A stretch of DNA of 64,000 bases. Origin: Kofleriaceae bacterium. Its GTDB lineage: Bacteria > Myxococcota_A > Polyangia > Haliangiales > Haliangiaceae. This document shows, piece after piece, positions 1 to 64,000 of the stretch (within the stretch, counting starts at the first letter, position 1; each line of letters begins with the position of its first letter). Both the position numbers and the translations under genes were made by a program. Location: contig DASYDE010000107.1 in NCBI GenBank assembly GCA_036499725.1, forward strand, positions 22,095 through 86,094, given 5' to 3'. The notes below the pieces were generated by a model that was given only the letters and a program-made list of their open reading frames with translations, did not search any database and was not told the origin of the DNA.

Positions 1-1
1 G

Positions 2-277
2 CTCCCCGCCGACGAGCGCAACCAGCTGTTCGATGTCATCCGTGGAGTCCCCGCCGACAGCGACGCACTCAAGGAGAAGTTCCCGACGGACAAAGACATC
101 ATCGCGGCGCTGCTCGCTGATCCGAGCGTGTCGCTGCGGTGTGTCGCTGCGCACCATGTCGTCGAGCGAAAGATGGTCGCGCTGCGCGACGAGCTCGTGC
201 GCCTGAAACCTGTCACCGCGTCGCCGCTCGTCACGAGCGCGTTCGAACAAGCTCTCGCGAGGTTGCCGCATGCCTGA
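2..277 (+). CDS. 3' end of an upstream CDS (hypothetical, last 91 aa; 5' end outside window)
   Basis: Frame 2 is open from the window edge to TGA 275-277 (LPADERNQLFDVIRGVP...AFEQALARLPHA*) with G/C-rich third positions. The stop overlaps the next ATG (ATGCCTGA). It is absent from the ORF track because it has no start. Confidence 0.5.
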   Translation, partial: LPADERNQLFDVIRGVPADSDALKEKFPTDKDIIAALLADPSVSLRCVAAHHVVERKMVALRDELVRLKPVTASPLVTSAFEQALARLPHA

Positions 278-1274
278 TTCAGTTCGTCTCCCACGCATGC
301 AAGAACGCGTTGCTGATCCCCATCGCCAATCGCCCGTGCAGCGCTTGCTCACGCTCCGCAAGTTCCCCGGACTCGCGGACGCTGATCTCGGCGAGCTCGC
401 GATCATCGCCGAGAACGTGGTCGAGCAGACGTTCCCTGCGGGTGCCATCGTGGCGAGCGCGGCCCGCCGCGTTCCCGGCGAGAAGCACCGCGCGCAGATG
501 ATGTCGCCGTCGGGGCCGGCCCTCTATCTCGTGACCAGCGGAAAGCTCATCAGTGCGTCTGGCAAGCACTGGGGACAGCACGAAGTCTGTGGCGCGCTCC
601 AAGCGATGGCCGGTCGACGTACCACCGAGGACATCCTCGCGGAGGTCGAGTCGACAACGCTCCGACTCACCGCCGCTGACTTCCGCGAGATCCTCGAGGA
701 TAACTTCGGGCTCCTCTCCGCCGTGCGACGTACCCTCGCGCGCGAGCTGCTCACTCTCTCGCTCAGGCCGCCGTCGCAGGACGAAACGAAGGTGCTGCTC
801 CCGGAGGTCACGACCGACTCTCCCCTCGGCATGGTCGAGCGCCTGATGGTCCTGCGGAAGCGCCTACCGTTTGGGAAAGGTCGCATCGAGGCACTCGCGG
901 CGCTGTCGCAGAGTGCCGACGAAATTCGCGTGCCCGCGCGCACCGATCTCGCGACGGCGGGCGAGCCAGTCACGGCGGTGACGATCATCCTCGAGGGGAC
1001 GGCGCAAGTGATCCGTCCCGACGGTCAGTTCGTGTTCGGGCCTGGCAGCTCCATCGGCGCGTTCGAATCGCTCGGCGAGGCTCCGCTGACCGCATCGGTC
1101 ACGACGCTCACCCCCGTCCGTGCCCTGAGGTTTCCGGTCACCGCGTTTCTCGACGTTCTCGAAGATCACACCGACCTCGCACTCGCGATGGTCGAGCGGC
1201 TCGCCACGACGCTGCTCGAGCAAGCACCGAACGCGTCGATGAACAGCCTCGTGGAGCGACCTCAGGTCAATTAA
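270..1274 (+). CDS. protein with two cyclic-nucleotide-binding-like (Crp-type effector) domains and no visible output domain
   Basis: 334-aa ORF. Two successive ~120-aa segments follow the cNMP-binding pattern (FPGLADADLGELAIIAENVVEQTFPAGAIV...LYLVTSGKL; IRVPARTDLATAGEPVTAVTIILEGTAQVIRPDG...GSSIGAFESL). Family call is by eye. ATG 297 is an alternative start. Confidence 0.55.
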   Translation: MPDSVRLPRMQERVADPHRQSPVQRLLTLRKFPGLADADLGELAIIAENVVEQTFPAGAIVASAARRVPGEKHRAQMMSPSGPALYLVTSGKLISASGKHWGQHEVCGALQAMAGRRTTEDILAEVESTTLRLTAADFREILEDNFGLLSAVRRTLARELLTLSLRPPSQDETKVLLPEVTTDSPLGMVERLMVLRKRLPFGKGRIEALAALSQSADEIRVPARTDLATAGEPVTAVTIILEGTAQVIRPDGQFVFGPGSSIGAFESLGEAPLTASVTTLTPVRALRFPVTAFLDVLEDHTDLALAMVERLATTLLEQAPNASMNSLVERPQVN

Positions 1275-2806
1275 TGCGCTCTCTACTCGTCGTCGCTTTG
1301 CTAGGCAGCGTTGCCTACGCGCAGGAAGCTCCGCCTGCGGACTCGCCTCCCGCGGAGGCCCCCGCGATCGCTCCTGCGGATGCGCTCCCCGCGTTGCCGC
1401 CCGAACAGCCCAAGGTCGAAGAGTTCGATCCGACCAAGCGTGAGGACCAGCCGTCCGATCCGAAGCCGACGGAGGCGAGCGGTGTCGCCGTCGACGAGCC
1501 TGTCACGGGCGAAGCAGGTCGCACCGTCGCGCGCATCGTCCTGTTTGTTCCACGCTGGACGTTCTGGGCCATCGCACAGCCATTCCGCGGTCTCGGATGG
1601 CTCTACGAGCACTACTCGCTACAGGACCGCGTGAAGGGCGTGCTGTTCAACTACGACGGCACCTACGGCGTCTATCCTGTCGGCCGCTACTCGTCGGACT
1701 ACGGGTTCGATCTCGGCCTGCGCTTCGTCCACTACAACCTCGCCGGCGAGCACGAGAAGATGCGCCTGCGCTTCGACTTCGGTGGCGAGTTCCAGCAGGC
1801 CTACGGCATGACGCTCACGAGCGGCACGCGGTTCGGCAAGAAGTTCAACGTCTCGATCGACTCGCTGTACGAGCGCCGCCCGGCCGATCGCTTCTTCGGC
1901 ATCGGTAACGCGAACGAAGCGAAGCCCCCGCCGACGACGCCGCTCGATCCGTCACTCGCGGATGTGGCGAGCAACTCGCGCTTCCAGCAGAACTGGTTCC
2001 ACACGGCGGTGAACTTCGAGTACAAGCCGATCCCGACGGTCGCGTTGCGCAGCAACAACGCGATTGCGCTTCGCAAGTTCTCGAACGCGGCCAATTCGGA
2101 TCCGTACGACCCGACGCAGCCCATGAGCACCGTCGACGACGGCATCGAGCAGCGCTTCGACACGAGCAAGCTCGTCGGCTACGACAGCGGCGTCAAGAAC
2201 CTCTACTTCGAGCTCGAAGCGATCTACGACACGCGGCGTCCGTCGAGCCGCTTCCAACCGCCCGTGTTCGAAACGACCGGCGTGTACGCATCGATCCACG
2301 GCGGACGCGCGGCGGGCATCGACGGTGACCCGACAGCGTTCTGGCGATACGGCGGTGAAGTGCAGAAGCTGTTCGACCTCTACCACGGCACGCGCGTGCT
2401 CACTCTCCGCGGCATGATCGATGCTGTCGCGGGTGGTGATGGCCGCACCGACAAGACGATCTCGTTCATCGATCTGCCGCGCCTCGGCGGCGTTGACTGG
2501 TTGCGCGGATACCCCGACGGCCGCTTCCGCGACAAGGCCGTGACGCTCGTGACGGCGGAGTACGGCTGGGACCTCGGCAACTTCGTGAGCTCGTATCTAT
2601 TCCTCGACGGTGGCCGCACGTGGAGCGGGCTCGAGAAGGTCGATCCCCAGAGCCTGCACTACGGCTTTGGCGGCGGCATCGAGCTGCATACCAACGACAG
2701 CTTTCTCATGCGTGGACAGCTCGCGTTCTCGCGCGAGGGTGACGTGTTTATCGAGCTCGCACTGCGCCCGGCGTTTGGTCGCCGCGAGCGCGCGGGGAGA
2801 TACTGA
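1274..2806 (+). CDS. Omp85/BamA-superfamily outer-membrane beta-barrel protein
   Basis: 510 aa. Signal peptide MRSLLVVALLGSVAYA|QE, then a Pro/Ala-rich linker. The C-terminal half carries surface-antigen-type motifs (LRGYPDGRF, AEYGWDL, FLDGGRTW, GFGGGIELH). TAATG overlap with the upstream stop. Confidence 0.75.
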   Translation: MRSLLVVALLGSVAYAQEAPPADSPPAEAPAIAPADALPALPPEQPKVEEFDPTKREDQPSDPKPTEASGVAVDEPVTGEAGRTVARIVLFVPRWTFWAIAQPFRGLGWLYEHYSLQDRVKGVLFNYDGTYGVYPVGRYSSDYGFDLGLRFVHYNLAGEHEKMRLRFDFGGEFQQAYGMTLTSGTRFGKKFNVSIDSLYERRPADRFFGIGNANEAKPPPTTPLDPSLADVASNSRFQQNWFHTAVNFEYKPIPTVALRSNNAIALRKFSNAANSDPYDPTQPMSTVDDGIEQRFDTSKLVGYDSGVKNLYFELEAIYDTRRPSSRFQPPVFETTGVYASIHGGRAAGIDGDPTAFWRYGGEVQKLFDLYHGTRVLTLRGMIDAVAGGDGRTDKTISFIDLPRLGGVDWLRGYPDGRFRDKAVTLVTAEYGWDLGNFVSSYLFLDGGRTWSGLEKVDPQSLHYGFGGGIELHTNDSFLMRGQLAFSREGDVFIELALRPAFGRRERAGRY

Positions 2807-4461
2807 TGAAGAAGCTCCTTCTACTCGCGCTGCTCGTAGCGTGCTCTTCGAGACCCGACGGCGCTGGCACGCTGCGCTTCAAGATCGCACCGCCCGTGTG
2901 GCGCGTCGCCGATCGCGAGCCGCTCGATCACGCTCCGGGCGAGCGCGATTACAACCGCACGCTCTATCACATCGATGGCTACGCCGTTCGCCGCGCGACT
3001 CGTGCGATGGACGTGCAGACGCCGACGCGCGCGAAGGACGTGAACTCGTTCGACGAGGTGCCGGACTCGACGTGGTTCACGAACCGCATCGGCGTCCGCG
3101 ACATCTCCATCGACGAGCTGAAGCGCGGAGCGAACCTCGACCCCTCGCCGATCACGCACCTTCCGTGGACGATCACGGGCGCGAAGGTCGGCGGCACCTC
3201 GATCGGCTTCATCTTCGAGGACACGACCGGGCAGAAGTTCCTGCTCAAGTTCGACGTGCCCGAGCGTCCCGAGATGGAGACGGGCGCCCACGCGATCGGT
3301 CACCGTCTGGTATGGGCCGCCGGCTACAACGTTCCGGAGGACTACGTCGAGTACATCGACCGCAAGGATCTCGTCATCGGATCCAAGGCGAGCAAGAAGG
3401 ACGTGTTCGGCAACAAGGAGCCGCTCACAGAAGCGGAGCTCGACGCGGCGCTGAAGAAGGTCTACGTCCGCGAGGACGGAAAGATCCGCGTGCTCGCGAG
3501 CCGATTCCTGCCCGGCGTTCCGATCGGCCCGTACGCGCGCGAAGGCACCCGCAAGGACGACAAGAACGACACGATTCCGCATCAGTTCCGTCGCAGCGTG
3601 CGCGGTCAGGTCCCGCTGTTCTCCGTGATGAACCACACGGACATGCAGGAGGACAACACGCTCGACGCGTTCGTCGCGTACAAGGGTCCCGACGGAAAGC
3701 CGGGCAAGGCGGGCCATGTCGTTCACTACATGATCGACTTCGGCAAAGCGTTCGGCGTGATGGGATGGGGCCTGCACTGGAAGACAGTCGGCTACACGTA
3801 CCGCGTCGATATCGCCAAGGCGCTCTCGTCGCTGCTCACGCTCGGCCTGCGTCCACGCGAGTGGGACGCGGTGTCCTCGCCGCCGTACCTGGGCCTCGGT
3901 CTCTACGAGTCGGAGCACTACGATCCCGAGACGTGGCGGCCGAACAGCTTGTACTGGCCGTACGAGGACATCGACAACGTCGACGGCTACTGGGGCGCGA
4001 AGATCACGATGCGCTTCACGCCGGAGCAGATCGAAGCGGTTGTCGGCGAAGCAAAGTTCTCGGACCCGCGGACGGCCCGGTACATGGCGGACACGATCAT
4101 CGCTCGCCAGCGCAAGACGGGGAAGTACTGGTTCCGCCAGTCATCGCCGCTCGACACGTTCTCGGTTCAGGGCACACACCTCTGCTTCGACGACCTCGCG
4201 GTGCACTACCAACTCGAGCAGACCGCGGGCAGCCGCTACAGCATCGAAGTGTTCGACGGCGCGGGTAAGCAACTCTCGGCCGCGCGCACGCTCCAGGGTC
4301 AGGAGCACTCGTGCGTCGAGGTGCCCACGGGCGCGACAGCGGACGCGTATACGATCGTGCGGCTCGCCGTGCAGCGCAATGGCAACGTGATCGCGCCGGT
4401 GCTCGTGCATCTCGCGAAGACCAATGGCGCGCTCGGCGTCATCGGCATTCGCCGCCTCTGA
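2806..4461 (+). CDS. exported lipoprotein with protein/lipid-kinase-like (PI3/PI4-kinase-like) catalytic motifs
   Basis: 551 aa. Lipobox LLALLVAC|SS. Ordered kinase-like motifs: GAKVGGTSIGFIFEDTTGQKFLLKFD (Gly loop plus Lys), MNHTDMQEDN (HxDxxxxN) and HYMIDFGKAFG (DFG-type). TGATG overlap with the Omp85 gene. The CDS is solid; the function is inference. Confidence 0.7.
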   Translation: MKKLLLLALLVACSSRPDGAGTLRFKIAPPVWRVADREPLDHAPGERDYNRTLYHIDGYAVRRATRAMDVQTPTRAKDVNSFDEVPDSTWFTNRIGVRDISIDELKRGANLDPSPITHLPWTITGAKVGGTSIGFIFEDTTGQKFLLKFDVPERPEMETGAHAIGHRLVWAAGYNVPEDYVEYIDRKDLVIGSKASKKDVFGNKEPLTEAELDAALKKVYVREDGKIRVLASRFLPGVPIGPYAREGTRKDDKNDTIPHQFRRSVRGQVPLFSVMNHTDMQEDNTLDAFVAYKGPDGKPGKAGHVVHYMIDFGKAFGVMGWGLHWKTVGYTYRVDIAKALSSLLTLGLRPREWDAVSSPPYLGLGLYESEHYDPETWRPNSLYWPYEDIDNVDGYWGAKITMRFTPEQIEAVVGEAKFSDPRTARYMADTIIARQRKTGKYWFRQSSPLDTFSVQGTHLCFDDLAVHYQLEQTAGSRYSIEVFDGAGKQLSAARTLQGQEHSCVEVPTGATADAYTIVRLAVQRNGNVIAPVLVHLAKTNGALGVIGIRRL

Positions 4462-4474
4462 TCGAAGAGCTTGC

Positions 4475-5398
4475 TCAGAACTTGAACGCGACACCGACGG
4501 TCGCACTCGTGGACGTGACGCTCGGCGTGAACATGATCTCGCGCGCCTTGTGATCCTGGTAGCGGTGCTCTTGGTACTTGTAGAACAGCATCGAGCTCAC
4601 CGTGCCGAGCACCGCGCCCGCAGCGACGTCGGTGAGGTTGTGGCGATCGTGAAGAATGCGCTCCGCGCCGACGGCGCTCGCGGCGAGCGTGATGCCCGTG
4701 TACGAGAGCAGCTCGGGCGCGCTGAGGAAGTGGTCGCCGCGCGTCTTGTTGAACACGTGTCCGTGCAGATACATGATCGAATACGACGCGATCGCGAACG
4801 CCTGCGTCGTGTGGCCGGACGGGAACGAGCTGCGCTCGCTGGGGGTGTCGTTCGTGGGCGACCAATCGGGGCGGTGCCGCGCGAACGTGTCCTTGATGAT
4901 ACCCGTCATCAACGCGCCCGACATGAGCGACTCCGCGAGTCCCTTTGCGTGATAGCTGCCGCCTTCTGCACCACTGGCAAGCATGCCGAGCGCGACGGCG
5001 CCGCCGGCCGCGGTGACGGACCAACCGGGCACTTCCCACGAAGAGCGCGCCGCTCCACCTTCGCTCGACGAGAACATCAGCGGCGTGGTACCGGGCGAGA
5101 CGTAGTGATCGAGTGCGAGGCGACCGAGCATCGGTGCCCAGAAGAACGGGATCATGCCGCCGTCCCAGAGGTACGAGAGCTTGAGGTGCTCGCCTTCGAT
5201 GCCGGTGCCGAGCGTCGGCCCACCGAAGTTCAACGCGGGCGAGCCCGATGGATCACCGCTTTGCGTCGACGGATCACCGATTGATGTGGAAGGCGTCGAC
5301 GCAGAGTTGCCGTCAAACGCGAGGGACGTCGGCACCGACTGCGCGAGCGCGACAGAAGGGATCGACGCGATGCATGCGGCAACGATGTACAGCTTCAT
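4475..5398 (-). CDS. PAP2-superfamily (type 2 phosphatidic-acid-phosphatase-like) phosphatase, secreted or membrane
   Basis: All three PAP2 motifs are present: KDTFARHRPD, SFPSGHT and AERILHDRHNLTDV. Start set at ATG 5398 to give signal peptide MKLYIVAACIASIPSVALA; the track start 5422 is also possible. The protein ends in ...VGVAFKF. Confidence 0.85.
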   Translation of the reverse strand: MKLYIVAACIASIPSVALAQSVPTSLAFDGNSASTPSTSIGDPSTQSGDPSGSPALNFGGPTLGTGIEGEHLKLSYLWDGGMIPFFWAPMLGRLALDHYVSPGTTPLMFSSSEGGAARSSWEVPGWSVTAAGGAVALGMLASGAEGGSYHAKGLAESLMSGALMTGIIKDTFARHRPDWSPTNDTPSERSSFPSGHTTQAFAIASYSIMYLHGHVFNKTRGDHFLSAPELLSYTGITLAASAVGAERILHDRHNLTDVAAGAVLGTVSSMLFYKYQEHRYQDHKAREIMFTPSVTSTSATVGVAFKF

Positions 5399-5534
5399 TT
5401 TCACCACCGTGAAAAACGACACGGTCGGAGATAGCGCTGTTGCAAAAAAACGGCATGAACAACACGGGCTTGTCCTCTGGGAATTTCTTGTCTGACCCTG
5501 GCCACGATGTAGGCTTCGTGTTCTCTGGTGACCC

Positions 5535-6434
5535 GTGACCTCTGACGTTCCTCCGCAACGCGGCGTGATGCTCGCGTGCCTGGCGTGCGTCTATGTCGTG
5601 TGGGGCTCGACGTATTTGGCGATGCAGCTCACCGTCGTCGAGGTTGGGCCGCTACTCGCGAGCGGCGTCCGATTCCTCGTCGCGGGTAGTGCCCTCTACC
5701 TGATCGGGCGGGGGAAAGCGAAGGTCCGCCCGACCTGGCGCGACTGGCTCAGCGTGGTGCCCGTGGGCTTGTCGCTGTTCTTGTGTGGCAACGGCTTCAT
5801 CGGGATCGCGGTCGAAACATCCGGCTCCGGCACGATCCCGTCGGGTACGACGGCCGTCGTCGCGGCGATGATGCCGTTGTGGATTGGTGTGCTAGGCGTC
5901 CTGTTCGGCCTCAGGCCAACGCGCCGCGAGCTGCTCGCACTCGTCATCGGCTTCGCCGGAATTCTGGTTCTCGCGCGCGGTCCGTCGCTCAAGGGCGACC
6001 CGGTGCACGTCGTGCTGCTGCTGCTCTCGCCGATGCTGTGGGCATTTGGCTCGCTGCTCACGCGGCGGCTGAAGTTCGAGGCAGCAAGAGATCCGATGAC
6101 GCTGCCCGCGATGCAGCTGATCACGGGCGGCGTCGTGATGCTCATCGCAGCACCGCTCCACGGCGAGCACATTCCAACGCACGTCAGCGGTCAGGTGTGG
6201 CTCTCGTTCTCGTACCTGGTGCTGATCGGGTCGCTGTTAACGTTCACGGCGTACTCGTGGTTGTTGCGCAACACGCGACCGATCGTCGCGACGAGCTACG
6301 CGTTCGTGAACCCGACCATCGCGGTGCTCCTCGGAGCGGGGATCCACGGTGAGAAGCTCGGGATCAAACTTCTGATCGCGAATGCGATGATGGTCATCGC
6401 GATCTATCTCGCTGTCACGAAACGCAAGGCATGA
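5535..6434 (+). CDS. EamA/DMT-family transporter
   Basis: 299 aa with about 10 hydrophobic segments and the two-EamA-repeat architecture. Tandem paralog of the next gene. Confidence 0.85.
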   Translation: MTSDVPPQRGVMLACLACVYVVWGSTYLAMQLTVVEVGPLLASGVRFLVAGSALYLIGRGKAKVRPTWRDWLSVVPVGLSLFLCGNGFIGIAVETSGSGTIPSGTTAVVAAMMPLWIGVLGVLFGLRPTRRELLALVIGFAGILVLARGPSLKGDPVHVVLLLLSPMLWAFGSLLTRRLKFEAARDPMTLPAMQLITGGVVMLIAAPLHGEHIPTHVSGQVWLSFSYLVLIGSLLTFTAYSWLLRNTRPIVATSYAFVNPTIAVLLGAGIHGEKLGIKLLIANAMMVIAIYLAVTKRKA

Positions 6435-7327
6435 GCAGCGACGCTCCTCCGCGCGGGCTGTTGGTCGCATGCCTCGCGTGCGTCTACATCGTATGGGGCT
6501 CCGTCTACCTCGCGATGCAGGTCGCGATCGAGGACATGGGGCCGCTCACCATGGGTGGACTGCGCTTCCTGCTCGCTGGCGTCATTCTCTATGCGATCGC
6601 GACGCGCAAGACGAAGGTCCGTCCAACGCTGCGTGACTGGCGGAGCGTGCTGCCCATCGGCGTGACGCTCTTCCTCGGCGGCAACGGGTTCATCGCCATC
6701 GCCGTCGAGAAGACCGCGCGCGGCACCATTCCATCGGGAACCGTCGGTGTTGTCGCGGCGATGGAGTCACTGTGGATCGCGATCCTCGGCGTGTTCTTCG
6801 GGGTGCGTCCAACGCGCCGCGAGATCTTGGCGCTCGTCAGCGGCTTCATCGGGATCGTGATCCTCACGCGCGGACCGGCCACGGGCGGCGATCCGATGCA
6901 CTTCGTGATTCTCTTGCTGTCGCCCGTGCTGTGGGCCGTTGGTTCGCTGCTCGCTCGCTCGTTGAAGTCGCAGGTCGCGAACGATCCACTGCTGCTGCCC
7001 GCGATGCAGATGATCGTTGGCGGCATCGTGATGCTGATCGTCGCGCCGCTCCATGGCGAGCATCTCCCGACCCACGTGGGTCTGTGGCCCGCGCTCGCGT
7101 TCACGTACTGCGTGATCTTCGGGTCGCTCGTCACGTTCACCGCGTACTCGTGGCTCTTGCGCAATACGCGGCCCCTGATCGCGACGAGCTACGCGTTCGT
7201 GAACCCGACGATCGCGGTGCTGCTGGGCGCGGCCATCCACGGCGAGGCGCTCGGCGTCAATGTGTTGATCGCGAATGCGATGATGGTGATCGCGATCTGG
7301 CTCGCCATCTCACGTCCCAGGCCGTGA
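6431..7327 (+). CDS. EamA/DMT-family transporter (tandem paralog)
   Basis: 298 aa, colinear with the upstream gene (shared LACLACVY.VWGS.YLAMQ, GNGFI.IAVE, TSYAFVNPTIAVLLGA.IHGE, LIANAMMVIAI). ATGA overlap at 6431-6434. Confidence 0.85.
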   Translation: MSSDAPPRGLLVACLACVYIVWGSVYLAMQVAIEDMGPLTMGGLRFLLAGVILYAIATRKTKVRPTLRDWRSVLPIGVTLFLGGNGFIAIAVEKTARGTIPSGTVGVVAAMESLWIAILGVFFGVRPTRREILALVSGFIGIVILTRGPATGGDPMHFVILLLSPVLWAVGSLLARSLKSQVANDPLLLPAMQMIVGGIVMLIVAPLHGEHLPTHVGLWPALAFTYCVIFGSLVTFTAYSWLLRNTRPLIATSYAFVNPTIAVLLGAAIHGEALGVNVLIANAMMVIAIWLAISRPRP

Positions 7328-7374
7328 GAAACGCCCCAAACTGGCGCGGTTACCGCGGTTTCGCTACGCTTTAG

Positions 7375-8565
7375 TTGATGTTCCGCCGCCTGATCTGGCC
7401 GTTGTTCGCTGCGTCGCTCGCCGCGTCCGTGGCCGCTTGCGGTGGTGGTACCGCCGAGAAGAAACCCGTCGTCACCAAGTCCAAGAAGGCCGAGCGCAAG
7501 CAACTGCTCGCAAAGGCCCGAAACGAGGCCAAGGACGGCAACGTCGACGACGCAGACGAGGCGTACGAGCAGGCCTACGAGGTCGACAAGGACTTCGACA
7601 CTCTCGAGGAACGCGTCGACTTCCTCACCCATGCCGGCAAGGCGACGAAGGCGCAAGAGGTCGCGAAGGCCTACTACGATGACCACGCGACCGATGCGAA
7701 GGGCTACGCCCTCTACGCGGATGCGCTGCTCGCAGGGAACAAGGGCGCCGAGGCGCTCGAGGTCGCCGAGTCGCTGGTCTCCCTCGACGCGGATGACCCC
7801 GCCGGCCACGAGAAGAAGGGCCTCGCGCTCCTCATGCTCGACAAGTCCGAGGAGGGCATCGACGAGCTCAAGAAGGCGGTCCAGCTCGACTCCAAGGAAG
7901 CCGAGTACCACCTCTCCCTCGGCGCGGCGCTCCAGAAGCTCGGCCAGGTGAACGACGCGGCGCTGGAGTTCCGCGCTGCGCTCAAGGCATCCCCCGACGA
8001 GCCACAGGCCCACGTCGCGCTCGGCGCCGCGCTGCGCGATCAAGGCGAGCTCGAGGAGTCGATGGACCAGCTGCAAAAAGCTCTCAAGCTCGACCCCGAC
8101 AACGGTCGCGCCTACTTCGAGCTCGGCCTCCTCTACAACAAGCAGGGGAAGGCGCCCGACGCCGAGTCCGCGCTCGCCAAGGCCGTGCAGAAGTCGCCGA
8201 ACGAATCGCTGTTCTGGTACGCGTACGGCGAAATCTTCCGCCTCCAGGCGCGCACCGACGAGGCGCTGAACGCGTATCAGAAGGCCGTCGATCTGGATCC
8301 GCCGTATCCAAAGGCAATCGCGAAGCTCGGGCTGCTGCTGATCGAGCGAAAGCAGTACGACGACGCCGAGCGCTTTCTCATCCAGTCGATCCGCCGCGAC
8401 GCGAAGAACCCGTCGAACTATCTGAACCTCGGCGCGGTCTACGCGGCGAAGAAGAAGAACAAGCTCGCGATCGACAACTTCGAGAAGTTCCTCGAGCTCG
8501 CCCCGAAGAACGACCCGGACCGGGCGCGCGCCAAAGACGCGATCCAGGAATTGAAGCACCGCTAG
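7375..8565 (+). CDS. TPR-repeat lipoprotein
   Basis: 396 aa. Lipobox LAASVAAC|GGG. Repeated 34-aa TPR-like units (A..YQKAVDLDP, AYFELGLLYNKQGK, LGAVYAAKKK). Confidence 0.85.
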   Translation: MMFRRLIWPLFAASLAASVAACGGGTAEKKPVVTKSKKAERKQLLAKARNEAKDGNVDDADEAYEQAYEVDKDFDTLEERVDFLTHAGKATKAQEVAKAYYDDHATDAKGYALYADALLAGNKGAEALEVAESLVSLDADDPAGHEKKGLALLMLDKSEEGIDELKKAVQLDSKEAEYHLSLGAALQKLGQVNDAALEFRAALKASPDEPQAHVALGAALRDQGELEESMDQLQKALKLDPDNGRAYFELGLLYNKQGKAPDAESALAKAVQKSPNESLFWYAYGEIFRLQARTDEALNAYQKAVDLDPPYPKAIAKLGLLLIERKQYDDAERFLIQSIRRDAKNPSNYLNLGAVYAAKKKNKLAIDNFEKFLELAPKNDPDRARAKDAIQELKHR

Positions 8566-8580
8566 GCACCTGTATCTATT

Positions 8581-8669
8581 GGATGTTCTTGGTTACTCCA
8601 GACATCCATCCGCTATCGTTGACACTTCATCCGCTGGAGCGTAGATCTTATATCCGTTATGACGGATGT
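8581..8669 (+). promoter_or_regulatory. cysH leader with repeated CATCCG(C/T)T / GGATG motifs and a 16-bp palindrome centred on the start codon
   Basis: A locally AT-richer 93-nt intergenic region. GGATG at 8581. CATCCGCT at 8607-8614 and 8628-8635, 21 bp apart. Perfect palindrome ATCCGT-TATG-ACGGAT at 8652-8667, whose centre contains the cysH ATG (8659). Confidence 0.4.
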
Positions 8670-9348
8670 CGCTCTCGCGAGCAGTGAGCTGGAGCGCGCG
8701 AGCCCGACGGACGTGCTGCGCTGGGCAAGCCGCGAGGTCGGCGACACGCTGACGTTCGCGACCGGCTTCGGGGCGGAGGGTTGCGTGATCATCGATCTGA
8801 TCGCGCGCGCGAAGCTCCCGATCGATCTGTTCACCTTGGATACGGGCGTCCTGTTCCCCGAGACGTACACGCTCTGGCGGCAACTCGAAGCGAAGTACGG
8901 CGTGACGATCCGCGCGGTCCACGGGCTGACGCTCGAAGAGCAAGCGGCGAAGTACGGTGCAGCGCTGTGGGAGCGCGATCCAGACAAGTGCTGCGAGCTA
9001 CGCAAAGTCCAGCCGCTGCGCGAGGCGCTCGTGGGACGCAAAGGTTGGATCTCGGCGATCCGTCGCGACCAGACCGCCGAGCGTGCGAACGCGCAGATCG
9101 TCGAGCACGACGCGAAGTTCGGCATCGTGAAGGTCAACCCGCTCGTCGCGTGGACGCATGACGATGTCTGGGCACACATCTACGCGAACGATGTTCCGAC
9201 GAATCCGCTGCACGAGCAGGGCTATCCATCGATCGGCTGCGCGCCGTGCACGTCGCCGGTGAAGCTCGGTGAAGACGCGCGCGCGGGACGCTGGCGTGGC
9301 AGCAAGAAGAACGAGTGCGGCCTGCACGTGAAAGAGGAGCGCACGTGA
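8659..9348 (+). CDS. cysH: adenylyl-sulfate (APS) reductase, thioredoxin-dependent, Fe-S type
   Basis: 229 aa of the PAPS/APS-reductase family with C-terminal ECGLH. The CC (DKCCELRK) plus CxxC (SIGCAPCT) cysteines are diagnostic of the Fe-S cluster-containing APS-reducing subgroup. Confidence 0.9.
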
Positions 9349-9968
9349 GCGCGGGTTGCGCGTCGTGCGGAGAGCCCGCTGCGGCGGGATTCATCGTGTG
9401 GTTCACGGGCCTCTCGGGCGCCGGCAAGTCGACGCTCGCAAACGCGCTCGCACTCGCGCTGAAGGCCGAACGGAAGATCGAGATCCTCGACGGTGACGAG
9501 GTCCGTACGCATCTCTCTGCCGGCCTGACGTTCTCGCGCGAGGATCGCGGCACGAACGTTCATCGCATCGCGTTCGTCGCGCGCTTGCTCGCTTCGCATG
9601 GCGTGGGCGTCGTCACCGCCGCGATCTCTCCGTACCGCGACACGCGCGCCGCGGTGCGTGCCCTCGCCGGGGAGAAGCGCATCGCGTTCATCGAGGTGTT
9701 CGCGAACGCGAGTATCGATGCGCTGGTCGCCCGCGATCCCAAGGGCCTCTACAAGAAGGCGCTCGCCGGAGAGATCGCGCACTTCACGGGCGTGAGCGAT
9801 CCGTACGAAGCACCGACGGCACCCGAGATCGAGGTGCATACCGACCGCGAATCCATCGAGGAGTCCGTCGCGACGATCCTCAGCACCCTTCGCGTTCGCG
9901 GCCTTCTGCCGGCCACTCCGCATCCGCACGCCACTGCCCCCTCACCCTCTGCAGGAGCTCCCTCGTGA
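9345..9968 (+). CDS. cysC: adenylylsulfate (APS) kinase
   Basis: P-loop [18 protein letters not shown] and LDGDEVR motifs. Start set at the in-frame GTG 9345, which forms a GTGA overlap with the cysH stop. The track start is 9315. Confidence 0.9.
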
Positions 9969-10576
9969 CCACTCCGCTCTATCCCGTGTTCCTGAAGCTC
10001 GACGGCCTCTCGGTCGTCGTCGTCGGTGGCGGCGAGGTCGCAGCGAGCAAGCTCGACGGACTGGTCGCGACGGGCGCGAAGATCACGGTCGTCTCCCCGA
10101 CCATCCATGTCGCGATTCGCGCGCGGGCAAACCTCACGCTCGTCGAGCGCGAGTTTCAACCGACGGATCTCGACGGTGCGCGCTGGGTCGTCGCAGCGGC
10201 AACACCCGCGGTGAACCTACAAGTCTCGGCAGCCGCGGATGCGCGCCGCTTGTTCGTGAACGCCGTCGATGATGTGTCCTCGGCGAGCGCGTACCTCGGT
10301 GGTGTCATTCGACGCGGCGATGTGACGGTCGCGATCTCGACGGGTGGACGCGCCCCGGGCCTCGCGGGCCTGTTGCGCGAAGGACTCGAGCGAATCCTCC
10401 CCGATCTCCAGAGCTGGGTCGAGCTCGCCGCGACGCTGCGCACGGAGCACAAGCGCGACAAGGTCCCGATGGCGGAGCGTCGACCTCTGCTGCTGCGCGC
10501 GCTCGTCGAGCTGTACGCGGAGCGCTTCGATCGCGAGTCGGTTCGCGAGACGACGTGGGAAGGAGCGGTCTCGTGA
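9965..10576 (+). CDS. precorrin-2 dehydrogenase / sirohydrochlorin ferrochelatase (siroheme synthase N-terminal-domain type)
   Basis: 203 aa with a Rossmann motif [14 protein letters not shown] at the N-terminus, as in CysG-N/SirC/Met8. GTGA overlap with the cysC stop. Confidence 0.75.
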
Positions 10577-11328
10577 GTGGCTTTGTCTCTCTCGTCGGCG
10601 CGGGCCCCGGAGATCCGGAGCTCCTGGCCGTGCGCGCGCTCGATCGCCTCCAGCGCGCGGACCTCGTGCTCGTCGACGCACTCGTGCCGGATGCCGTGCT
10701 CGCACTCGCGACCAAGGCGAAGCGCTTCTACGTCGGTAAGCGCGCGGGTCGGCACTCGATCGATCAAGAAGGCATTCACAAGCTGCTCATCCTCGGCGCG
10801 CGCCGTGGCCAGCGCGTGGTGCGCCTCAAGTGCGGCGATCCGTTTGTCTTTGGACGCGGCGGCGAGGAAGCGCTCGCGCTCGAAGAGGCAGGCGTCGCGT
10901 ACGAGGTCGTGCCCGGCATCAGCTCCGCGCTCGCGGCCCCTGCCCTCGCCGGCATCCCGGTCACGCACCGCTCCGTCTCGACGGGCGTGGCAGTTCTGTC
11001 GGGACACGCGCCGGCCGCCTACGAACCGATCCTCGCCGGCATCGCGCCGAATGCGATCACGCTCGTCGTGTTGATGGGCGTCCGCACGCGCGCGGCGATC
11101 GCGGCCTTCCTCATCGAGCGCGGCTGGCCCGCGACCACGCCGGCTGCGCTCGTCGCGAACGCGAGCCACCCCGACGCCGCCACGTGGCGCGGCTCGCTCT
11201 CGAACCTGGGCAACTCCGTCATCACGTCGAATTCACCGGCCGTCCTGGTCATCGGCGATGTCGTGTCGCTCGCAGATCAAATCCACTCGGGTGCGTTCGC
11301 GCCCTCTCTCGAGGAGAAGTCGCTATGA
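10573..11328 (+). CDS. cobA: uroporphyrinogen-III C-methyltransferase
   Basis: Tetrapyrrole methylase motifs VSLVGAGPGDPELL and VVRLKCGDPFVFGRGGEE. Start set at GTG 10573 (GTGA overlap); the track start is 10555. Confidence 0.9.
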   Translation: MSGFVSLVGAGPGDPELLAVRALDRLQRADLVLVDALVPDAVLALATKAKRFYVGKRAGRHSIDQEGIHKLLILGARRGQRVVRLKCGDPFVFGRGGEEALALEEAGVAYEVVPGISSALAAPALAGIPVTHRSVSTGVAVLSGHAPAAYEPILAGIAPNAITLVVLMGVRTRAAIAAFLIERGWPATTPAALVANASHPDAATWRGSLSNLGNSVITSNSPAVLVIGDVVSLADQIHSGAFAPSLEEKSL

Positions 11329-11646
11329 CTAGTGCCCTTGGGCGCTGGTCTTGATGTACGGCCGCGTCGCGTTGAACACGATGCCGAACAGGCCCGCGGC
11401 GGCGAGGATCACGCCCGCGACCATCTGCCCTGAAAACGGCGGCTTGTAGGCGCAGCGGGGCGTGCCCATCATGTCCATGCAAGGCTCGTCCTTGCTCGTC
11501 ACGTCGGCAGCGATGATGCCGCCACCGCCGAGGATGAGCACGGTGTCGCCGACGTACGACCAGCGCTTCGCCGACTTGTTGTAGCCGAAGCAGCCCGTCG
11601 CGAGCGTGATCATGACGACCAGCGCTGTCAGCCTGGAGGTGCCCAT
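11329..11646 (-). CDS. small lipoprotein (hypothetical, 105 aa)
   Basis: The C-terminal part of the 255-aa track ORF starts at ATG 11646 with lipobox MGTSRLTALVVMITLATGC and has a C-terminal hydrophobic segment. The upstream extension is Arg/Asp-rich shadow sequence. Confidence 0.55.
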   Translation of the reverse strand: MGTSRLTALVVMITLATGCFGYNKSAKRWSYVGDTVLILGGGGIIAADVTSKDEPCMDMMGTPRCAYKPPFSGQMVAGVILAAAGLFGIVFNATRPYIKTSAQGH

Positions 11647-11658
11647 CCCTGCTAGCGA

Positions 11659-13032
11659 GTGTACGGCATGTCGCAGCCGAAAGGCCGGCGGCGGGATTCC
11701 CGATCGCGCCTGAACGCGGGATCCTTCCCGGGCGTGAGTCGTCCGCGGTCCCCCCTGCTGCCGATCTTCCTCATCGTCTTCGTGGACGTGATGGGGTTCA
11801 CGATCGTCATCCCGCTCCTCGCGATCTACGCGGAGAAGTTCGGGGCCTCGCCGCTCGTCGCGACGCTGATCGTCAGCTGCTACGCGGTCGCCTCCCTGAT
11901 CTCGACGCCGATCATCGGACGCCTCTCTGACCTCCACGGCAGAAAGCCGCTCCTCCTCCTCTCCCAGGCGGGCACCTGCGCGGCCTTCTTCATGCTCGCG
12001 AACTCGACCGCACTCTGGATGGTGTTCGTCGGTCGCATCATCGACGGCCTCACGGCCGGCAACCTGTCGATCGCGCAGGCCTACATCTCCGACCACACCG
12101 CGCCCGCGGACCGCGCCAAGTCATTCGCCGTCATCGGTATCGCGTTTGGCTTTGGCTTCATGTTCGGCCCCGCGCTCGGTGGCTGGCTCGGCCAGTACGG
12201 GCTCCACCTGCCGTTCCTCGTCGCGACGGGGATGTCCGCGCTCTCGATCCTGTGCACGTACACCCTGCTTCCCAAGGCAGAGCGGCCCACCGCCGCGCCC
12301 GACACCGCCGCTGGCCCCGCGGGGCGTCGCGCTGGCGCGTTCGACATCAGCACCTACTCCGAGTACTTCCGCCGCCCGGCGCTGCGCTCGCTCTACCTCC
12401 AGTTCTTCCTGTTCTCCTTCGCGTTCTCGTCATTCGTGTCGGGCTTCGCGCTCTACGCCGAGCGTCGGTTCTTCTTCTGGAAGGACGGCGTTCACCACGC
12501 CTGGGGCGTTCACGAGGTCGGCCTCCTGTTCGCGTACTCCGGCTTTCTGGGCGTGATCTGGCAGGGCGGCGTGATCGGCCGACTGGTGAAGAAGTACGGC
12601 GAAGCGAGGCTCACCATCGTCGCGTTCATCGCGTCGATCGCGGGCTACGGCCTCATCGCCTTCGTCCCCGGCGACAAGCTGCTTCCGATCGGCCTCGTCA
12701 CGATCGTCACCTCGTTCGGCTCTGGCCTCATCCGCCCCGTCATCACGGCGCGCATCACGCACGTCGTCGGCAAAGAGGAGCAAGGCGTCGCGCTCGGCAT
12801 CTCCAGCTCGCTGTCCTCCCTCGCGATGATGCTGGCTCCGCCGACGGGCGGTGTGCTGCTCACGTTGGGACTCTTGCACGCATGGCCCTTCGTGCCCGCA
12901 GGTGTGTCAGCGATCGCTCTCGTCGTCGGTCTCGCGACGTGGAAGCGCCTCGCGCAGTACGAACCGGAGCGCCCCGCACCGTTGCCTGAAGCTCGCGTGG
13001 TGGCAGCTCCCGCCGATTCGCCGCCGGAATGA
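11659..13032 (+). CDS. MFS transporter
   Basis: About 12 hydrophobic segments. MFS motif A (GRLSDLHGRKPLLL) lies between TM2 and TM3. Start uncertain: ATG 11668 or GTG 11734 are alternatives, given the divergent gene only 12 nt away. Confidence 0.85.
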   Translation: MYGMSQPKGRRRDSRSRLNAGSFPGVSRPRSPLLPIFLIVFVDVMGFTIVIPLLAIYAEKFGASPLVATLIVSCYAVASLISTPIIGRLSDLHGRKPLLLLSQAGTCAAFFMLANSTALWMVFVGRIIDGLTAGNLSIAQAYISDHTAPADRAKSFAVIGIAFGFGFMFGPALGGWLGQYGLHLPFLVATGMSALSILCTYTLLPKAERPTAAPDTAAGPAGRRAGAFDISTYSEYFRRPALRSLYLQFFLFSFAFSSFVSGFALYAERRFFFWKDGVHHAWGVHEVGLLFAYSGFLGVIWQGGVIGRLVKKYGEARLTIVAFIASIAGYGLIAFVPGDKLLPIGLVTIVTSFGSGLIRPVITARITHVVGKEEQGVALGISSSLSSLAMMLAPPTGGVLLTLGLLHAWPFVPAGVSAIALVVGLATWKRLAQYEPERPAPLPEARVVAAPADSPPE

Positions 13033-13694
13033 AGCTCGCGTCGCTGTTCACGCCGCCGACGTTCAAGCGCGTTTCGTTGGCGCGGGAGATGGATGCCGTT
13101 CGCAGTGGCAAGAAGCCGCTCGCGTTCTACACCTCGGATCGAGCATCCCTCGAGGACGGCTCGGATCTCATCGACACGATGAAGGCCGCGTTCGATCGCG
13201 AGCTCTCGATCGCTCTTCTCCCGCAGCACGGCGACGCGACCAGCGTGATCATCTTTCGCGCAGAACAGAGTCGACGCGTCGGCGCGTTCCACTCGTTCAT
13301 CGTCGAGAAGCGAAAAACGGGATGGACGTTCACGGCAGAGAATCAGATGTCTCGCTTGCTCGGGTACTCCAAGGTCCACCGCGCGGAATGGATGAGGCGA
13401 GAGCGAGCGAGCCACATCGGCTACGGGATGGTCACCGTCTACGCCATCGCGACGGTCGGGTTCGACCACCTCTTCACAGGCACGGGCGCCGTCTATCCAC
13501 GTGCACGCGCCAGGCTGCCTCGCGGTGCGAAGCTGCTGCGGTTCGGCATTGATTCGCAGACGCACGCGAAGCTGTTCAAGCGAGGACGCGCCGTCGAAGT
13601 CGAGCTCACGAAGTCTCGACGGAAAGTATTCATCGACGGAACGCTCGCGGGTCCCGAGGTTCTCGGCCCGCGCGGCTGGTCTGCGGTGCGGTGA
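13029..13694 (+). CDS. hypothetical protein
   Basis: 221 aa with balanced composition. ATGA overlap with the MFS stop. No family recognised. Confidence 0.6.
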   Translation: MKLASLFTPPTFKRVSLAREMDAVRSGKKPLAFYTSDRASLEDGSDLIDTMKAAFDRELSIALLPQHGDATSVIIFRAEQSRRVGAFHSFIVEKRKTGWTFTAENQMSRLLGYSKVHRAEWMRRERASHIGYGMVTVYAIATVGFDHLFTGTGAVYPRARARLPRGAKLLRFGIDSQTHAKLFKRGRAVEVELTKSRRKVFIDGTLAGPEVLGPRGWSAVR

Positions 13695-13707
13695 CGCGCG
13701 AGCAACT

Positions 13708-14694
13708 CTACCGCGCGCAGCGTAAGCCGATGTCGTAAAACACGTAGTCCGTCGGGCTCTGGTTCCGATACGCCGCGCGCTCGATGTCCTCGGTGTTGCC
13801 TGCACCGCCGCCGTGAAACTCGCGGAAGTCGGAGAGCGTGCCGACCGGTGCGCAGTCGTCGCACGGCACGTCGTACGGATCGAACCGGTCGTAGACCCAC
13901 TCCCACACGTTGCCGACCATGTCCGCGTGTCCCCACCGCCCGTTGCCATCGGGAAAGCTGCCCGGGATGGCGAAGTCCTCGTCGGAGCAGCCGGGAAGAC
14001 CGTCGCCGGTGCAGTCGCCATTCACGACGTAGCTCGCGTCCGTCGGTGTGATCTGCACGTTCGGTGACGTGGACCACGGCCACTTGCGCTGCTCGTCTCC
14101 GCCGACGGCCGCGTAGTTCCACTCTGCTTCGGTGGGTAAGCGACCGCCGTCCCAGATGCAGAACGCGAACGCGACGGGCCAGGTGACGCAGTCCATCGGG
14201 CGCACGTCGAACGCGCCGGGCGTGGGTTCCCACATTCCGTTGGGACAATCGATCTGCGCTCGCAGCGCGGCGGTGTTAGCGGGCAAGCCTGCGTCGAGGT
14301 CGGCGCGCCATCCGGTGCCTGCAGCGTAGCCTGCTCCGGCACCGACGGCGGGAGGTTGCTGCTGCGTGCCCGCGCCCGAATCTACGAACGCGCGAAAGCG
14401 AGCAACGGTGACCTCGTACGTGTCGAGCGTGAAGCCGCTCACCGTCGCTGGCCACGACATATCGGAGAACGCGTTGTCCGAACCGATGTCGTAGCTGCGA
14501 AAGAACGAGCCGCCGGGAACGGCCGCGCTCGCGCAGCACGACTGGTCGTGTTGTGGTCCGCACGTGGGCGCGACGCTCGCGCAGCGCGCACCAGCGTTGC
14601 CGTCAGGCCCTCCACCGCCGAGGCTGGCCGGTGCATCGAACGAGATGCGACCGCTTGCGCCCAGCGCCACTGCGACCACGGCCCACCGCACCAT
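13708..14694 (-). CDS. secreted FGE-sulfatase (SUMF1/formylglycine-generating-enzyme-like) domain protein
   Basis: Motifs RLPTEAEWNYAA, GNVWEWVYDRF and the C-terminal DIGLRCAR. Start re-set to ATG 14694 (MVRWAVVAVALGASG), because the track extension overlaps the next gene. Confidence 0.8.
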   Translation of the reverse strand: MVRWAVVAVALGASGRISFDAPASLGGGGPDGNAGARCASVAPTCGPQHDQSCCASAAVPGGSFFRSYDIGSDNAFSDMSWPATVSGFTLDTYEVTVARFRAFVDSGAGTQQQPPAVGAGAGYAAGTGWRADLDAGLPANTAALRAQIDCPNGMWEPTPGAFDVRPMDCVTWPVAFAFCIWDGGRLPTEAEWNYAAVGGDEQRKWPWSTSPNVQITPTDASYVVNGDCTGDGLPGCSDEDFAIPGSFPDGNGRWGHADMVGNVWEWVYDRFDPYDVPCDDCAPVGTLSDFREFHGGGAGNTEDIERAAYRNQSPTDYVFYDIGLRCAR

Positions 14695-14731
14695 CGACGC
14701 CAGTATCGCGCGGACGGCGGTCAGTCGCCAG

Positions 14732-15619
14732 TTACGGCTTGACCTCGAACTTCCACTTACCACCCTCGGTGCCGAGGCCGTCGCCGCCGCTACCGGTGGT
14801 GTAACCAAAGCGCAGCTCACCGCGCGCTTCGTAGCTGCCCTTGGGCGCCGTGCACGAGACCGACGCGGTGAGCGACGGACCGGTCGGCTTGAGCTGATCG
14901 CCCTTGAGCGACTTCGCATCGCACTTGAAGTCGGGCGGCACGGTGAGCACGTACTCCGAGGGAGACGTGGCGCTCCACTTCAACCACGGCGACAGCGCGA
15001 TCGAGATCGACAGGTTGAACTTGTCGCCCGGCTTCACGTTCGCCGGCGTCTCGCCGACGGTGACCTTGTAGGCGCGGATCGATTTCACGAGATCGTTGAT
15101 CTTCGCGTCGCGCGCATCGAGATCGGCGGGCGAGCTGCCGGTGGACACGAGCTGCACCTTGCCGTCGACGTCGACGACGATGGACGCGGGGCCGGTGAGC
15201 GCCAGCTGCTTCATGAGCTTGGTCGTGGCTGCACCGAACGCGAGCGTGCCGTGGCCAACGCCTTCGCTCTCGCGGATCGGGTCGAGCTTCTTGGCCTGCG
15301 CCTTGGAGCCGTCGATGTGCGCGACGACGTAGACGCGACCGGTCTCGCGCAGCGTGATGATGCGTGCGAGATCATCGGCGCAGGTCTTCTGCTTGGGACC
15401 GCAGAACCAGTGCACGACGACCTTGCCCGCCGCGTCGGAGTCGGACGGCACGTCGTACAGCCAATCCTTGGTTGCCCACGACTGCGTTCCCGCGAGGGGC
15501 AGCGCGTCACCGACCGCGGGAAGAGTCGCGGGCGGCAGCGGGGTCGGCTTGGCTTTGGGGGCAGCCATCGCCGTCGCAGACAGCGCGAGGAGCGTCGAGG
15601 TCAAGACTAGTCGGTTCAT
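14732..15619 (-). CDS. secreted hypothetical protein
   Basis: 295 aa. Signal peptide MNRLVLTSTLLALSATAMA|AP. Contains a Cys pair (HWFCGPKQKTC); the C-terminal half is beta-rich. Confidence 0.65.
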   Translation of the reverse strand: MNRLVLTSTLLALSATAMAAPKAKPTPLPPATLPAVGDALPLAGTQSWATKDWLYDVPSDSDAAGKVVVHWFCGPKQKTCADDLARIITLRETGRVYVVAHIDGSKAQAKKLDPIRESEGVGHGTLAFGAATTKLMKQLALTGPASIVVDVDGKVQLVSTGSSPADLDARDAKINDLVKSIRAYKVTVGETPANVKPGDKFNLSISIALSPWLKWSATSPSEYVLTVPPDFKCDAKSLKGDQLKPTGPSLTASVSCTAPKGSYEARGELRFGYTTGSGGDGLGTEGGKWKFEVKP

Positions 15620-15701
15620 AGGGGCGAGAGTACGACGACTCGGTCCCCCCTTCTATTCACACGGCCCCCGACCCACGATTAGTGGACGGTAAGGCGACGG
15701 C

Positions 15702-17657
15702 TCAACCGGCGCGGAACGAGATGACGGCCGCGATCACCGCGACGAGCGCCTCGCCCGCGATGAGCCCCGAAGCAAGCGGCACCATGTACTTGTCCGCGGT
15801 CTTCTTGCTCTTGGTCTCCCAGAGCCACCCAACGATGCCGCCGAGGAACATCGTGAACACGACGGAGAACGGCACGAGGATGCCGATGCCGATGCCCGTT
15901 GGCGACGGGATCCACTTCTTCACTTTCTTGTTGTTCTCGAGGATCGTGAAGATCACGCCGAGGACGCTGAACACCGCAAGCGCATAGAGCGCCGACGGCT
16001 GCAGCGCCTTGGTCCCCTCCTTGAGGATCTGCGCGAAGCCGGACCACTTGTTCGAGATCGCGGACGTGAGCTGCGCGTTGTCGCCGGTGATGCCGTACTT
16101 CTTCACGAGCAGCGGGTACATCCACGACACGCACGCCGCGCCGACGGGAACCGCGAGCAGCTGCATGATCGTGAGGCTGCGCGGCTTGGTATGGATGACC
16201 TCGCCGCACTTGTAGTCCTGCATGATCGCTTCCGACGACGTTGCGATGGTGCCTGTGGTTCCACTTGCGACCATATTCGCGACGACGTGACCCGGCGCGA
16301 TGGCCGCGAACACGCCCTGCATCATGTTCGACAGCGCGCTGATCGGTCCCCAGTTGGTCTCGCCGAGGACGCGCAGTCCGACGAGCATGAGAGGCAGCGA
16401 CAGGACGATCGCGATGATCGTCATCCATACCGGCATGTCGAGAACGACGGCCTGCACGATGCAAAGCGCGACGGCCGACGCGACGACGCCGGCAATCACG
16501 ACGCGTAGCGGCAGCTCCGTGGAGCCGATCTTCGCATTGCGGAGGCTCTGGAACGTCTGGACGAGGATGCGCCAGCGCAGCGCGAGCGCGGTGAGGCCGC
16601 CCGCGACGAGCATGCCGGTCGCCGGCCACATCACCCAGAACAGGACGTTCGTGCGCGTCGGCGTATCGGTCACGACGGCCCGACGAACCTCCTCGCCGTG
16701 CTCGATCACTTTCTTCACGCCGATCGGCACCTGGTACTTCGTCAGGAAGTACGGCGCGACGACCCACGCGAGGAACGCGCCCGAGACCATCGAGATGTTC
16801 ACGCGGAGACCGACGAGCATGCCGCTACCGATGCTGAGCACCGAGTACTGCACGCCGACCGCAAGGTGTGTCAGGTAGACGCCCGTCATCACGATCGCGC
16901 CGTCGCGGAAGGCCCAGCTGTGCAGCAACACCCAGTTCTCGGGCTCCCACCCCTCGGGCATGAAGGACGTCGGCAACTTCGCATCGGAACGCAGCGCCAT
17001 CAGCACCGCGGAGACAACAACGCCGATCATGACGGCCTTGAACGCGCGCGTCGCGTTGGTCTTCACTTCCTCGCTAGCGTCGTGCGGCGGATCCATGACG
17101 GTGATCGTCTCCGCCGTCGACAGGCCGTCGACGTATGGCAGCTTCTCGTCGACGATGAAGTGACGACGCAGCGGAACCGCGAGCAGAACGCCGAGGGTGC
17201 ACGCAGTGGTCAGCCAGAGGAACGACTGCCACGGCTCGAGCACGATGCCGAACTTGCCGCCCGTGTTGTAGCGAAGGATGTCGAACGCGCCGAGGAGCAC
17301 GCACATGAACGCGGTCTGCGCTGCGCTGGTACCAGCTGCTTCGGCGAGGTTGTTCTGCCAGCGGTTGTAGGCGCGCTGACCGAAGATGATGTCGAACAGC
17401 TTGAGGAACAAGAAGCCGAAGAACGCGGCGACGACGGAGACGTTGGGACCAAAGCCGAGCTTCAGCACCATGTACGGATACGAGATGCCCATCAGCACCG
17501 CGACGAACAGGCCGGCGACGAGCACCTGCCACGTGATGTCGCCGCGCAGCTCGGGGTCCGGAGCGGATGTCGCCGCTGTCAGATCCGACCCCACCTTCGT
17601 CGCCGTTGCTTCGGGAAGGTCTAGATCCGGTTCCTCGTGGCTCACGAGCGGAGACAT
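15702..17657 (-). CDS. OPT-family oligopeptide transporter
   Basis: Large polytopic protein with OPT-like N-terminal block GISYPYMVLKLGFGPNVSVVAAFFGF and many TM segments. Start set at ATG 17657 (MSPLVSHEE); the track start is 17762. Confidence 0.8.
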   Translation of the reverse strand: MSPLVSHEEPDLDLPEATATKVGSDLTAATSAPDPELRGDITWQVLVAGLFVAVLMGISYPYMVLKLGFGPNVSVVAAFFGFLFLKLFDIIFGQRAYNRWQNNLAEAAGTSAAQTAFMCVLLGAFDILRYNTGGKFGIVLEPWQSFLWLTTACTLGVLLAVPLRRHFIVDEKLPYVDGLSTAETITVMDPPHDASEEVKTNATRAFKAVMIGVVVSAVLMALRSDAKLPTSFMPEGWEPENWVLLHSWAFRDGAIVMTGVYLTHLAVGVQYSVLSIGSGMLVGLRVNISMVSGAFLAWVVAPYFLTKYQVPIGVKKVIEHGEEVRRAVVTDTPTRTNVLFWVMWPATGMLVAGGLTALALRWRILVQTFQSLRNAKIGSTELPLRVVIAGVVASAVALCIVQAVVLDMPVWMTIIAIVLSLPLMLVGLRVLGETNWGPISALSNMMQGVFAAIAPGHVVANMVASGTTGTIATSSEAIMQDYKCGEVIHTKPRSLTIMQLLAVPVGAACVSWMYPLLVKKYGITGDNAQLTSAISNKWSGFAQILKEGTKALQPSALYALAVFSVLGVIFTILENNKKVKKWIPSPTGIGIGILVPFSVVFTMFLGGIVGWLWETKSKKTADKYMVPLASGLIAGEALVAVIAAVISFRAG

Positions 17658-17677
17658 AACACGTGTAAAGTCGCTCC

Positions 17678-18916
17678 ATGACCGTGCAACTGCAGTTGGG
17701 GAACGCGCAGTACAAGCTCGAGGAACATGGGCGTGTGTTTGCGGGGCGCGACCCTGCGGCATGCCAGCTCGCGTTTGGTGATGCGACCCTGTCGCGCCGC
17801 CACGCCGAGATCTTCGTCGAGAATGGGCAGACCTTCATCCGTGACCTGGGCTCGGCCAACGGCACCTGGGTCGACGGTCAGCACCTGGGACACGAGGTCG
17901 TCCAGCTCCACGCCGGCCAGCAAATCTGGCTCGGGCACGTCCAGCTCGGCCTCGGCTTCGTGTCCAACGGAAGCGCGACCGTGATGGCCGTCGACGTGCC
18001 GGCCGAGCTCAAGGCGCTCATCGCGGCGCGTCAACAGCAGGTCGCGCAGGTCCAGCAGACGGGTGCAGCCATGCCCGTCGCGACGTATACGGCGCCTGCC
18101 TCTCAATCGATGGCCGCCGGGACACCGGTGCCGTCGCAGTCGCAGGCCCTTCCGTCCGCCTCGCAGTCCATGCAGGCCGGCGGCGCCCTGCCCCCGTTGC
18201 CCACGACGCTCGCGTATCGCAAGCAAGGCTCGAACAGCAACGGCGTGCTCCTCCTCGCGCTCCCGCAGGACACGTTCTTCAACGGTCAGGAGATCGAGGG
18301 CTTCGTCGAGTTCACGTGCACCGACAGCGAGACCATCGCGTCGATCTTCGTCGAGCTGATCGAGCTCAAGCGCGGCGGCCCCGTCGAGGGTCACGCGTGG
18401 GACCGCTTCATGGTCCGCCAGGGTCCGTGGAAGGCCAAGGACGGCGACGTGCTACCGCTGCCGTTCAAGCTGCGCGTTCCACCGGGCACACCCATGTCGA
18501 GCCCCGACATCTACTGGGAGATTCGCGGCTACGTCGACATCGCGTGGGCGTCCGACATCGACACGAAGATCGGCATCACCATGCGCAACCAGGACATCGA
18601 GCGCATCCGCGACGCGCTCGGATCCCTGGACTACCGCCTCGGCGACATGAAGTCCGTGTCGCGCGGCCAGCGCTTCGAGGCGGAGTTCTTCCCGCCGGCG
18701 AACCTCGCAAAGCAGTGGGGCGTCAACGAGATCGAGATCGCCGTCGAGTACCTCGGCACCAACATCAAGGTGCACATGAAGATCGACCGCAAGGGTCTGC
18801 ACCGCGATCCGCAGGTCGATCAGGTGTTCGACATCGCGCGCCTCCGCTCTGCATCACAGGGCGAGATCAACGCGACGATCAAGCAGATGATCGACGGGCT
18901 GTTGCCGAAGCCCTAG
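17678..18916 (+). CDS. FHA-domain protein with C-terminal Spo0M/arrestin-like domain
   Basis: N-terminal FHA motif GRDPAACQLAFGDATLSRRHAEIF...IRDLGSANGTWVDG, then a Pro/Gln/Ala linker. The C-terminus resembles Spo0M-type arrestin folds (GQEIEGFVEF, LPFKLRVPPGTPMS, IRGYVDIAWASDIDTK). Confidence 0.8.
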   Translation: MTVQLQLGNAQYKLEEHGRVFAGRDPAACQLAFGDATLSRRHAEIFVENGQTFIRDLGSANGTWVDGQHLGHEVVQLHAGQQIWLGHVQLGLGFVSNGSATVMAVDVPAELKALIAARQQQVAQVQQTGAAMPVATYTAPASQSMAAGTPVPSQSQALPSASQSMQAGGALPPLPTTLAYRKQGSNSNGVLLLALPQDTFFNGQEIEGFVEFTCTDSETIASIFVELIELKRGGPVEGHAWDRFMVRQGPWKAKDGDVLPLPFKLRVPPGTPMSSPDIYWEIRGYVDIAWASDIDTKIGITMRNQDIERIRDALGSLDYRLGDMKSVSRGQRFEAEFFPPANLAKQWGVNEIEIAVEYLGTNIKVHMKIDRKGLHRDPQVDQVFDIARLRSASQGEINATIKQMIDGLLPKP

Positions 18917-18919
18917 AGG

Positions 18920-20806
18920 TCAGTGGCGGTTGCGCTCTTCGTCTTCGCGCTTCCGCTTCTCGTCTTCGTCTTTGCGGCGCTGCTCGTCCTGCTTGCGGCG
19001 CTCTTCGTCGTCGCGCTTGCGATCCTCTTCGCGCTTCTTGTCCTCGTCGGCGCGCTTCCGATCCTCGTCCTCGCGCTTGTGGCGATCTTCTTCGGCGCGC
19101 TTCTTGTCGTCGTCGTCACGCTTCTTGCGCTCTTCATCGCGCTTGCGATCGTCGTCCTGCTTGCGCTGCTCGTCATCGTGCTTGCGCTGCTCTTCGGCGC
19201 GCTTGCGATCGTCGTCTTCCTTCTTCTTGTCCTCGTCGAACTTCTTGCGCCGCTCCTCGTCGAGCTTCTTGCGATCCTCGTCGTCCTTCTTGCGGCGCTC
19301 TTCGTCCTCGCGCTTGCGCTTGTCGTCGTCGTTCTTGCGCTGCTCTTCGTCCTTCTTGCGACGGTCTTCGTCCGCACGCTTGCGATCGTCTTCGTCGTGC
19401 TTGCGCTTGTCCTCGTCGTCGCGCTTGCGCTTCTGCTCTTCCTCGTTGCGACGCTTGTCTTCTTCGACGTGCTTCCTGTCGTCGTCTTCGCGCTTCTTCT
19501 TTAGCTCGTCCTCGCGCTTGGAGATTTCCTCTTGGCGTCGCCGATCCGCCTCCGTGCGGCTCTGGTCGAGCCGGCGGCGTTCCTCGTCGAGCTTGCGGCG
19601 CTCTTCTTCATCTTTGCGGCGCTCGTCCTCGCGGCGGCGTTGACGCTCGTCTTCCTGGCGCTTCTGCTCGTCCTGGAAGCGGCGCTGCTGTTCCTCGTCC
19701 TTGCGGCGATCGTCTTCGCGCTGGCGCGTCTCGGCATCGAGGCGGCGTTGCTGATCGTCGGCGCGGCGGCGCTCGGCGTCATCGCGCTCCTGCTGGATGC
19801 GGCGCTCGTGCTCGACCTCTTCGCTGCGGCGCTGGTTGTCCTCGGCCTCGCGGCGACGCGCAGAGGCACGCGCTTGCGCTTCTCGCACGCGGGCAGCGTC
19901 CCACCGGCCCATGTCGTTGACCGCGGTCTTCTCGTGCTTGGTGCCGAGCTTGTGCTTGCGGAGCCACTTGTCGTCGGGGCCCGCGACCCACTGCAGCTTC
20001 TGATTGCGGTTGTAGCGGTGGATGCGGATGGTGCCTTTGACGTAGGCGCTCCAGTTCGAGCGCACGAACACGCGGCGCAGATCCGGGTTGGTCAGCTGCG
20101 TCGCGGGGACAAAGCGCCACTGCTCGTCGGGAACGTACGTGTTCTCCGAAAAGCCGAGCGGCGCCCATCCGACCCAACCGTCGCCCACACGCCACTGCAC
20201 CCAGGACGGTCCCCACGTCAGATCGGGAACCCAGACCCAGCGATTCGACCAGACCCAGCGGCCGTAGTGATCCGTCGCCCAACCGAACGAATCGCCGGAG
20301 ATCCACATCCAGCCGTAGTCGGTGTTGCGCCAGCGACCGTTCGTGTACGGCTGGTAATTCGGCGTCTTCGGGACGAACACGGAGCCGTGCGTCGGATCGT
20401 CGATCCACGTACCGTCGCCCTCGAGGTCCTCGTAGAACGTCTCGACGCTGTCGACGGTGGAGCCCGGCGGCTGTGCGCGGGTCGCGACGTACACCGGCGT
20501 GACGTTCTCGTCGGCGCCGATCGGTTGGTCGTACTCCGCGGGCAATCCTTGCGGTGCCGGAACGTCGGGCGCGATGGGCTCGCCGCTCGTCGAACCGTTG
20601 GACGCTGTCTGGCCGTAGCCGTTCTGCGGACTGGGAGCGTTTGGATCATTGCCCGGCGCACCGTGCTGCTGCGGATAACCCTGCTGCGGGTAGCCCTGCT
20701 GCTGCGGATAACCCTGGTTCGGGTTGCCGTAGTAGCCGTATTGCGGTGGCGGCGTGGACTGCGGAACGCACGCCGACAACAGCACCAAGCAGAGCCACTT
20801 CCTCAT
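18920..20806 (-). CDS. lipoprotein with QGYPQQ repeats, a Trp-rich repeat domain and a ~330-aa E/R/K/D-only C-terminal region
   Basis: 628 aa. Lipobox LVLLSAC|VPQ. Trp-rich segment YGWMWISGDSFGWATDHYGRWVWSNRWVWVPDLTWGPSWVQWRVGDGWVGWAPLG. The C-terminal third is almost purely E/D/R/K. Confidence 0.8.
   Translation of the reverse strand: MRKWLCLVLLSACVPQSTPPPQYGYYGNPNQGYPQQQGYPQQGYPQQHGAPGNDPNAPSPQNGYGQTASNGSTSGEPIAPDVPAPQGLPAEYDQPIGADENVTPVYVATRAQPPGSTVDSVETFYEDLEGDGTWIDDPTHGSVFVPKTPNYQPYTNGRWRNTDYGWMWISGDSFGWATDHYGRWVWSNRWVWVPDLTWGPSWVQWRVGDGWVGWAPLGFSENTYVPDEQWRFVPATQLTNPDLRRVFVRSNWSAYVKGTIRIHRYNRNQKLQWVAGPDDKWLRKHKLGTKHEKTAVNDMGRWDAARVREAQARASARRREAEDNQRRSEEVEHERRIQQERDDAERRRADDQQRRLDAETRQREDDRRKDEEQQRRFQDEQKRQEDERQRRREDERRKDEEERRKLDEERRRLDQSRTEADRRRQEEISKREDELKKKREDDDRKHVEEDKRRNEEEQKRKRDDEDKRKHDEDDRKRADEDRRKKDEEQRKNDDDKRKREDEERRKKDDEDRKKLDEERRKKFDEDKKKEDDDRKRAEEQRKHDDEQRKQDDDRKRDEERKKRDDDDKKRAEEDRHKREDEDRKRADEDKKREEDRKRDDEERRKQDEQRRKDEDEKRKREDEERNRH
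18923..19900 (-). repeat. low-complexity E/D/R/K-coding region, A-depleted on the plus strand
   Basis: About 1 kb in which the plus strand is nearly all C/T/G; several 60-nt lines contain 0-3 A. The ORF track shows long ORFs in many frames and on both strands here. Confidence 0.85.
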
Positions 20807-20872
20807 GCGTTCACCATGATAGCGCGCATCGCTACCTCGATCCGGACGAGTCAGCCAAGCCGAAAGTCGCAG

Positions 20873-21451
20873 CTACGCTCCGCCGGCTTTGGCGAGCTTC
20901 TTCCCGATGGCCTGCAGCCGCTGGTGCAGCGAGTGCGCTTGCGTCGCTAGCTCCTCGAATTCAGCCTCGTTCGCGGCCTTGGCCAGCTGCTCGGCCCGGT
21001 CGGCCAGCGCCAGTGCCGTCGCGGACACGTCGCGCGCATCCTCGGCCGTGGGTGCCGCCGCCGGTGCGGTCGCGTCGCCGTTGCCACCGCGGTGCTGGAT
21101 GGCGGCGTTGAGCCCGCTCACCTCGCCCGCCACGCTGGTCAGCTCGCCCATGAGCTCGCGCAGCTTCTCGTTGCGCTTCTGCAGCATCGGCACGTGGTCG
21201 ACGACGCCCTTGGCCAGCGTCTCCTGCTGCTGCCGCGCTGCCGCCAACACCTTCACGAGATCCTGCCCTGCCGCCTGCAGCTTGCCCTCGGCGTTCGCGA
21301 TCTCGGAGAGTGTCTGATTCGCGCGCTCGAGGTGCTTCACGCTCGACAGCGGCGTCTTGATGAACAGCTCGCCGAGGCGCGAATAACTCGCGAGCTCCTC
21401 GGCAAATACAGCCGCCGCTTGCTCCAGCGCGGACGTGTCGGGCTTGGACAT
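20873..21451 (-). CDS. hypothetical coiled-coil protein
   Basis: 192 aa, Ala/Glu/Leu/Lys-rich heptad-like sequence. Sits in the same-strand gene series between the 1103-aa protein and the ER/K lipoprotein. Confidence 0.6.
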   Translation of the reverse strand: MSKPDTSALEQAAAVFAEELASYSRLGELFIKTPLSSVKHLERANQTLSEIANAEGKLQAAGQDLVKVLAAARQQQETLAKGVVDHVPMLQKRNEKLRELMGELTSVAGEVSGLNAAIQHRGGNGDATAPAAAPTAEDARDVSATALALADRAEQLAKAANEAEFEELATQAHSLHQRLQAIGKKLAKAGGA

Positions 21452-21490
21452 CGCGGCACTCTACGACAGAGCGCTGCGGCCGGTGAGTGT

Positions 21491-24400
21491 CTACTTGCCC
21501 TTCTTCAGCGTGACGGAGACGTGGTCGTTATCCTTCTTACTGTAGAACTTCTCCGTCACGGTGCCGTAGCCCTTCTTCTCGAACGTGAGCGTCAGCGTCG
21601 AGAAGCCCATCAGGCTCACGCTCGTCGGCGTCGTGCCGGCGCGGCGTCCACCGATCGAGACCGTTGCGCCTGCAGGGCTGCTCGTCACGGTCACCGCGTG
21701 CGTCGGACGCGAGAGCTGCACGTCGACGTTGGCGGGCGTACCCTCCGTCGGGACGACCCACTTGGTCGTCGCCGCGTAGCGCGCGTGGTTGATCTCGATC
21801 TTCGTGCGCTTGCAGGCGCCTGCCACCGTCACTGGCGACGGACCGACGGTCTGGTCATCGACCTTCACGATCGAGCCCGCCGGCGTCGACGCGATCTCCA
21901 TCCGGCACGGGCCCGTGCCCACCACCACCGGCGCGTCGCTCTCGCTCGGCGTCTCGTCGGGATCAGCCGCCTTCGGCTCCTCGACCTTCGGGGCGACGAC
22001 CGTCGTCTCCGGGCGAGCCACCGTCGCGTCGTTCCTCGTCGCGATCGCGGGGGCCTTCGTCTCGACCTTCGTCTCGACCGGCGCCTTCGTCTCGGTCGGC
22101 GTCTTGACCACGGCCGCCGCAGCTTCGTTCTTCGGCGCGGGCTTCGCGACGTTCGTATCGATCGGGTGCGTGTTGCTCGTCGCGAGCTTTGTCGTCGGTG
22201 TGGTCGTCGCGCTGTGCTCACCGCGTGTCGCGAGCAGAACGATCGCGATGATCGCCGCCGTCGCGACCGCCGCCGATCCTGCGATCACGATCAACCGTCG
22301 AGGACTGGCCGTCATCTGCGTGCGCTCGCGGCGCGGGCGCGGTGTCAGCGGTGTCGACGGTAGAGATGCCGCATGCATCGCGGGGTTGTGCTGCGCGTAC
22401 TGCGGCGGCGGATAGTTGTTCGGCTGCAGATAGTCGGCGGACGGATATCCGGGCTGCGCGAACGCGGGCGCCACGGGATAGCCGTTCGCGTCGACATTCG
22501 CGATCGCGCCTGGTCCGACGAGCGGATGCGCGCCCGGAGCCGCATCGGGCGCGGCAGTGCTCATCGGCTGCGGCGGGAACTGCCCCGTCGCGAATCGACC
22601 ACCGCGCTGCGGAATGAACGCGCCCGTCGTGTAATCGCGCCCTTGCGGCGGCGTCTGGCCCGTCGAGCGCTGCATGTCCATCTCGACCTGCTGCGTGGTC
22701 GTATCCGGCCGACCGAACTGCGGCTGCGTGTCGATGCGATTCACCTCGACGCGCGCAAAATTCGGTGTCGAGCGGCTCGGATCCGGGGTCTCCGCGCGCG
22801 CCCAGTTCGTCCGCGTCTCCGGCGGACCGAAGGGCGGAGGAGTCGTCGCCGCATGATCGCGCGCTGCGTCCTCGAGCTGCTGCGTGTAGCTCGGGCCGAG
22901 GAGCATCGGGATCGGCGTCTGCTCGGGCGAGAACATCTCGCTCTGCGCGCGGCGCGCATTGAACGCGGTCGGCGATAGCCCATGCGGTGATTGATTGCTG
23001 AAGCTGACGTTCACGTCATTCTGGCCGTGAGGCATCGGCTGCGTCGATCCGCCACGCATCTGCGGCGGCGCCGCGTAGCCGGTCGTCGGGAGCGGCTGCG
23101 TGTTGGCCGTCGGCAGCTGCCCCATATACGAGTGCTGATTCGGCATCGGCCCGATGTACGAGGGCTGGCGATCGGTGACGTCGCCGGGGCGCAGGGCCTG
23201 GATCGGCGAGAGCTGGTTCGGCAGCGGCGGCTGGATGAGATCGCCAACATCGACGAGGCCCGTGTCCTCGGCGCGATAGAAGTTGCCGGTCTCCTCGTAG
23301 AGCGCGCAGTCGATGAAGCCCTCGAGCGACGCGTCCGTCAGGTTCATGAGCGGATTCGCGGGGAGGACGAACGAAGAACCAGGCGTGCGCGTCTCCTCGG
23401 GCCGCGTCGCTTTGGGCGCGCCGGGATTCACCACGGGCGTCGCCGCGATGGGCCCCGATTCGATCTTCGCGATCGGACCGGTGTCGACCGTCACTCTCGC
23501 GACCGGACCCGACTCGAGCGCGGACTTCGCGATCGGACCGAGCTCGTACGCCGACTTCGCTCCCGAAATCGTCGGGACCGGCCCCGTATCGACCGTCACT
23601 CTCGCGACCGGACCCGACTCGAGCGCGGACTTCGCGATCGGACCGAGCTCATATGTCGACTTCGCGACGAGCTTCGTCGGCACCGCGGCCGCGGTGAGCT
23701 TGTTCTGAATATCGACGGTCTTCTCGTCGAACGACTCCGTGTCGACCTCCGTCGTGTGCCGCTCGTCCTTCGCGATCGTTTCCTTCGCGACGGGCGCGGT
23801 ACCTTCCGCGCGCAGCTTCACCGATTCGATCTTCGCGACGTCGGGAACCGCGCGCACGACCGGGATCGCCGTCGGCGGCGTGATCCTCATCGCACTCGGC
23901 AGCGGCGGTGGTGCCGTCGGAGATCCGGCGGGCGGGGTCGCTCCATCCTTGAGCCGCGGAATCGGCTGCGAGGGCGTCGCGAACTTCGTCACCGGCATCG
24001 GCGGCATCTGCTTCGTCGGCTTCGCACCGACGGCCGGCGTATCCGAGTCGGTCGTCGGCAGTGCGGGGAACGCGTTCGCGACGATCGGCTTTCCGGTCGC
24101 GGGCGTCGCGGGCGTCTTGAGGAGTGCGCCGATCGCCTGCGTCGCCTTGTGATTGATCGGAGCGAGGCCGTCGCGCGTGCCCTTGGGAAGCAGCGGCGGA
24201 GGTTCGAGCTTCGGAGCCGCTGCTGGCGTCGGTGCAGGGGCCGCCGCTTCCGCCTCGGTCATCGCCCGCTTCGCGGCCGCCTCGAGCGCGGCTTTGGATT
24301 CCTTCGCCGCGGCGGCAGTTTCGGAAGCGACCAGATCCATCGCGGCGTTCGCGGCGGCGTCGAACGCGGCCTGCGCGGCAGCAGGATCGTGCATCGCCTT

Positions 24401-24802
24401 TTGCGGCGCGGTCGCGGGTTGCGCTGCCTCGGCGGCGATGCGCGCCTGTTGGAGCTGCTTGAAGACAGCGATGCTGTCGTTCGTCAGTCGCCGCACGTCG
24501 AGGCGAACGCCGGGACGGCCGAATCGATTGGCGGGCGTGGACCACGCTTCGACGACAACGCAGAGGCCACGAAGGACGGGCGTCTTGTCCTCGAGCTGGA
24601 TCGAGAACGCGGTCTCCAGACCGACGGGGCGAGTAGCGAGTGTCGCGACGAAGAACGACGTCTCGTCGCAGAAGCGGTGGAACGTCGCGACGAACTGCTC
24701 GGCGGACGTACAACGCGTAGCGACGCAGAGCGCTTTCTGCTTCTCCACCGGCCGGTCGGCCAGCGTCGCGTTACCCCCATCGACGGAACTCATCGCCGGC
24801 AC
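21491..24802 (-). CDS. large single-pass membrane protein: N-terminal degenerate PilZ-like domain, Pro-rich region, TM, C-terminal PEGA domains
   Basis: 1103 aa. The N-terminus (ETSFFVATLATRPVGLE...VLRGLCVVVEAW...GRPGVRLDVRRL) resembles the myxobacterial PilZ-related paralogous domain. TM segment LIVIAGSAAVATAAIIAIVLLA. Two PEGA-type units (IASTPAGSIVKVDDQTVGPSP; VTSSPAGATVSIGGRRAGTTP). Confidence 0.8.
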   Translation of the reverse strand: MPAMSSVDGGNATLADRPVEKQKALCVATRCTSAEQFVATFHRFCDETSFFVATLATRPVGLETAFSIQLEDKTPVLRGLCVVVEAWSTPANRFGRPGVRLDVRRLTNDSIAVFKQLQQARIAAEAAQPATAPQKAMHDPAAAQAAFDAAANAAMDLVASETAAAAKESKAALEAAAKRAMTEAEAAAPAPTPAAAPKLEPPPLLPKGTRDGLAPINHKATQAIGALLKTPATPATGKPIVANAFPALPTTDSDTPAVGAKPTKQMPPMPVTKFATPSQPIPRLKDGATPPAGSPTAPPPLPSAMRITPPTAIPVVRAVPDVAKIESVKLRAEGTAPVAKETIAKDERHTTEVDTESFDEKTVDIQNKLTAAAVPTKLVAKSTYELGPIAKSALESGPVARVTVDTGPVPTISGAKSAYELGPIAKSALESGPVARVTVDTGPIAKIESGPIAATPVVNPGAPKATRPEETRTPGSSFVLPANPLMNLTDASLEGFIDCALYEETGNFYRAEDTGLVDVGDLIQPPLPNQLSPIQALRPGDVTDRQPSYIGPMPNQHSYMGQLPTANTQPLPTTGYAAPPQMRGGSTQPMPHGQNDVNVSFSNQSPHGLSPTAFNARRAQSEMFSPEQTPIPMLLGPSYTQQLEDAARDHAATTPPPFGPPETRTNWARAETPDPSRSTPNFARVEVNRIDTQPQFGRPDTTTQQVEMDMQRSTGQTPPQGRDYTTGAFIPQRGGRFATGQFPPQPMSTAAPDAAPGAHPLVGPGAIANVDANGYPVAPAFAQPGYPSADYLQPNNYPPPQYAQHNPAMHAASLPSTPLTPRPRRERTQMTASPRRLIVIAGSAAVATAAIIAIVLLATRGEHSATTTPTTKLATSNTHPIDTNVAKPAPKNEAAAAVVKTPTETKAPVETKVETKAPAIATRNDATVARPETTVVAPKVEEPKAADPDETPSESDAPVVVGTGPCRMEIASTPAGSIVKVDDQTVGPSPVTVAGACKRTKIEINHARYAATTKWVVPTEGTPANVDVQLSRPTHAVTVTSSPAGATVSIGGRRAGTTPTSVSLMGFSTLTLTFEKKGYGTVTEKFYSKKDNDHVSVTLKKGK
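23475..23665 (-). repeat. in-frame 105-bp tandem duplication inside the PEGA-protein gene
   Basis: 62 nt are identical between 23484-23545 and 23589-23650 (period 105 nt, 35 aa). They encode two copies of (Y)ELGPIAKSALESGPVARVTVDTGP. Confidence 0.9.
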
Positions 24803-24874
24803 AATAATTCTCGCGCACGTTCCCGCCGGACGCGATGTGGGTACGCGCGCAGCTTGATGTGGGTGTGCGGGCTA

Positions 24875-25774
24875 CTACTGCGCGTCGAGTGCGGGAGCTG
24901 CCATCCGCGGGCCGTAGAACCGCATGCTCGCGAGGATCAGCGTCTCGTTGCCGCCGCTGACTTCCTTGCGGGCGGCGATGTCGATCCCCCAGCGGATGTT
25001 CGAGATCCCGAGGCCGCCGGTGAAGTACTTCGAGTCGAGCCCCGTGTCGGCGAGCCCACCGATCCTGAGCGGGATGCCGTAGTCGCCTGCGCGGAGGAAC
25101 AGCTCGCCGCCGCCGCCGTAGCGAGCGCCGTCACCGTTGGTCTTCCAGCGGGAATCGAACGAGATCGAGAGGATGTCGATCGGGCGCGCGAGAATGCCGC
25201 CGCCGATCGCGCGGGGGAACTGCGTGGAGTCCTTCGTGCCGACGAGGTTCTGCCCCGACAGGCCGATGTTGATGATGTCGGTCAGCCGCACCGTCGCGCC
25301 TGCGTCGAACTGGAAACCGCTCGCGGCCTTCTCATCCATCACATCGGAGGTGAAGCGGTAGTACTTGCTGGCCATGCCGACCATCACGCGCGGAACGAGC
25401 ACGCGCGAGAGCGACAGACCAAAGACGTTGGTCGTGCGGCTGCTGCTCGAACCATTGAGATCGGGCGAGCTGCTCGCGCGGTCGTAGAAGAAGCAGCCGG
25501 GAACGAGGTTCGTGGAGTCGCACGCCGACACGCCGATCAGCGACGCCGAGTCAGAACCGCGATACCCGTAACCGCCTTCGAACACGAGCTCGCGGTTGAG
25601 CGGGAGACCGGCCGGGTTGAGCCCGATCGACGAGCCGCCGGTCGCGCCACCGCGCATCGCTTCGCCGACCGCGATCTCGCGCGGACCGAGGAGGTCATCG
25701 AGCGAATCGGACTCTGCAGACGCAGTGGCCACGAACAGCGATGACACCGCTACGACGGGGATCCACAGGCGCAT
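24875..25774 (-). CDS. putative outer-membrane beta-barrel protein
   Basis: Start re-set to ATG 25774 (signal peptide MRLWIPVVAVSSLFVATASA|ES), because an intrinsic terminator occupies 25865-25897. Gly/Ser-rich alternating beta pattern; GGSSIGLNPAGL is reminiscent of FadL/PorV-type barrels. Confidence 0.6.
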   Translation of the reverse strand: MRLWIPVVAVSSLFVATASAESDSLDDLLGPREIAVGEAMRGGATGGSSIGLNPAGLPLNRELVFEGGYGYRGSDSASLIGVSACDSTNLVPGCFFYDRASSSPDLNGSSSSRTTNVFGLSLSRVLVPRVMVGMASKYYRFTSDVMDEKAASGFQFDAGATVRLTDIINIGLSGQNLVGTKDSTQFPRAIGGGILARPIDILSISFDSRWKTNGDGARYGGGGELFLRAGDYGIPLRIGGLADTGLDSKYFTGGLGISNIRWGIDIAARKEVSGGNETLILASMRFYGPRMAAPALDAQ

Positions 25775-25864
25775 GCCGGAGTGTTTGCGCAGTTTTCCCG
25801 TCGAGGCAACAAACGCGCAGCCGGGAGCACTCCCTCTCACCGAGCCCACGCGCACGCCGAAACG

Positions 25865-25897
25865 AAAAAACAGCGTGAAGGCCGAGGCCCGCACGCT
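25865..25897 (-). terminator. Rho-independent terminator downstream of the RRM gene
   Basis: Minus strand reads AGCGTG-CGGGCCTCGGCCTT-CACGCT-G-TTTTTT. That is a 6-bp outer stem plus inner GGC/GCC pairs, followed by a T6 run, about 30 nt after the stop at 25929. It is the only clean stem-plus-U-tract terminator I found in the window. Confidence 0.8.
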
Positions 25898-25928
25898 GCT
25901 TGCGCTTCGTTAGGTCGAAGCTAGCTGA

Positions 25929-26393
25929 TTACCAGCGATCGCCGCCGCCGCCGCCACGGCCACCGCCGCCACGACCACCACGGCCGCCGCGACCACCACC
26001 ACCGTCGCCACCACCACCGTAGCCGCCGCCGCCACCGCGGTCACCGCCACCGCCGTACCCGCCGCCACCACCGCCACCGCCACCGAAGCCGCCACCACCG
26101 CCGCCGCCGCGGTAACCACCGCCGCCGCCGCCGCCGCCGCGCTGCTGGCGCTCCTCGGCCTGGTTGACGCGGAGCGGGCGACCGTCGAGGGTGCGACCGT
26201 CCATGCCTTCAATGGCCTTGGCCGCCTCTTCAGCGGTGCCCATGGTCACGAACGCGAAACCGCGCGAGCGACCCGTCTCGCGATCGGAGACGAGGTGGAC
26301 GTCGCTGACGGTACCGAACTCTTGGAAACCGGCGCGGACGCCATCAGCAGTGGTGTTAAACGAGAGATTGCCAACGTACAGACGAGTATTCAT
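25929..26393 (-). CDS. RRM-type RNA-binding protein with glycine-rich (GGY/RGG) tail
   Basis: 154 aa. RNP2 (LYVGNL) and RNP1 (RGFAFVTM) motifs, followed by about 65 aa of G-runs with interspersed R and Y. Confidence 0.9.
   Translation of the reverse strand: MNTRLYVGNLSFNTTADGVRAGFQEFGTVSDVHLVSDRETGRSRGFAFVTMGTAEEAAKAIEGMDGRTLDGRPLRVNQAEERQQRGGGGGGGGYRGGGGGGGFGGGGGGGGGYGGGGDRGGGGGYGGGGDGGGGRGGRGGRGGGGRGGGGGDRW
25940..26150 (-). repeat. GGN-codon low-complexity region (glycine-rich tail of the RRM protein)
   Basis: The plus strand is runs of CCGCCGCCACC. It encodes G-runs punctuated by R and Y. Confidence 0.9.
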
Positions 26394-26500
26394 CGCTTGC
26401 TCTATTCAGCCCTGAGAACGCATCTACCCACCCCAGAGGGGGCTCGGACATCCGAAGTGGGCTCGAACCTGGAGAATCAGCCCACTGAGCACCGGGGAAG
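26394..26500 (-). promoter_or_regulatory. structured 5' leader of the RRM gene (three consecutive hairpins)
   Basis: Plus-strand coordinates: GTGGGCT (26456-26462) pairs with AGCCCAC (26478-26484). Closer to the ATG lie TCGG/CCGA and CCCC/GGGG stems at about 26431-26455. Confidence 0.35.
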
Positions 26501-26711
26501 AGCGATCACCGAGGACGCGAACATCGCAGACAAAACGGGGAGCACTGGGAACCTGTGAACCGTGGCGAGTTCCAAATTACCCGTCTCCAAATCCGATTGC
26601 CACATGGTTTCGTGACCCGACTTACAAGATCCTGGATCCACTACGGATCAACGCGATAAATTGCCGAAACTACCGGCGCTTCTTGGGTGTCCGTAGTCGA
26701 GCCACCGCCTC

Positions 26712-27299
26712 ATGTCCGACGTCGAAAGAGCGCTCATCCGTCGCCTGCGAGATCGCGACGAACGTGCGTTCCGCGAGCTCCTCGAGCTGCATCGCGACCG
26801 TGTGTTCAACATCACGTACCGCATGCTCGGAAACCGCAGCGAGGCGGAGGACATCGCGCAGGAAGTCTTCATCACCGTCTTCAAGACGATCGACTCGTTC
26901 CGCGAGGAGTCGAAGTTCTCCACGTGGCTCTACCGCGTCGCGGTGAACCACACCAAGAACCGCATCAAGTACCTCGCGCGCCGGCACGAGCGGAAGCACG
27001 AATCGGTGGACGAGCGCAGCGAAGAGACCAACGGCGCGACCTCCGGCTCGCCCGCGCGCATCGCCCAGCCCGACAAGGCGCTGCAGACCGCGCAATCCGA
27101 GAAGCTGATCCAGGAAGCGATCGCAGCGCTCGATGATGATCAGCGCACGGTCGTCGTGCTGCGCGACATCGAGGAGCTCTCGATCGAAGAGATTTGCGAG
27201 ATCACCGGTCTGCCCGACGGTACGGTGAAGAGCCGTCTCCACCGCGCGCGCTTGGTGCTACGCAAGAAACTGCAACGACTCGAGGGCAACCATGAGTGA
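26712..27299 (+). CDS. ECF-type RNA polymerase sigma-70 factor
   Basis: 195 aa. Region 2 (AEDIAQEVFITVFK...FSTWLYRVAVNH) and region 4 (LDDDQRTVVVLRDIEELSIEEICEITGLPDGTVKSRLHRAR). Confidence 0.9.
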   Translation: MSDVERALIRRLRDRDERAFRELLELHRDRVFNITYRMLGNRSEAEDIAQEVFITVFKTIDSFREESKFSTWLYRVAVNHTKNRIKYLARRHERKHESVDERSEETNGATSGSPARIAQPDKALQTAQSEKLIQEAIAALDDDQRTVVVLRDIEELSIEEICEITGLPDGTVKSRLHRARLVLRKKLQRLEGNHE

Positions 27300-27741
27300 A
27301 TCCACCGAAGCAAACGCCGAGGAAGACGCGATCATCGTCGCGCTCAGCGACTACTTCGACGGCACGCTGCCGCCCGACAAGAAGAAGGAAGTCGAAGCGA
27401 AGATCGAGAACGACCCTGCGTGGAAAGCGATCCACGACGAGATGATAGGCACGCAGGAGAGCACCAAGCAGATCTCTGGTCTGATGAAGTCGCGCGTGCC
27501 GGCGCTCGATCAGAAGTTCGATAGCGACGTCACCAACACGATCCACAAGCGCAGCGGCGGACGATTCTTCGCGCGCAAGACGCTCGGTGATCGCGTGCCC
27601 GTCGGTGTGCTGCTCGCGATCGCGCTGCTCGTCATCGTCACGGTCGCGTACGTCTTGTGGACGTCGCAGACCGGCTCGCTGAAGGTCCACAAGGATCCAG
27701 CGCCCAAGCCGCCGGCGCCGACCGTGATCGAAAAGCCTTAG
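27292..27741 (+). CDS. membrane-anchored anti-sigma factor (no zinc-binding Cys/His motif)
   Basis: 149 aa. 8-nt overlap (ATGAGTGA) with the sigma gene. N-terminus LSDYFDGTLPPDKKKEVEAKIENDPAW resembles an anti-sigma N-domain but lacks Cys. Single TM VGVLLAIALLVIVTVAYVLW. Confidence 0.7.
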   Translation: MSESTEANAEEDAIIVALSDYFDGTLPPDKKKEVEAKIENDPAWKAIHDEMIGTQESTKQISGLMKSRVPALDQKFDSDVTNTIHKRSGGRFFARKTLGDRVPVGVLLAIALLVIVTVAYVLWTSQTGSLKVHKDPAPKPPAPTVIEKP

Positions 27742-28832
27742 TTCACGATCTTCACCCGGCTGTCTTCTGATCGAACGTCCGGTCCCGCCGGAGGCGCGGC
27801 GCTCACGCGACGGATGGCCTGGGAGTCGACGCACACGGTAATGCGCGCGTCTCGAAATCCGCTTGTTCGGAGCTCGGTGCCCAGCGGAATCGCGAGGCAG
27901 GTGCGCGCCTCGGTCGACGGTTGCGAGCCACCCTGCACGAATGCGGTCGAGGTGACACCGGCCCGTGAGCCATCGGGCCAGTAGAGCGTCGTCCCCACAG
28001 GAATCTCGATCCCAGGGACGTGACCGCTCGACGCGAGGACACCGAGGAGATCAGGGGAGTCGCCGTCACCCGCGCTCGAGTGACCTTGGAAGGACAGCAA
28101 GTAGGATCCGCACCCGTTGCGCTCGAACATGCGCGATCGATCGGCACTGACAGAGAAGGCAGGCACAGCCGCGTAGTCCCAAGGCGGCGCGTGCAACGGC
28201 ACTGCAGCACCGCCCAGACCGAGCGTCGCGTCGTTCGAGGTAATTGTCTCGAATCCGGGATTCGCAGTGTCGTCACCGCGGACAGGGATGTAGCTGCGTC
28301 CGATCGCGTCGTTCGGCGCGGTGACCGGGAACCACATTCCATCGACCCATGGTCGCCGTTGAACGATCGGTGTGCCCGGCAGCAGCTTCACGAACGTTCC
28401 ATCGCTGTACGTCTTCTCGAAGGGAACCGCGAGAACAGGCATCAGGTCCTCGCTCCTCACCCACAACTCGATCGCAAAGCTCTGGACCCAGAACGCACCA
28501 CTACCGAGACAGTGGACGCCCAGATTCGAGCCAGGCTGGAGCCAGTCTCGGGTATCGACGACTCGCAACCACTCGCCGCGATCCTCGAGCACACGCATCA
28601 CGTATCCCTGCCCGGGATGGGCGACGCGTCCCTCGCTGCCGAAGTCGTACTGCCTGACCGGCGTTGGATCGGTAGGGGATCGGTAGAACGGGGCGTCGAA
28701 CCACACCAGGACGAACTGATCTGCGGCTGAAGCACGCGGCGCGGTCTTCTCGGGTGTCGCGGTGGAAGGAGCGGCGGTCCAGCAACCCGCGAGTAGCGCG
28801 CACAGTGACAGTTGTCGTGCAAACGCGTTCAT
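27738..28832 (-). CDS. lipoprotein (hypothetical)
   Basis: Start re-set to ATG 28832 (MNAFARQLSLCALLAGC|W lipobox). The upstream 300 aa of the track ORF is Arg-rich shadow over the next gene. Confidence 0.65.
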   Translation of the reverse strand: MNAFARQLSLCALLAGCWTAAPSTATPEKTAPRASAADQFVLVWFDAPFYRSPTDPTPVRQYDFGSEGRVAHPGQGYVMRVLEDRGEWLRVVDTRDWLQPGSNLGVHCLGSGAFWVQSFAIELWVRSEDLMPVLAVPFEKTYSDGTFVKLLPGTPIVQRRPWVDGMWFPVTAPNDAIGRSYIPVRGDDTANPGFETITSNDATLGLGGAAVPLHAPPWDYAAVPAFSVSADRSRMFERNGCGSYLLSFQGHSSAGDGDSPDLLGVLASSGHVPGIEIPVGTTLYWPDGSRAGVTSTAFVQGGSQPSTEARTCLAIPLGTELRTSGFRDARITVCVDSQAIRRVSAAPPAGPDVRSEDSRVKIVN

Positions 28833-28882
28833 CGAGCGGTACCTAACACGCTCCTCACCGGGCAGCCAACCGTCAAGCGTCG

Positions 28883-30376
28883 TCAGCGCGCGAGGAGCGA
28901 TGCGCAGAATGCCTTGAGCGGCTCGCGGCGCTCGGGCGGGACGTACTCGACGTTGAGCTGACGATCGGTGACTTCCCAGAAGCTGGGATCTGCGTCGAGC
29001 AGCGCGGCCTCGCACGATTCGATCTCCTGCTTGGAGACGTCGTGCAGGTTCTCGCGGACAAGGCCCGCTTCGGCCTCGTGCTTCATCTGGATGAAGAAGC
29101 CGCCGAGGATGAGCTTGGCCTTGACCGCGTACGTGTGGAAGTCGTCGTCGGTGCGATGAGGGAGAGAGAGCACGTCCCCGAGGAGCGCGCGTGCGACAGA
29201 GCAATCCTTTTCGAACGCGCGCCGCGTGATGTAGCCGAGATCGAAGATCGCGAGCTGCGGCGCGAACACCATGCCATAGGTGCGCGCCATGCCGGCGTAG
29301 TAGCAGAAGTGCTCTCCGATCTCGCGGAGCAGCGTGGGTTGGCCGAGCAGGTCGCGCGCGAGGCGGCGGTACTGATGGAACGTGTCGTAGACGGCGCGGA
29401 TGTTCTTGGCCTTGATCGCTTCGCGCAGGTAGTTGTTGAAGAACCGGATCGCGAGGCGCAGGGCCTCGGTGTCCTTCTGCGCTTCGAACCGCGTCGCGAT
29501 CACGCGCAGTGCGTCGGAGAACGTCGACACAGAATCGGTGCTCGCCCGGCACGAGCGGAGAAAGCCGTGCTCGACCTGGAGCAGACACTTCATCTCGAAC
29601 CAGGTCTTGTTCTCGTTGAGCATCTCGAGCGCCTCGTCGGAGAGGCCGACAAAGTCGGCGCGATCGACGACGTACCACTCGCGTGGCATGCGCACCTTGA
29701 CGGCGCCGTAGTTGTCGAGCAAGACCTTGATGGCCCACACCGCTTCGGCGGCGACGTCGCGGTCATCGCGATCGAGGCTCTTGATCATGATCGTGCCGAG
29801 CTGCGAGATGCGCGTGCTGATCACCGTCTGCGCGTCGAGCGCGTCCGTCTTACGAGCCGCGACATCCTTGAGGATGTCCATCGCGTCATCGCGAAGACGC
29901 TGCACGAGGCGAGACGGATCGACGAACCGCACGACGTAGAAGAAGTACGGGATCAAGATCGCCCAGCCGACGAGCGCGAGAACGACGGCGGCCGTCACCG
30001 CCCAGGTCGGCGCGAACTTGGGGCCGATCATGTAGTCGACCCACAGCGTGTGCGCGGCGCTGAACACCATGAACGACAGCACCCAGCGGTTCACGCGATC
30101 GCGAAGGAACATCTCGATCAGCTTCGGCGTGTGCATGTTCGCCGTGAGCGGGATCGCGAGACCGATCGTCGCGAGGAGCATCGCGAGGATGTTGTTGGCG
30201 GCGCGCGCCATCGGCGACAGGAGATCTACGAGCTTGGCGTTGTTCGCGTCCTTCCACGTCGACGCGCCCCACGGCACGAATCCCGCCCGGTACCACTCGA
30301 TGGCGAGCTCGATACCAAACAGCAACGCGAACGCCACGAACGCCAGGACAAACGACCGCAATAGCAGCCGACGCAT
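28883..30376 (-). CDS. membrane protein with N-terminal TM bundle and large soluble domain (DUF2254-like by eye)
   Basis: 497 aa. About 4 N-terminal TM segments (FVLAFVAFALLFGIELAI; ILAMLLATIGLAIPL; VLSFMVFSAAHTLWV; AVVLALVGWAILIPYFFYVV), then a ~330-aa soluble region. Confidence 0.65.
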   Translation of the reverse strand: MRRLLLRSFVLAFVAFALLFGIELAIEWYRAGFVPWGASTWKDANNAKLVDLLSPMARAANNILAMLLATIGLAIPLTANMHTPKLIEMFLRDRVNRWVLSFMVFSAAHTLWVDYMIGPKFAPTWAVTAAVVLALVGWAILIPYFFYVVRFVDPSRLVQRLRDDAMDILKDVAARKTDALDAQTVISTRISQLGTIMIKSLDRDDRDVAAEAVWAIKVLLDNYGAVKVRMPREWYVVDRADFVGLSDEALEMLNENKTWFEMKCLLQVEHGFLRSCRASTDSVSTFSDALRVIATRFEAQKDTEALRLAIRFFNNYLREAIKAKNIRAVYDTFHQYRRLARDLLGQPTLLREIGEHFCYYAGMARTYGMVFAPQLAIFDLGYITRRAFEKDCSVARALLGDVLSLPHRTDDDFHTYAVKAKLILGGFFIQMKHEAEAGLVRENLHDVSKQEIESCEAALLDADPSFWEVTDRQLNVEYVPPERREPLKAFCASLLAR

Positions 30377-30382
30377 CGCCGC

Positions 30383-31477
30383 TTAGTCCTGCTCGTCTTC
30401 GAGGAAGGCGAAGTAGCGCTGCGGGAGATCGTCGAACTCCAGCGCGCCGCCGCAATTGGGACACTTGAAGACCGGCGGCTCGAGCGAGGCCGCGAGGATG
30501 GCCGCGCTTTGCAGCAGGCGCTCCTCCTGGTGATCACACGTGATGCAGTGGAACGGCGCGAAGAACGACGTCACCGTGCCGCGGCCGATCACGTCGTGCA
30601 CCATCGACGCCTGCAGGATGAACGGGACGCTGCACGCGTGGAACTCGTAGCCCTGGATGCGCGCCTGGCGCAGGAACTCGCACCACGCGCGAACGCCGAG
30701 CGAGTTCATGTACGTCACCTGCGCGACGTCGAACACGACGCGGCCGACCATCGCCGGCATCAGCTCGTCGAAGCGCGTCGCCTCCGTGAAATCTCCGCGC
30801 AGCACGACGCGCGTGCGCTCGCCGTCCTTGACGACTTGCCACTGCGTGAGCTTGCCGAGCACACCGCGCGCTTGATCGCTGAGCTTCTCGAATGCCACGC
30901 CCACCACCGTCTTTCCTTCGCGCGGCTGCGCCCACACGACATTCCCCGCGATGCTGACGGCGTCACCGCCATCCGGCGTGACCGACAACGCGACCGCTTG
31001 GCCCTCGGCGACCGGCTCCGCGATCATCAGGCGCACACCGTCGACGGAGAGGTTGGACACGGTCGCGTCGAGGCGCTTGCCCGCGATCGCCACCGTCGTC
31101 GCAAAGCCCTCGGTACCGGGGCGCGGCTCGCCGAGCTGCATCGCGACCGCGTCGTGGAGCTCGTCCGAGGTCATCGGCGCGATCAGCAGCTCGTCGCCAC
31201 CGGCGGCCGTGACGTCCTTCATCTCCTCGGGCGACAGGCGCTTGCCCGCGACGAGGATCACGCGCGTGGTGGGGCGCTGCGCCTTGAACGACCGGGAAAT
31301 ATCGTACCCGTCGGGGCTCGCTTCGAGCACGACGAGCGCGGGGGCCTCCTTGGTGAACAGCGCGCGCGTCTCGTCCGGTGTGGACGCGACGACCACCTGA
31401 ACGTCCAGGCGCTTGAACTTCTCCGCGCTGAAATGGCGGATCAGCTCGGCGTTATTCGAGACCAATACCTTCGGCAC
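30383..31477 (-). CDS. multidomain signalling protein: receiver-like, PilZ-like, STAS-like, C-terminal zinc ribbon
   Basis: 364 aa. A CheY-like N-terminus; a PilZ NxSxxG motif (VSNLSVDG) with no clear RxxxR; a STAS-like segment (VVFDVAQVTYMNSLGVRAW); and CITCDH...CPNCGG. Confidence 0.75.
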   Translation of the reverse strand: MPKVLVSNNAELIRHFSAEKFKRLDVQVVVASTPDETRALFTKEAPALVVLEASPDGYDISRSFKAQRPTTRVILVAGKRLSPEEMKDVTAAGGDELLIAPMTSDELHDAVAMQLGEPRPGTEGFATTVAIAGKRLDATVSNLSVDGVRLMIAEPVAEGQAVALSVTPDGGDAVSIAGNVVWAQPREGKTVVGVAFEKLSDQARGVLGKLTQWQVVKDGERTRVVLRGDFTEATRFDELMPAMVGRVVFDVAQVTYMNSLGVRAWCEFLRQARIQGYEFHACSVPFILQASMVHDVIGRGTVTSFFAPFHCITCDHQEERLLQSAAILAASLEPPVFKCPNCGGALEFDDLPQRYFAFLEDEQD

Positions 31478-31496
31478 CCGGCCGGAGCTTACCCTA

Positions 31497-34451
31497 TTAG
31501 ATGATCGCTCGCAGAATCGCGATCAGGGCGATCAGCGCGACGACCGCTCCCACCATCGCCGCGACGCCACGGATCAGGATGCCGCGGTCGAACGCTTCGC
31601 GCTCCGCCGTCAGCTTGTCGATCTCGGTCGTTCGCGCCGTGATCGCTCCGCGCAGGCGGTCGATGCGCATGTAGAGGTCCGCAAAGACCGGATCGTCGAC
31701 GCGGTTCAGGTTCACGAGCGTACCGAGCGTGACGAGCCGGCGCGAAATCTCTGCCTCCGCCGTCCCGATCTCGCGCGTCTTGCGCTTCTGCTCGGCGTCC
31801 AGCTCGGCGAGGCGGTGCCCGTGACCCTCGCGCGCGTCGCTGAGGGCGCGCTTCGCCGTCTCCACACCCGCTTTCGCGGCGTCGACCTTGGTCAGCGTTT
31901 CCGCGATCGGTTTCTCGATCTGCGTGAGCCGCCGATCCACCTCTTGGCGATCTGGCTCCAGCGACGCCGCCTCGCGACGATGTTGCTCCGCACTGCGCCG
32001 CAGCTCCGCGCGCGTGTCGCCCATTTGCTGGGCCGCGCTCTGCTTGTCGTTGTCCTCGGCTGCCTTGAGGTACGCCTTCTGACGGCGCTCGAGCTCCTTG
32101 CGCTTGTCGCGCATCCCGCGCCGCTGCCCCTCGAGCGTCTGCAATTCGCGCCCGAGCTCTTCGAGCACGCGCTCTGCCTCCGCGAGGAGCGTCAACTTCT
32201 CGCGCTCGATCTCGACGAACTTGGAGACCTCTTCGCCACGCCGGCCATCCACCTCGCCATGCTCTTTCGCGAGCAAGCCCATCCGTCCTTCGGCAGCCGT
32301 GATCGCGTTGTTCTCGCCCGAGAACACTTTGCCCTGCACGTTCTGCGACCGCGCCATCTTGCCGAGCGCGCCGAGGACTTCGTCGAGCGCACCGGTGTCC
32401 TGCTTGATCTCGAGGTGCAGCATCTTGATCGCGCCGCGCCGCTGCCACCACGCGCGCCCGAACCGCACGGCGTACTTCGCGCTGTTGACCAACCCGGGCT
32501 CGGGGATCTCGGGGACCGGCGAGACACTCGGCGGCTGGAACGGTCGATCGTGATGCAGCTCGAAGTTACCGATCCTCGTCGGCGGAGGCGTGTTTCCCGG
32601 CCGGTCCGTATACGCGGCCGCTTCGCTCGTATTCGGGTCATACGGCTCGGCCTCGACGCTCGTGTTGAAGTCGTCGCCGAATGCGCTCTGCGGCACGTGC
32701 GATGCGCCCTCGCCCTGCCGACGCGCCCTGCCCGCGGGATCGCGCGCCTCGACCGGCGGCGCGGGCCTGCGCTGCGCAGCGGGTCCCGGTGAAATCCCGG
32801 CGAGCAGCGAGCGTCGCGCCGCATCATCGTTCGGCGGAGGCGGCAACGAAGGCGCACTCTCGCGCCCCGGCTCCGACGACGGCGGCAACATCGCGCTCGT
32901 GCTCGTGCGTGACGCGCGCCCTGCTGGCGACAGCCCAGCCGCCGCTTGATTGGCCGCACCCTGCGATCCCCACGTCGTCTGGCCCGTCGGTGATGACCAG
33001 TCCGGCGGCTCCTCGCCGTTGCCCGCGATGGACGCCGCACTCTGCCGCGGCGGAGGCGGCCCGAGCTCGGCGTGACTGCCCGGGCGCGCTTCTTTGCTCC
33101 CCGGCGAGACCATCGTGCCCGGTTGCCCGAACGGCGAATTGCCCGTCGTGGTGCGCGACTGCGCCGGCAACTCGAGCGCCGGCGACGACATCAGCGGTGG
33201 TCCTCCGACGGGCGCGTTCGCCGTGTTCGGTTCGAGCGCGGGCGGCACCAACGCGGGCGACGACATCAACGGCGGGCCCGCACCCGGGATCGGCGGCGGT
33301 GAGCTCGATCGACCCGCGCGCGGAATCGGCGGCGGCGCGCTCGGGCGATTCGCACGTCCGCTCGGCGCCGCGCTCGACGAAGTTTCCGGCAACGGGATCA
33401 CCGGCGACGACATCAGCGGCGGACCGCTCGGCGGCACAGGAGCGCCGATGTTCGAGGACGACGCATCGTTCGGCAGCGGGATCACCGGCGACGACATCAG
33501 CGGCGGTCCGCTCGGTGCCGCGGTTTGATTCGGCGGATATCCGCTGCCGACATTCGACGACGATGCATCGTTCGGTAGCGGGATCACCGGCGACGACATC
33601 AGCGGCGGCCCTCCCGTCGGCGGCGCTTGGCTCGGCGTCTTCGCGCGCACCGGTCCGCTCGGCTGCGACGGCGCTCGCGTTGGTCCGCTGGCCGGCTGCG
33701 CTCCAGCCATCGGCAACGTCGACTCCGTGCGCGGTGTTCCCACCGGCGGTGGCTTTGTCGTCGACCCAGTGCGCGGTGCACCGATCAGCGCACCCGTCGG
33801 TCCGGTCCGCGCCCCCGACGACGGCGACGATGGCGACGATGGCATCGGGGCACTCACGGCTCCCGTGCCCATCGGCGCGGTGTTCGGCGCCGATGCCGAC
33901 ACACCCGGAACGCCCGTCGACGACGCATCGTTGGGGCGTGCACCCGCGACGGTCAATCGCGTCGACGATGCGTCGTTGCCGAGCGTCGACGGGCGCGCGG
34001 AGACGCCGAACAGCGACGGTGCGCCTCCCGGTGCAAGCGGCATGTACGCGGCGGCGGCAGGCTGCGTCTCCGTCGAGATCGCCGATGCAGCGACCTCCGT
34101 CGCGACACCCTCCGAGAACGGATTCGATGCCGTCATCGGTTGCGTGGTGGGCGAAGGCGGCGCGGGCGCGTGCGGCTGAATACCGGTGCCCGGCGCTGTC
34201 GCTCCGGCTGGCATTCCAGGCGGGACAGGTAGCGGAGAATCCGGCGCGGTCGGTGGTGCGGGGACGTTCTGCGGAGCGACCGACGGCCCCGTGCTCGGCC
34301 GACGCGGCGGTGGCGCAGGACGCGGCGGCAACTGCACACCGGTCGGCGGTGCGTTGCGACGGCGAGGCGCGGGCGGCATGCGACGGGCGCACGCGACGCA
34401 CGACGCGGCCTCCTCGGTGTTCTCGGCCTGGCAGAAGGGACAGAAGCGCAT
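31497..34451 (-). CDS. tail-anchored protein: N-terminal zinc ribbon, ~600-aa Pro/Ser/Ala-rich repeat region, coiled coil, C-terminal TM
   Basis: 984 aa. MRFCPFCQAEN...CVAC, five GPPLMSSP-containing repeats, a long coiled coil, and the terminal GVAAMVGAVVALIALIAILRAII. TAGATG junction with the upstream gene. Confidence 0.75.
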   Translation of the reverse strand: MRFCPFCQAENTEEAASCVACARRMPPAPRRRNAPPTGVQLPPRPAPPPRRPSTGPSVAPQNVPAPPTAPDSPLPVPPGMPAGATAPGTGIQPHAPAPPSPTTQPMTASNPFSEGVATEVAASAISTETQPAAAAYMPLAPGGAPSLFGVSARPSTLGNDASSTRLTVAGARPNDASSTGVPGVSASAPNTAPMGTGAVSAPMPSSPSSPSSGARTGPTGALIGAPRTGSTTKPPPVGTPRTESTLPMAGAQPASGPTRAPSQPSGPVRAKTPSQAPPTGGPPLMSSPVIPLPNDASSSNVGSGYPPNQTAAPSGPPLMSSPVIPLPNDASSSNIGAPVPPSGPPLMSSPVIPLPETSSSAAPSGRANRPSAPPPIPRAGRSSSPPPIPGAGPPLMSSPALVPPALEPNTANAPVGGPPLMSSPALELPAQSRTTTGNSPFGQPGTMVSPGSKEARPGSHAELGPPPPRQSAASIAGNGEEPPDWSSPTGQTTWGSQGAANQAAAGLSPAGRASRTSTSAMLPPSSEPGRESAPSLPPPPNDDAARRSLLAGISPGPAAQRRPAPPVEARDPAGRARRQGEGASHVPQSAFGDDFNTSVEAEPYDPNTSEAAAYTDRPGNTPPPTRIGNFELHHDRPFQPPSVSPVPEIPEPGLVNSAKYAVRFGRAWWQRRGAIKMLHLEIKQDTGALDEVLGALGKMARSQNVQGKVFSGENNAITAAEGRMGLLAKEHGEVDGRRGEEVSKFVEIEREKLTLLAEAERVLEELGRELQTLEGQRRGMRDKRKELERRQKAYLKAAEDNDKQSAAQQMGDTRAELRRSAEQHRREAASLEPDRQEVDRRLTQIEKPIAETLTKVDAAKAGVETAKRALSDAREGHGHRLAELDAEQKRKTREIGTAEAEISRRLVTLGTLVNLNRVDDPVFADLYMRIDRLRGAITARTTEIDKLTAEREAFDRGILIRGVAAMVGAVVALIALIAILRAII
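33150..33615 (-). repeat. five coding repeats built around GPPLMSSP(V/A)(I/L)
   Basis: The antisense core CATCA(G/A)CGG(C/T)GG recurs at about 33189, 33264, 33411, 33495 and 33597. The two best copies are 102 nt (34 aa) apart, with long identical stretches (GCATCGTTCGG.AGCGGGATCACCGGCGACGACATCAGCGGCGG). Confidence 0.85.
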
Positions 34452-36257
34452 CTAGTGCTGCGCCTCCGCTGGGCGGCCTTGCAGCGGCAACCCGATGAAG
34501 TCGAACGTCTTGGGCTTCTTTGCTGGCGCGGCGAAGTGCTGCTCGGGGTCGTAGACCACCTCTCCGTCGACGATCGTCGCCACTACTTTGTTTTTTAGCA
34601 GAGACTTGTCGCCCGCGAGGGGCAACGCGTAGATGGTCAGATCCGCCTTGAAGCCGGGCGCGATCCGACCGCGTGTAGTCTCCTCGAACTGCGCGTACGC
34701 AGCACCGCTGGTAAATGCGGCGAGCGCTTCGGCGAACGTCAGGCGCTGTTCGGGGTACCAGCCTGCGGCGGGAGATCCGTCAGCGTCCTGGCGCGTCGTC
34801 GCCGCGTAGAGCCCGAGGATCGGCGAGACCTCCTCGATCGGAAAGTCTGAACCAAACGCGAGCGGGATCGATCGATCCAGCATCGTGCGCCACGCATAAG
34901 CCCCGCGAATGCGCTGCTTGCCGATGCGCTGCTCGGCCCACCGCATGTCGCTCGTCGCGTGCGTCGGCTGCATCGATGCGATCGCGTGGGCGCGCACGAA
35001 CTTCTCGAAGTCCTCGGGGCGAACGACCTGCGCATGCTCGACGCGCAAGCGCTGATCGGTGCTGCCTGCCTTGGTCTCTGCCGCGATAAATCCGTCGAGG
35101 ACAGAGCCGACCGCCGCGTCGCCGATCGCGTGCACTGCGACCTGCCAACCGTGCGCGACGGCGAGATCGATGTTCGCGGCGAGTTGCTCGGGCGTGGTGA
35201 CCCAGAGGCCCGAGGATTTCGGCTCGTCGTCGTACGGCTTGAACAAGCGCGCACCGCGCGAGCCGAGTGCGCCGTCCGCGAAGAACTTCACGCCGCGCAC
35301 GGTGAGGCGATTGGTCGACGCGACAGGTGGCGTGGACAGACCGGCGATGACGGCGGGCTTGCTGCCGTCGAGGAACGCGTAGACGTGCAGCGGTAGGTGA
35401 TTGGCAGCGGCGAGGCGCGCGTAGACGTCGGCCGTCTCTGGCTCGATGCCCATCTCGTCGACGCCCGTGATCCCGGCCGCGATGGCGAGCTGCGCGGCGG
35501 CACGGATGCGTCGCTCGCGCATTTCGGGCGTGGCCGCTGGCATCACGTTCTCGACGAGGTCGAGCGCGTTGTCGACGAGGACGCCGGTCGGATTGCCCTT
35601 GGCGTCGCGCATGATCTTGCCGCCGGCCGGATCCTTGGTGTCGCGCGTGATGTGCGCGGCGGCGAGCGCGGCGGACGAGCACCACGCGGCGTGACCGTCG
35701 ACGCGGCGCAGATAGGTCGCGCGATTCGGGAACGCGGCGTCGAGCGTCTCTTTCGTCGGCCACGCAGCCTTGGGCCAGCGCGTCTGATCCCAGCCGCGGC
35801 CCGTGATCCACTCGGTGGGTCCAAACCGCGTCACATCGGCTTTGACCGCGCTGATCGCGTCAGCCTCCGAGATCGTCTCCTTGAGCAAGACGCCATCGAG
35901 CGCCAGACCGAGGCCATAGAGGTGCGCGTGTGCGTCGACGAGTCCGGGCGAGATGGCGCCATCGAGCACGACGCGCTGCGTGCCGTGCCCGACGAGCTTG
36001 GCGAGGTCCTCCGGCGCGCCGACGCCGACGATCGTGTCACCGTCGATCGCGATGGCGGTCGCCGTCGGGTGCTCGGGGTCGTTCGTGACGATCTGCGACG
36101 CCGTGACGAGGTAGTCGACGCCATCGTTGGCGCCGGGCCGCTCGTCGGACGAGACGAGCGGTGGGGGCGGCGTGGTCGTCGACGGACCTTGACTGCTGCC
36201 GCACCCCGCGAGGCAGCTAATCAGTAAGCCCGATCGCGAGATAGACCTGAATATCAC
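34452..36257 (-). CDS. amidohydrolase-family (metal-dependent hydrolase, YtcJ-like) lipoprotein
   Basis: HxH metal motif (GLVDAHAHLYG) and a long amidohydrolase_3-like body. Start set at GTG 36257, giving the lipobox LLISCLAGC|GSS. ATG 36272 and ATG 36281 are alternatives. Confidence 0.85.
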   Translation of the reverse strand: MIFRSISRSGLLISCLAGCGSSQGPSTTTPPPPLVSSDERPGANDGVDYLVTASQIVTNDPEHPTATAIAIDGDTIVGVGAPEDLAKLVGHGTQRVVLDGAISPGLVDAHAHLYGLGLALDGVLLKETISEADAISAVKADVTRFGPTEWITGRGWDQTRWPKAAWPTKETLDAAFPNRATYLRRVDGHAAWCSSAALAAAHITRDTKDPAGGKIMRDAKGNPTGVLVDNALDLVENVMPAATPEMRERRIRAAAQLAIAAGITGVDEMGIEPETADVYARLAAANHLPLHVYAFLDGSKPAVIAGLSTPPVASTNRLTVRGVKFFADGALGSRGARLFKPYDDEPKSSGLWVTTPEQLAANIDLAVAHGWQVAVHAIGDAAVGSVLDGFIAAETKAGSTDQRLRVEHAQVVRPEDFEKFVRAHAIASMQPTHATSDMRWAEQRIGKQRIRGAYAWRTMLDRSIPLAFGSDFPIEEVSPILGLYAATTRQDADGSPAAGWYPEQRLTFAEALAAFTSGAAYAQFEETTRGRIAPGFKADLTIYALPLAGDKSLLKNKVVATIVDGEVVYDPEQHFAAPAKKPKTFDFIGLPLQGRPAEAQH

Positions 36258-37602
36258 CGGCCTCCAGACCATAACCGACATCGACGCCAAGGAGGGGCAA
36301 CACGATCTGCTTCAGGTACAGACGCGTACCGACGCCGACGCTGTTCTTGAAGCCAGCAAACTTGTCCTGATCCTCGCGACGCGAGCCAGGGAGGTAGTTG
36401 CGCTGCTTGGAGTCCTCGTTGAGGAACGCGATGTAGCCCGAGTCCCAGAAGCCGAGACCGCGGACGGAGAGACCGAACAGCGAGAACAGCGGCAGCGAGT
36501 ACTCGAGGTTCACGAGCGCGCGCGAGTCACCGCGGTACTGGTTGTTCACGTAGCCGCGCATCGACGTACCGCCGAGCAACAGCTCCTGCTGGAACGGGAG
36601 GTGGCGACCGTACTGGAAGTTGCCCTTGATGTTCAGGTTGTGGCGCTCGAGGACCTGCCAACCCTTGGCGTAGCCAAAGCTGAGGAGCGAGTACGAGAAG
36701 TCGCTACCGAGCGCATTGAGCGAGTGCTCGTACGCCACGGAGAGCTTGGTGCCGGTGGTGACGCCGAGGTAGTTCGCGCGGCGATCGATCGTGAACGAGC
36801 CCTCGGCGGAGACGTCGTTGCCTTCCTTGCCGGGGTTCTGCACGTTCGTCGCGGAGCTCGAGCCAAGGTCGATGCCTTGGTCGTCGGGGTTCTTGCCGAG
36901 ATACGAGGGCGCCTTGGCGTTACCGAACAGCGGCGAGTCGGAGTAGCTGACCACGGCGCCGCGGAGGCGACCGTCGAGCTTGTAGCCGCGGATCGGCTCG
37001 ATGCCGAGGCGGATGCCGCCGTTGAGATAGTTGAGGCGCGACTCGCGGATCGCTTCGGGCGAGTCGAGGTACCCGTTGGGCGACTTGTACTCGATGACGC
37101 GCGACTGCTTCAGATAGGTATCGAGCTGCGCGTAGAACGGCGTGCCGCCGATGGACGGGATGACCCACGCGCCGATGAAGAACGTGTCACCGCTGGCGAT
37201 CTGCCCGTAGAGCAGGAGCTTCTGGTTCTGCCCGAACAGGTTGTTCTCGCCATAGCCGACACCCGCGCCCTTGTTGGTGGGCTGGTTGTAGAACGCGGGG
37301 GCGATGACCCACGAGTGCTTGTCGTGGACGACGATCGTGACGCGCACGCCACCGGGGACGGTGGACGAGAACACCTCGGCATCCTTGAACAACCCCGAGG
37401 ACAGGAGCCGGGTCTTGATGCCCGTGATCATGTCTACGGACCAGTCATCTCCGACATCGATGTCCGCGATGAGCGTCACCGTATCGGTCGTGGTCTTGGT
37501 GTTTTCTTGAACGAGGATCTCTTTGATCTCCTCGGCCGAGGCGACACGCGGGGCGGCGACGAGCGCAACCACCAGCGCACTACAAGCGAGCGCGAACCTC
37601 AC
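36217..37602 (-). CDS. Omp85/BamA-superfamily outer-membrane protein (POTRA-like N-terminus plus beta-barrel)
   Basis: Start set at GTG 37602 (signal peptide RFALACSALVVALVAAPRVASA|EE). POTRA-like IKEILVQENTKTTTDTVT. Barrel motifs (LLGGTSMRGY, LEYSLPL, GFWDSG, VGVGTRLY). Confidence 0.8.
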   Translation of the reverse strand: MRFALACSALVVALVAAPRVASAEEIKEILVQENTKTTTDTVTLIADIDVGDDWSVDMITGIKTRLLSSGLFKDAEVFSSTVPGGVRVTIVVHDKHSWVIAPAFYNQPTNKGAGVGYGENNLFGQNQKLLLYGQIASGDTFFIGAWVIPSIGGTPFYAQLDTYLKQSRVIEYKSPNGYLDSPEAIRESRLNYLNGGIRLGIEPIRGYKLDGRLRGAVVSYSDSPLFGNAKAPSYLGKNPDDQGIDLGSSSATNVQNPGKEGNDVSAEGSFTIDRRANYLGVTTGTKLSVAYEHSLNALGSDFSYSLLSFGYAKGWQVLERHNLNIKGNFQYGRHLPFQQELLLGGTSMRGYVNNQYRGDSRALVNLEYSLPLFSLFGLSVRGLGFWDSGYIAFLNEDSKQRNYLPGSRREDQDKFAGFKNSVGVGTRLYLKQIVLPLLGVDVGYGLEAGDIQVYLAIGLTD

Positions 37603-37650
37603 GGGCCGAGTATGGCATTCGCGCGGTGCCAGGTGTGGTACCAACGACGC

Positions 37651-38139
37651 ATGAATCCCGCTGAGGTAGCCACCGCGCTATTGATCGAGCGCACACTCGA
37701 GAACAGCCCCGCGTACCGCAAGGTCGACGACTCCCTGTTTGTCATCAAACAGGGCTCGGCGTACGTGATGATCAACATCGTCCCGTGGGGTGACAACCGC
37801 GCGATGGTGCGCTGCACGGCGCAGCTCGTGAAGGGCGTCGACGTCGACGGCTCGCTCGCGATGCAGCTCCTGGAGCTCAACGCTCACCTGCGCTTCGGCG
37901 CCTTTGCCGTCGACAAGGCAGAGCGCACGGTGCTGTTCACCCACACCATCCTCGGCGGCACCACGCTCGATCCCGAGGAGCTGACTGCCACCCTGCGTGA
38001 TGTCGCGCTCATTGCCGACGAGTACGACGACAAGCTGATGAAGAAGTACGGCGGTCAGCGCATGACCGACCTGCTCGAAGAAGCCGCGATGGAGCGCATC
38101 ATGGACAAGGATCCATCGCGCTTCCGTTTCGACGACTGA
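37651..38139 (+). CDS. YbjN-like (type III secretion chaperone-like fold) cytoplasmic protein
   Basis: 162 aa, starting at ATG 37651 inside the 512-aa composite track ORF. The pattern LFVIKQGSAYVMINIV...LLELNAHLRFGAFAVD...ADEYDDKL resembles the YbjN family. Confidence 0.65.
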   Translation: MNPAEVATALLIERTLENSPAYRKVDDSLFVIKQGSAYVMINIVPWGDNRAMVRCTAQLVKGVDVDGSLAMQLLELNAHLRFGAFAVDKAERTVLFTHTILGGTTLDPEELTATLRDVALIADEYDDKLMKKYGGQRMTDLLEEAAMERIMDKDPSRFRFDD

Positions 38140-38148
38140 GATCGCGCC

Positions 38149-38165
38149 GCCTGGCAAAACCAGGC
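38149..38165. terminator. short hairpin between convergent genes (weak bidirectional terminator candidate)
   Basis: GCCTGG-CAAAA-CCAGGC lies in the 34-nt gap between the YbjN-like stop (38139) and the lipoprotein stop (38174). No U-tract. Confidence 0.3.
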
Positions 38166-38173
38166 AGGCCGGC

Positions 38174-39481
38174 TTACGGCTTGAACTTGTTGTCGCGGAC
38201 GCCGGAGACACCGAACGTCGAGTCGCCGACCGAGTTGCGCACGGCCATGAGGACCGAGCGCCACGACGACTTGCCGCCGTGGTCGATCGAGTAGAGCAGC
38301 TTCGCGATGGCTGGCGCGGCGAACATGTTCGCGTCCGCCGAGACTTCGACGACGCTCGACATCACGTCGAGCTTGTCCCACGAGTCGCCCTTACCGTGGA
38401 GGATGGGCTTGACGTAGTACTCGTAGCCGAGGCAGCCGCCGTAGAGGAAGATCTGGTAGTTCGTCGGGTACGTCGGGCGCGCCCAGAAGTCCGATGCACC
38501 GAGCATCGAGTGACCGTCGTACGCGACGATCTCGTGCTCGCCGAGCGCCTTCTGGAAGTTGTTGAAGTGGCTGTAGTCGTCGAGGCCGCTGAACTCCTTG
38601 GGCGAGTACAGGTCGATCTGCGAGAGGATCGTGCCGAGCTGCTTCTCGTAGCGCTCGCCGACCGGGCCCGTCACCTTGTGGTAACCGCCTGCGACGAGGT
38701 TCGCGCCAAAGCGCTTGAAGTTGCGCATGCCGGTCTCATTCGCCGTGATCGGACCGTCGTCGATCTCGCCGAACAGAACGACCGTCGTGACCTTCTTGTC
38801 GGCCGTGAGCTGGTCGTACTCGGGGTAGCGCGTCGCCTGCGTGTTCGAGAACTTCTTGCTGACGGTGATCTTGAGGTCCTGCTGCGGAATCGTGCAGCTG
38901 GCCTTCGGCTCCCAGCGGTACCAGTAGACGGACGAGTCGAGACCGATGTGGTCGTCATCGTCCGCGCACTTGCTACCCGCGTCGGTGAGCACGGTGAACG
39001 GGTTCATCGGCACCTTCGCGGTGAAGACCGCGCCGAGCTGCGCCTTCGCGTTGTCGAACAGGAGCACCGTGTTCATCGCCTTGAGGCGCCAGTGCTTCTT
39101 CATCGAGCCGGCGGGGACCGCGCTGGTCTTGTACCAGGTAGTGCCGATCTGCCACTCGATGCGGTCGGGCTGGGAGACTTCTTCAGCGAGCGACTCGATG
39201 TACATCGTCTCGCTCTTGCGGAAGAACGTCGTCGCGAACTGCGCGATGGCGACGGGACCGTCGTCGATCTGGGAGCTGGTCGCCGTGATGTCGCCTTCGA
39301 GATCGACCTCGACCTCCTGGCCATCGGGGTTCTGGTAAGCCGAGTCTTCCTTGCCGTCGTCCGGCTGGTCGTGCGCGAACGGGTTGTCGGCGTCCGCCGT
39401 CACCGTGTCGTCGGTGGCGCAACCAGCGGCTGCACTGGTGGCGAGGAGGGCGAGCGAGAGGGAAGCGAGAACCTGGCGCAT
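38174..39481 (-). CDS. lipoprotein, possible caspase/gingipain-like (clan CD) cysteine peptidase fold
   Basis: Start set at ATG 39481 (MRQVLASLSLALLATSAAAGC lipobox). His and Cys each follow a beta-strand (EIVAYDGHS ... QIFLYGGCLGY), 27 aa apart. The function is speculative. Confidence 0.65.
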   Translation of the reverse strand: MRQVLASLSLALLATSAAAGCATDDTVTADADNPFAHDQPDDGKEDSAYQNPDGQEVEVDLEGDITATSSQIDDGPVAIAQFATTFFRKSETMYIESLAEEVSQPDRIEWQIGTTWYKTSAVPAGSMKKHWRLKAMNTVLLFDNAKAQLGAVFTAKVPMNPFTVLTDAGSKCADDDDHIGLDSSVYWYRWEPKASCTIPQQDLKITVSKKFSNTQATRYPEYDQLTADKKVTTVVLFGEIDDGPITANETGMRNFKRFGANLVAGGYHKVTGPVGERYEKQLGTILSQIDLYSPKEFSGLDDYSHFNNFQKALGEHEIVAYDGHSMLGASDFWARPTYPTNYQIFLYGGCLGYEYYVKPILHGKGDSWDKLDVMSSVVEVSADANMFAAPAIAKLLYSIDHGGKSSWRSVLMAVRNSVGDSTFGVSGVRDNKFKP

Positions 39482-39606
39482 GATGCCAGGGGCTGATCGC
39501 AAACCCCGCGCCACTGCAAACGATGATCTGCACCGCGCGATTACGCGGAATTGCCCCACCGTGGCCGCTCGAGTAGCCGGCTAAGTGGGTCTCTGATAGC
39601 CGGCCA

Positions 39607-40395
39607 CTAGCGCGGCGAGAGGCGCTCGATCATCTTCGCCGCGAGGCCTTCGGGGGCATCCGGGTCGGGCAGTCCACCGTAGATCGCGCCGATCTCGCGC
39701 ATCGGCACGTCCTCGTTTCCCGGCCCCGTGCCGTAGCGACCGTACGGATCCTTGCGCAGCGAGACTTCACCGATGATCTGTCCGATCGGACGAATGAAGC
39801 CCTTCGCGAGCGCGGTCCCGACGCGTGCGGGACAGCGGCACGGGTTCATCGGATTGACGTGCTCGCAACGCGGCGCGAGGTAGTCGCCGACCTTCTTGCG
39901 CGCGCGTGAGAGGCGAACTTTGTACGCGCTCTCGGTGATCCCGAGGCTCTTGGCCGCGACGTCATCCGCGAGCTTGAGCACGTGGCAGACGACGAACGCC
40001 GCGCGCTCGCCCGGCGGCAGGCAGTTGATGACCGACGTCATGCAGCCTTGCTTGAGCTCCCACAGCAGCAGATCGCGATCTGGATCACTCAGCGAGCGCA
40101 CGACGTCGGTGCGCGTGGCCTCGTTGCGGAGCGTGTCGTCGAGGATGTCGAAGTTCACCTCGGGCTGGCGCGGCAGGCGCTCCTCGAGCAACGCGTTCGC
40201 GACGGAGATCAGCCACGCTTCCACGTCGGGCTCGGCGGGCATCTTGTCGGACTCGGCGACGGCCTTGGCGAACACATCACCGAGATAGCGCTCGGCGCGC
40301 TCGCGATCGAGTGTGAGGCGGAACACGAAGTTGTAAACGCGGCGCCAGTGCGGCTCGACCAACGCGGTCACCGCTGCTCTATCGAGGCCGCCCAT
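39607..40395 (-). CDS. ECF-type sigma factor with Cys-rich C-terminal extension (CorE-like architecture)
   Basis: 262 aa. Region 2 (HWRRVYNFVFRL) and region 4 (PPGERAAFVVCHVLKLADDVAAKSLGITESAYKVRLSRARKK), then CEHVNPMNPCRC plus a ~65-aa tail. No adjacent anti-sigma gene. Confidence 0.85.
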   Translation of the reverse strand: MGGLDRAAVTALVEPHWRRVYNFVFRLTLDRERAERYLGDVFAKAVAESDKMPAEPDVEAWLISVANALLEERLPRQPEVNFDILDDTLRNEATRTDVVRSLSDPDRDLLLWELKQGCMTSVINCLPPGERAAFVVCHVLKLADDVAAKSLGITESAYKVRLSRARKKVGDYLAPRCEHVNPMNPCRCPARVGTALAKGFIRPIGQIIGEVSLRKDPYGRYGTGPGNEDVPMREIGAIYGGLPDPDAPEGLAAKMIERLSPR

Positions 40396-40436
40396 GCTTT
40401 ACGATCGTACACCACCGACGTGCTACCGTCCCGACG

Positions 40437-41570
40437 ATGCTCGCGCGGTCGATCGCCGTCGGTGCGCTCGTTCTCGCCGGGTGTTACGACCCGCCTCATC
40501 CGGTGTGCGGCTTCGCATGCGCCTCGCACGCCACCGTGTGCCCCGACGGCTACGCGTGCAACAGCGTGGACAATCGCTGCCATCTCTCGGGCTTCATGGA
40601 AGTCCACTGCGAGAGCGTCCCCGACGACCCTGGAAACGATCTCCTCGCGCCGGTGCTCGTGGCGTTCCAGCCGACGTCGAACTTCGAGCCGGTCAATACG
40701 GCCATCTCCGTTCAGTTCGACAAGAAGGTGTTGCACGTCACGTCGACCTCGTTCTTTTTGACCGATGACGTCACCGGACAAGTGGTTACGAGTGCCCCGT
40801 CCAACCCCAGCAACCCGTTCACGTGGAGCCTCTCGCTAAACTCCTCGTTGTCGTTCGGCGGTCAGTACACCGTCCACCTGACCTCCGACATCACGGATGA
40901 GAACGGCGATCACTTCGCCGGCACGCAGTATCAATTCGCGGTCATTGCGGATCCACCGCCGAGCATCGACTTCTCGGCCTTCATCGAGCCGTTGCCGCAG
41001 GAGACAGACGTCGCCGTCGACACAGTCGTGACGGTCACGATGACGGAGACGGTGCAGACGCTCTCCGGCAAGTTCCACCTCATCGATCAGGTCACGAGCG
41101 TCGAAGTACCGACGACGATCGACAACACCGGCGCCACGTCGATAGCGACGCTCGATCCGGACGACCAGCTCCTGCCGCTACGGGGCTACGTGGCGCGCGT
41201 CGACGGCGACGTCCGCGACACGAACGGGAACCCGATGGGACCTGTGGGCAGTTGGTTCTTCACGACGGGGAACGACTTCGTGCCGCCGCAGGCGCGCGAG
41301 ACCATGCCCAAGGCCAACAGCGTCGCGCCCGTCGACAGCTCCATCGTCATCCTGTTCGACGAACCAGCGACCTCGATCGGCACGTTCGCGGTCACGAGTA
41401 GCGGCACGCCGATCACCGGTACCTTCGCGCCCAGCAACGGCAACCGCACGTGGACGTTCCTGCCCGATGCGCTGCCTGCGAACGCGGCGATCCACGTCGC
41501 GCTGACGAACATCGCAGACTCCTCCGGCAACACCCAGAACTTCGCCTACAGCTTCACGACCGCGCCGTAG
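40437..41570 (+). CDS. lipoprotein with Cys-knot N-terminus and bacterial Ig-like (SbsA/Big_5-type) domains
   Basis: 377 aa. Lipobox ALVLAGC|YDPP, then CGFAC...CPDGYAC...CHLS. Repeated units of the form 'I.V.FD..V......F.L.D..G..V'. Ends in YSFTTAP. Confidence 0.8.
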   Translation: MLARSIAVGALVLAGCYDPPHPVCGFACASHATVCPDGYACNSVDNRCHLSGFMEVHCESVPDDPGNDLLAPVLVAFQPTSNFEPVNTAISVQFDKKVLHVTSTSFFLTDDVTGQVVTSAPSNPSNPFTWSLSLNSSLSFGGQYTVHLTSDITDENGDHFAGTQYQFAVIADPPPSIDFSAFIEPLPQETDVAVDTVVTVTMTETVQTLSGKFHLIDQVTSVEVPTTIDNTGATSIATLDPDDQLLPLRGYVARVDGDVRDTNGNPMGPVGSWFFTTGNDFVPPQARETMPKANSVAPVDSSIVILFDEPATSIGTFAVTSSGTPITGTFAPSNGNRTWTFLPDALPANAAIHVALTNIADSSGNTQNFAYSFTTAP

Positions 41571-41593
41571 CGCCGCAATGGTAAATACGGGGT

Positions 41594-43036
41594 GTGGGTC
41601 TGCGCGCCGTCGCCGTTCTCGCGGTCGTCGCGGGTTGTTACGACCCGCCGATGCCCGTCTGCGGGTTCTCCTGCCTCGAGGTTGGCGAATGTCCCGACGG
41701 CTACACCTGTGATCGCCGCGGTGACGGCTTCTGCCATCTGAGCTCCAACCCGAACCAGGACTGTCCCGGTCACGAGGGAGTCACGTTCGACGACCAACCG
41801 CCCGAGCTGACCAGCATCTCGCCGGAACCGGGTACGCAGATCGCTGCCGGGGGCTCGATCATCCTGTTCTTCGACGAACCGGTCACCCACGTCACCAACG
41901 ACTCGTTCTTTATCACCGTGGACTCGACCGGCGAGAAGCTGTTCACGAACGTCTCGCCGTTTCAGGGAGCGCAAGCCTGGGAGCTCCAGCTCGGCGCGAA
42001 TCTGCCGCTCGATCAATCGTTCACCGTCACGATCACCTCCGCCGTCACCGACCTCGCCGGTAATCCGCTCGCCGGGGAAACGCTGTCCTACTTCTCGCAA
42101 TCACCAACGCCGCCCATGCTCGTTGGTTCTGTCCCGAGCGCCTCGCAAACGGGGGTGAGCGTCGGCGTCCAGCTCCAGCTGTTCTTCGACAAAGCCGCGC
42201 CGAACATCCTCAGCGTGTTTCACGTCGAGGATCAGTTCAGCAATCCCGTCATCTACAACGTCGACCCGACGACCAGCACGCAGGATCCAATCTTCAATCT
42301 CCGCTGGCAGCTCGCTCCCAACACGGCTTACAGGATGCGGATCGATCCAGGGTTGATGGATATCACCGGGCACGCGACGAGCACGGGCACGGCAATCCTG
42401 TTCGCGACCGGCGTCGACAACGTCGGACCGCGGATCTGGGGACGCACACCGGGCTTCTCCGCGGTCAACGTCCCCGTCAGCAGCGGCGTCTTGATCGAAT
42501 TCGACGAGGACGCGCAGAACGTCGACGCATCGAGCATCGAGCTACAGAAGAACGGCGTCGCCGTGCCGGGTCAGGTCACATACGACGCGGCCACCAGGAG
42601 CGCGCACCTGCGGCCCGATACTCAGCTCGACGGGTTGACGAACTACGACGTCATCGTCACGACGGCCGTCACGGATGCGTTTGGCAACTCCACGCTCGAC
42701 GGCGGGAGCAGCTTCCAGACCGACCTGGACCACATCGCGCCGCAGATCCGCGCGACGACGCCGCAGACCGGGTCCAGCAACGTGCCCGTGACGACGACGA
42801 TCGCGATGACGTTCGACGAGCCAACGTTTGGCCTCGATGCATCGACCGTGTTCGTGACGGCCGGAGCAGTAACCATCACGGGCACGCTCGTCGCCACCAA
42901 TGGTGGTCACACGTGGACCTTTACCCCCGACGCTCCGCTGCCCGCGATGACGACCATCGATGTCGACATTGGACTGGCGAGCGATTCGATCGGTAACTCG
43001 ACGAGCTACTTCTACAGCTTCACGACCGCGCCGTAG
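41594..43036 (+). CDS. lipoprotein paralog with Cys-knot N-terminus and Ig-like domains
   Basis: 480 aa with a GTG start. Same N-terminus (AVVAGC|YDPPMPVCGFSC...CPDGYTC...CHLS) and an identical C-terminal YSFTTAP. The last ~25 nt are identical at DNA level to the upstream paralog. Confidence 0.8.
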   Translation: MGLRAVAVLAVVAGCYDPPMPVCGFSCLEVGECPDGYTCDRRGDGFCHLSSNPNQDCPGHEGVTFDDQPPELTSISPEPGTQIAAGGSIILFFDEPVTHVTNDSFFITVDSTGEKLFTNVSPFQGAQAWELQLGANLPLDQSFTVTITSAVTDLAGNPLAGETLSYFSQSPTPPMLVGSVPSASQTGVSVGVQLQLFFDKAAPNILSVFHVEDQFSNPVIYNVDPTTSTQDPIFNLRWQLAPNTAYRMRIDPGLMDITGHATSTGTAILFATGVDNVGPRIWGRTPGFSAVNVPVSSGVLIEFDEDAQNVDASSIELQKNGVAVPGQVTYDAATRSAHLRPDTQLDGLTNYDVIVTTAVTDAFGNSTLDGGSSFQTDLDHIAPQIRATTPQTGSSNVPVTTTIAMTFDEPTFGLDASTVFVTAGAVTITGTLVATNGGHTWTFTPDAPLPAMTTIDVDIGLASDSIGNSTSYFYSFTTAP

Positions 43037-44167
43037 CTACGACACGAGCTTGGGCTTGGTCGGCGACGTCGGAGGATCCGACTCGACGAGACCGACGCGA
43101 CCCGCACGCTCGCCGAGCGGGTCGGCGAACGTCGAGAGCTCGCGGCTGATCTCGGCGCACAGGTCCGCCTTCTCGCGGTACGGCATGAACGCGCTCTTGA
43201 AGCCCGCGATGATGATCTCTTTGATCGTCGCGAGCGACCAGCCGTAGTGCCGGTGGCAGAGCTGCAGCTCCTTGGTCACCGTCGTGTCGGACATCAACCG
43301 GTTGTCGGTGTTGATGGTGACCCGGAGGCCGTAGTCGACGAAGAAATCGACGGGATGCGTCTCCCACGAGCTCGCCGCGCGCGTCTGGAGATTGGACGAC
43401 GGGCACACCTCGAGCGGGATGCGGTGGTCGTTCACGTAGTTCAGAAGATCGCCGCTCTCGACGAGGCGCGTGCCATGACCGATGCGATGCGCACCGCACT
43501 TGTGGATCGCCTGGTGAACGCTGTCGGGTCCGAACGACTCGCCGGCGTGCGCGGTGCAGTTGATGTTGTTGTCGATGACGAGCTGGAACGCCTGGCGGTG
43601 CACCTTGGCCGGGTTGTTCACCTCGGAGCCCGCGAGGTCAAAGCCGACGACGCCGTGGCTCTTGAACGCGACGCACAGCTCGGCGATGCGCAGCGATGAC
43701 TCCGGTCCGAGCGAGCGGATCGCGCAGAGGATGAGGCCGTAGCGAATGCCGAGCTCGCGCTTGGCGGCGCGCAGACCACGCAGGACCGCTTCGACGACCT
43801 GGGCGGGACGCAGCCCCGCGCGCGTGTGCAACAGCGGCGAGTAGCGAACCTCGAGGTAGCGAACGTTCTCGTTGTGCGCGTCCTCGGCGAGCTCGTAAGC
43901 GCAGCGCTCGAGCGCGTCCTCGCGCTGCATGACGGAGAGCGTGATGTCGAACGCGCGGAGATAGTCATCCAGCGACGCGACGTGATCGCCCGCCGCGAGC
44001 ATGCCGTGCAGCTCCGCGCGATCGAACGTGGGCAGCTTCACGCCCTGCTTCTTCGCGAGATCGAGAACCGTGTCGAGGCGGAGCGAGCCATCGAGGTGGC
44101 AGTGGAGGTCCGTCTTGGGCAGCTCGTGCAGCAGCTCGAACGGGATCTCGGTGGGCGCGTCGCTCAT
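43037..44167 (-). CDS. add: adenosine deaminase
   Basis: 376 aa with the A_deaminase motif series: HCHLDGSLR, GFDLAGSE, TAHAGE, RIGHG, INTDN. Has a ~40-aa C-terminal extension. ATGA overlap with the upstream gene. Confidence 0.9.
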   Translation of the reverse strand: MSDAPTEIPFELLHELPKTDLHCHLDGSLRLDTVLDLAKKQGVKLPTFDRAELHGMLAAGDHVASLDDYLRAFDITLSVMQREDALERCAYELAEDAHNENVRYLEVRYSPLLHTRAGLRPAQVVEAVLRGLRAAKRELGIRYGLILCAIRSLGPESSLRIAELCVAFKSHGVVGFDLAGSEVNNPAKVHRQAFQLVIDNNINCTAHAGESFGPDSVHQAIHKCGAHRIGHGTRLVESGDLLNYVNDHRIPLEVCPSSNLQTRAASSWETHPVDFFVDYGLRVTINTDNRLMSDTTVTKELQLCHRHYGWSLATIKEIIIAGFKSAFMPYREKADLCAEISRELSTFADPLGERAGRVGLVESDPPTSPTKPKLVS

Positions 44168-44709
44168 CGGCGGAGTTTCGCACGGAGCCGGCGATAGGTC
44201 GCGCGGAGAGTGGAGTCGTCGAGTGCCTCTTCGATGACCGCGAGCACCCCTTCGACCTTCTCGTGGTCGAGCTCGCGCATGGCCAGCAGCTCTCGAACAT
44301 CCTCGAGATCTTTGGGACGACTCGCGAGGATCTTGGTGACGACGAGATGCTCGCGGGAGATGACGGGAACGCGGACCGAACCGAGCCGCTTGATGACAAC
44401 CTCGTCCAAGAACGCTTGCTCGATGCCGGTTCCAGCGAGCACCAGGTCGACCTGGTAGCCGTCAAATGTCACCGGAATGACCCGGGTCGCGGCGATGAAC
44501 CCGTCGTCGGTGAATCTCATCTGGAAGCCGGCCTTGCCGAGCGCAGCCACGAAGCGTTGCGGAGACAGCTCGGCTAGATCGACCGTGAGGTCGAGGTCTG
44601 CGGTCAGCCGGGGGAATCCATGGAGATTCACCGCCTGCGCACCGAACACGTACCAGCGGATGTGTTCGCGTTGCGCGACCCTAGCGAACGCGGCGAGCGC
44701 GGCGTGCAC
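44164..44709 (-). CDS. minimal nucleotidyltransferase-fold (Pol-beta/MNT-like) protein
   Basis: About 181 aa from GTG 44709 (start uncertain). NTase signature FGAQAVNLHGFPRLTADLDLTV (G-x-...-DxD). Its stop overlaps the add start (ATGA). The track's 318-aa model has a basic, low-complexity N-terminus that I treat as shadow. Confidence 0.6.
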   Translation of the reverse strand: MHAALAAFARVAQREHIRWYVFGAQAVNLHGFPRLTADLDLTVDLAELSPQRFVAALGKAGFQMRFTDDGFIAATRVIPVTFDGYQVDLVLAGTGIEQAFLDEVVIKRLGSVRVPVISREHLVVTKILASRPKDLEDVRELLAMRELDHEKVEGVLAVIEEALDDSTLRATYRRLRAKLRR

Positions 44710-44977
44710 GGACTGGCGAGCTGGCGGCCGTCGCGTGGAGCGCTTTCGCGACCCGCTCGTGCGCTTCGAAGTCTGCGCGACGGCTTTCTTCGCTGGGCCA
44801 GCTCGGGTCGAGCGCTTGCTGATCACGACGAAGAACGTCGCCGATCCGGATCGCCTCTGCCAACCCAAAACGGTCGAGACGTTCGCGCCAGTAACGCCGC
44901 TTCCCTTCCCGGATTCCGTCCCAGTCGCGCGCGAGATACGCGCGAACCCCGAATGGATCGGGCGGTAACCGAGACAT
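44681..44977 (-). CDS. small hypothetical protein (98 aa), possible partner of the NTase
   Basis: From ATG 44977 (MSRLPPDPFGVRAYLARDWDGIREGKRRYW...). Protein-like composition with lower G/C at third positions than its neighbours. Contains RADFEAH (an Rx5H pattern). Overlaps the NTase start by 29 nt. Confidence 0.45.
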   Translation of the reverse strand: MSRLPPDPFGVRAYLARDWDGIREGKRRYWRERLDRFGLAEAIRIGDVLRRDQQALDPSWPSEESRRADFEAHERVAKALHATAASSPVRARRARRVR

Positions 44978-44996
44978 ACAAGAAGGGTAGCATCGG

Positions 44997-46808
44997 CTAC
45001 AGCATGCGCGTGGCGGCGACGACAAAGCACTCGTCGGACTTGCAGGCGAGAGCCCAGTACGCACCGCGATGCCACGGCTCGTAGGTCAGCGTCTCGGCGG
45101 CCGTTCCGAGGCGTTTCCACTCGTGACCGACGCTGTAGATCAGGATCTCGTAGTCACCATTCCCGTTCAGCTCGGGCGGCAGGATGACCCGACGCTGGCG
45201 CGTGACGCCGATGCGCTCGATGACACCAGCCCACGCATCGGTTCCCGAGCGGCGCCACCGAGCAAGCAGCAGCGTGCTCGCGGGAAGAGGCGGTCGATCA
45301 CCGAGAAAGTCGACGACGAGATCGACCTGCTGCACCGACGGTTGGCGCGTGCGCATCCGCGTGACGCCCGCGAGCCCGGCCATCTGCACGGCGCCGACAT
45401 CGAGCCCGCGGACGGGCCCCATCGCGAAGCCGCTCGTGTCGGTGGTGGGAGTGACACGCGGAACGATGCGGACGTCGGAGATACCGAGCGGCGCGTCGAG
45501 ATCCATCGAGCGGTACGCGATGTCTGCGAGCCCGAAGTACCGCGAGACCAGCGCTCGCTTGTCGTCGAACCGCATGTCATCGCCCAGGAACCACCACGAC
45601 GTGTCGACCTGATCGAACGCGTCGAGCGTCACGATCGAGCCAGGCGTCGACGCAGCAAGCTCGGCGAGGCGATCCGTGCTCTCGAGACTCAGCCGGTAGT
45701 AGAGCGGCATCGTGCGCGCCGCCGCGTACGTGCTGGATGCGATCGCGAGGAAGACGAACGCCGCGAGCCGCTTGTTCGTGGTGAGCACCGCGTCGGCAAC
45801 GCCGATGACCGTCGCGAGGAGCAGCGCGCACGGAAACAGGAAGAAGCGCGGCCCGAGCTTGGGCGAGACGAACAACGTGATGACCACGAGCGCCCCGGCA
45901 GCGAGCGCCCATCCGACGCGCTGGAGCGGTTGGCGTTGCGACTCTCGCTCGCGGTCGTGCGATCCCAGGACGACAACAATCGCGAGCAGAACAAGCGCGG
46001 GCGCGATCGCGAGGACAAAGTCGCTCACGATCTCGAGGTTATTGACGACGCCCCGCTGGGCGAGCCGACCGAGCAACGAGACCTTTGTCGCGAGACCGGC
46101 GTACCGCTCGCCCTGCCCCGGCGCGAAGAAGATCGCGGCGAAGCCCATCACCATGCCGAACGCACCGGCGAGCGCGAGCGAGGGCCGCTGCTCTCCCATG
46201 CGATAGCGCCACGCCGCGTACGCCATGCAGTACACGACGAGCGTCGGGCCCGTGTGCTCGTTGGCAGCGCCCGCGAGAACACCGAGGAGGCCGAACGCGA
46301 GCGACGCCAAGATGCCGCCCTCGCCCGTCGGACGCAGGCGCAGGACAGCGAGGAACCACAGCTGGATCGCCGCACCGAGCAGGTAGTTGGCGCTGTAGGC
46401 GCGCGAGAAGATCACCATGCCGATCGACGGCAGCGCGAACCACGCGACACCGATCGCGATGGTCGTGAGTGCGAGATCGCGGCCGCGACGCAGCGAGGGG
46501 ACCCGCCCGATGCCGATCGTGACCACGGCGACGACGAGCGCGAGAAACGCGAGCGGCGTGAGGACCTCCGCGAAGCCAGCGATCTTGTACGAGAGATAGG
46601 TCGCCCACTGCCCGACGCGCGGGTTGGAGTGCACGTACTGATCGATGCCGTACGCTCCCCAGCGCGCGAACGAGAACGGCTCGGCGCCCGTGTCGCGCGC
46701 GACGTTCCACGCGTCGTACGTGAACGGCTCGCAGTGCATCACGATGCCGATGTGCAGCGCCGTGACAGCGATGAAGGCCGCGAACAACAGGCGTCCGAGC
46801 CAGCTCAC
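44997..46808 (-). CDS. polytopic membrane protein, GT-C-like family B paralog 1 (large C-terminal extracytoplasmic domain)
   Basis: 603 aa from GTG 46808, 14 nt after the flippase stop. Many TM segments. Shares FTYDAW, NPRVGQ, LTPL and the C-terminal W.LGDD block with genes 57344 and 59191. Confidence 0.75.
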   Translation of the reverse strand: MSWLGRLLFAAFIAVTALHIGIVMHCEPFTYDAWNVARDTGAEPFSFARWGAYGIDQYVHSNPRVGQWATYLSYKIAGFAEVLTPLAFLALVVAVVTIGIGRVPSLRRGRDLALTTIAIGVAWFALPSIGMVIFSRAYSANYLLGAAIQLWFLAVLRLRPTGEGGILASLAFGLLGVLAGAANEHTGPTLVVYCMAYAAWRYRMGEQRPSLALAGAFGMVMGFAAIFFAPGQGERYAGLATKVSLLGRLAQRGVVNNLEIVSDFVLAIAPALVLLAIVVVLGSHDRERESQRQPLQRVGWALAAGALVVITLFVSPKLGPRFFLFPCALLLATVIGVADAVLTTNKRLAAFVFLAIASSTYAAARTMPLYYRLSLESTDRLAELAASTPGSIVTLDAFDQVDTSWWFLGDDMRFDDKRALVSRYFGLADIAYRSMDLDAPLGISDVRIVPRVTPTTDTSGFAMGPVRGLDVGAVQMAGLAGVTRMRTRQPSVQQVDLVVDFLGDRPPLPASTLLLARWRRSGTDAWAGVIERIGVTRQRRVILPPELNGNGDYEILIYSVGHEWKRLGTAAETLTYEPWHRGAYWALACKSDECFVVAATRML

Positions 46809-46822
46809 ACAGGCACCATAGC

Positions 46823-48100
46823 CTAGAGCCGCACGCCGGTGATCTTGCGGACCATCCCGACGAGGAGCACGCACCCGACGACTAACCCAACGGCCGTCGC
46901 GATCGCCGCGCCCTCGAGCCCCAACGTCGGGATCAGGACGTAGTTGCCGACAAACGCGACGGCGAACACGAGCGCCGACATCACGGTGTGCCAGCCGGGC
47001 TTGGCCGCCATCAGCAGCATCTGGTTGAACGGCTGCCACGGGGACGAGAGCGCGAGTCCGGCCATCAGGAACGCGAACGGGATCGCCCCTTGCGCGAACT
47101 CTGCGTTCCCGACGAGGAGCGGCACGACATACGGGTACAGCACGGCGGATGCGATGCACGCGACGAGCATCAGCGGCACGAACCAGCGGCGCGTGCGCTT
47201 GACGAGAATGTGGATCAGCTCGACGCGTTTCCCCGCGAGCTCGTGCGCGAGCACCGGGTTCACGTTATTCGTGACGACGACGCCGAGCTGCATCGCGCCC
47301 TCGAACAGCGCGGCAGCGAGTGCGTAGATACCGACGGCATGATCGTCGAGCGCGATCCCCAGCATCCATACATCGAGCTTGCTGTTCACCTCGAACAACA
47401 GCGTCGCGGGCAGACCACGCGCGCCATAGCTGACGTGCGCCCTGACCCAGCGCATCCAGGACGACGCGCCGCGCACCTTCACCGTCGCGAACATCTCGCC
47501 GAGCAGCACGAGCATCAGCGCGCCCTCGGCAAACGACCACAGACCGCCGAGCTGCGCTCCGTCGATCTCCATCACGCGCGCACCGACGAGAGCGATCGCG
47601 ATCAGGATGTAGCGCAGCGACGTGTAGATCGCGAACGCGCGCATCCGGCGCAGACCGTTGACGATGCCGAACAGCACCTTGTTGAGCGCGAAGAAGAATA
47701 CGCCGGGCGCGACCATGCGCAAACCGATGGTGACGCGCGGACTGTCGAGCAGATGACCGAGCGCAGGAGCGAATGCACAGCACGCCGCTGCCGCCGCCGC
47801 CGCGAACACCACCGTCGGAACCACCGCACCGACGGCGACCGACGCGACGCGCTCCGGGTCATGAGGATCCTCGGCGATCGCGCGCAGCACGCTGTACTGC
47901 AGCCCGCACGCCCCGATCACCGCGTACGCGAAGAACGCGGGCGTCACGAGGTTGAACGCACCGAGCGCCTCCGCGCCCCACCAGCGCCCGATCATGAACT
48001 GCAGGCCGAGGCCGACGATCGCGAGCAGACCGACGGGGACGACGTTCCAGATCACGTCACGGCGTAAGCGCGCCCCGTCGACGTCGCTTTGCTCCGTCAC
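46823..48100 (-). CDS. MOP-superfamily polysaccharide flippase (Wzx-like)
   Basis: 425 aa, about 12 TM segments, with a 'polysaccharide biosynthesis protein'-type N-terminus (VIWNVVPVGLLAIVGLGLQFMIGRWWGAEALGAF). GTG start abuts the upstream stop (TGAGTG). Confidence 0.8.
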   Translation of the reverse strand: MTEQSDVDGARLRRDVIWNVVPVGLLAIVGLGLQFMIGRWWGAEALGAFNLVTPAFFAYAVIGACGLQYSVLRAIAEDPHDPERVASVAVGAVVPTVVFAAAAAAACCAFAPALGHLLDSPRVTIGLRMVAPGVFFFALNKVLFGIVNGLRRMRAFAIYTSLRYILIAIALVGARVMEIDGAQLGGLWSFAEGALMLVLLGEMFATVKVRGASSWMRWVRAHVSYGARGLPATLLFEVNSKLDVWMLGIALDDHAVGIYALAAALFEGAMQLGVVVTNNVNPVLAHELAGKRVELIHILVKRTRRWFVPLMLVACIASAVLYPYVVPLLVGNAEFAQGAIPFAFLMAGLALSSPWQPFNQMLLMAAKPGWHTVMSALVFAVAFVGNYVLIPTLGLEGAAIATAVGLVVGCVLLVGMVRKITGVRL

Positions 48101-50056
48101 TCAGTACAACTTGGGCGCCGCATTGATGATCTGCAGCGCTTCTTCTGCGGAGAAGCCGATCAACTGCGCGTACTCGCGGATCGAGGGCCAGCGCGGCTTG
48201 GAGTATTCGATCGCGCGCGCGAGTGCCACGTCGCGCGTCAGGTGGCCTTCGCGCACCATGTTCGCGAGCATCACCTCGTCCTCGGTGAACCCGGCGATCG
48301 TCTGGTAGATGTAGTTGTAGAACGCGGCCGTACCGTCGCCGATGCGCCAGGTCGTCGTCGTGTCCTCGGCGATCTCCCAGTCGTACTCGTGGCGGATCGT
48401 GTTGACGATCGTGTCCTCGTGCCAGTCGATGTACTGGAACAGGTAGAGGAAGTCGTCCTTCACCACGAACGTTTGCCAGAACGCATTCCACGTGTCGAAC
48501 AGCGACTCGTTGATGTAGCGCGGGTTCAGCGCGTACTGCTTGGCGTGATACCAGAGCATGCCCGCCTTGTTCCGCAGCGACATGCGCGTGAGCACGTTGC
48601 CGTGGTCATCCTGCGGCACGCCCATCAGGCCGGTTTTATAGGGCGCGTCCTCGATCATGTTGCCGGTGCAGAAGATGACGAGCTTGATGCCCGTCTCTTT
48701 CCGCAGCTCGCGCGCGTACGAGTAGAACTCTTTGTCGCCCGCCATGAACAGCGTGACCATCCCGATCTCGGGACGCTTCAGCCACGCGTCGACGTTCTTG
48801 CGCACGTAGCGGCGCTTGGCCGTGATGTCCGCCGCGCGGACGATGTGCTCGACGCCGAGCTTGCCGCACACGCGCGCCTGATTGCGCCGCGCGAGGTCGG
48901 TGACCATGCCCCAGTCGTACGTGTACGCGACCGGGTTCATGCCGAGGTTCTTCTTCACGTAGTGCAGGCCGTACGACGAATCACGCCCGCCGGAGAACGC
49001 GAGGATCACGTCGGGACTGCCGTCCTTGCTGCGGTACGGCTCCACGGCGTCGAGCAGCGCTTGCTCGCCTTTGACCTTGATGGACTTCCACGTGCGGCAG
49101 TAGTGGCAGACGCCGTCCTTGTCGAAGCCGACATACGGATACGTCGACGGGAGAATGCACTTGGTGCAGCGCTGCAGGCCGGAGAGCTTGGGCGTGTGGT
49201 CGACGATCTGGACGACGTGACCGTTCGGCCGGAAGTCCTCGCTCGGGACAGGCTCGGGCGCCGTGCTCGTCAGCGAGAACGCGTGGCGGCGCATCCCTTC
49301 GAGGTGCAGCACGAGCGCATGGCCGGCGCGGATCTGTTCGATGCGCGCATCGGGTCCAAGGCGCGCGGATAGCACCTTGTCGTCGAGAACGCGCTGGAGA
49401 ATGAACCGCTCCGATGCGAACGCGAACAGCAGCCCGTCGCTGCTCGTGAGCTGGAACAGCGAGCCCGTGTTCGTCGCGAGCAGCATCGCGTCGAGGTTGT
49501 CGAACAGCATCGCGATGGACGCGGAGCCCTGTACGTCCGCGAACGTCGCGCGCGTGGCCTCGACGAGATCGTTGCTCTTGTTCAGCCGCGTTCGCAGCAA
49601 CGACGCGAGCGTCTCGCTATCGAGCTCGCCGATGCGCACGAGCTCTGGGTGGGCGGCCGCGAGCTCCGCGTCGTTCACCACGATGCCGTTGTGCAGCGCG
49701 ACCGCGCCGTACGTGATCACGGGCTGGTTGTTGTCGGAGTTGCCCTGCGATCCGTTGGTGGCCAACCGCGAGTGCCCCGCGATGGCGAGCGCCGGTCCGA
49801 TCGACTGCACGCGCCGGACGTCGTAACGATCGAGGGCGCCCTCCAGCATGGTCGTGAGCTTGGGGTTCGCGAGCAGGTCGCTCACGCTGCCGCCCTGCTT
49901 CAGAACTTCGATGCCGGTGCCGTGGTGAACCGCGAGTCCCGCTGCCTCGCGTCCGCGCGTTTCACTGAAGCGCAGCAGGGCCAGGGCGAGGTCGCGCGCG
50001 GTCTGTCGTTCGACTCGTGGGTCGCTCGCGCAAATGACGCCAAAGATGCCGCACAT
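48101..50056 (-). CDS. fusion of class-II (Ntn) glutamine amidotransferase with a WbpG-type N-acetyl-sugar amidotransferase (PP-loop ATPase)
   Basis: 651 aa. MCGIFGV N-terminal nucleophile plus a GATase-II body. Then CTKCILPSTYPYVGFDKDGVCHYC (zinc-ribbon-like) and the PP-loop LAFSGGRDSSY, as in WbpG/WbuX-type enzymes. Confidence 0.85.
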   Translation of the reverse strand: MCGIFGVICASDPRVERQTARDLALALLRFSETRGREAAGLAVHHGTGIEVLKQGGSVSDLLANPKLTTMLEGALDRYDVRRVQSIGPALAIAGHSRLATNGSQGNSDNNQPVITYGAVALHNGIVVNDAELAAAHPELVRIGELDSETLASLLRTRLNKSNDLVEATRATFADVQGSASIAMLFDNLDAMLLATNTGSLFQLTSSDGLLFAFASERFILQRVLDDKVLSARLGPDARIEQIRAGHALVLHLEGMRRHAFSLTSTAPEPVPSEDFRPNGHVVQIVDHTPKLSGLQRCTKCILPSTYPYVGFDKDGVCHYCRTWKSIKVKGEQALLDAVEPYRSKDGSPDVILAFSGGRDSSYGLHYVKKNLGMNPVAYTYDWGMVTDLARRNQARVCGKLGVEHIVRAADITAKRRYVRKNVDAWLKRPEIGMVTLFMAGDKEFYSYARELRKETGIKLVIFCTGNMIEDAPYKTGLMGVPQDDHGNVLTRMSLRNKAGMLWYHAKQYALNPRYINESLFDTWNAFWQTFVVKDDFLYLFQYIDWHEDTIVNTIRHEYDWEIAEDTTTTWRIGDGTAAFYNYIYQTIAGFTEDEVMLANMVREGHLTRDVALARAIEYSKPRWPSIREYAQLIGFSAEEALQIINAAPKLY

Positions 50057-50068
50057 ATTGGTGAATCA

Positions 50069-50086
50069 GGCGAAGGGAGCTTCGCC
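50069..50086. promoter_or_regulatory. palindrome in the divergent promoter region between the amidotransferase operon and family A paralog 1
   Basis: GGCGAAG-GGAG-CTTCGCC within the 71-nt intergenic region 50057-50127, next to an AT-rich TGCATATATTG stretch. Confidence 0.3.
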
Positions 50087-50127
50087 CTTATACACAGGAT
50101 CGCAAGCTTTGTGCATATATTGCCCCC

Positions 50128-51498
50128 GTGCGCGCCGGCCTAAAGCGAGTCCTTCGCGCGCTCGCTGCCGTCCCGCCGTTTGCCGTGCTGGGAGTCACGT
50201 GGCTGCTCGTCATTCTCTACGCGTACCCCGGCCAGATGACCGTGGATTCCTACGATCACCTGCGAGAAGCACGGACCGGCCTCTACACCGATGCGCACCC
50301 GCCGATCCTGAACCTCCTGTTCAAGGTCGCCGACGCGATCGTGAAGGGCCCCGTGCTGATGCTGTTCGCGCAGACGGTGATGCTGCTGCTCGGACTGTAC
50401 CTCGTGCTGCGCCGCCGCTTCTCCAAGCCCGCCGCCGCGTGGATCGCGAGCGCGATGTTCCTCTCGCCGCCCGTCATGTTGCCGATGACCATGATCTGGA
50501 AAGACGGCCTGATGGCCGGCGCGATGATGCTCGGCCTCGCGGGCATGCTCTCGACGAAGTACCGCAGCGCGAAGATCGCCGGCCTCGTCGCCATCTTCAT
50601 CGCGACCGCCGTTCGCTACAACGCGTTCGCGGGAACGTTCGGCCTCGTCGTGTTCGCGTTCGAGTGGCGACCGATGCGTTGGTACAAGCGCTACGCGATC
50701 TCGTTTGTCACCTGGCTCGCGATCACGATGGCCGCGTTCCGCATCAACGACGCGATGACCGACGTGCACATGCACTACTGGCACACGTCGCTCGCGCTCT
50801 ACGACATCGCCGGCACGCTGACCTACACCGACGACGATCTCACCGACGCGCAAGTGATGGATCTCTGCGCGGGCACCGGTCTCCAGATCACCACGAACAT
50901 CCAAGTCGAGATGCGCTCGATGTACTCGACGCGCGACTTCTTCTCGCTCGTCGCCAATCAAGATCACCGCCTGTGGAACGTCCCGCTCGGCGGCACCGAT
51001 CCACCACCCGCAGCCCAGGTCGCCGCCATCGAGGCCGCGTGGAAGCGCATCGTCACGAAGTACCCCCACGGCTACGTCAAGCATCGCGTGAGCGTCCTGT
51101 CCAAGGTGCTCGCGCTCAAGATCGGCCGCATCACCGGCCTCGTCTCGCAGCGCGACTACTTCAACTATCTCGGCGACGGCTACGGCCTGCACGTGCACTC
51201 GTGGAAGTTCCAGTACGCGCTCTCCGATGCGGAGCGCTGGCTCTCCGAGAACATGCTGTTCATGTTCCGGCCGTGGGTCTACCTACTCGTCGCGATTGGC
51301 CTGTTGTTGATGGCGCTGCGCCTCCCCGACGCGCTCGCCCTGCTCCTCTCCGGGATCGGGATGGAGTCCACACTCGTGTTCCTCGCCCCGAGCACTGATT
51401 ATCGGTACAGCCACTGGATGATCACCGCGACGATCGTCGCGTTCGCGATTCTGCTCGGCACGCGCCTGCAGAAGGCTCGCGCTCAACCCTCCACCTGA
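50128..51498 (+). CDS. polytopic membrane protein, GT-C-like family A paralog 1
   Basis: 456 aa with a GTG start. Motifs YPGQMTVDS, DAHPP, KGPVLM, PPVML...IWKDGLMAG and C-terminal DYRYSHWMI, shared with genes 55942, 62333 and (degenerate) 61242. Confidence 0.75.
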   Translation: MRAGLKRVLRALAAVPPFAVLGVTWLLVILYAYPGQMTVDSYDHLREARTGLYTDAHPPILNLLFKVADAIVKGPVLMLFAQTVMLLLGLYLVLRRRFSKPAAAWIASAMFLSPPVMLPMTMIWKDGLMAGAMMLGLAGMLSTKYRSAKIAGLVAIFIATAVRYNAFAGTFGLVVFAFEWRPMRWYKRYAISFVTWLAITMAAFRINDAMTDVHMHYWHTSLALYDIAGTLTYTDDDLTDAQVMDLCAGTGLQITTNIQVEMRSMYSTRDFFSLVANQDHRLWNVPLGGTDPPPAAQVAAIEAAWKRIVTKYPHGYVKHRVSVLSKVLALKIGRITGLVSQRDYFNYLGDGYGLHVHSWKFQYALSDAERWLSENMLFMFRPWVYLLVAIGLLLMALRLPDALALLLSGIGMESTLVFLAPSTDYRYSHWMITATIVAFAILLGTRLQKARAQPST

Positions 51499-51516
51499 CG
51501 TATACACACGCCGGAC

Positions 51517-52476
51517 ATGCCAGCGCCGCGCGTCGCCGTACTCGTGCCTTGTTACAACGAGGAAGCGGCGATCACGAAGGTCGTCGCCGACTTCAAGGCG
51601 GCGCTCCCCGACGCCGTCGTCTACGTCTACGACAACAACTCGACGGATAAGACCATCGAGGTCGCGACCGCCGCGGGCGCCGAGGTCCGCCGCGAGATGC
51701 GCAAGGGCAAGGGCAACGTCGTGCGCCGGATGTTCCAGGACATCGACGCCGACATCTACGTGATGGTCGACGGCGACGACACGTACGACGCATCCGCCGC
51801 CCCCAAGCTCGTCGACCTGCTCGTCGAAGACAACCTCGACATGGTCGTCGGTCGCCGCATCGAGACGCACCAAGAGGCGTATCGCGCGGGCCATCGCCTC
51901 GGCAACGCGGTCCTCACTGGCCTCGTGCGCTGGCTGTTCGGCGCGTCCATCGTCGACATGCTCAGCGGCTACCGCGTGTTCTCGCGCCGCTTCGTGAAGT
52001 CATTCCCGTCGTTCTCGCGCGAGTTCGAGATCGAGACCGAGCTCACCGTCCACGCGATGCAGATGCGCATGGCCGTCGCCGAGGTGAACACCGACTACAA
52101 GGAGCGCCCGCCCGGCTCCGTGTCCAAGCTGCGCACGTTCCGCGATGGCTGGCGCATCCTCATGACGATCAGCAACCTGATGCGCAACGAGCGCCCGCTG
52201 CTGTTCTTTGGACTGCTCGCGCTCCTCTTCACCGGCGTCGCCGTCGCGCTCGGCATCCCCGTCCTCACGCACTACCTGAGCACCGGCCTCGTGCCGCGCC
52301 TACCCACCGCCGTGCTGTGCATGGGCCTGGGCCTCATCGGCGTCATCGCCGTCGCGACCGGCCTGATCCTCGACCTCGTCTCGCACGTTCGCCGCGAGGG
52401 CAAACGCCTGGCGTATCTCAGCTACCCTGCGCCGAGGCCGAGCGAGGGTGCTCCTCCTCGGCTGCAGAAGCCGTAG
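51517..52476 (+). CDS. GT2 glycosyltransferase, polyprenyl-phosphate-sugar synthase type (GtrB/ArnC/DPM1-like)
   Basis: 319 aa. VLVPCYNEE, YDNNSTDKT and DGDDTYD (DxD) motifs. C-terminal TM pair (LLFFGLLALLFTGVAVALGIPVL; LCMGLGLIGVIAVATGLILDLV). Confidence 0.9.
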   Translation: MPAPRVAVLVPCYNEEAAITKVVADFKAALPDAVVYVYDNNSTDKTIEVATAAGAEVRREMRKGKGNVVRRMFQDIDADIYVMVDGDDTYDASAAPKLVDLLVEDNLDMVVGRRIETHQEAYRAGHRLGNAVLTGLVRWLFGASIVDMLSGYRVFSRRFVKSFPSFSREFEIETELTVHAMQMRMAVAEVNTDYKERPPGSVSKLRTFRDGWRILMTISNLMRNERPLLFFGLLALLFTGVAVALGIPVLTHYLSTGLVPRLPTAVLCMGLGLIGVIAVATGLILDLVSHVRREGKRLAYLSYPAPRPSEGAPPRLQKP

Positions 52477-52488
52477 GTGGTGCCACAT

Positions 52489-52584
52489 CTTCCCGTTCGG
52501 GACGATTTTCGCGGATTCATCGTGTTTCTTCCCCTCCAGGAAGATTTGGGCCCATTCGCCTACTGTCTTCCCGTACGGTAAGAG
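52489..52584 (+). promoter_or_regulatory. three TCTTCCC-containing inverted repeats upstream of hipB (operator-like)
   Basis: TCCCG-TT-CGGGA (52491-52502), TCTTCC-N6-GGAAGA (52527-52544) and CTTCCCGTACGGTAAG (52567-52582, core CCGTACGG perfect). The TCTTCCC cores are spaced 38-39 bp apart. The last site abuts the hipB ATG. Confidence 0.45.
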
Positions 52585-52585
52585 A

Positions 52586-52858
52586 ATGGCCAGCCGCCCG
52601 AAAACGTCCACAACGGTCAGCGCCACCCAAGCTCGCTCCGTTACCGACGTCGGAAAGCTGGCGCGAGACGCGCGGAAGCGTGCCGACCTTGACCAGGAGA
52701 CTGCCGCCGCGCTCTCGGGTGTGGGGCCGCGGTTCCTGGGGGAGCTCGAACGCGGAAAACCCAGCGTGCAACTGGGCCTCGTACTACAGGTTCTCGAGCG
52801 CCTGGGCCTCGACGTTTGGATCGCGCCCCGTGGTTGGCGCCCAGAGCAGCCCAAGTGA
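52586..52858 (+). CDS. hipB: HipB-like XRE-family HTH antitoxin
   Basis: 90 aa from ATG 52586. HTH segment ARKRADLDQETAAALSGVGPRFLGELERGK. Its stop overlaps the hipA GTG (GTGA). Confidence 0.8.
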   Translation: MASRPKTSTTVSATQARSVTDVGKLARDARKRADLDQETAAALSGVGPRFLGELERGKPSVQLGLVLQVLERLGLDVWIAPRGWRPEQPK

Positions 52859-54126
52859 CGAGCAAGAAGCCAAACGGCGAGCTCATCGTTCGCTACGAAG
52901 CGCGCACGGTTGGCGCGTTGAGCGCGGACAGAGACCAGTTCGGCCTGACGTACGATCCGAAATGGCTGGCGGCTCCCGACGCCTTTCCCGTCTCCACGAG
53001 TCTGCCACTCCGCTCCGAGCCGTACGCGGGCCGCGAAGCACACGCGTTCTTCGCGAACTTGTTGCCGGAAGGAGGAGCGCGCGAGGCCGTGAGTCGTCGA
53101 CTCGGACTCTCCGTCGACAATGACCTGGCTCTTCTTCGAGCGCTCGGAGGCGAATGCGCAGGTGCCTTTGCGGTCGTCGACGCAAGATCTCGTCCGCCCG
53201 ATCCCGACGACTACGCGTACGAGGAACTGGGCCAACGTCGTCTCGAGGAGCTGGTCGACAACGACACTGTACCTCTGCTGTTGGGCGGGCCCCCAACGCG
53301 GCTTTCGCTCGCTGGCGCCCAGGACAAATTGCCCGTCGCAGTCTTCGACGGAGTCATCTACCTGCCGCTTGAAGGAGCGCCAAGCACGCACATTCTCAAG
53401 CTCCCCCACCGACGGTTCAAGCACATCCCACTGAACGAGGCGTACGTCATGGGATTGGCGACGCGGATCGGGCTGCCGACTGCTCCGTCCGAGTTGCTGT
53501 TGCGCACCGAGCCTCCGAGCCTGCTCGTGCAGCGCTACGACCGAATCGTCGACGGTGAAGGTGTTCGGCGCCTCCACCAAGAGGATCTGTGTCAGGGCCT
53601 CGGACTCCCCCCGACGAAGAAGTACGAGGCAGAGGGTGGCCCGAGCCTCGCTACGACGCTCGACTTCACGAGTCAGCACTCCGCAGAACCAACGACCGAT
53701 CTACGGCGCATCCTCGGTTGGCAGGCGTTCAACGTGATCGTCGGAAACTGCGACGCTCACGGCAAGAACGTTTCGTTCCTGTACACCAGCACCACGCTGC
53801 GTCTCGCTCCGTTCTACGACCTCCTCTCGACGTTGCAGTATCGCGATCTCACGACAGAGCTTGCGATGAGCGTCGGCGGACGCCGCACACCGAGCGAGCT
53901 GCATCGCGCGCAGTGGGAACAACTCGCGAAGGACGCCCGCATCGGCTCATCGCTCGTCCTCGAACGCGTCCGCGACGTCGCCGAACGCTGCATCGCCGAG
54001 ATTCCCGCGTGGTCTGCCGAGTACCGGGAGCGCTACGGGCGCCGCTCGATCCTCGAAACGCTGCCAGCCTGGATCACGAAGAGCGCTCGGAGGACGCTTC
54101 GCCAGCTCGCGAAGAAGAGACCGTAG
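52855..54126 (+). CDS. hipA: HipA-family serine/threonine kinase toxin
   Basis: 423 aa from GTG 52855. HipA motifs LSLAGAQDKLPV, GNCDAHGKNVSF and LAPFYDLLST, with N-terminal coupling-domain-like sequence. Confidence 0.9.
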   Translation: MTSKKPNGELIVRYEARTVGALSADRDQFGLTYDPKWLAAPDAFPVSTSLPLRSEPYAGREAHAFFANLLPEGGAREAVSRRLGLSVDNDLALLRALGGECAGAFAVVDARSRPPDPDDYAYEELGQRRLEELVDNDTVPLLLGGPPTRLSLAGAQDKLPVAVFDGVIYLPLEGAPSTHILKLPHRRFKHIPLNEAYVMGLATRIGLPTAPSELLLRTEPPSLLVQRYDRIVDGEGVRRLHQEDLCQGLGLPPTKKYEAEGGPSLATTLDFTSQHSAEPTTDLRRILGWQAFNVIVGNCDAHGKNVSFLYTSTTLRLAPFYDLLSTLQYRDLTTELAMSVGGRRTPSELHRAQWEQLAKDARIGSSLVLERVRDVAERCIAEIPAWSAEYRERYGRRSILETLPAWITKSARRTLRQLAKKRP

Positions 54127-55114
54127 GCGGCATCCCCGCGTTCCGCATCGGGCCATGGGCCGCGAGCGCGAGCGTCTGCTCGTCGAAGCCGAACGTCTGC
54201 CCCACGACGTACAGCGGGCGTCCCTTCACTTCTTCGAAGATGCGCGCGATGTACTCGCCCTGGATCCCGTTGGAGATCATCGTGAGGCCGTTGAAGAACA
54301 ACAGCAGCACGAGCAGCGACGCGTAGCCCGGCGCCTTGATGCCGTAGACGAGCTTCTGGACGATCGTGATGCCGAGATACACGAACGCACCGAGCGCGCT
54401 GAGCATCCCAACATACGTCCAGATCTTCAGCGGTGCCGTCGAGAACGAGAACAAGCCGTCGAGCGCGAACCGCCACAGCTTGAAGAAGCTCCACGTCGTC
54501 GCCGTACCGTTCGCACGCTGCCGCGCCTGAAACTCGATCGACGCGACCTTGAAGCCGGGCCACGCGAAGATCCCCTTCATGAACCGATGCTTCTCGGGCA
54601 TGCGGTTGATGACGTCCATGATCTTGCGATCGATGAGACGGAAGTCGCCGGCGTTCGGCGGAATCTCCACCTCCGTCATCGACTTCATGAACCGGTAGTA
54701 CATCTTCGACAGCGAGCGTCGAATGAAGCCCTCTTCGTCGCGCTTGCTGCGCACGCCGAGGACCATGTCGTAACCCTCGCGCCACTTCGCGACGAACTCG
54801 GGAATCAGCTCCACCGGATGCTGCAGATCGCAGTCGATGGGAATGACGGCATCCCCCGTCGCGTGCGCGAGACCCGCGCTGAGCGCGATGTCCTTACCAA
54901 AGTTGCGCGCCAGCCCGACGACCTTGATCCGAGGATCCTGCGACGACGCGGCCGCCATCATCCCCAACGTACCGTCGCGGCTGCCGTCGTTGACGAGGAT
55001 GATCTCGAACGTCTCGCCGATCTTCTCGAGCACGGGCACGATCGCGGCGATGAACGAGGGGAGATTCTTCTCCTCGTTGTACGCGGGCGCCACGATCGAG
55101 ATCACCGGTCGCAT
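54074..55114 (-). CDS. GT2 glycosyltransferase, polyprenyl-phosphate-sugar synthase type (ArnC/GtrB-like)
   Basis: 346 aa from ATG 55114 (MRPVISIVAPAYNEE). VNDGSRDGT and IDCDLQHP (DxD-type) motifs. Two C-terminal TM segments. The 3' end overlaps the convergent hipA by 53 nt. Confidence 0.9.
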   Translation of the reverse strand: MRPVISIVAPAYNEEKNLPSFIAAIVPVLEKIGETFEIILVNDGSRDGTLGMMAAASSQDPRIKVVGLARNFGKDIALSAGLAHATGDAVIPIDCDLQHPVELIPEFVAKWREGYDMVLGVRSKRDEEGFIRRSLSKMYYRFMKSMTEVEIPPNAGDFRLIDRKIMDVINRMPEKHRFMKGIFAWPGFKVASIEFQARQRANGTATTWSFFKLWRFALDGLFSFSTAPLKIWTYVGMLSALGAFVYLGITIVQKLVYGIKAPGYASLLVLLLFFNGLTMISNGIQGEYIARIFEEVKGRPLYVVGQTFGFDEQTLALAAHGPMRNAGMPPTVSSSRAGEASSERSS

Positions 55115-55124
55115 CCCTGCGTTT

Positions 55125-55793
55125 CTACTTCGCTCTAAAGAAATAGTCGAACAGAATGCGGACCGCTTGGAGGGCGCCCTGCCCCTTCGCGCGCGAGTGG
55201 TCCGTGTAGCGGATCGTGACGGGAACCTCGACGACGCGGAGCTGCGCGCGCCGGATCGACCGCAGCAGCTCGGACGCGTGCGCCATGCGGTCCTGTGTGA
55301 TCCGGATCCTACCCGCGACGCTCGCCTTGAACGCACGCAGGCCGCAGTGCGCATCCGTGAGCGAAAGGCCGCTCAACGAGTTGGACACGACTGTCGCGGT
55401 CCGCAGCAGTGCCTTCCGCCCCGCGCCCGCCCCCTCGATCTCCTTGCCCAGAAACCGCGACCCGAGCGCCATATCCGCATCGGCGAGCGCGTCCACGAGC
55501 GTGGGGATGTCCTCCACGCTGTGCTGCCCATCCGCATCGAACGTGACGATCGTCCGCGCCCCGCGCCGCACGGCGTAGTCGATGCCGGTCTGGAGTGCCG
55601 CCCCTTGCCCGAGGTTGATGGCGTGCCGCACGACCGTGACGCCCGGCACCTTGGCAGCCGCCGCCGTGTCATCGCGTGAACCGTCGTCGACGACCACGGT
55701 CGGGTAGCCCGCCGCGACCACGCCCTCCACGACGCCGCGGACGACCTTGCCCTCGTTGAACGCAGCGATCACCACGAACACGTCGGCGTGCAC
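55125..55793 (-). CDS. GT2 glycosyltransferase, short soluble type (PpgS/Rv3631-like architecture)
   Basis: About 222 aa from GTG 55793, preceded by GGAGAGG. FVVIAAFNEG, VDDGSRDDT and FDADGQH motifs; no TM segment. The track start 55943 would collide with the divergent gene start at 55942. Confidence 0.85.
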   Translation of the reverse strand: MHADVFVVIAAFNEGKVVRGVVEGVVAAGYPTVVVDDGSRDDTAAAAKVPGVTVVRHAINLGQGAALQTGIDYAVRRGARTIVTFDADGQHSVEDIPTLVDALADADMALGSRFLGKEIEGAGAGRKALLRTATVVSNSLSGLSLTDAHCGLRAFKASVAGRIRITQDRMAHASELLRSIRRAQLRVVEVPVTIRYTDHSRAKGQGALQAVRILFDYFFRAK

Positions 55794-55941
55794 GGCCGCC
55801 TTATACCTCTCCGCTCGGGGAAGTGGGGAGGTTGCACTGGCTGCGCACGCGGCTCGCGACAGGCTTTCACGGGCGAGACTCCTGTCTTGGGAGGCTGATG
55901 GTGTAACAGTAGCCGCCGCTGTGACGACCTCTGCGCGAGAC

Positions 55942-57342
55942 ATGCTTCGCCGCGGGCTCCCGTGGGTGATGCTGGTCGGAGCCGTCGTCCTGTTCGCGAT
56001 CTACTCGTTCCCCGGGTTCATGAGTGCGGACTCCGCGGAGCAGCTGTTCCAGGCACGCGCGAACCGCTACACCGACTGGCATCCGCCGCTGATGGCCGTG
56101 ATGTGGCACTACGCCGACAAGATCATCGCCGGGCCGGTGCTGATGTGGCTCGCGCAAGGCCTCGGCTTCCTCGTCGGGACGATCCTGATCCTCCGCAGTC
56201 GGTTGAGCCTGCGCCGCTCGGTAGTCGTCGCCTCGTTGATCTTCGTCTCGCCTCCGATGCTGTCGCAGCTTGCCGTCGTTTGGAAGGACTGCCAGATGGC
56301 GGCGTTCTTCGTGCTGGGCGCGGGCCTGCTCGCCTTGCGCAAACCACGGTGGACGGTCGTCGGCTGCATACTGCTTGCGATCGCCACCGCGGAGCGCGTG
56401 AACGCTCCCGCTGCGAGCTTGCCGCTTGTGCTCGGGATGTTCCAATGGAAAGCCGCGTGGTCGCGCTCGAGGAATGCAGTCGTCGGGTTCGGCGTGTGGG
56501 TAGTGATCGTGCTCGCGGGTCTCGGCGTGAACCGCGCGTTCACGGACGAGGAGACACACCCGTGGCACTCCTCGCTAGCGCTGTTCGATATCGTTGGCAC
56601 GCTGCGCTGGCAGGGCGGTGCGTCGGACGCGGAGTTGCGGAGGATCCTCGACGGGATTCCGAACACGCCCCACGACCAGATCCGGCACCGATTTGTTCAG
56701 GTCTACACGCCTGTGGTCTGGTGGCAGCTCTCCCACGCGGAGACTGCAGTGATCGGCACACCTGTAACGCCAGAGCAGCGCGCGGCCGTCTCACGCGCCT
56801 GGCGCGAATCGATCGCGCGGTTCCCGCGGGCCTACGTGCGCCATCGGGGCCTGGTGATCCGGAACTTGCTCGGGTTGATCGACGACGTGCCTATGGGAGC
56901 AGTGTGGCGAGTTCGAGGAGCTCCGGAGTCACTCCTCCCGCTGAAGCTCGATCCCCACTCACCCGCGTCGCAGACCGCGCTCGGGGATGCGATGGAGTCC
57001 GTGCAGGACACGCTGCCGTTTCGAGCGTGGCTCTACTTCGCCATCTCACTGGCACTACTGTGGTTCGCGCGAAGGGACACGCTCGTGTTCTCGCTGGTCG
57101 CGAGCGGCGTGCTCTACGAATGTACGCTGTTCATCGCGGCCCCATCCTCGGACTTCCGTTATTCCCATTGGATGATCGCGACATCGATCATTGCGGCTAT
57201 CCTGTTTTTCACGTCTCGGTGGCGGATGGGGCGGCGCAAGGATCGCCTCGCGCGCGACCAACGAATCAGCCAACCGTGGGGGCCGGATAGCACGCCGCGA
57301 CGCCCTCCACCACGTGACGGATATGTGATACCGAGCCCTTAG
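55942..57342 (+). CDS. polytopic membrane protein, GT-C-like family A paralog 2
   Basis: 466 aa from ATG 55942 (MLRRGLPWVMLVGAVVLFAIYS). Motifs FPGFMSADS, DWHPP, AGPVLM, PPML...VWKDCQMAA, DFRYSHWMI. Confidence 0.75.
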   Translation: MLRRGLPWVMLVGAVVLFAIYSFPGFMSADSAEQLFQARANRYTDWHPPLMAVMWHYADKIIAGPVLMWLAQGLGFLVGTILILRSRLSLRRSVVVASLIFVSPPMLSQLAVVWKDCQMAAFFVLGAGLLALRKPRWTVVGCILLAIATAERVNAPAASLPLVLGMFQWKAAWSRSRNAVVGFGVWVVIVLAGLGVNRAFTDEETHPWHSSLALFDIVGTLRWQGGASDAELRRILDGIPNTPHDQIRHRFVQVYTPVVWWQLSHAETAVIGTPVTPEQRAAVSRAWRESIARFPRAYVRHRGLVIRNLLGLIDDVPMGAVWRVRGAPESLLPLKLDPHSPASQTALGDAMESVQDTLPFRAWLYFAISLALLWFARRDTLVFSLVASGVLYECTLFIAAPSSDFRYSHWMIATSIIAAILFFTSRWRMGRRKDRLARDQRISQPWGPDSTPRRPPPRDGYVIPSP

Positions 57343-57343
57343 C

Positions 57344-59194
57344 GTGACCAACCGTCGCTGGTTTGCCCTCGGGCTAGCCGTCCTCTGGGCGCTGCTGTTC
57401 GTGCAGGCGCTCCAGGTCCCAGTGCTCCTGGACGACTGGTACCAGCTCACGTGGTACCGCCACCACGACCTCTCCCTGTCGTCGGTCTGGGACTACTACT
57501 CGTACAACTACTTCCACTTCAATCCGCGTGTTGGCGACGCGTTCCTGATGATCCTGAATGGCCCGCGGATCATCCACGTCATCGTCACGCCGATCGTGGA
57601 GCTCGCGCTGCTGTGGTTCGCGTTCGCGATCGCGTTCGCGCGCTGGCCTAAGGCGACCAAGCGGGACATGCAGCTGCTGCTCGTCCTGCAGGTCTTCATC
57701 TGGATCATCGTGCCCATCCCGGGCGTGATCTATTTCTACCGCCCGTTCACGACGAACTATCTCTACGCGTTCGCCACGACGCTCGCGCTGTTCGTTCCGT
57801 ACCGCCTCGCACTCACGACGGCCATTCCACCGCGTCGCCTGTGGCTCATCCCGATCATGTTCGTCGTCGGCTGGCTCGCCGGCATGAGCAACGAGCACAC
57901 GGGCATGACGGCGTGCGCTGCGATGGCGGGCTTCGTGATCTGGGCGTGGCGCACCCAGCGTCTGCGGGCGTGGATGATCTCCGGCGCGGTGGGCCTGTTC
58001 ATCGGCTATCCGATGCTGCTCAAGGCGCCGGGCCAGGCCGAGCGTTACGCCGGTGTCGCCAACCGCATGACGCCGCTCAAGCTCCTCAAGGACCGCGGCT
58101 TCGACGGGTGCTGGGGCATCGTCATGGACTTCGTCGGCGAAGCGCAGATCGGCACGATGATGTTCGTCGGTGGCGTGCTGCTCTACGTCTACGCTCGTCG
58201 CCGAGCCAAGCAATCGCTCACCCCGCTACCGCAGCAAACGCTCACGTGGGCGCTGCTGATCACGCTCGCCGCGGGAATGATCGTCTGCACGATGTTCGGC
58301 TCACCTACGTTCGGCGAGCGCTTGCTCCTCGCATCGAGCGTGTTGCTCGCCGCCGTCTACACGAGCGTGTGGGCGCACTTGTTCGAGGACCGCCTCACAC
58401 GCCGCGTGTTGCTCACCGCGTGCGGCGTGATCTTCGCGTACCACGCCGTGCGCTACGTGCAGGTCTATCACGCAGTTCTCCAGGAGAACGACGCGCGCAT
58501 CGCTGCGATCAAGGCCACGCCCAAGGGCCAGGTAGCGATCGTCAAGCCGTACAAGTACCGCCAGCGCACGCGATGGCACTGGGGCGACGACTTCCGCTAT
58601 GCGTCGCTGCGTCAGTACGTTGCAAACGAGGTGTACGACGCGAGCGACATTCGCATCGTGCCGATGCCGGGATGGGCGCAACCGATTCCCGAGGATCACT
58701 ACGTCGCGCACCGCACGTTCGATCCGCCGCTGTCGCCGGAAGAGGACGCGAAGCTCGATCCCAACTACATCCCCACGTACTGGGAGTGGGACGTCGTGCA
58801 GCTGCGCCGCGCGTTGCACTGGGGACCGCTGAACATTCCCGGCCACGCGCTCGTGCACTACGTCGTCGAGTCTGTGGGCCTCACGTTCGATGATCCCAAG
58901 CACCGCCCCCTGCGCGTGATGGAGTGGACGCCGAAGAAGACCACCACCGTCGATAGCTACCCGTACAACGACGAAGGCGGGCGACAGTTCCTTCGCACGT
59001 TCGTCGACACGGTGCCCGTCGATACGACCGAGGTCTACACCGTCGGCTGCATGGGCCAGCGCAAGGTCGCGATGCTGCCCGCGCCGCAAGCAGGCGGTCT
59101 GCTCATCCCGATCGAGCCCGGATGCCGCCGCATCACGACGGCCGTCATCTGCGAGCCCGACGTGTGCTGGGTCTCCGGAAGGTACATGCCGTGA
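57344..59194 (+). CDS. polytopic membrane protein, GT-C-like family B paralog 2
   Basis: 616 aa with a GTG start 1 nt after the upstream stop. LLDDWYQL, FNPRVGD and VTPIVE motifs. About 380 aa of TM region, then a soluble C-terminal domain (HWGDDFRY). Confidence 0.75.
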   Translation: MTNRRWFALGLAVLWALLFVQALQVPVLLDDWYQLTWYRHHDLSLSSVWDYYSYNYFHFNPRVGDAFLMILNGPRIIHVIVTPIVELALLWFAFAIAFARWPKATKRDMQLLLVLQVFIWIIVPIPGVIYFYRPFTTNYLYAFATTLALFVPYRLALTTAIPPRRLWLIPIMFVVGWLAGMSNEHTGMTACAAMAGFVIWAWRTQRLRAWMISGAVGLFIGYPMLLKAPGQAERYAGVANRMTPLKLLKDRGFDGCWGIVMDFVGEAQIGTMMFVGGVLLYVYARRRAKQSLTPLPQQTLTWALLITLAAGMIVCTMFGSPTFGERLLLASSVLLAAVYTSVWAHLFEDRLTRRVLLTACGVIFAYHAVRYVQVYHAVLQENDARIAAIKATPKGQVAIVKPYKYRQRTRWHWGDDFRYASLRQYVANEVYDASDIRIVPMPGWAQPIPEDHYVAHRTFDPPLSPEEDAKLDPNYIPTYWEWDVVQLRRALHWGPLNIPGHALVHYVVESVGLTFDDPKHRPLRVMEWTPKKTTTVDSYPYNDEGGRQFLRTFVDTVPVDTTEVYTVGCMGQRKVAMLPAPQAGGLLIPIEPGCRRITTAVICEPDVCWVSGRYMP

Positions 59195-60951
59195 AGTCGC
59201 GGTACGGCGCAACGGCGTTTGCTGCTCTCACGTTCGTCGTGCACGCGACGTTCGCGTGGCTCTATCCGATGCTGCGCGACGACTGGACGGCGCTGCTGTG
59301 GAAAGCGGAGCACGCCGACTACCACCCCGGCGGTTGGGCGCTGTCGTTCCTCGGCTCGCACTTCACGCTCGGCGAGCTGTTCACGTACGTCCTCGCTGTC
59401 GCACCACTGCTGCACGTCGTGCTCACACCGATCGTCTTCCTGCTGATGATCTGGGGAATCCTGTGCGCATCGCAGCGCCGGCTCGTGCGCTTCGACACGT
59501 GGAGCGACGTCGGGCTCCTCGTCGCCGCCTCGACGCTGTGGTGGGTCGCGCAGCCGCACGGAGGCATCGCCGTCTCCGAGCGCGACATGGTGGCGCTGTA
59601 TCTCTACGGAACCACCATCGGGGTATGGCTGTACGCCGCGTACGTCTGTGGCTGGGAGATCCGCGGACGCCGCACGATCCTCGTCACCGTCGCCGCGTTC
59701 CTCGTCGGTCTCGCGTCGCGCCAGATCGCGGTCGTCGGCACGGTGTGGTCGATGTGGTTTGTCCTCGGCAAGCCGCGCCATGAACGCCTGCGCTGGCACT
59801 GGGCCGTCGCGATCGCGCTGCTCGTCGGCACGATCGTCGGCTACCTCGACACGCCCCGCTTCACGATCCCGCGCAGCGACTTCGATCAAAACGCGAACTT
59901 TGTCTTCCAGTCCCTGCGCGAGAACGGCGAGCTCGTCACGCTGATGATGGTCTTCGCGTTCGCGAAGCTCTTGCTCGACCGCCGCGCAAACGTCGCCTCT
60001 GTCGACGAGCTTCCCGACACCGCGCCCGCGTTCCGCTGCCTCTGGATCGCGGTCGGCGTGGAGATCATCTCGATCTGGGGCCCGCGCTTCACGGAGTCCT
60101 CGCTGCTCCCCGCCTCGGTCCTCCTCGCGATCGGCGCCGTACCGTTCATCACCTGGCTCGCGCGCACACCGCTCGTGAAAAAGGCGCTGTTCGTCGTGCT
60201 TCCGATGATCCTCGTCGCGACATGGATCAACGGCCTGCTGATGCTCACGCACATCCACGGCATCTACGCCGATCGTATGGACGCCATCGCAGCCGCGCCG
60301 CGCGACTCCATCGCCCAGGTCCCGCCGTACGACATGTTCTCGACGGACTGGTTCACCGGCGAGGACTGGAGCAGCACGTCCCTCCGCGAGCGCGTCGCCA
60401 TCGACATCTTCCACCTCGAGGACATCGAGTACACCGCACCGTTCGGAGCGCTCGAGCGTAACCCGCGCCTCGCCGTGGAGATGCACCTCGAGGGCCGGCC
60501 GGCCGAGGCGAGCAAGCAGGTTCCCGTCCCGCAACGCTGGGCGTCCAACATCAGCGTCGCGCGCGCTCAGTTCGAGCGGTTCGTGCGGTCCCTGCACCGC
60601 GCCGGCTACACGGACTTCTCCGCGACGCTCTCCGTGAAGCTCGAGAACCCGCGCGCGAACGGACGGCCGCTGCTGCTCGCTCGCGTCGACAAGGGCACGC
60701 TCGTCTCTCCGCGCGTGTCGCGCGGCAACCCGAACGTCGACGGGACCATCAAGTTCAAGATCCGCAACCTCCCCTCCGCATACGGAGAGCGCTTCCTGAT
60801 CACGGCCGGCGTCGTGACCGACCTGCCCGCAACGCAGAGCGCGTTCGAGCTCCAGCCGCAGACCATCGATCGCCACACGCTCATCACGTGCTCGACGGTG
60901 GACTGCCTCGTGCTCGATTCCTTCATTCCCAAAGCAACCGCCCCGCAGTGA
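59191..60951 (+). CDS. polytopic membrane protein, GT-C-like family B paralog 3
   Basis: 586 aa from GTG 59191 (GTGA overlap). LRDDWTAL and LTPIVF motifs, with a C-terminal domain (DWFTGEDW). The track start is 59122. Confidence 0.75.
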   Translation: MKSRYGATAFAALTFVVHATFAWLYPMLRDDWTALLWKAEHADYHPGGWALSFLGSHFTLGELFTYVLAVAPLLHVVLTPIVFLLMIWGILCASQRRLVRFDTWSDVGLLVAASTLWWVAQPHGGIAVSERDMVALYLYGTTIGVWLYAAYVCGWEIRGRRTILVTVAAFLVGLASRQIAVVGTVWSMWFVLGKPRHERLRWHWAVAIALLVGTIVGYLDTPRFTIPRSDFDQNANFVFQSLRENGELVTLMMVFAFAKLLLDRRANVASVDELPDTAPAFRCLWIAVGVEIISIWGPRFTESSLLPASVLLAIGAVPFITWLARTPLVKKALFVVLPMILVATWINGLLMLTHIHGIYADRMDAIAAAPRDSIAQVPPYDMFSTDWFTGEDWSSTSLRERVAIDIFHLEDIEYTAPFGALERNPRLAVEMHLEGRPAEASKQVPVPQRWASNISVARAQFERFVRSLHRAGYTDFSATLSVKLENPRANGRPLLLARVDKGTLVSPRVSRGNPNVDGTIKFKIRNLPSAYGERFLITAGVVTDLPATQSAFELQPQTIDRHTLITCSTVDCLVLDSFIPKATAPQ

Positions 60952-60970
60952 CGGCGTATAACGAGCCGGC

Positions 60971-61339
60971 ATGTTGATCCGGATCATCCTCATCGGCGCG
61001 ATGGCCGCGACGGGATGGTTCGTGTTCCGCCGGCGCCACCGCCTGCCGATCCACATCATGCTCGTGTTCGGCCTCCTGACGGTCGGCGCGCTCGCCGTCA
61101 TCTTCCCGCTCGCGACCACCGACGTCGCCCACTTCCTGGGCGTCGGTCGCGGCACCGACCTCATCACGTACATCGCGATCGTGACCGTGATGTTCGTGCT
61201 GGTGCACTACTACACCAAGTTCGTCGAGCTACAGACGCAGGTCACGCAGCTGACGCGGGAGCTGGCGATTCTGCGAGCGGAAGTGGATCGGGTGGCGCCG
61301 CCGGAGAAGGCTCCGGCCGACGAAACCGCCGCCAGCTGA
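60971..61339 (+). CDS. small membrane protein, DUF2304-like (Rv3632-type partner of GT2 enzymes)
   Basis: 122 aa. Three to four TM segments, then an amphipathic or coiled tail (ELQTQVTQLTRELAILRAEV), the typical DUF2304 layout. Confidence 0.7.
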   Translation: MLIRIILIGAMAATGWFVFRRRHRLPIHIMLVFGLLTVGALAVIFPLATTDVAHFLGVGRGTDLITYIAIVTVMFVLVHYYTKFVELQTQVTQLTRELAILRAEVDRVAPPEKAPADETAAS

Positions 61340-62336
61340 GCGCCGCCGCGAGCAGCGTGCTGATGATCAGCCAGTTCGAGTGCTCGAACCGCGGAGCGCC
61401 ATCGACCCAGTAGAGCGCGAGCTCGTGCGCCATGCCGCTCGCCGCAATTGCGAAGGGAAGCGGGTCCCGACGGATCGCGAGAAACCCGAATAGCGCCACT
61501 TCGAGAATGAAGTAGACCAACGGATAGAACAGCGGAGTCTTGCCGGATGCGCGGACGATCTTCTCGATAGCGCTCTGCACGCGGGAATGCTTGGCGACCA
61601 CGTGAAGCTGCTTGCCGACATCTTTGCTGATAACGAACCGCGTGTACGTGGGCCGCCACGTGCGCACAGGGCTAGTGCCGAGCGTTTGGGCAAATGCCAT
61701 CCCACGATCGGTGCGAACTTTGGAATGTTCGTCTCCATCGACGAGCGCCTTGTTAACGCCGACAGATATGAAGGCAAGCGTCACGGTCGCGATGAGCGCA
61801 GCACCAATTTGCCTCCAGCGCGTGGAGAGACGAATCGGCAACGCGATCGCAAGCAACGGAAATGCCGCGGCCGCACCGAGAGGCCGCACACATCCTGCGA
61901 CGAGTAGCGCGATACCGCCGGCAATCTGCGCGGGCCTATTCTTGGCGCGAAGTCCGACGAGTCCGAGCAGTAGAAACGCTACGAACTGGGCGTCAGGACA
62001 GATGATCGATGATGTCGCCAGAACCGGAGGCAGTAACAACAACGCCCCAGCGAGATAGGCCGACGCGCGATCGGATAGTGCGCCGCGCATGAGGTGATAG
62101 GCGCACAGCAACAATGCGGTGCCCTGAAGCAAGAACATCCCGGATGGTCCCGCGATGAACCACTCCATTACGCTCCACAACGACGTCATTGTTGGCGACT
62201 GAGCACCCGAGTACCAGGCGCTTCGCGCGTCCGCGAGCATGTTTACGCCGTACTCGTCGACGTAACCGGGATATGCCGCGCAGACGAAGACCAACCACGC
62301 CGTCAGCAGGATCGTGTTCGGAGTCCAACGTTTCAC
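61242..62336 (-). CDS. polytopic membrane protein, family A paralog 3 (motif-degenerate)
   Basis: 364 aa from GTG 62336 (GTGA overlap with the upstream stop). Colinear with family A, but the motifs are altered: DS to EY, HPP to QSP, WKD to CPD, DYRYSHW to RFEHSNW. The 3' end overlaps the convergent DUF2304 gene by 98 nt. Confidence 0.65.
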   Translation of the reverse strand: MKRWTPNTILLTAWLVFVCAAYPGYVDEYGVNMLADARSAWYSGAQSPTMTSLWSVMEWFIAGPSGMFLLQGTALLLCAYHLMRGALSDRASAYLAGALLLLPPVLATSSIICPDAQFVAFLLLGLVGLRAKNRPAQIAGGIALLVAGCVRPLGAAAAFPLLAIALPIRLSTRWRQIGAALIATVTLAFISVGVNKALVDGDEHSKVRTDRGMAFAQTLGTSPVRTWRPTYTRFVISKDVGKQLHVVAKHSRVQSAIEKIVRASGKTPLFYPLVYFILEVALFGFLAIRRDPLPFAIAASGMAHELALYWVDGAPRFEHSNWLIISTLLAAALSWRRFRRPEPSPAAPPDPLPLAESPAPASAA

Positions 62337-63661
62337 TCGCGCCTCCTCGTCAGCCGCTGCTTCACCATCAGGACAACTGCGATCGACACGCTCGTGATCA
62401 ACCAATGCGAGTAGCGATAGTCTGGATTCGCGCCGGCGGGAAAAAAACTGAACTCGTAGAGAACGCCGCTAAGGAGCAGTGCTGCCGGCAAACGAGCGCG
62501 GCACAGCGCAAGTCCGACGACGACCGCGAGTAGTGCGTAAAACCAAGGCGAAAACAGCGGCGTGTGGACACCGATCCAGTACACGACTACGGAGACCCGC
62601 CACTGAAAGCGCGACCACGTCGCATCGTGGTCGATCATGTCGACTTGGTTCCCCGAATCCTCGAGGAACCAATTCCACATAATTCCCGGCGGATGTTCTG
62701 GATTCATCCCGAGGAGGTCTTGGAAATCGTTCCAGTGGTACGCGAGGTACGCCCCCGGATCGCCCAGCACCAGATCTTTCCAGGCTCTGCTCAACGCAGC
62801 TGACTCTTCCGGCGTCTCCGCAAGACGGAACATTCGCTCGTCGCCTTGCGTGATGCGGTAGGCGCCGCGCAACGCGTACAGGATTCGCGCTTGCGGTTGA
62901 AAGCCGTGGTCGATCACGAGCGGGGTGCCTCGAAGGACCTCGCGCAAGTCGTCGTCGGATCGGGTGTCACCGAACGCGATGACGCCGACGATGTCGGACC
63001 ACATCGGGGTAAGTTGAACGTGCGAGGTTGTGAGCACCCGACTAACGCCAAACGTGAGTCCGACAAGAACGACAGCCGCGCCACCAACCACCGCGAGGCG
63101 ACGCGCCAGACGCATGCCCGACCTCAGCTCGAAGACGAGCAAGATGATCGGAAACACCGCGACGAGACCGTTGTGACGGACGAGAGCCGCGATGATCAGG
63201 AGAACGAGTCCAAAGATGCGCGCTCGGAGTCGGGGTTGGAGGAGGTAGCCCGTCCCGGCAACGAGGTACGCGGCCATCTGGGCGTCCTTCCAGATCACGG
63301 CCATCACCGACAGTATTGGCGGAAACAGCAACGTGCCGATCGCTGCCCATGCAGCTCCGCGCGGGCAGAACGCTCGCTCGAAGATCATGCGAGCTCCGAC
63401 GAGAAACAGTCCGCCTTGCAGCAGGAACATCAAGACGGGGCCAGCGATGATGCGGTCCAGGAGCGACCACTCGGCGGCCATGAACGGCGGATGCCCGTCG
63501 GAGAACGTGAGCGCGCGCGCCTCCAGTAGCTGGTTCACCGAGTCGTTGCTCATGTACCCGGGAAACCCGTAGAGCACGAACAGAGCGAACCCGAAGAGCA
63601 GGATCTGGCGTGGGGACCGCGCCGCCACCCACACCTTTACGCGCTCGAACAACTGACCCAC
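62333..63661 (-). CDS. polytopic membrane protein, GT-C-like family A paralog 4
   Basis: 442 aa with a GTG start. Motifs FPGYMSNDS, DGHPP, AGPVLM, PPIL...IWKDAQMAA, DYRYSHWLI. Confidence 0.75.
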   Translation of the reverse strand: MGQLFERVKVWVAARSPRQILLFGFALFVLYGFPGYMSNDSVNQLLEARALTFSDGHPPFMAAEWSLLDRIIAGPVLMFLLQGGLFLVGARMIFERAFCPRGAAWAAIGTLLFPPILSVMAVIWKDAQMAAYLVAGTGYLLQPRLRARIFGLVLLIIAALVRHNGLVAVFPIILLVFELRSGMRLARRLAVVGGAAVVLVGLTFGVSRVLTTSHVQLTPMWSDIVGVIAFGDTRSDDDLREVLRGTPLVIDHGFQPQARILYALRGAYRITQGDERMFRLAETPEESAALSRAWKDLVLGDPGAYLAYHWNDFQDLLGMNPEHPPGIMWNWFLEDSGNQVDMIDHDATWSRFQWRVSVVVYWIGVHTPLFSPWFYALLAVVVGLALCRARLPAALLLSGVLYEFSFFPAGANPDYRYSHWLITSVSIAVVLMVKQRLTRRRE

Positions 63662-63703
63662 GCCTTGCCGAGCCTACAACACGCGTGATTCTCTCGCGGC
63701 AGC

Positions 63704-64000
63704 ATGCGCCTCTCTTTCGTGATTCCCACGCGGAACCAGGCGCGCTTCATTCGGCAGTGCATCGACGGGTGCTTCGATCAGAACGTCGACGACGCGGAGG
63801 TCGTGGTGGTCGACGGAGCATCCACGGACGACACCCGTGATGTCCTCGCGAGCTACGGCGATTGCGTCCGCTGGATCTCGGAGCCCGACCGCGGCCAGTC
63901 CGACGCGATCAACAAGGGCGTCCGCATGGCGACGGGCGACGTGATCGCGTGGATCAACTCCGACGACTACTACGCGAGCCCGACCGCTCTGCGAGCATTG
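63704..64000 (+). CDS. GT2 glycosyltransferase (N-terminal 99 aa; 3' end outside window)
   Basis: ATG 63704, MRLSFVIPTRNQARFIRQCIDGCFDQ...VVVVDGASTDDT...WINSDDYY (DxD-type). The frame is open to the window edge. Not in the ORF track because it has no stop. Confidence 0.8.
   Translation, partial: MRLSFVIPTRNQARFIRQCIDGCFDQNVDDAEVVVVDGASTDDTRDVLASYGDCVRWISEPDRGQSDAINKGVRMATGDVIAWINSDDYYASPTALRAL

Follow-up and report, generated by a model that had tools for sequence, protein, structure and literature searches.

The stretch of DNA analysed (the window) comprises 64,000 nt of contig DASYDE010000107.1 from a Kofleriaceae bacterium (assembly GCA_036499725.1, positions 22,095 to 86,094, forward strand). 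Its left end holds the downstream part of a five-gene operon, with the order on the source contig being short NTT, NTT-HEAT, cNMP-binding protein, POTRA-less Omp85 barrel and kinase-like lipoprotein. The features, in window coordinates, are:

1 to 277, plus strand: 3' end of the NTT-HEAT nucleotide-transporter gene (C-terminal 91 codons and stop), cut by the window edge
270 to 1274, plus strand: cytoplasmic cNMP-binding protein with two cyclic-nucleotide-binding stretches (PF00027, E 1.9e-17)
1274 to 2806, plus strand: Omp85-superfamily outer-membrane barrel without POTRA, 510 aa (NCBIfam, Pfam of homologues, AF2, Foldseek)
2806 to 4461, plus strand: protein-kinase-like (PKL) lipoprotein, predicted to be exported, 551 aa, member of a large unannotated family (lipobox, AF2, fold matches)
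2806 to 2844, plus strand: lipoprotein signal peptide and lipobox, MKKLLLLALLVA-C13 (sequence, Cys13 conservation)
3043 to 3093, plus strand: most conserved segment of the lipoprotein family, N80...EVPDSTWFTNRIG96 (conservation; low pLDDT)
3184 to 3255, plus strand: Gly-rich loop K127-x-G-G-x-x-x-G-F135 and beta-3 strand with Lys148 (LLKFD) (conservation, Hanks alignment, model strands)
3631 to 3666, plus strand: catalytic loop N276-H277-T-D279-M-Q-E-D-N284-T-L-D287 (HxDxxxxN) (conservation, Hanks alignment)
3733 to 3744, plus strand: DFG-type metal-binding motif I310-D311-F312-G313 (conservation, aligns with DFG)
4150 to 4458, plus strand: C-terminal beta-sandwich domain, residues 449-551 of the lipoprotein (AF2 strands, Foldseek)
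4475 to 5422, minus strand: membrane PAP2 lipid-phosphate phosphatase (PF01569, E 5.6e-22)

The sequence features described in the first-pass annotation (ORFs, lipobox, motifs, gene overlap and PAP2) were all found where it had placed them. The region that it outlined (1274-5398) does contain these features, but its left edge was incomplete, as the cNMP-binding gene and the end of NTT-HEAT had been overlooked. The cNMP-binding stop codon TAA (1272-1274) overlaps the ATG of the barrel gene (TAATG), and the barrel stop codon TGA (2804-2806) has one base in common with the lipoprotein ATG (2806-2808; TGATG). For comparison, two sets of loci were used, 81 found from the kinase side and 79 found from the NTT side.

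The barrel protein consists of a signal peptide (MRSLLVVALLGSVAYA, followed by Q), a Pro-rich disordered stretch (25-79), a long helix (80-124) and 16 beta strands (131-501), with an LRGY motif on loop 6 (R411, G412, Y413). Its membership of the Omp85 superfamily, proposed by eye, is borne out by a match to NCBIfam Omp85_fam (E 9.7e-17, under the model's cut-off), by PF01103 in most homologues, by a 16-stranded AF2 model (pLDDT 80.8) and by Foldseek matches to the TamA barrel (4n74, E 5e-15, TMt 0.76) and to BamA. Neither Pfam and NCBIfam profiles nor the AF2 model revealed POTRA domains, and with these profiles and the barrel model no TPS domain in the lipoprotein, no DUF560/Slam signature and no TamB-like partner were found.

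The barrel and lipoprotein genes co-occur almost without exception, are co-translated and have diverged together. The 81 kinase loci yielded 66 tandem pairs, the start and stop codons overlap in 49 of 57 pairs, and pairwise identities of barrel and kinase are strongly correlated (r = 0.88, Mantel p = 0.001). The pairing that was noticed in the window is thus found elsewhere too. An outer-membrane barrel gene coupled to the gene of its dedicated exported partner recalls TpsB/TpsA, Slam, BamA-BamD and LptD-LptE, and the barrel belongs to the same superfamily as TpsB and BamA. In contrast to TpsB/TpsA and Slam, the pair described here has no POTRA, TPS domain, DUF560 barrel or TamB-like partner.

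From its sequence the lipoprotein is predicted to be exported and lipidated, with outer-membrane-type sorting residues following the lipobox Cys. The lipobox is LLVA-C13, directly followed by Ser; Cys13 is kept in 311 of 368 relatives and is followed in them by A, G, S or T, while D and K do not occur at that position. Some relatives have a plain signal peptide instead. Two cysteines of the C-terminal domain are also conserved (C460 in 268/368 and C503 in 264/368) and probably form a disulfide. All of this agrees with the export originally suggested from the lipobox.

Conservation was counted over the same 368 diverse relatives and is high at the kinase-like motifs. In the Gly-rich loop and Lys stretch (GGTSIGFIFEDTTGQKFLLKFD, residues 129-150), G130 is kept in 96%, G134 in 97% and K148 in 98%. 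In NHTDMQEDN (residues 276-284), D279 is kept in 99%, N284 in 94% (plus 5% Q) and H277 in 84%, and in IDFGKAFG (residues 310-317) the values are 99.5% for D311, 94% for F312 and 90% for G313. Residues 80-96 are the most strongly constrained segment (S88 99%, W90 99%, R94 100%). The catalytic-looking residues are therefore conserved among homologues, and since 94-99.5% of relatives retain K148, D279, N284 and D311, this is not a family of pseudokinases; the set for ATP binding and catalysis is complete and the protein is apparently active. The family is large (3458 clusters at 50% identity) and is without any Pfam or NCBIfam model; the window protein itself gave no sequence match in Pfam, NCBIfam or PDB.

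The AF2 model of the lipoprotein (pLDDT 88.2, pTM 0.89) has a bilobal fold, with strands 121-126, 134-138 and 144-149 at the Gly-rich loop and beta-3. Best Foldseek matches in PDB were Fam20C, PINK1, Rio2 and AAK1, kinases throughout, with Fam20C first (4kqb/5yh2, probability 0.98-1.0); the matches are modest (E about 1e-3, TM 0.29-0.36). A viral structure library returned kinases and PI3K/PI4K-like proteins, and the C-terminal beta-sandwich matched CBM21 and Ig-like domains. Profile-profile alignment with Hanks kinase domains placed G-loop, Lys, HxDxxxxN and DFG in register, K148 falling on the Lys of AIK and HxDxxxxN on HRDxKxxN, an alignment that is not significant alone (P = 0.039). Model, fold matches and motif alignment together support the kinase-like fold proposed earlier. 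The more specific resemblance to type II PI4-kinase is not supported, as none of 38 family members matched Pfam PI3_PI4_kinase and PI4K2A structures were absent among the best 50 fold matches. Residues 71-100 are modelled with a pLDDT of only 53-66; because the monomer model is poorly confident there, the invariant segment 80-96 is a candidate partner interface or lid.

Like Fam20C and other animal secretory-pathway kinases (Golgi casein kinase), the lipoprotein combines a kinase fold outside the cytosol with a signal sequence and conserved cysteines. It differs in its canonical HxDxxxxN and DFG, lipid anchor, C-terminal beta-sandwich and Omp85 partner; similarity in sequence is undetectable, with no PF06702 (Fam20C) match in the lipoprotein or family members. 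With Hanks-type Ser/Thr kinases (PF00069) it shares the bilobal fold and the four motifs in register, although no Pfam kinase model, PF00069 included, matches the family. Unlike these kinases, whose catalytic domain is cytoplasmic, it has a catalytic domain predicted to be exported. It also differs in a large insert that separates the catalytic loop from beta-3/alpha-C, and in the motifs EVPDSxWFxNR, DDPND and HxxRRxxRG, which are invariant and specific to the family.

The upstream genes encode nucleotide-transporter homologues. The frame-2 translation of window positions 2-277 resembles the C-termini of long-form NTT proteins at three other loci (L001, L003, L004), which carry MFS_1, TLC and HEAT_2 domains, and has 100% identity with L081:4752-7472. 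The NTT-HEAT protein encoded on the source contig is 906 aa long, and a short-form NTT gene (471 aa) lies directly upstream of it, beyond the window edge. The cNMP-binding protein has 334 aa from its first ATG (the JGI gene call begins at window position 297 and gives 325 aa) and has homologues in 11 loci of the first set. NTT proteins match Pfam TLC and TIGR00769, and their profile matches solved ADP,ATP carrier proteins (E 1.5e-32 for 9j3n, 3.8e-24 for 9j3j). TIGR00769 scores of the operon-type NTTs are 28-74 bits, far under the cut-off of 387, placing them distant from characterised NTTs, so that they might carry a different nucleotide or some other compound.

The kinase-like lipoprotein is genomically linked to these ATP/ADP antiporter homologues across many phyla, and often to exported phosphoesterases. 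NTT genes lie within 6 kb in 30 of the 81 kinase loci, both forms being present in 14 of the 30. Of the 79 loci found from the NTT side, 34 have a kinase within 8 kb, in Myxococcota, Acidobacteriota, Krumholzibacteriota, Eisenbacteria, Latescibacterota, Gemmatimonadota, KSB1 and Fibrobacteraceae; L067 of the first set adds Thermodesulfovibrionia, making nine phylum-level lineages. About 60% of kinase loci have no NTT in the fetched flanks and about 55% of NTT loci no kinase. At the level of gene neighbourhood at least, the link is strong and not obligatory.

The periplasm is usually taken to hold no ATP, and a kinase fold there had seemed puzzling in the first-pass annotation. That puzzle loses some of its force with the two NTT-type genes at the start of the operon, overlooked earlier, which lower the likelihood of a pseudokinase and of a phosphodonor other than ATP. 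We propose, with a probability of about 0.5, that phosphotransfer in the periplasm or at the outer membrane is driven by ATP from a regulated ATP/ADP exchange through the inner membrane. Both NTT proteins would sit in that membrane and swap ATP from the cytoplasm for ADP from the periplasm, perhaps together with Pi, an exchange gated by the cNMP-binding protein and by the HEAT domain in the cytoplasm. The kinase, anchored in the outer membrane on its periplasmic side and docked on the barrel, probably via residues 80-96, would use this ATP to phosphorylate an envelope substrate. Its many invariant Arg, Lys and His residues suggest an anionic one (lipid, glycan or protein). Exported metallophosphatases, or PAP2 in this window, would reverse the modification. 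The weakest step is the role of the barrel, which could be a docking platform, a substrate conduit or a translocator placing the kinase on the cell surface. Periplasmic ATP could also escape through porins, which counts against ATP feeding.

The operon suggests that some bacteria deliberately supply ATP to the periplasm. ATP would have to be carried into a non-cytosolic compartment as it is for Fam20C, here by an NTT/MFS protein and not by an SLC35-type carrier. When cyanobacteria that express NTT-family translocases are given external ADP, the translocases export ATP (PMC11632070). The order NTT-HEAT then cNBD has been described in free-living bacteria by Major, Embley and Williams (2017; PMC5381601), who left the function open and mentioned neither a kinase nor an Omp85 partner; the link to a putative exported kinase gives these transporters a testable purpose, namely regulated ATP/ADP exchange with the periplasm.

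The same genes might instead serve nucleotide scavenging, in which external nucleotides, for example those of lysed prey or of decaying biomass, cross the outer membrane with the barrel as conduit. In the periplasm they would be captured or processed by the kinase-fold protein and trimmed by the exported phosphoesterases, and the NTTs would import them as in Chlamydia and Rickettsia. Characterised bacterial NTTs are all importers (PMC5381601; PMC1951785), PamNTT1, the best-studied relative, having a kinetic preference for ATP import (PMC1951785), which also speaks against ATP feeding. Predatory or saprophytic lineages are numerous among the hosts (Myxococcota, Bdellovibrionales), and Metallophos enzymes include nucleotidases. 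Against this, the catalytic base D279 (99%), N284 and the DFG Asp (99.5%) would be superfluous in a protein that only binds nucleotides, and cytoplasmic cNMP/HEAT gating suits control of costly export at least as well as import. Soil and water hold little free ATP, no MFS/NTT carrier is known to employ a binding protein, and no Omp85 barrel is known to act as a solute channel. Scavenging is thus unlikely.

It is similarly unlikely that the barrel is a dedicated translocator carrying the lipoprotein to the cell surface or vesicles, so that the kinase acts outside its producer on prey, neighbours or matrix, the exporter idea put forward in the first-pass annotation. The tight coupling of barrel and cargo genes and the co-divergence of their products would fit, as would the long N-terminal helix and loop-6 motif, which are like those of translocating Omp85/TpsB proteins, and the conserved, poorly modelled N-terminal lipoprotein segment could thread a pore. 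However, POTRA, a TPS domain and a DUF560/Slam signature are missing, a barrel of 16 strands would have a large cargo in a folded kinase of 60 kDa, and some homologues are not lipoproteins. Display alone also leaves the NTT, cNMP-binding and phosphatase genes unexplained.

A kinase fold can also serve other reactions, as in SelO and SidJ, and the lipoprotein might use a non-ATP donor (polyphosphate, lipid pyrophosphate or another nucleotide) or perform other chemistry such as AMPylation, with the NTT-like carriers moving that compound. LpxT, the only established periplasmic phosphorylation, uses undecaprenyl pyrophosphate (PMC2229476), and NTT family members carry NAD, other NTPs or SAM (PMC5381601). 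This is rather improbable, as the motif set is canonical for transfer of the ATP gamma-phosphate, in register with Hanks kinases, and among solved structures those most closely related to the carriers are of ATP/ADP carriers. A non-catalytic subunit of an Omp85 assembly machine, its kinase fold a scaffold, is suggested by the 66 tandem pairs and by the rule that BamA (with BamD) and LptD have lipoprotein partners, yet is very improbable, as pseudokinases normally lose at least one of Lys, HxD Asp and DFG Asp, all kept here in at least 98% of members.

In the proposed phosphotransfer fuelled by ATP/ADP exchange, a molecule of the envelope would receive phosphate at the periplasmic side, as by LpxT (PAP2 family, lipid A; PMC2229476), and a PAP2 gene does adjoin the kinase gene in the window. 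LpxT itself is a PAP2 phosphotransferase, uses undecaprenyl pyrophosphate and not ATP, and has no kinase fold. The convergent position of PAP2 noted earlier is correct, with 13 bp between its stop codon and that of the lipoprotein gene, but a role as partner is not borne out: of the 81 loci in the first set only 5 have PAP2 beside the kinase, in the second set L082 has it, and the gene is an occasional neighbour outside the module core. Exported phosphatases do occur in the same operons (for example at L067, L100 and L149), and neighbouring Metallophos proteins that bear a lipobox or signal peptide were found at 8 loci in the first set and at 17 in the second.

Three genes at the left end of the window overlap successively by one base, at the junctions TAATG (1272-1276) and TGATG (2804-2808), and a PAP2 gene converges on them:

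270-1274, + strand: cNMP-binding protein of 334 aa with two cyclic-nucleotide-binding stretches (PF00027, E = 1.9e-17)
1274-2806, + strand: barrel protein of 510 aa with a signal peptide, Omp85 superfamily
2806-4461, + strand: kinase-like lipoprotein of 551 aa with a lipobox
4475-5422, - strand: PAP2 gene, convergent on the + strand genes (PF01569, E = 5.6e-22)

The first 277 bases of the window (G+C content about 65%) encode the C-terminus of a long-form transporter. The three kinase motifs quoted in the first-pass annotation were found exactly as written at residues 129-150, 276-284 and 310-317 of the 551-aa protein. The interpretation placed on them stood in part: an exported kinase fold and its pairing with an Omp85 barrel were upheld, and the likeness to type II PI4-kinase was not.

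No relative of the lipoprotein was found in Pfam, NCBIfam or among PDB chains, whether it was searched as a single sequence, as a 38-member profile or with each member alone. A word-indexed search gave 1151 family members and an exhaustive profile search 3458 clusters at 50% identity (1057 at E below 1e-30), defining a large kinase-like family for which neither Pfam nor NCBIfam has a model. The 150 proteins listed by the exhaustive search were all close members and none of them formed a bridge to a known family. Family members are all labelled hypothetical, Myxococcota MAGs being their main source; MAGs alone came up when a cultured host of the module (the barrel and kinase genes, often with carrier and cNMP-binding genes) was sought. 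One homologue (L180:5001-6311), 37% identical to the Bryobacter protein, was found on a contig of 2.6 Mb whose bin is assigned to Thermoleophilia, an actinobacterial class of monoderms. Unless this bin is mislabelled, the family is also present in bacteria that lack an outer membrane.

The AF2 model of the lipoprotein, built on 38 sequences, is confident (pLDDT 88.2, pTM 0.89). When its catalytic domain was compared with the PDB by Foldseek, all matches were kinases, Fam20C being the best, followed by PINK1, Rio2 and AAK1/BIKE; the Fam20C matches reached a probability of up to 1.0 with E of about 1e-3, at a TM of only 0.29-0.36. A viral structure library also returned kinases, with a phage 'PI3K/PI4K catalytic domain' protein at rank 9, while the C-terminal 100 residues match beta-sandwich modules in the PDB (CBM21, Ig-like). 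The model and these matches agree with a bilobal kinase fold, and the lipoprotein is, on that model, a kinase-fold enzyme of an unannotated family with predicted catalytic activity. Membership of the type II PI4-kinases (PI3_PI4_kinase, PF00454) was rejected for want of a profile match or structural neighbour: PF00454 was not matched by the 38 members in Pfam at E up to 10, and PI4K2A and PI3K are absent from the top 50 PDB Foldseek matches. Kinship with the Fam20 kinases is at most tentative: Fam20C is the top structural match, at the low TM given above, and the family carries a signal peptide or lipobox. The Fam20 profile (PF06702) was not matched in Pfam, nor was there a PDB sequence match, even with the family profile.

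Conservation was scored on 368 diverse full-length relatives. The motifs of the protein-kinase-like (PKL) superfamily are present in order and conserved, namely the Gly-rich loop (G130 in 96%, G134 in 97%), the beta-3 lysine (K148, 98%), the catalytic HxDxxxxN (D279, 99%; N284, 94%, with Q in a further 5%) and the Mg-binding DFG (D311, 99.5%). Profile-profile comparison with Hanks kinase domains taken from neighbouring genes gave P = 0.039, which is not significant alone and serves as support only, with all motifs in register: G-loop on G-loop, K148 on the lysine of AIK, H277-x-D279-x4-N284 on HRDxKxxN and D311-F-G on DFG. Such retention of the active site is the pattern of an active phosphotransferase, for which activity is predicted, and not that of a pseudokinase, an option raised in the first reading.

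Other invariant residues are specific to the family: S88, W90 and R94 in the EVPDSTWFTNRIG segment, D252, N254 and D255, H259, R262, R263 and R266, and R434. With so many of the invariant residues basic, the substrate may be anionic. Conservation peaks in the EVPDSTWF segment, yet the monomer model is least confident there (pLDDT 53-66), and this segment may be an interface with a partner. Bryobacter-type homologues carry GEPMEGAWWxxRHYY in place of the invariant segment.

Export of the protein, also proposed from its N-terminus (MKKLLLLALLVA-C, a lipobox), is well supported by its relatives. The lipobox cysteine is present in 311 of 368 and is followed by A, G, S or T, never by D or K, in keeping with outer-membrane sorting. 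Acidobacterial homologues (L160:6366-7895, L130:1129-2760, L135:11795-13522), including those of Bryobacter type, have a plain signal peptide and no lipobox; thus, export is general, and lipidation common rather than universal. In the C-terminal domain, about 73% of members retain a pair of cysteines (C460 and C503), as would be expected of a disulfide in an oxidising compartment.

The 510-aa protein was correctly recognized as an Omp85-family barrel. It matches no Pfam model itself and matches the NCBIfam 'Omp85 family outer membrane protein' below cut-off (E = 9.7e-17); most of its homologues, labelled BamA/TamA family by their sources, carry PF01103, and a profile of the family reaches TamA, Sam50 and a BamA-like protein. 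Its AF2 model (pLDDT 80.8) has a disordered Pro-rich N-terminus, a long helix (residues 80-124) and 16 strands, and in Foldseek many BamA entries rank after the TamA barrel, the first match (E = 5e-15, TMt 0.76). In the loop-6 motif LRGY, R411, G412 and Y413 show no or almost no variation. A 16-stranded C-terminal barrel and a loop-6 (V/I/L)RG(Y/F) motif define the Omp85 superfamily, and both are present. No beta-alpha-alpha-beta-beta unit was seen in the model and no POTRA model of Pfam was matched. A POTRA-less 'noNterm' class of Omp85 proteins was listed by Heinz and Lithgow (PMC4104836), and the barrel is of this kind, not BamA, TamA or TpsB. Two-partner secretion (TPS) and Slam-type translocation had also been suggested for it. 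For the TPS domain of a partner and a ShlB/FhaC-type TpsB, neither PF05860 nor PF03865 was matched by proteins of the window, and there was no match to DUF560, the 14-stranded barrel that in Slam comes with an N-terminal TPR; without POTRA, DUF560 or TPS features, identity with BamA, TamA, TPS or Slam was rejected.

The barrel and kinase genes form one unit. In 81 loci (80 from GTDB species genomes, the best of at least 570, plus the window) there are 66 tandem same-strand pairs, and several of the other loci lack upstream DNA; co-occurrence in other genomes had been named beforehand as a test of the pairing. Taxonomically, the loci fall within Myxococcota (Kofleriaceae, Haliangiales, Polyangiaceae, Nannocystaceae, Bradymonadales), Bdellovibrionales, Thermodesulfovibrionia and Acidobacteriota. 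Barrel and kinase identities, taken pairwise, are correlated (r = 0.88, Mantel p = 0.001) and nearest neighbours agree in 29 of 66 pairs, about one being expected by chance. Barrel stop and kinase start overlap by 4 or 1 bases in 49 of 57 pairs, indicating translational coupling. Genomes often hold two or three pairs. Tandem duplicates occur at two loci, L035 (on the same contig as L085) and L039, and in L035 an exported metallophosphatase gene and a carrier gene lie between the two copies.

Clustering of the ORFs in these loci showed that the commonest other neighbour is a transporter of two sizes, about 450 aa and about 750-900 aa. Both match the Pfam models TLC 'ATP/ADP transporter' and MFS_1, the long form adding HEAT repeats. 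Scores for PF03219 exceed the gathering score (74.5 bits in L005, 57 bits in L036, 23-31 bits in others), a TLC match being on record for L081:3304-4719 in the source contig of the window. Scores for TIGR00769 ('NTP/NDP exchange transporter', NCBIfam) are far below cut-off, making these carriers distant members of the NTT family. A profile of the short form matches solved ADP,ATP carriers (9j3n, E = 1.5e-32; 9j3j, chloroplast NTT1, E = 3.8e-24). The carriers are therefore homologous to characterised ATP/ADP carriers, and ATP/ADP exchange is their putative activity.

On the source contig, 200 kb long and from a JGI metagenome, genes for a TLC/MFS protein (471 aa), an MFS-HEAT protein (906 aa), the cNMP-binding protein, the barrel and the kinase follow one another on one strand, before the convergent PAP2 gene. 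Of the 81 loci, 30 have NTT genes no more than 6 kb from the pair, with both forms present in 14 of these. From the NTT side, 79 loci were obtained with a short-NTT query (best 80 of at least 597 species); the kinase lies within 8 kb in 34, accompanied by the barrel in 32, and the genes are mostly directly adjacent. The 34 belong to Myxococcota, Acidobacteriota, Krumholzibacteriota, Eisenbacteria, Latescibacterota, Gemmatimonadota, KSB1 and Fibrobacteraceae, and a link in Thermodesulfovibrionia comes from the kinase-side locus L067. Few of the 185,579 species genomes contain either family, and we estimate the probability of chance adjacency at well under 1%. Seven Bryobacterales loci (L111, L115, L119, L121, L143, L152, L155) encode the same short-NTT subfamily and lack a kinase within 8 kb; at two of them, L143 and L152, the carrier gene is directly beside those for a DegP/HtrA-type protease and a double-ABC ATPase. 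Given these other neighbours, the carrier may have further clients besides the kinase.

Among the neighbours, a recurring theme is that phosphate is transferred and removed outside the cytoplasm. In 8 kinase-side and 17 NTT-side loci the module has beside it, and in some cases inside the operon, a metallophosphoesterase that carries a lipobox or signal peptide (barrel-kinase-Metallophos-NTT in L100 and L149; NTT-Metallophos-barrel-kinase in L067). The PAP2 protein, a clear PF01569 member (78 bits, cut-off 27), had been pointed out as converging on the lipoprotein. Its gene adjoins the pair in no more than 5 of the 81 loci, not always in the same orientation, and is thus an occasional addition; as a conserved partner it was rejected. 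Less frequent recurrent neighbours are Hanks kinases, MlaE/F/D, DegP-type protease and OmpR-type regulators. Hanks-type kinases occur near the module in 10 kinase-side and 11 NTT-side loci (for example L036:9525-11258 and L154:5196-6896, with about 20 similar ORFs), with about 250 residues of uncharacterised sequence ahead of a kinase domain that lies in the C-terminal half; a regulatory role for them is possible, or they may simply be common in such genomes. Several Kofleriaceae loci have MlaE, an MlaF-like ABC ATPase and MlaD upstream of NTT-barrel-kinase (Mla genes are found in L023, L024, L025, L028, L047, L088, L098 and L102, MlaE of L102 having a STAS domain), which hints at a connection with lipids.

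Periplasm and outer membrane are regarded in textbooks as free of ATP, and outer-membrane processes are thought to be powered indirectly, by TonB, trans-envelope bridges or folding energy. Here, an exported kinase-fold protein with an intact active site is coupled to a POTRA-less Omp85 barrel, and the genes of the pair are linked in genomes to those of ATP/ADP-carrier homologues, of a cNMP-binding protein and of exported phosphatases. The same operon thereby encodes a candidate solution to the apparent ATP paradox, which makes the finding more interesting than on first reading. Controlled by the HEAT domain and the cNMP-binding protein, the carriers would swap cytoplasmic ATP for periplasmic ADP; the kinase, kept with the barrel at the outer membrane, would spend that ATP on an envelope substrate; and the phosphatases would undo the modification. 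The most far-reaching form of this reading, to which we give a probability of about 0.4, is a regulated periplasmic ATP-delivery line in some diderms, in which a HEAT/cNMP-gated NTT pair feeds an outer-membrane kinase-Omp85 complex. ATP might even drive transport or assembly through the barrel. In favour of export, NTT-family carriers expressed in cyanobacteria release ATP when ADP is outside (PMC11632070). Against this direction count the preference of PamNTT1 for import (PMC1951785) and the fact that the carriers of the module are only distant relatives.

A nucleotide scavenging pathway would agree with the known role of NTTs as importers; it is at odds with the conserved catalytic residues of the kinase and we consider it unlikely. 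A dedicated surface-export system, with which the coupling of the barrel and kinase genes agrees, is improbable to a similar degree, as the defining parts of TPS and Slam are missing and the carriers would be left unexplained. Use of a phosphate donor other than ATP, or a different chemistry, seems rather improbable. That the lipoprotein is a purely structural subunit is unlikely given catalytic residues conserved at 98% or better. The only established periplasmic phosphorylation is that by LpxT, a PAP2 enzyme with a lipid pyrophosphate donor (PMC2229476). The nearest analogy to the module is phosphorylation in the Golgi lumen by Fam20C.

Each part of the module belongs to a known superfamily; their combination, in which a kinase that is exported and looks active comes with nucleotide carriers of its own and with an Omp85 protein, is without a described bacterial counterpart. 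Literature searches on periplasmic ATP, periplasmic kinases and NTT-HEAT proteins, also in combination with Omp85, turned up no account of the kinase family or of the module. The NTT-HEAT and cNBD arrangement was described in 2017 with its function left open and kinase or Omp85 partners unmentioned (PMC5381601); delivery of ATP to the kinase would offer a first function for these transporters of free-living bacteria, and a new role is proposed for POTRA-less Omp85 proteins. With ATP/ADP-carrier homologues beside an exported kinase with an intact active site in many phyla, the assumption that ATP is absent becomes directly testable. If the ATP-delivery reading is true, the module would provide the first example of an enzymatic process driven by ATP at the outer membrane of bacteria, their counterpart of Golgi-lumen phosphorylation, and, if confirmed, envelope phosphorylation (of lipids, glycans or proteins) would be a regulatory layer in soil and sediment bacteria.

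To the right of the PAP2 gene lie two tandem + strand genes for EamA-family transporters (5535-6434 and 6431-7327, overlapping by 4 bases; PF00892, E = 2e-31 for the first), with an EamA homologue at the same position in the closest relative, L001. A TPR-repeat lipoprotein follows (7375-8565, + strand; lipobox ...SVAACGGG), with many TPR matches in Pfam and a weak one to TPR_Slam; among the loci, only L001 has a homologue in this place. Genes of a sulfate-assimilation cluster (PAPS reductase, APS kinase and siroheme/tetrapyrrole methylase) come next on the source contig, at 8659-9348 (+ strand) of the window and downstream of it (L081:15854-18523).

Follow-up and report, generated by a model that had tools for sequence, protein, structure and literature searches.

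Gene content of the locus

The glycan locus described here occupies positions 44997-64000 of a 64,000-nucleotide stretch of DNA (the window) from a Kofleriaceae bacterium, a soil myxobacterium (GCA_036499725.1). It encodes seven polytopic membrane proteins that fall into two paralog families (A1-A4 and B1-B3), together with three GT2 enzymes and several accessory proteins (Table 1). An earlier note on this DNA had rightly supposed a Myxococcota origin. Its gene calls are backed by third-position GC analysis, with two starts corrected relative to the longest open reading frames (ORFs): that of GT2b is placed at about 55114 (Met81 of the long ORF), that of GT2c at about 55793, at a GTG codon preceded by GGAGAGG. 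The amidotransferase, wzx and B1 genes form a minus-strand run with B1 as the final gene, and two Ig-like (Big_5) proteins are encoded upstream (40437-43036).

Table 1. Features of the glycan locus, in window coordinates
Feature	Position	Strand	Length	Evidence
B1, family B (DUF6056) GT-C candidate	44997..46808	-	603 aa	Pfam PF19528, E 8e-32
MOP/Wzx-family flippase candidate	46823..48100	-	425 aa	Pfam Polysacc_synt, E 8.5e-12
Sugar amidotransferase	48101..50056	-	651 aa	NCBIfam TIGR03573 (WbuX), E 1.1e-37, residues 296-643
A1, family A GT-C candidate	50128..51498	+	456 aa	AF2 model, Foldseek, topology
GT2a, polyprenyl/dolichyl-phosphate hexose synthase-like GT2	51517..52476	+	319 aa	NCBIfam AglJ, E 1.5e-64
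hipBA toxin-antitoxin pair, breaking up the locus	52448-54126
GT2b, ArnC/GtrB/PgfS-like undecaprenyl-phosphate sugar synthase	54074..55114	-	346 aa	NCBIfam PgfS, E 2e-75
GT2c, PpgS/GacI-like soluble GT2	55125..55793	-	~222 aa	NCBIfam PpgS, E 1.6e-63
A2, family A GT-C candidate	55942..57342	+	466 aa	BLASTP to A1
B2, family B (DUF6056) GT-C candidate	57344..59194	+	616 aa	Pfam PF19528, E 3.7e-45
B3, divergent family B member	59191..60951	+	586 aa	Pfam PF19528, E 1e-7
DUF2304 small membrane protein	60971..61339	+	122 aa	Pfam PF10066, E 2.9e-20
A4, short divergent family A member	61242..62336	-	364 aa	BLASTP to A1-A3
A3, family A GT-C candidate	62333..63661	-	442 aa	BLASTP to A1, A2
Soluble GT2, cut at window end	63704..64000	+	261 aa (whole gene, end ~64489)	Gene call, Pfam Glycos_transf_2, E 5e-28

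The Wzx-like protein, DUF2304 protein, sugar amidotransferase and edge-cut GT2 listed in the earlier note were all recovered by Pfam and NCBIfam searches. Besides Polysacc_synt, the flippase candidate shows weaker matches to Polysacc_synt_3 and MatE, and the amidotransferase consists of an N-terminal class-II glutamine amidotransferase (residues 1-216, matching GATase_6/7 and the GlmS/PurF N-terminal models) fused to a WbuX-like PP-loop domain. The locus runs on past the window edge, where five genes were scanned in a further 5.3 kb, and its right-hand end lies still farther out. The soluble GT2 and GT4 genes, the epimerase and AsnB present there indicate that the glycan is probably built in part conventionally in the cytoplasm.

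The claimed absence of Wzy, Wzz, Wza and ABC-export genes was borne out: no Pfam match to any of them was found among the 39 window ORFs scanned (from position 9965 on; about nine others, at 270-9348 and 20873-21451, lay outside the scan) and the five genes beyond, nor in those ORFs of a related 52-kb super-locus that were scanned. In the locus itself, neither an initiating phosphoglycosyl transferase nor an acceptor or export component was recognised.

Two families of polytopic membrane proteins

The grouping of the seven membrane proteins into two paralog families was confirmed by BLASTP. A1, A2 and A3 share 30-33% identity over their full length, with E values of the order of 1e-57 to 5e-67 (A2 vs A1, 33% identity, 5e-67; A3 vs A1, 3e-57; A3 vs A2, 1e-61), and A4 matches them at 1e-16 to 2e-22; the family B pairs give 3e-34 (B1 vs B2), 5e-21 (B2 vs B3) and 7e-8 (B1 vs B3). 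All motifs quoted in the earlier note occur in the translations, and when 58 sequences of family A and 50 of family B are aligned, most of these motifs fall on invariant or near-invariant columns; only NPRVG is restricted to B1 and B2 and missing from B3.

Family A was rightly regarded as unnamed, since no matching model was found in Pfam or NCBIfam searches, with A4 giving weak Pfam PMT and Mannosyl_trans4 matches; its profile recovers 4,788 cluster representatives. As judged from sequence, it is a family without any characterised member and absent from the protein-family databases searched. Family B, in contrast, is already catalogued as Pfam PF19528 (DUF6056), with B1, B2 and B3 all scoring above the gathering cut-off of 27 (111, 155 and 31.5 bits, respectively), and a functional literature search turned up no published function for DUF6056. 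The Pfam model covers the membrane domain only; in the Kofleriaceae proteins this is followed by some 240 aa that make up a periplasmic C-terminal domain, in which there are conserved cysteines.

The invariant family residues are retained in only six of the seven proteins. All 24 invariant family A residues are present in A2 and in A3, while 14 of these positions are altered or deleted in A4, including D40, D55, H57, K125 and DYRYSHW, and about 100 aa of the family A periplasmic domain are missing. A4 had been described as a degenerate copy, but orthologues at 67-70% identity carry the same deletion, and A4 represents a conserved short subfamily rather than just a decayed copy. In family B, B1 retains D30, W32, NPR and NEH, and B3 retains D30, D31 and W32 and lacks the NPR, NEH and PGQ..RY motifs. 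The W..G(D/E)D motif is invariant and lies about 30 residues past the last TM segment, a placement which we take to recall the WWDYG motif of oligosaccharyltransferases.

Fold and membrane topology

Structural models were obtained by AF2 for A1 (pLDDT 95.6) and B2 (91.7) and compared with the PDB by Foldseek. For both families, the high-probability matches are GT-C enzymes throughout, namely ArnT, PimE, STT3, PMT (Pmt4), ALG3, PglB and Emb (EmbB). A1 matches ArnT, PimE and STT3 at a probability of 1.0, with ArnT as the top PDB match of family A, and Pmt4 follows at 0.98; B2 matches STT3, ArnT and PglB. The statistics are modest (E of about 4e-3 to 6e-3, TM-scores of 0.3-0.44), and sequence-profile searches against the PDB gave no matches. 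Neither Wzy, WaaL, SEDS proteins (RodA, FtsW) nor acyltransferases are among the matches listed, transporters reach probabilities of at most 0.41, and farther down the ranking come the GPI transamidase subunit PIG-U and CLC channels. The GT-C-like fold proposed in the earlier note is thus the only one represented among the high-probability matches.

A1 is predicted to contain 10 TM segments, with residues 211-372 forming a periplasmic helical domain, and B2 contains 11 TM segments followed by a 240-aa periplasmic beta-rich C-terminal domain. The average K+R density of the 58 and 50 aligned sequences is 0.28-0.31 in predicted cytoplasmic loops versus 0.06-0.09 in predicted periplasmic ones, and by the positive-inside rule this bias puts the DS and DDW loops on the periplasmic face, in line with the earlier note, together with all the remaining conserved motifs. 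Four near-invariant cysteines in the C-terminal domain of family B fit this location. Both families show the order TM1, two juxtamembrane helices and TM2, with a second conserved periplasmic element between TM7 and TM8, and match the anatomy in the published description of GT-C(A) enzymes. The first juxtamembrane helix starts with an invariant Asp, D40 in family A and D30 in family B, and the places expected for a GT-C active site are taken by Asp, His, Lys and Arg residues that are periplasmic and invariant. As judged from these models, the seven proteins are candidate periplasm-facing GT-C enzymes, which probably transfer sugars outside the cytoplasm.

Probable donor synthases and conservation of the gene set

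The best NCBIfam matches of GT2a, GT2b and GT2c are all polyprenyl- or dolichyl-phosphate monosaccharide synthases, which makes it probable that these three enzymes charge a lipid carrier with sugars. Only two of them had been taken for such synthases; these two, GT2a (at about 229-247 and 266-284) and GT2b, indeed carry a C-terminal TM pair, but all three are synthase-like, and the case for lipid-linked donors is stronger than initially thought. GT2a also matches a Dol-P-hexose transferase model (E 7e-27). GT2b matches PgfS and ArnC (PRK10714, E 2.6e-51) over nearly its full length at a score below the ArnC equivalog cut-off (174 vs 529 bits), and GT2c covers positions 1-223 of the 226 of the PpgS model. 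Since all three fall under the NCBIfam equivalog cut-offs, the matches do not fix the identities of the sugars. The DUF2304 protein is probably a GacJ/Rv3632-type partner of a PpgS/GacI-like synthase, as suggested by the published pairing of GacI with GacJ and of PpgS with Rv3632, together with its adjacency to GT2c homologues; the Gac module is completed by the Wzx-family protein GacK and the GT-C enzyme GacL.

The gene set recurs in 41 Kofleriaceae loci of at least 15 kb, all from uncultured MAGs, with up to nine GT-C genes in 45 kb. The amidotransferase gene adjoins wzx in 24 loci with A1 adjacent in 17, GT2b adjoins B1 in 16, GT2c adjoins the DUF2304 gene in 15, and the B2-B3 pair is found again in 7, giving a tight and recurrent linkage of family A and B genes to polyprenyl-phosphate-sugar synthase genes. 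Identity across loci amounts to 66-78% for the donor genes (medians of 76% for GT2a and 72% for the amidotransferase) versus 30-46% for the GT-C genes, the pattern expected for conserved donors combined with diversifying linkage specificities. A literature search found no description of Kofleriaceae glycan loci, and no characterised cluster matches this one.

Proposed function and alternative explanations

The locus is best explained as a periplasm-facing line for the extension and branching of a glycan from lipid-linked sugar donors, to which we assign a probability of about 0.6. This reading builds on the observed paralogy, fold-level similarity, topology, family-level synthase similarity and conservation of the gene set; the donors, acceptor, order of steps and product are what we infer. 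GT2a, GT2b and GT2c would transfer single sugars from nucleotide sugars to polyprenyl (undecaprenyl) phosphate at the cytoplasmic face, with the DUF2304 protein acting as activator of GT2c and the amidotransferase probably contributing an acetamidino sugar precursor. The MOP/Wzx-family protein may flip Und-P-sugars, as proposed for GacK, or alternatively an Und-PP-linked primer that soluble GT2 and GT4 enzymes encoded at or beyond the window edge would build. In the periplasm, the six GT-C-fold candidates that are catalytically intact (A1-A3, B1-B3) would each make a linkage of their own and in this way lengthen or branch the glycan. The presumed catalytic base is the invariant Asp with which the first juxtamembrane helix begins, by analogy with ArnT, PimE and PglB. 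A4 would be a conserved paralog, probably non-catalytic or re-specialised.

Fold, topology and synthases support the extracytoplasmic, lipid-donor-driven logic of the earlier note, but they do not establish an entirely periplasmic assembly of the mycobacterial type over a hybrid or decoration role, because genes for cytoplasmic GT2 and GT4 enzymes follow directly beyond the window edge. These adjoining genes also suit a rather unlikely alternative, namely that several independent Gtr/Gac-type three-component systems merely add side-chain sugars to a backbone (O-antigen or EPS) made, polymerised and exported from elsewhere. Published three-component systems have the same parts (synthase, MOP/MATE flippase and GT-C), more elaborate ones that include several candidate GT-Cs are on record, and the conserved donors and divergent GT-C genes mirror conserved GtrA/B with serotype-specific GtrC. 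However, six intact GT-C genes and three donors in 19 kb, and up to nine GT-C genes in relatives, far exceed the linkages added by known decoration systems, and neither the roughly 24 kb examined at this locus nor the 52 kb from a relative gave a match to a backbone polymerase or exporter.

Glycosylation of secreted or surface proteins by STT3/PglB-like family B and/or PMT-like family A enzymes, either en bloc from an Und-PP-glycan or via Und-P-sugars, appears improbable. In structure, family B is matched best by STT3 subunits and PglB, but its highest TM-score goes to ArnT (0.40/0.44), and its W..G(D/E)D motif, suggestively placed behind the last TM segment, differs from WWDYG. The Pmt4 match of family A, the weak Pfam matches of A4, the similarity of GT2a to AglJ, which takes part in S-layer N-glycosylation, and the upstream Big_5 proteins would fit such a role; yet synteny ties no acceptor protein to the locus, and three family B plus four family A paralogs exceed the needs of known systems. 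It is very improbable that the proteins are not glycosyltransferases at all, but instead polymerases or ligases of the Wzy type, or transporters, or membrane scaffolds that resemble GT-C proteins without being catalytic, like PIG-U. The weak structural scores, the PIG-U and CLC matches, a sub-threshold Pfam EpsG match of B2 (E 2e-4) and the loss of invariant residues in A4 point that way, against which stand the lack of WaaL, Wzy, RodA and FtsW among the matches listed, the low transporter probabilities, the invariant residues at active-site positions and the recurrent linkage to synthase genes.

Comparison with known systems

The extension and branching line proposed here resembles the three-component systems (GtrA/B/C, GacI/J/K/L of Streptococcus pyogenes and Citrobacter GT136) in its synthase GT2, MOP/Wzx or MATE flippase candidate and GT-C with a periplasmic site, in the correspondence of GT2c and DUF2304 to GacI/GacJ, and in the conservation of donor genes relative to diverging GT-C genes. 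Those systems contain one synthase and one GT-C, whereas the Kofleriaceae locus has three synthases and seven GT-C-like genes from families without a characterised member, and none of the locus proteins submitted to Pfam searches gave a GtrA-type match. GT2b matches ArnC and ArnT tops the family A matches, recalling lipid A modification by ArnC/ArnT, but families A and B show no Pfam PMT_2/ArnT match, and no other arn-type genes were recognised among the locus genes scanned. In mycobacterial arabinan, lipomannan and PIM assembly (Emb, Aft, PimE and Mpt, with Ppm1/PpgS donors), many GT-C enzymes likewise act outside the cytoplasm on few polyprenyl-phosphate sugars; PimE and EmbB figure among the structural matches, and GT2c is PpgS-like with an Rv3632-like DUF2304 partner. 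Unlike these dispersed mycobacterial genes, those of the Kofleriaceae locus are clustered, their host is a Gram-negative myxobacterium, and at the sequence level the A and B proteins stand outside the Emb, Aft and PimE (GT87) families.

Two Paralogous Families of Polytopic Membrane Proteins

Because the G+C content of the region is 62-68%, genes were chosen by their third-position GC content (GC3), and all seven large polytopic proteins counted in the earlier note proved to be encoded by real open reading frames, with GC3 values of 0.82-0.91 in five of them, 0.77 in A3, and 0.71 in A4. Their proposed division into two paralog families was borne out by BLASTP comparison of the translations from the window: A1, A2, and A3 share 30-33% identity end to end (E values of 1e-57 to 5e-67), with A4 being more distant (1e-16 to 2e-22), and the E values within family B are 3e-34 for B1 and B2, 5e-21 for B2 and B3, and 7e-8 for B1 and B3. 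Since no kinship between the two families was detectable by profile-profile comparison (hhalign probability 1%), they are handled as separate families. The sequence motifs previously listed for both families were all recovered in the translations, except that NPRVG is absent from B3, and most of them fall where alignments with metagenomic homologues (55 for family A, 47 for family B) show an invariant or nearly invariant residue.

Features of the glycan locus and adjoining genes, with the number of related loci of at least 15 kb (of 41) in which they occur together with family A
Feature	Position (strand)	Assignment	Loci
Ig-like proteins	40437-43036 (+)	Two adjacent proteins, multiple Big_5 domains	
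Left border	44164-45120 (-)	AbiEii/DUF6036/DUF2204 nucleotidyltransferase	
B1	44997-46808	Family B (DUF6056)	29 (family B)
wzx	46823-48100	Polysacc_synt/MatE-like flippase candidate	26
Amidotransferase	48101-50056 (-)	GATase-WbuX fusion	27
A1	50128-51498	Family A	
GT2a	51517-52476	Synthase-like GT2	20
hipB-like	52448-52858 (+)	HTH protein	
hipA	52816-54126 (+)	Toxin	
GT2b	54074-55114	Synthase-like GT2	23
GT2c	55125-55793	Synthase-like GT2	15
A2	55942-57342	Family A	
B2	57344-59194	Family B (DUF6056)	
B3	59191-60951	Family B (DUF6056)	
DUF2304	60971-61339	DUF2304 protein	14
A4	61242-62336	Family A	
A3	62333-63661	Family A	
Edge GT2	from 63704	GT2, 261 aa	

Neither family had been named before, which still holds for family A, as none of its 58 aligned members shows a significant Pfam or NCBIfam match, but not for family B, which corresponds to Pfam family PF19528 (DUF6056; 111 bits for B1, 154.9 for B2, and 31.5 for B3 at a gathering threshold of 27). 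No member of family A matches PF19528. A function of DUF6056 was not found in the literature; of the papers listed, one, a study on antiphage-defence markers, names the family a single time in passing. Searched with the family A profile, 1.84 billion cluster representatives yielded 4,788 proteins at an E-value threshold of 1e-3, of which 960 also passed 1e-30, and in some of these proteins two or more copies are fused in tandem; family A is a large family without a database model, which is new here. Three metagenomic relatives of 850-1,390 aa (P0241, P0292, and P0334) contain two to six separate profile-matching stretches, apparently GT-C modules fused in tandem.

The description of A4 as a degenerate copy is accurate insofar as 14 of 24 invariant positions are changed or lost and the periplasmic domain is shorter by about 100 aa, but mere decay does not account for it. 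Two orthologues of 67-70% identity have the deletion and the substitutions in common, which argues against a fresh pseudogene and for a maintained subfamily, which is probably non-catalytic or re-specialised. The GC3 values of A3 and A4 (window positions 61242-64000) are below those of the other genes of the locus (most 0.82-0.92), and the segment at 62-64 kb shows the lowest G+C content of the window (0.621), which suggests a different age, origin, or constraint. Consensus scans for promoters and terminators gave nothing above shuffled controls.

Predicted Topology and Fold

Hydropathy-window prediction of transmembrane (TM) segments was dropped because helices were merged or missed; instead, membrane segments were taken from the helices of AlphaFold2 (AF2) models and oriented by counting Lys and Arg residues (K+R) over family alignments of 58 (A) and 50 (B) sequences. 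Family A thereby appears to contain 10 TM segments with both termini inside, and family B 11 with the N terminus inside and the C-terminal domain outside, the K+R densities being 0.28 and 0.31, respectively, in the cytoplasmic loops versus 0.09 and 0.06 in the periplasmic ones. Both families thus have the cytoplasmic N terminus and polytopic build (about 7-13 TM segments) required of GT-C(A) enzymes. All conserved motifs are predicted to be periplasmic, including those of the DS and DDW loops, whose orientation the earlier note had proposed to check. In family A, they consist of D40, D55, H57, and P58 in loop 1, W-K125-D126, N165, and D424-x-RYSHW430, in addition to a periplasmic helical domain of 160 aa (residues 211-372). 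In family B, they comprise D30-D31-W32 and NPR in loop 1, PIPG, N183-E-H, and APGQ..RY between TM7 and TM8, and the periplasmic C-terminal domain of 240 aa is beta-rich with four near-invariant cysteines.

As set out in the PimE paper (PMC12041525), GT-C(A) enzymes have a seven-helix core, a donor arch that lies between TM7 and TM8, and two juxtamembrane helices, JM1 and JM2, the first of which bears the catalytic Asp at its tip. Families A and B resemble them in the order of JM1 and JM2, in an Asp at the start of JM1, as placed by helix position in the models, and in a second conserved periplasmic element between TM7 and TM8. The model of A1 contains helices 39-50 and 59-71 between TM1 and TM2, with the invariant D40 at the helix start, and that of B2 contains helices 31-40 and 45-58 after the invariant D30 and near-invariant D31.

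The AF2 models, built on the family alignments, reached pLDDT values of 95.6 (A) and 91.7 (B) and pTM values of 0.93 and 0.90. In Foldseek searches against the PDB, every match at a probability of at least 0.8 was a GT-C-fold protein for both families, with E values of 4e-3 to 6e-3 and TM-scores of 0.3-0.44. Family A matched ArnT and PimE (probability 1.0, E = 4e-3), followed by STT3, Pmt4, ALG3, and the non-enzymatic PIG-U, which likewise reach 0.8, and by Emb and ALG6, while family B matched a series of STT3 subunits (probability 0.91-1.0, E from 6e-3 up), ArnT, also at 0.8 or above and with the best TM-score (0.40/0.44), and PglB (probability 0.72-0.77). A Wzy, ligase, or transporter fold was rejected: no WaaL, Wzy, RodA/SEDS, or acyltransferase structure was among the top 50 PDB matches of either family, transporters matched at probabilities of 0.41 or less, and none of the A or B proteins has a Wzy_C/O-antigen-ligase match in Pfam, the EpsG match of B2 staying below threshold (21 versus 30.1 bits). 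Comparison of both family profiles with PDB sequences gave chance matches only, the C-terminal domain of family B alone gave none, and a Foldseek search of family A against viral structures returned only two uncharacterised archaeal-virus proteins, which are uninformative. In view of the modest TM-scores and the empty sequence-profile searches, the GT-C fold is regarded as well supported but not proven.

Putative Donor Synthases and Other Genes of the Locus

The best family matches of all three GT2 proteins are polyprenyl- or dolichyl-phosphate monosaccharide synthases. As judged from NCBIfam, GT2a is closest to AglJ (E = 1.5e-64, 218 bits) and also matches a Dol-P-hexose transferase, GT2b to PgfS (2e-75, 254 bits) and ArnC (2.6e-51, 174 bits), and GT2c to PpgS over the full model length (1.6e-63, 214 bits). 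The alignments are near full length, yet no score reaches its equivalog cut-off (325-529 bits), so that the sugars cannot be named. Two GT2 enzymes with a C-terminal TM pair had been pointed out before, which is correct for GT2a and GT2b but leaves out the soluble GT2c as a third synthase-like protein. Initiation of GT2c at the GTG codon at 55793, after GGAGAGG, yields 222 aa, matching the length of the PpgS model, and leaves a divergent intergenic region of 148 bp (55793-55942), whereas the longest-ORF start would run into the divergent start of A2.

The DUF2304 protein scores above the Pfam threshold and is encoded 5 kb from GT2c in the window, the two genes adjoining in 15 related loci, as is characteristic of the PpgS-Rv3632 and GacI-GacJ type, in which a soluble GT2 lies beside or is fused to DUF2304. 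The DUF2304 family includes GacJ, which binds to GacI and stimulates it, and Rv3632, which does so for PpgS (bioRxiv 10.1101/180810). Published three-component systems consist of a synthase, a Wzx/MATE flippase, and a GT-C enzyme (bioRxiv 10.1101/180810; PMC11127046), and a flippase candidate is encoded here in one locus with synthase-like and GT-C-like genes; by analogy, it may flip Und-P-sugars, instead of or besides an Und-PP-oligosaccharide. In the amidotransferase, a WbuX-like N-acetyl-sugar amidotransferase domain is preceded by a glutamine amidotransferase domain of class II (Ntn, MCGIFG) at the N terminus, and the fused protein is strongly conserved (70-86% identity across loci).

The 3' end of B1 overlaps the nucleotidyltransferase ORF at the left border, whose GC3 is low (0.73). 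In a scan of the upstream ORFs (9965-44167) that covered all but about nine (270-9348 and 20873-21451), none has a glycan-related Pfam match, and four lack any match. Among the upstream gene products are an adenosine deaminase, an AbiEii-like nucleotidyltransferase, Ig-like proteins, sigma factors, and an Omp85 protein. The Big_5 proteins just upstream are possibly surface-exposed or secreted glycosylation acceptors, although no link to the locus was found. The hipB-like and hipA genes inside the locus have GC3 values of 0.74-0.76, below their neighbours, and a hipA homologue of 59% identity separates DUF2304 from GT2c in a different locus from Kofleriaceae (L057, at about 10 kb). As seen from an identical 11.4-kb contig, the locus extends past the window end, where the genes after the edge GT2 encode a GT4-type GT1, an NAD-dependent epimerase, a 301-aa unknown protein, and an AsnB-type asparagine synthase.

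Conservation across Genomes

Across GTDB species, each represented by a single genome, 149 family A stretches were detected, from which 75 loci were kept, nearly all of them from Kofleriaceae, Haliangiales, or Myxococcota MAGs and none from a cultured isolate. A single family A locus (L037, JBLMXA010000624.1, 3.4 kb) carries an assignment other than Myxococcota; it stems from an "Acidobacteriota" MAG and may reflect a binning error or horizontal transfer. Co-occurrence was counted in the 41 loci of at least 15 kb (see table), and the recurring neighbours are amidotransferase and wzx (24 loci), amidotransferase and A1 (17), B1 and GT2b (16), GT2c and DUF2304 (15), and B2 and B3 (7). Up to six GT-C genes are present per 21-kb stretch. 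Median best identities across the loci amount to 66-78% for the donor-side genes and 30-46% for the GT-C genes.

Three overlapping loci (L020, L050, and L071) on one contig form a 52-kb super-locus (DASTLB010000095.1, 38143-89823), in which family A is represented by six genes and family B by three. Of its ten largest unmatched ORFs, all translated, six were scanned, none of them matching Wzy, Wzz, or Wza. The super-locus also encodes FkbM and SAM methyltransferases and, beside a GT2-DUF2304 pair, an LPG_synthase_TM (MprF flippase-like) protein, and three more large ORFs without a Pfam match (579, 594, and 913 aa) resemble polytopic membrane proteins.

Discussion

GT-C enzymes and three-component systems are already established; new here is a lineage-wide architecture that is unusually dense in GT-C genes for a Gram-negative group. 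To our knowledge, the packing of three lipid-sugar synthases with six to nine GT-C enzymes is not a known Gram-negative feature, and nothing was found in the literature on Kofleriaceae glycans or myxobacterial GT-C systems. The use of polyprenyl-phosphate or -diphosphate donors by families A and B is predicted from the three synthase-like GT2 genes of the locus. According to the reading best supported here, three lipid-phosphate sugars would be made in the cytoplasm and flipped across the membrane, probably together with a cytoplasm-built Und-PP-linked primer, and six intact GT-C enzymes would then form distinct linkages at the periplasmic face.

Such a pathway could either build most of a polymer in the periplasm, following mycobacterial logic, or heavily decorate a backbone made elsewhere, and the sequence is compatible with both. 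Protein glycosylation is a lesser alternative, in favor of which the STT3-like and PMT-like structural matches may be cited. A role of A and B other than as glycosyltransferases is unlikely. The most far-reaching reading, tentatively held at a probability of roughly one in four, is that a major envelope polysaccharide of Kofleriaceae is for the most part built in the periplasm, using arrays of 6-12 GT-C enzymes from unrecognised families and three undecaprenyl-phosphate sugars, without Wzy or an ABC exporter.

Family A would represent a sizeable GT-C-like glycosyltransferase family, none of its 4,788 cluster representatives being covered by Pfam or NCBIfam, at a time when GT-C families are still being founded, such as GT136 in 2024 (PMC11127046). 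DUF6056 would gain its first functional setting from the locus, the conserved pairs of synthase and GT-C genes predict which donor is matched to which transferase, and the A and B enzymes could supply linkage-specific tools for glycoengineering. Periplasmic, lipid-donor-driven glycan construction is best known from mycobacteria, and the loci suggest that an abundant lineage of soil myxobacteria employs it on a large scale. If the most far-reaching reading is true, mycobacterial arabinan and mannan assembly would have its counterpart in a Gram-negative lineage, and bacteria outside the Actinobacteria would have a further route to polysaccharides.
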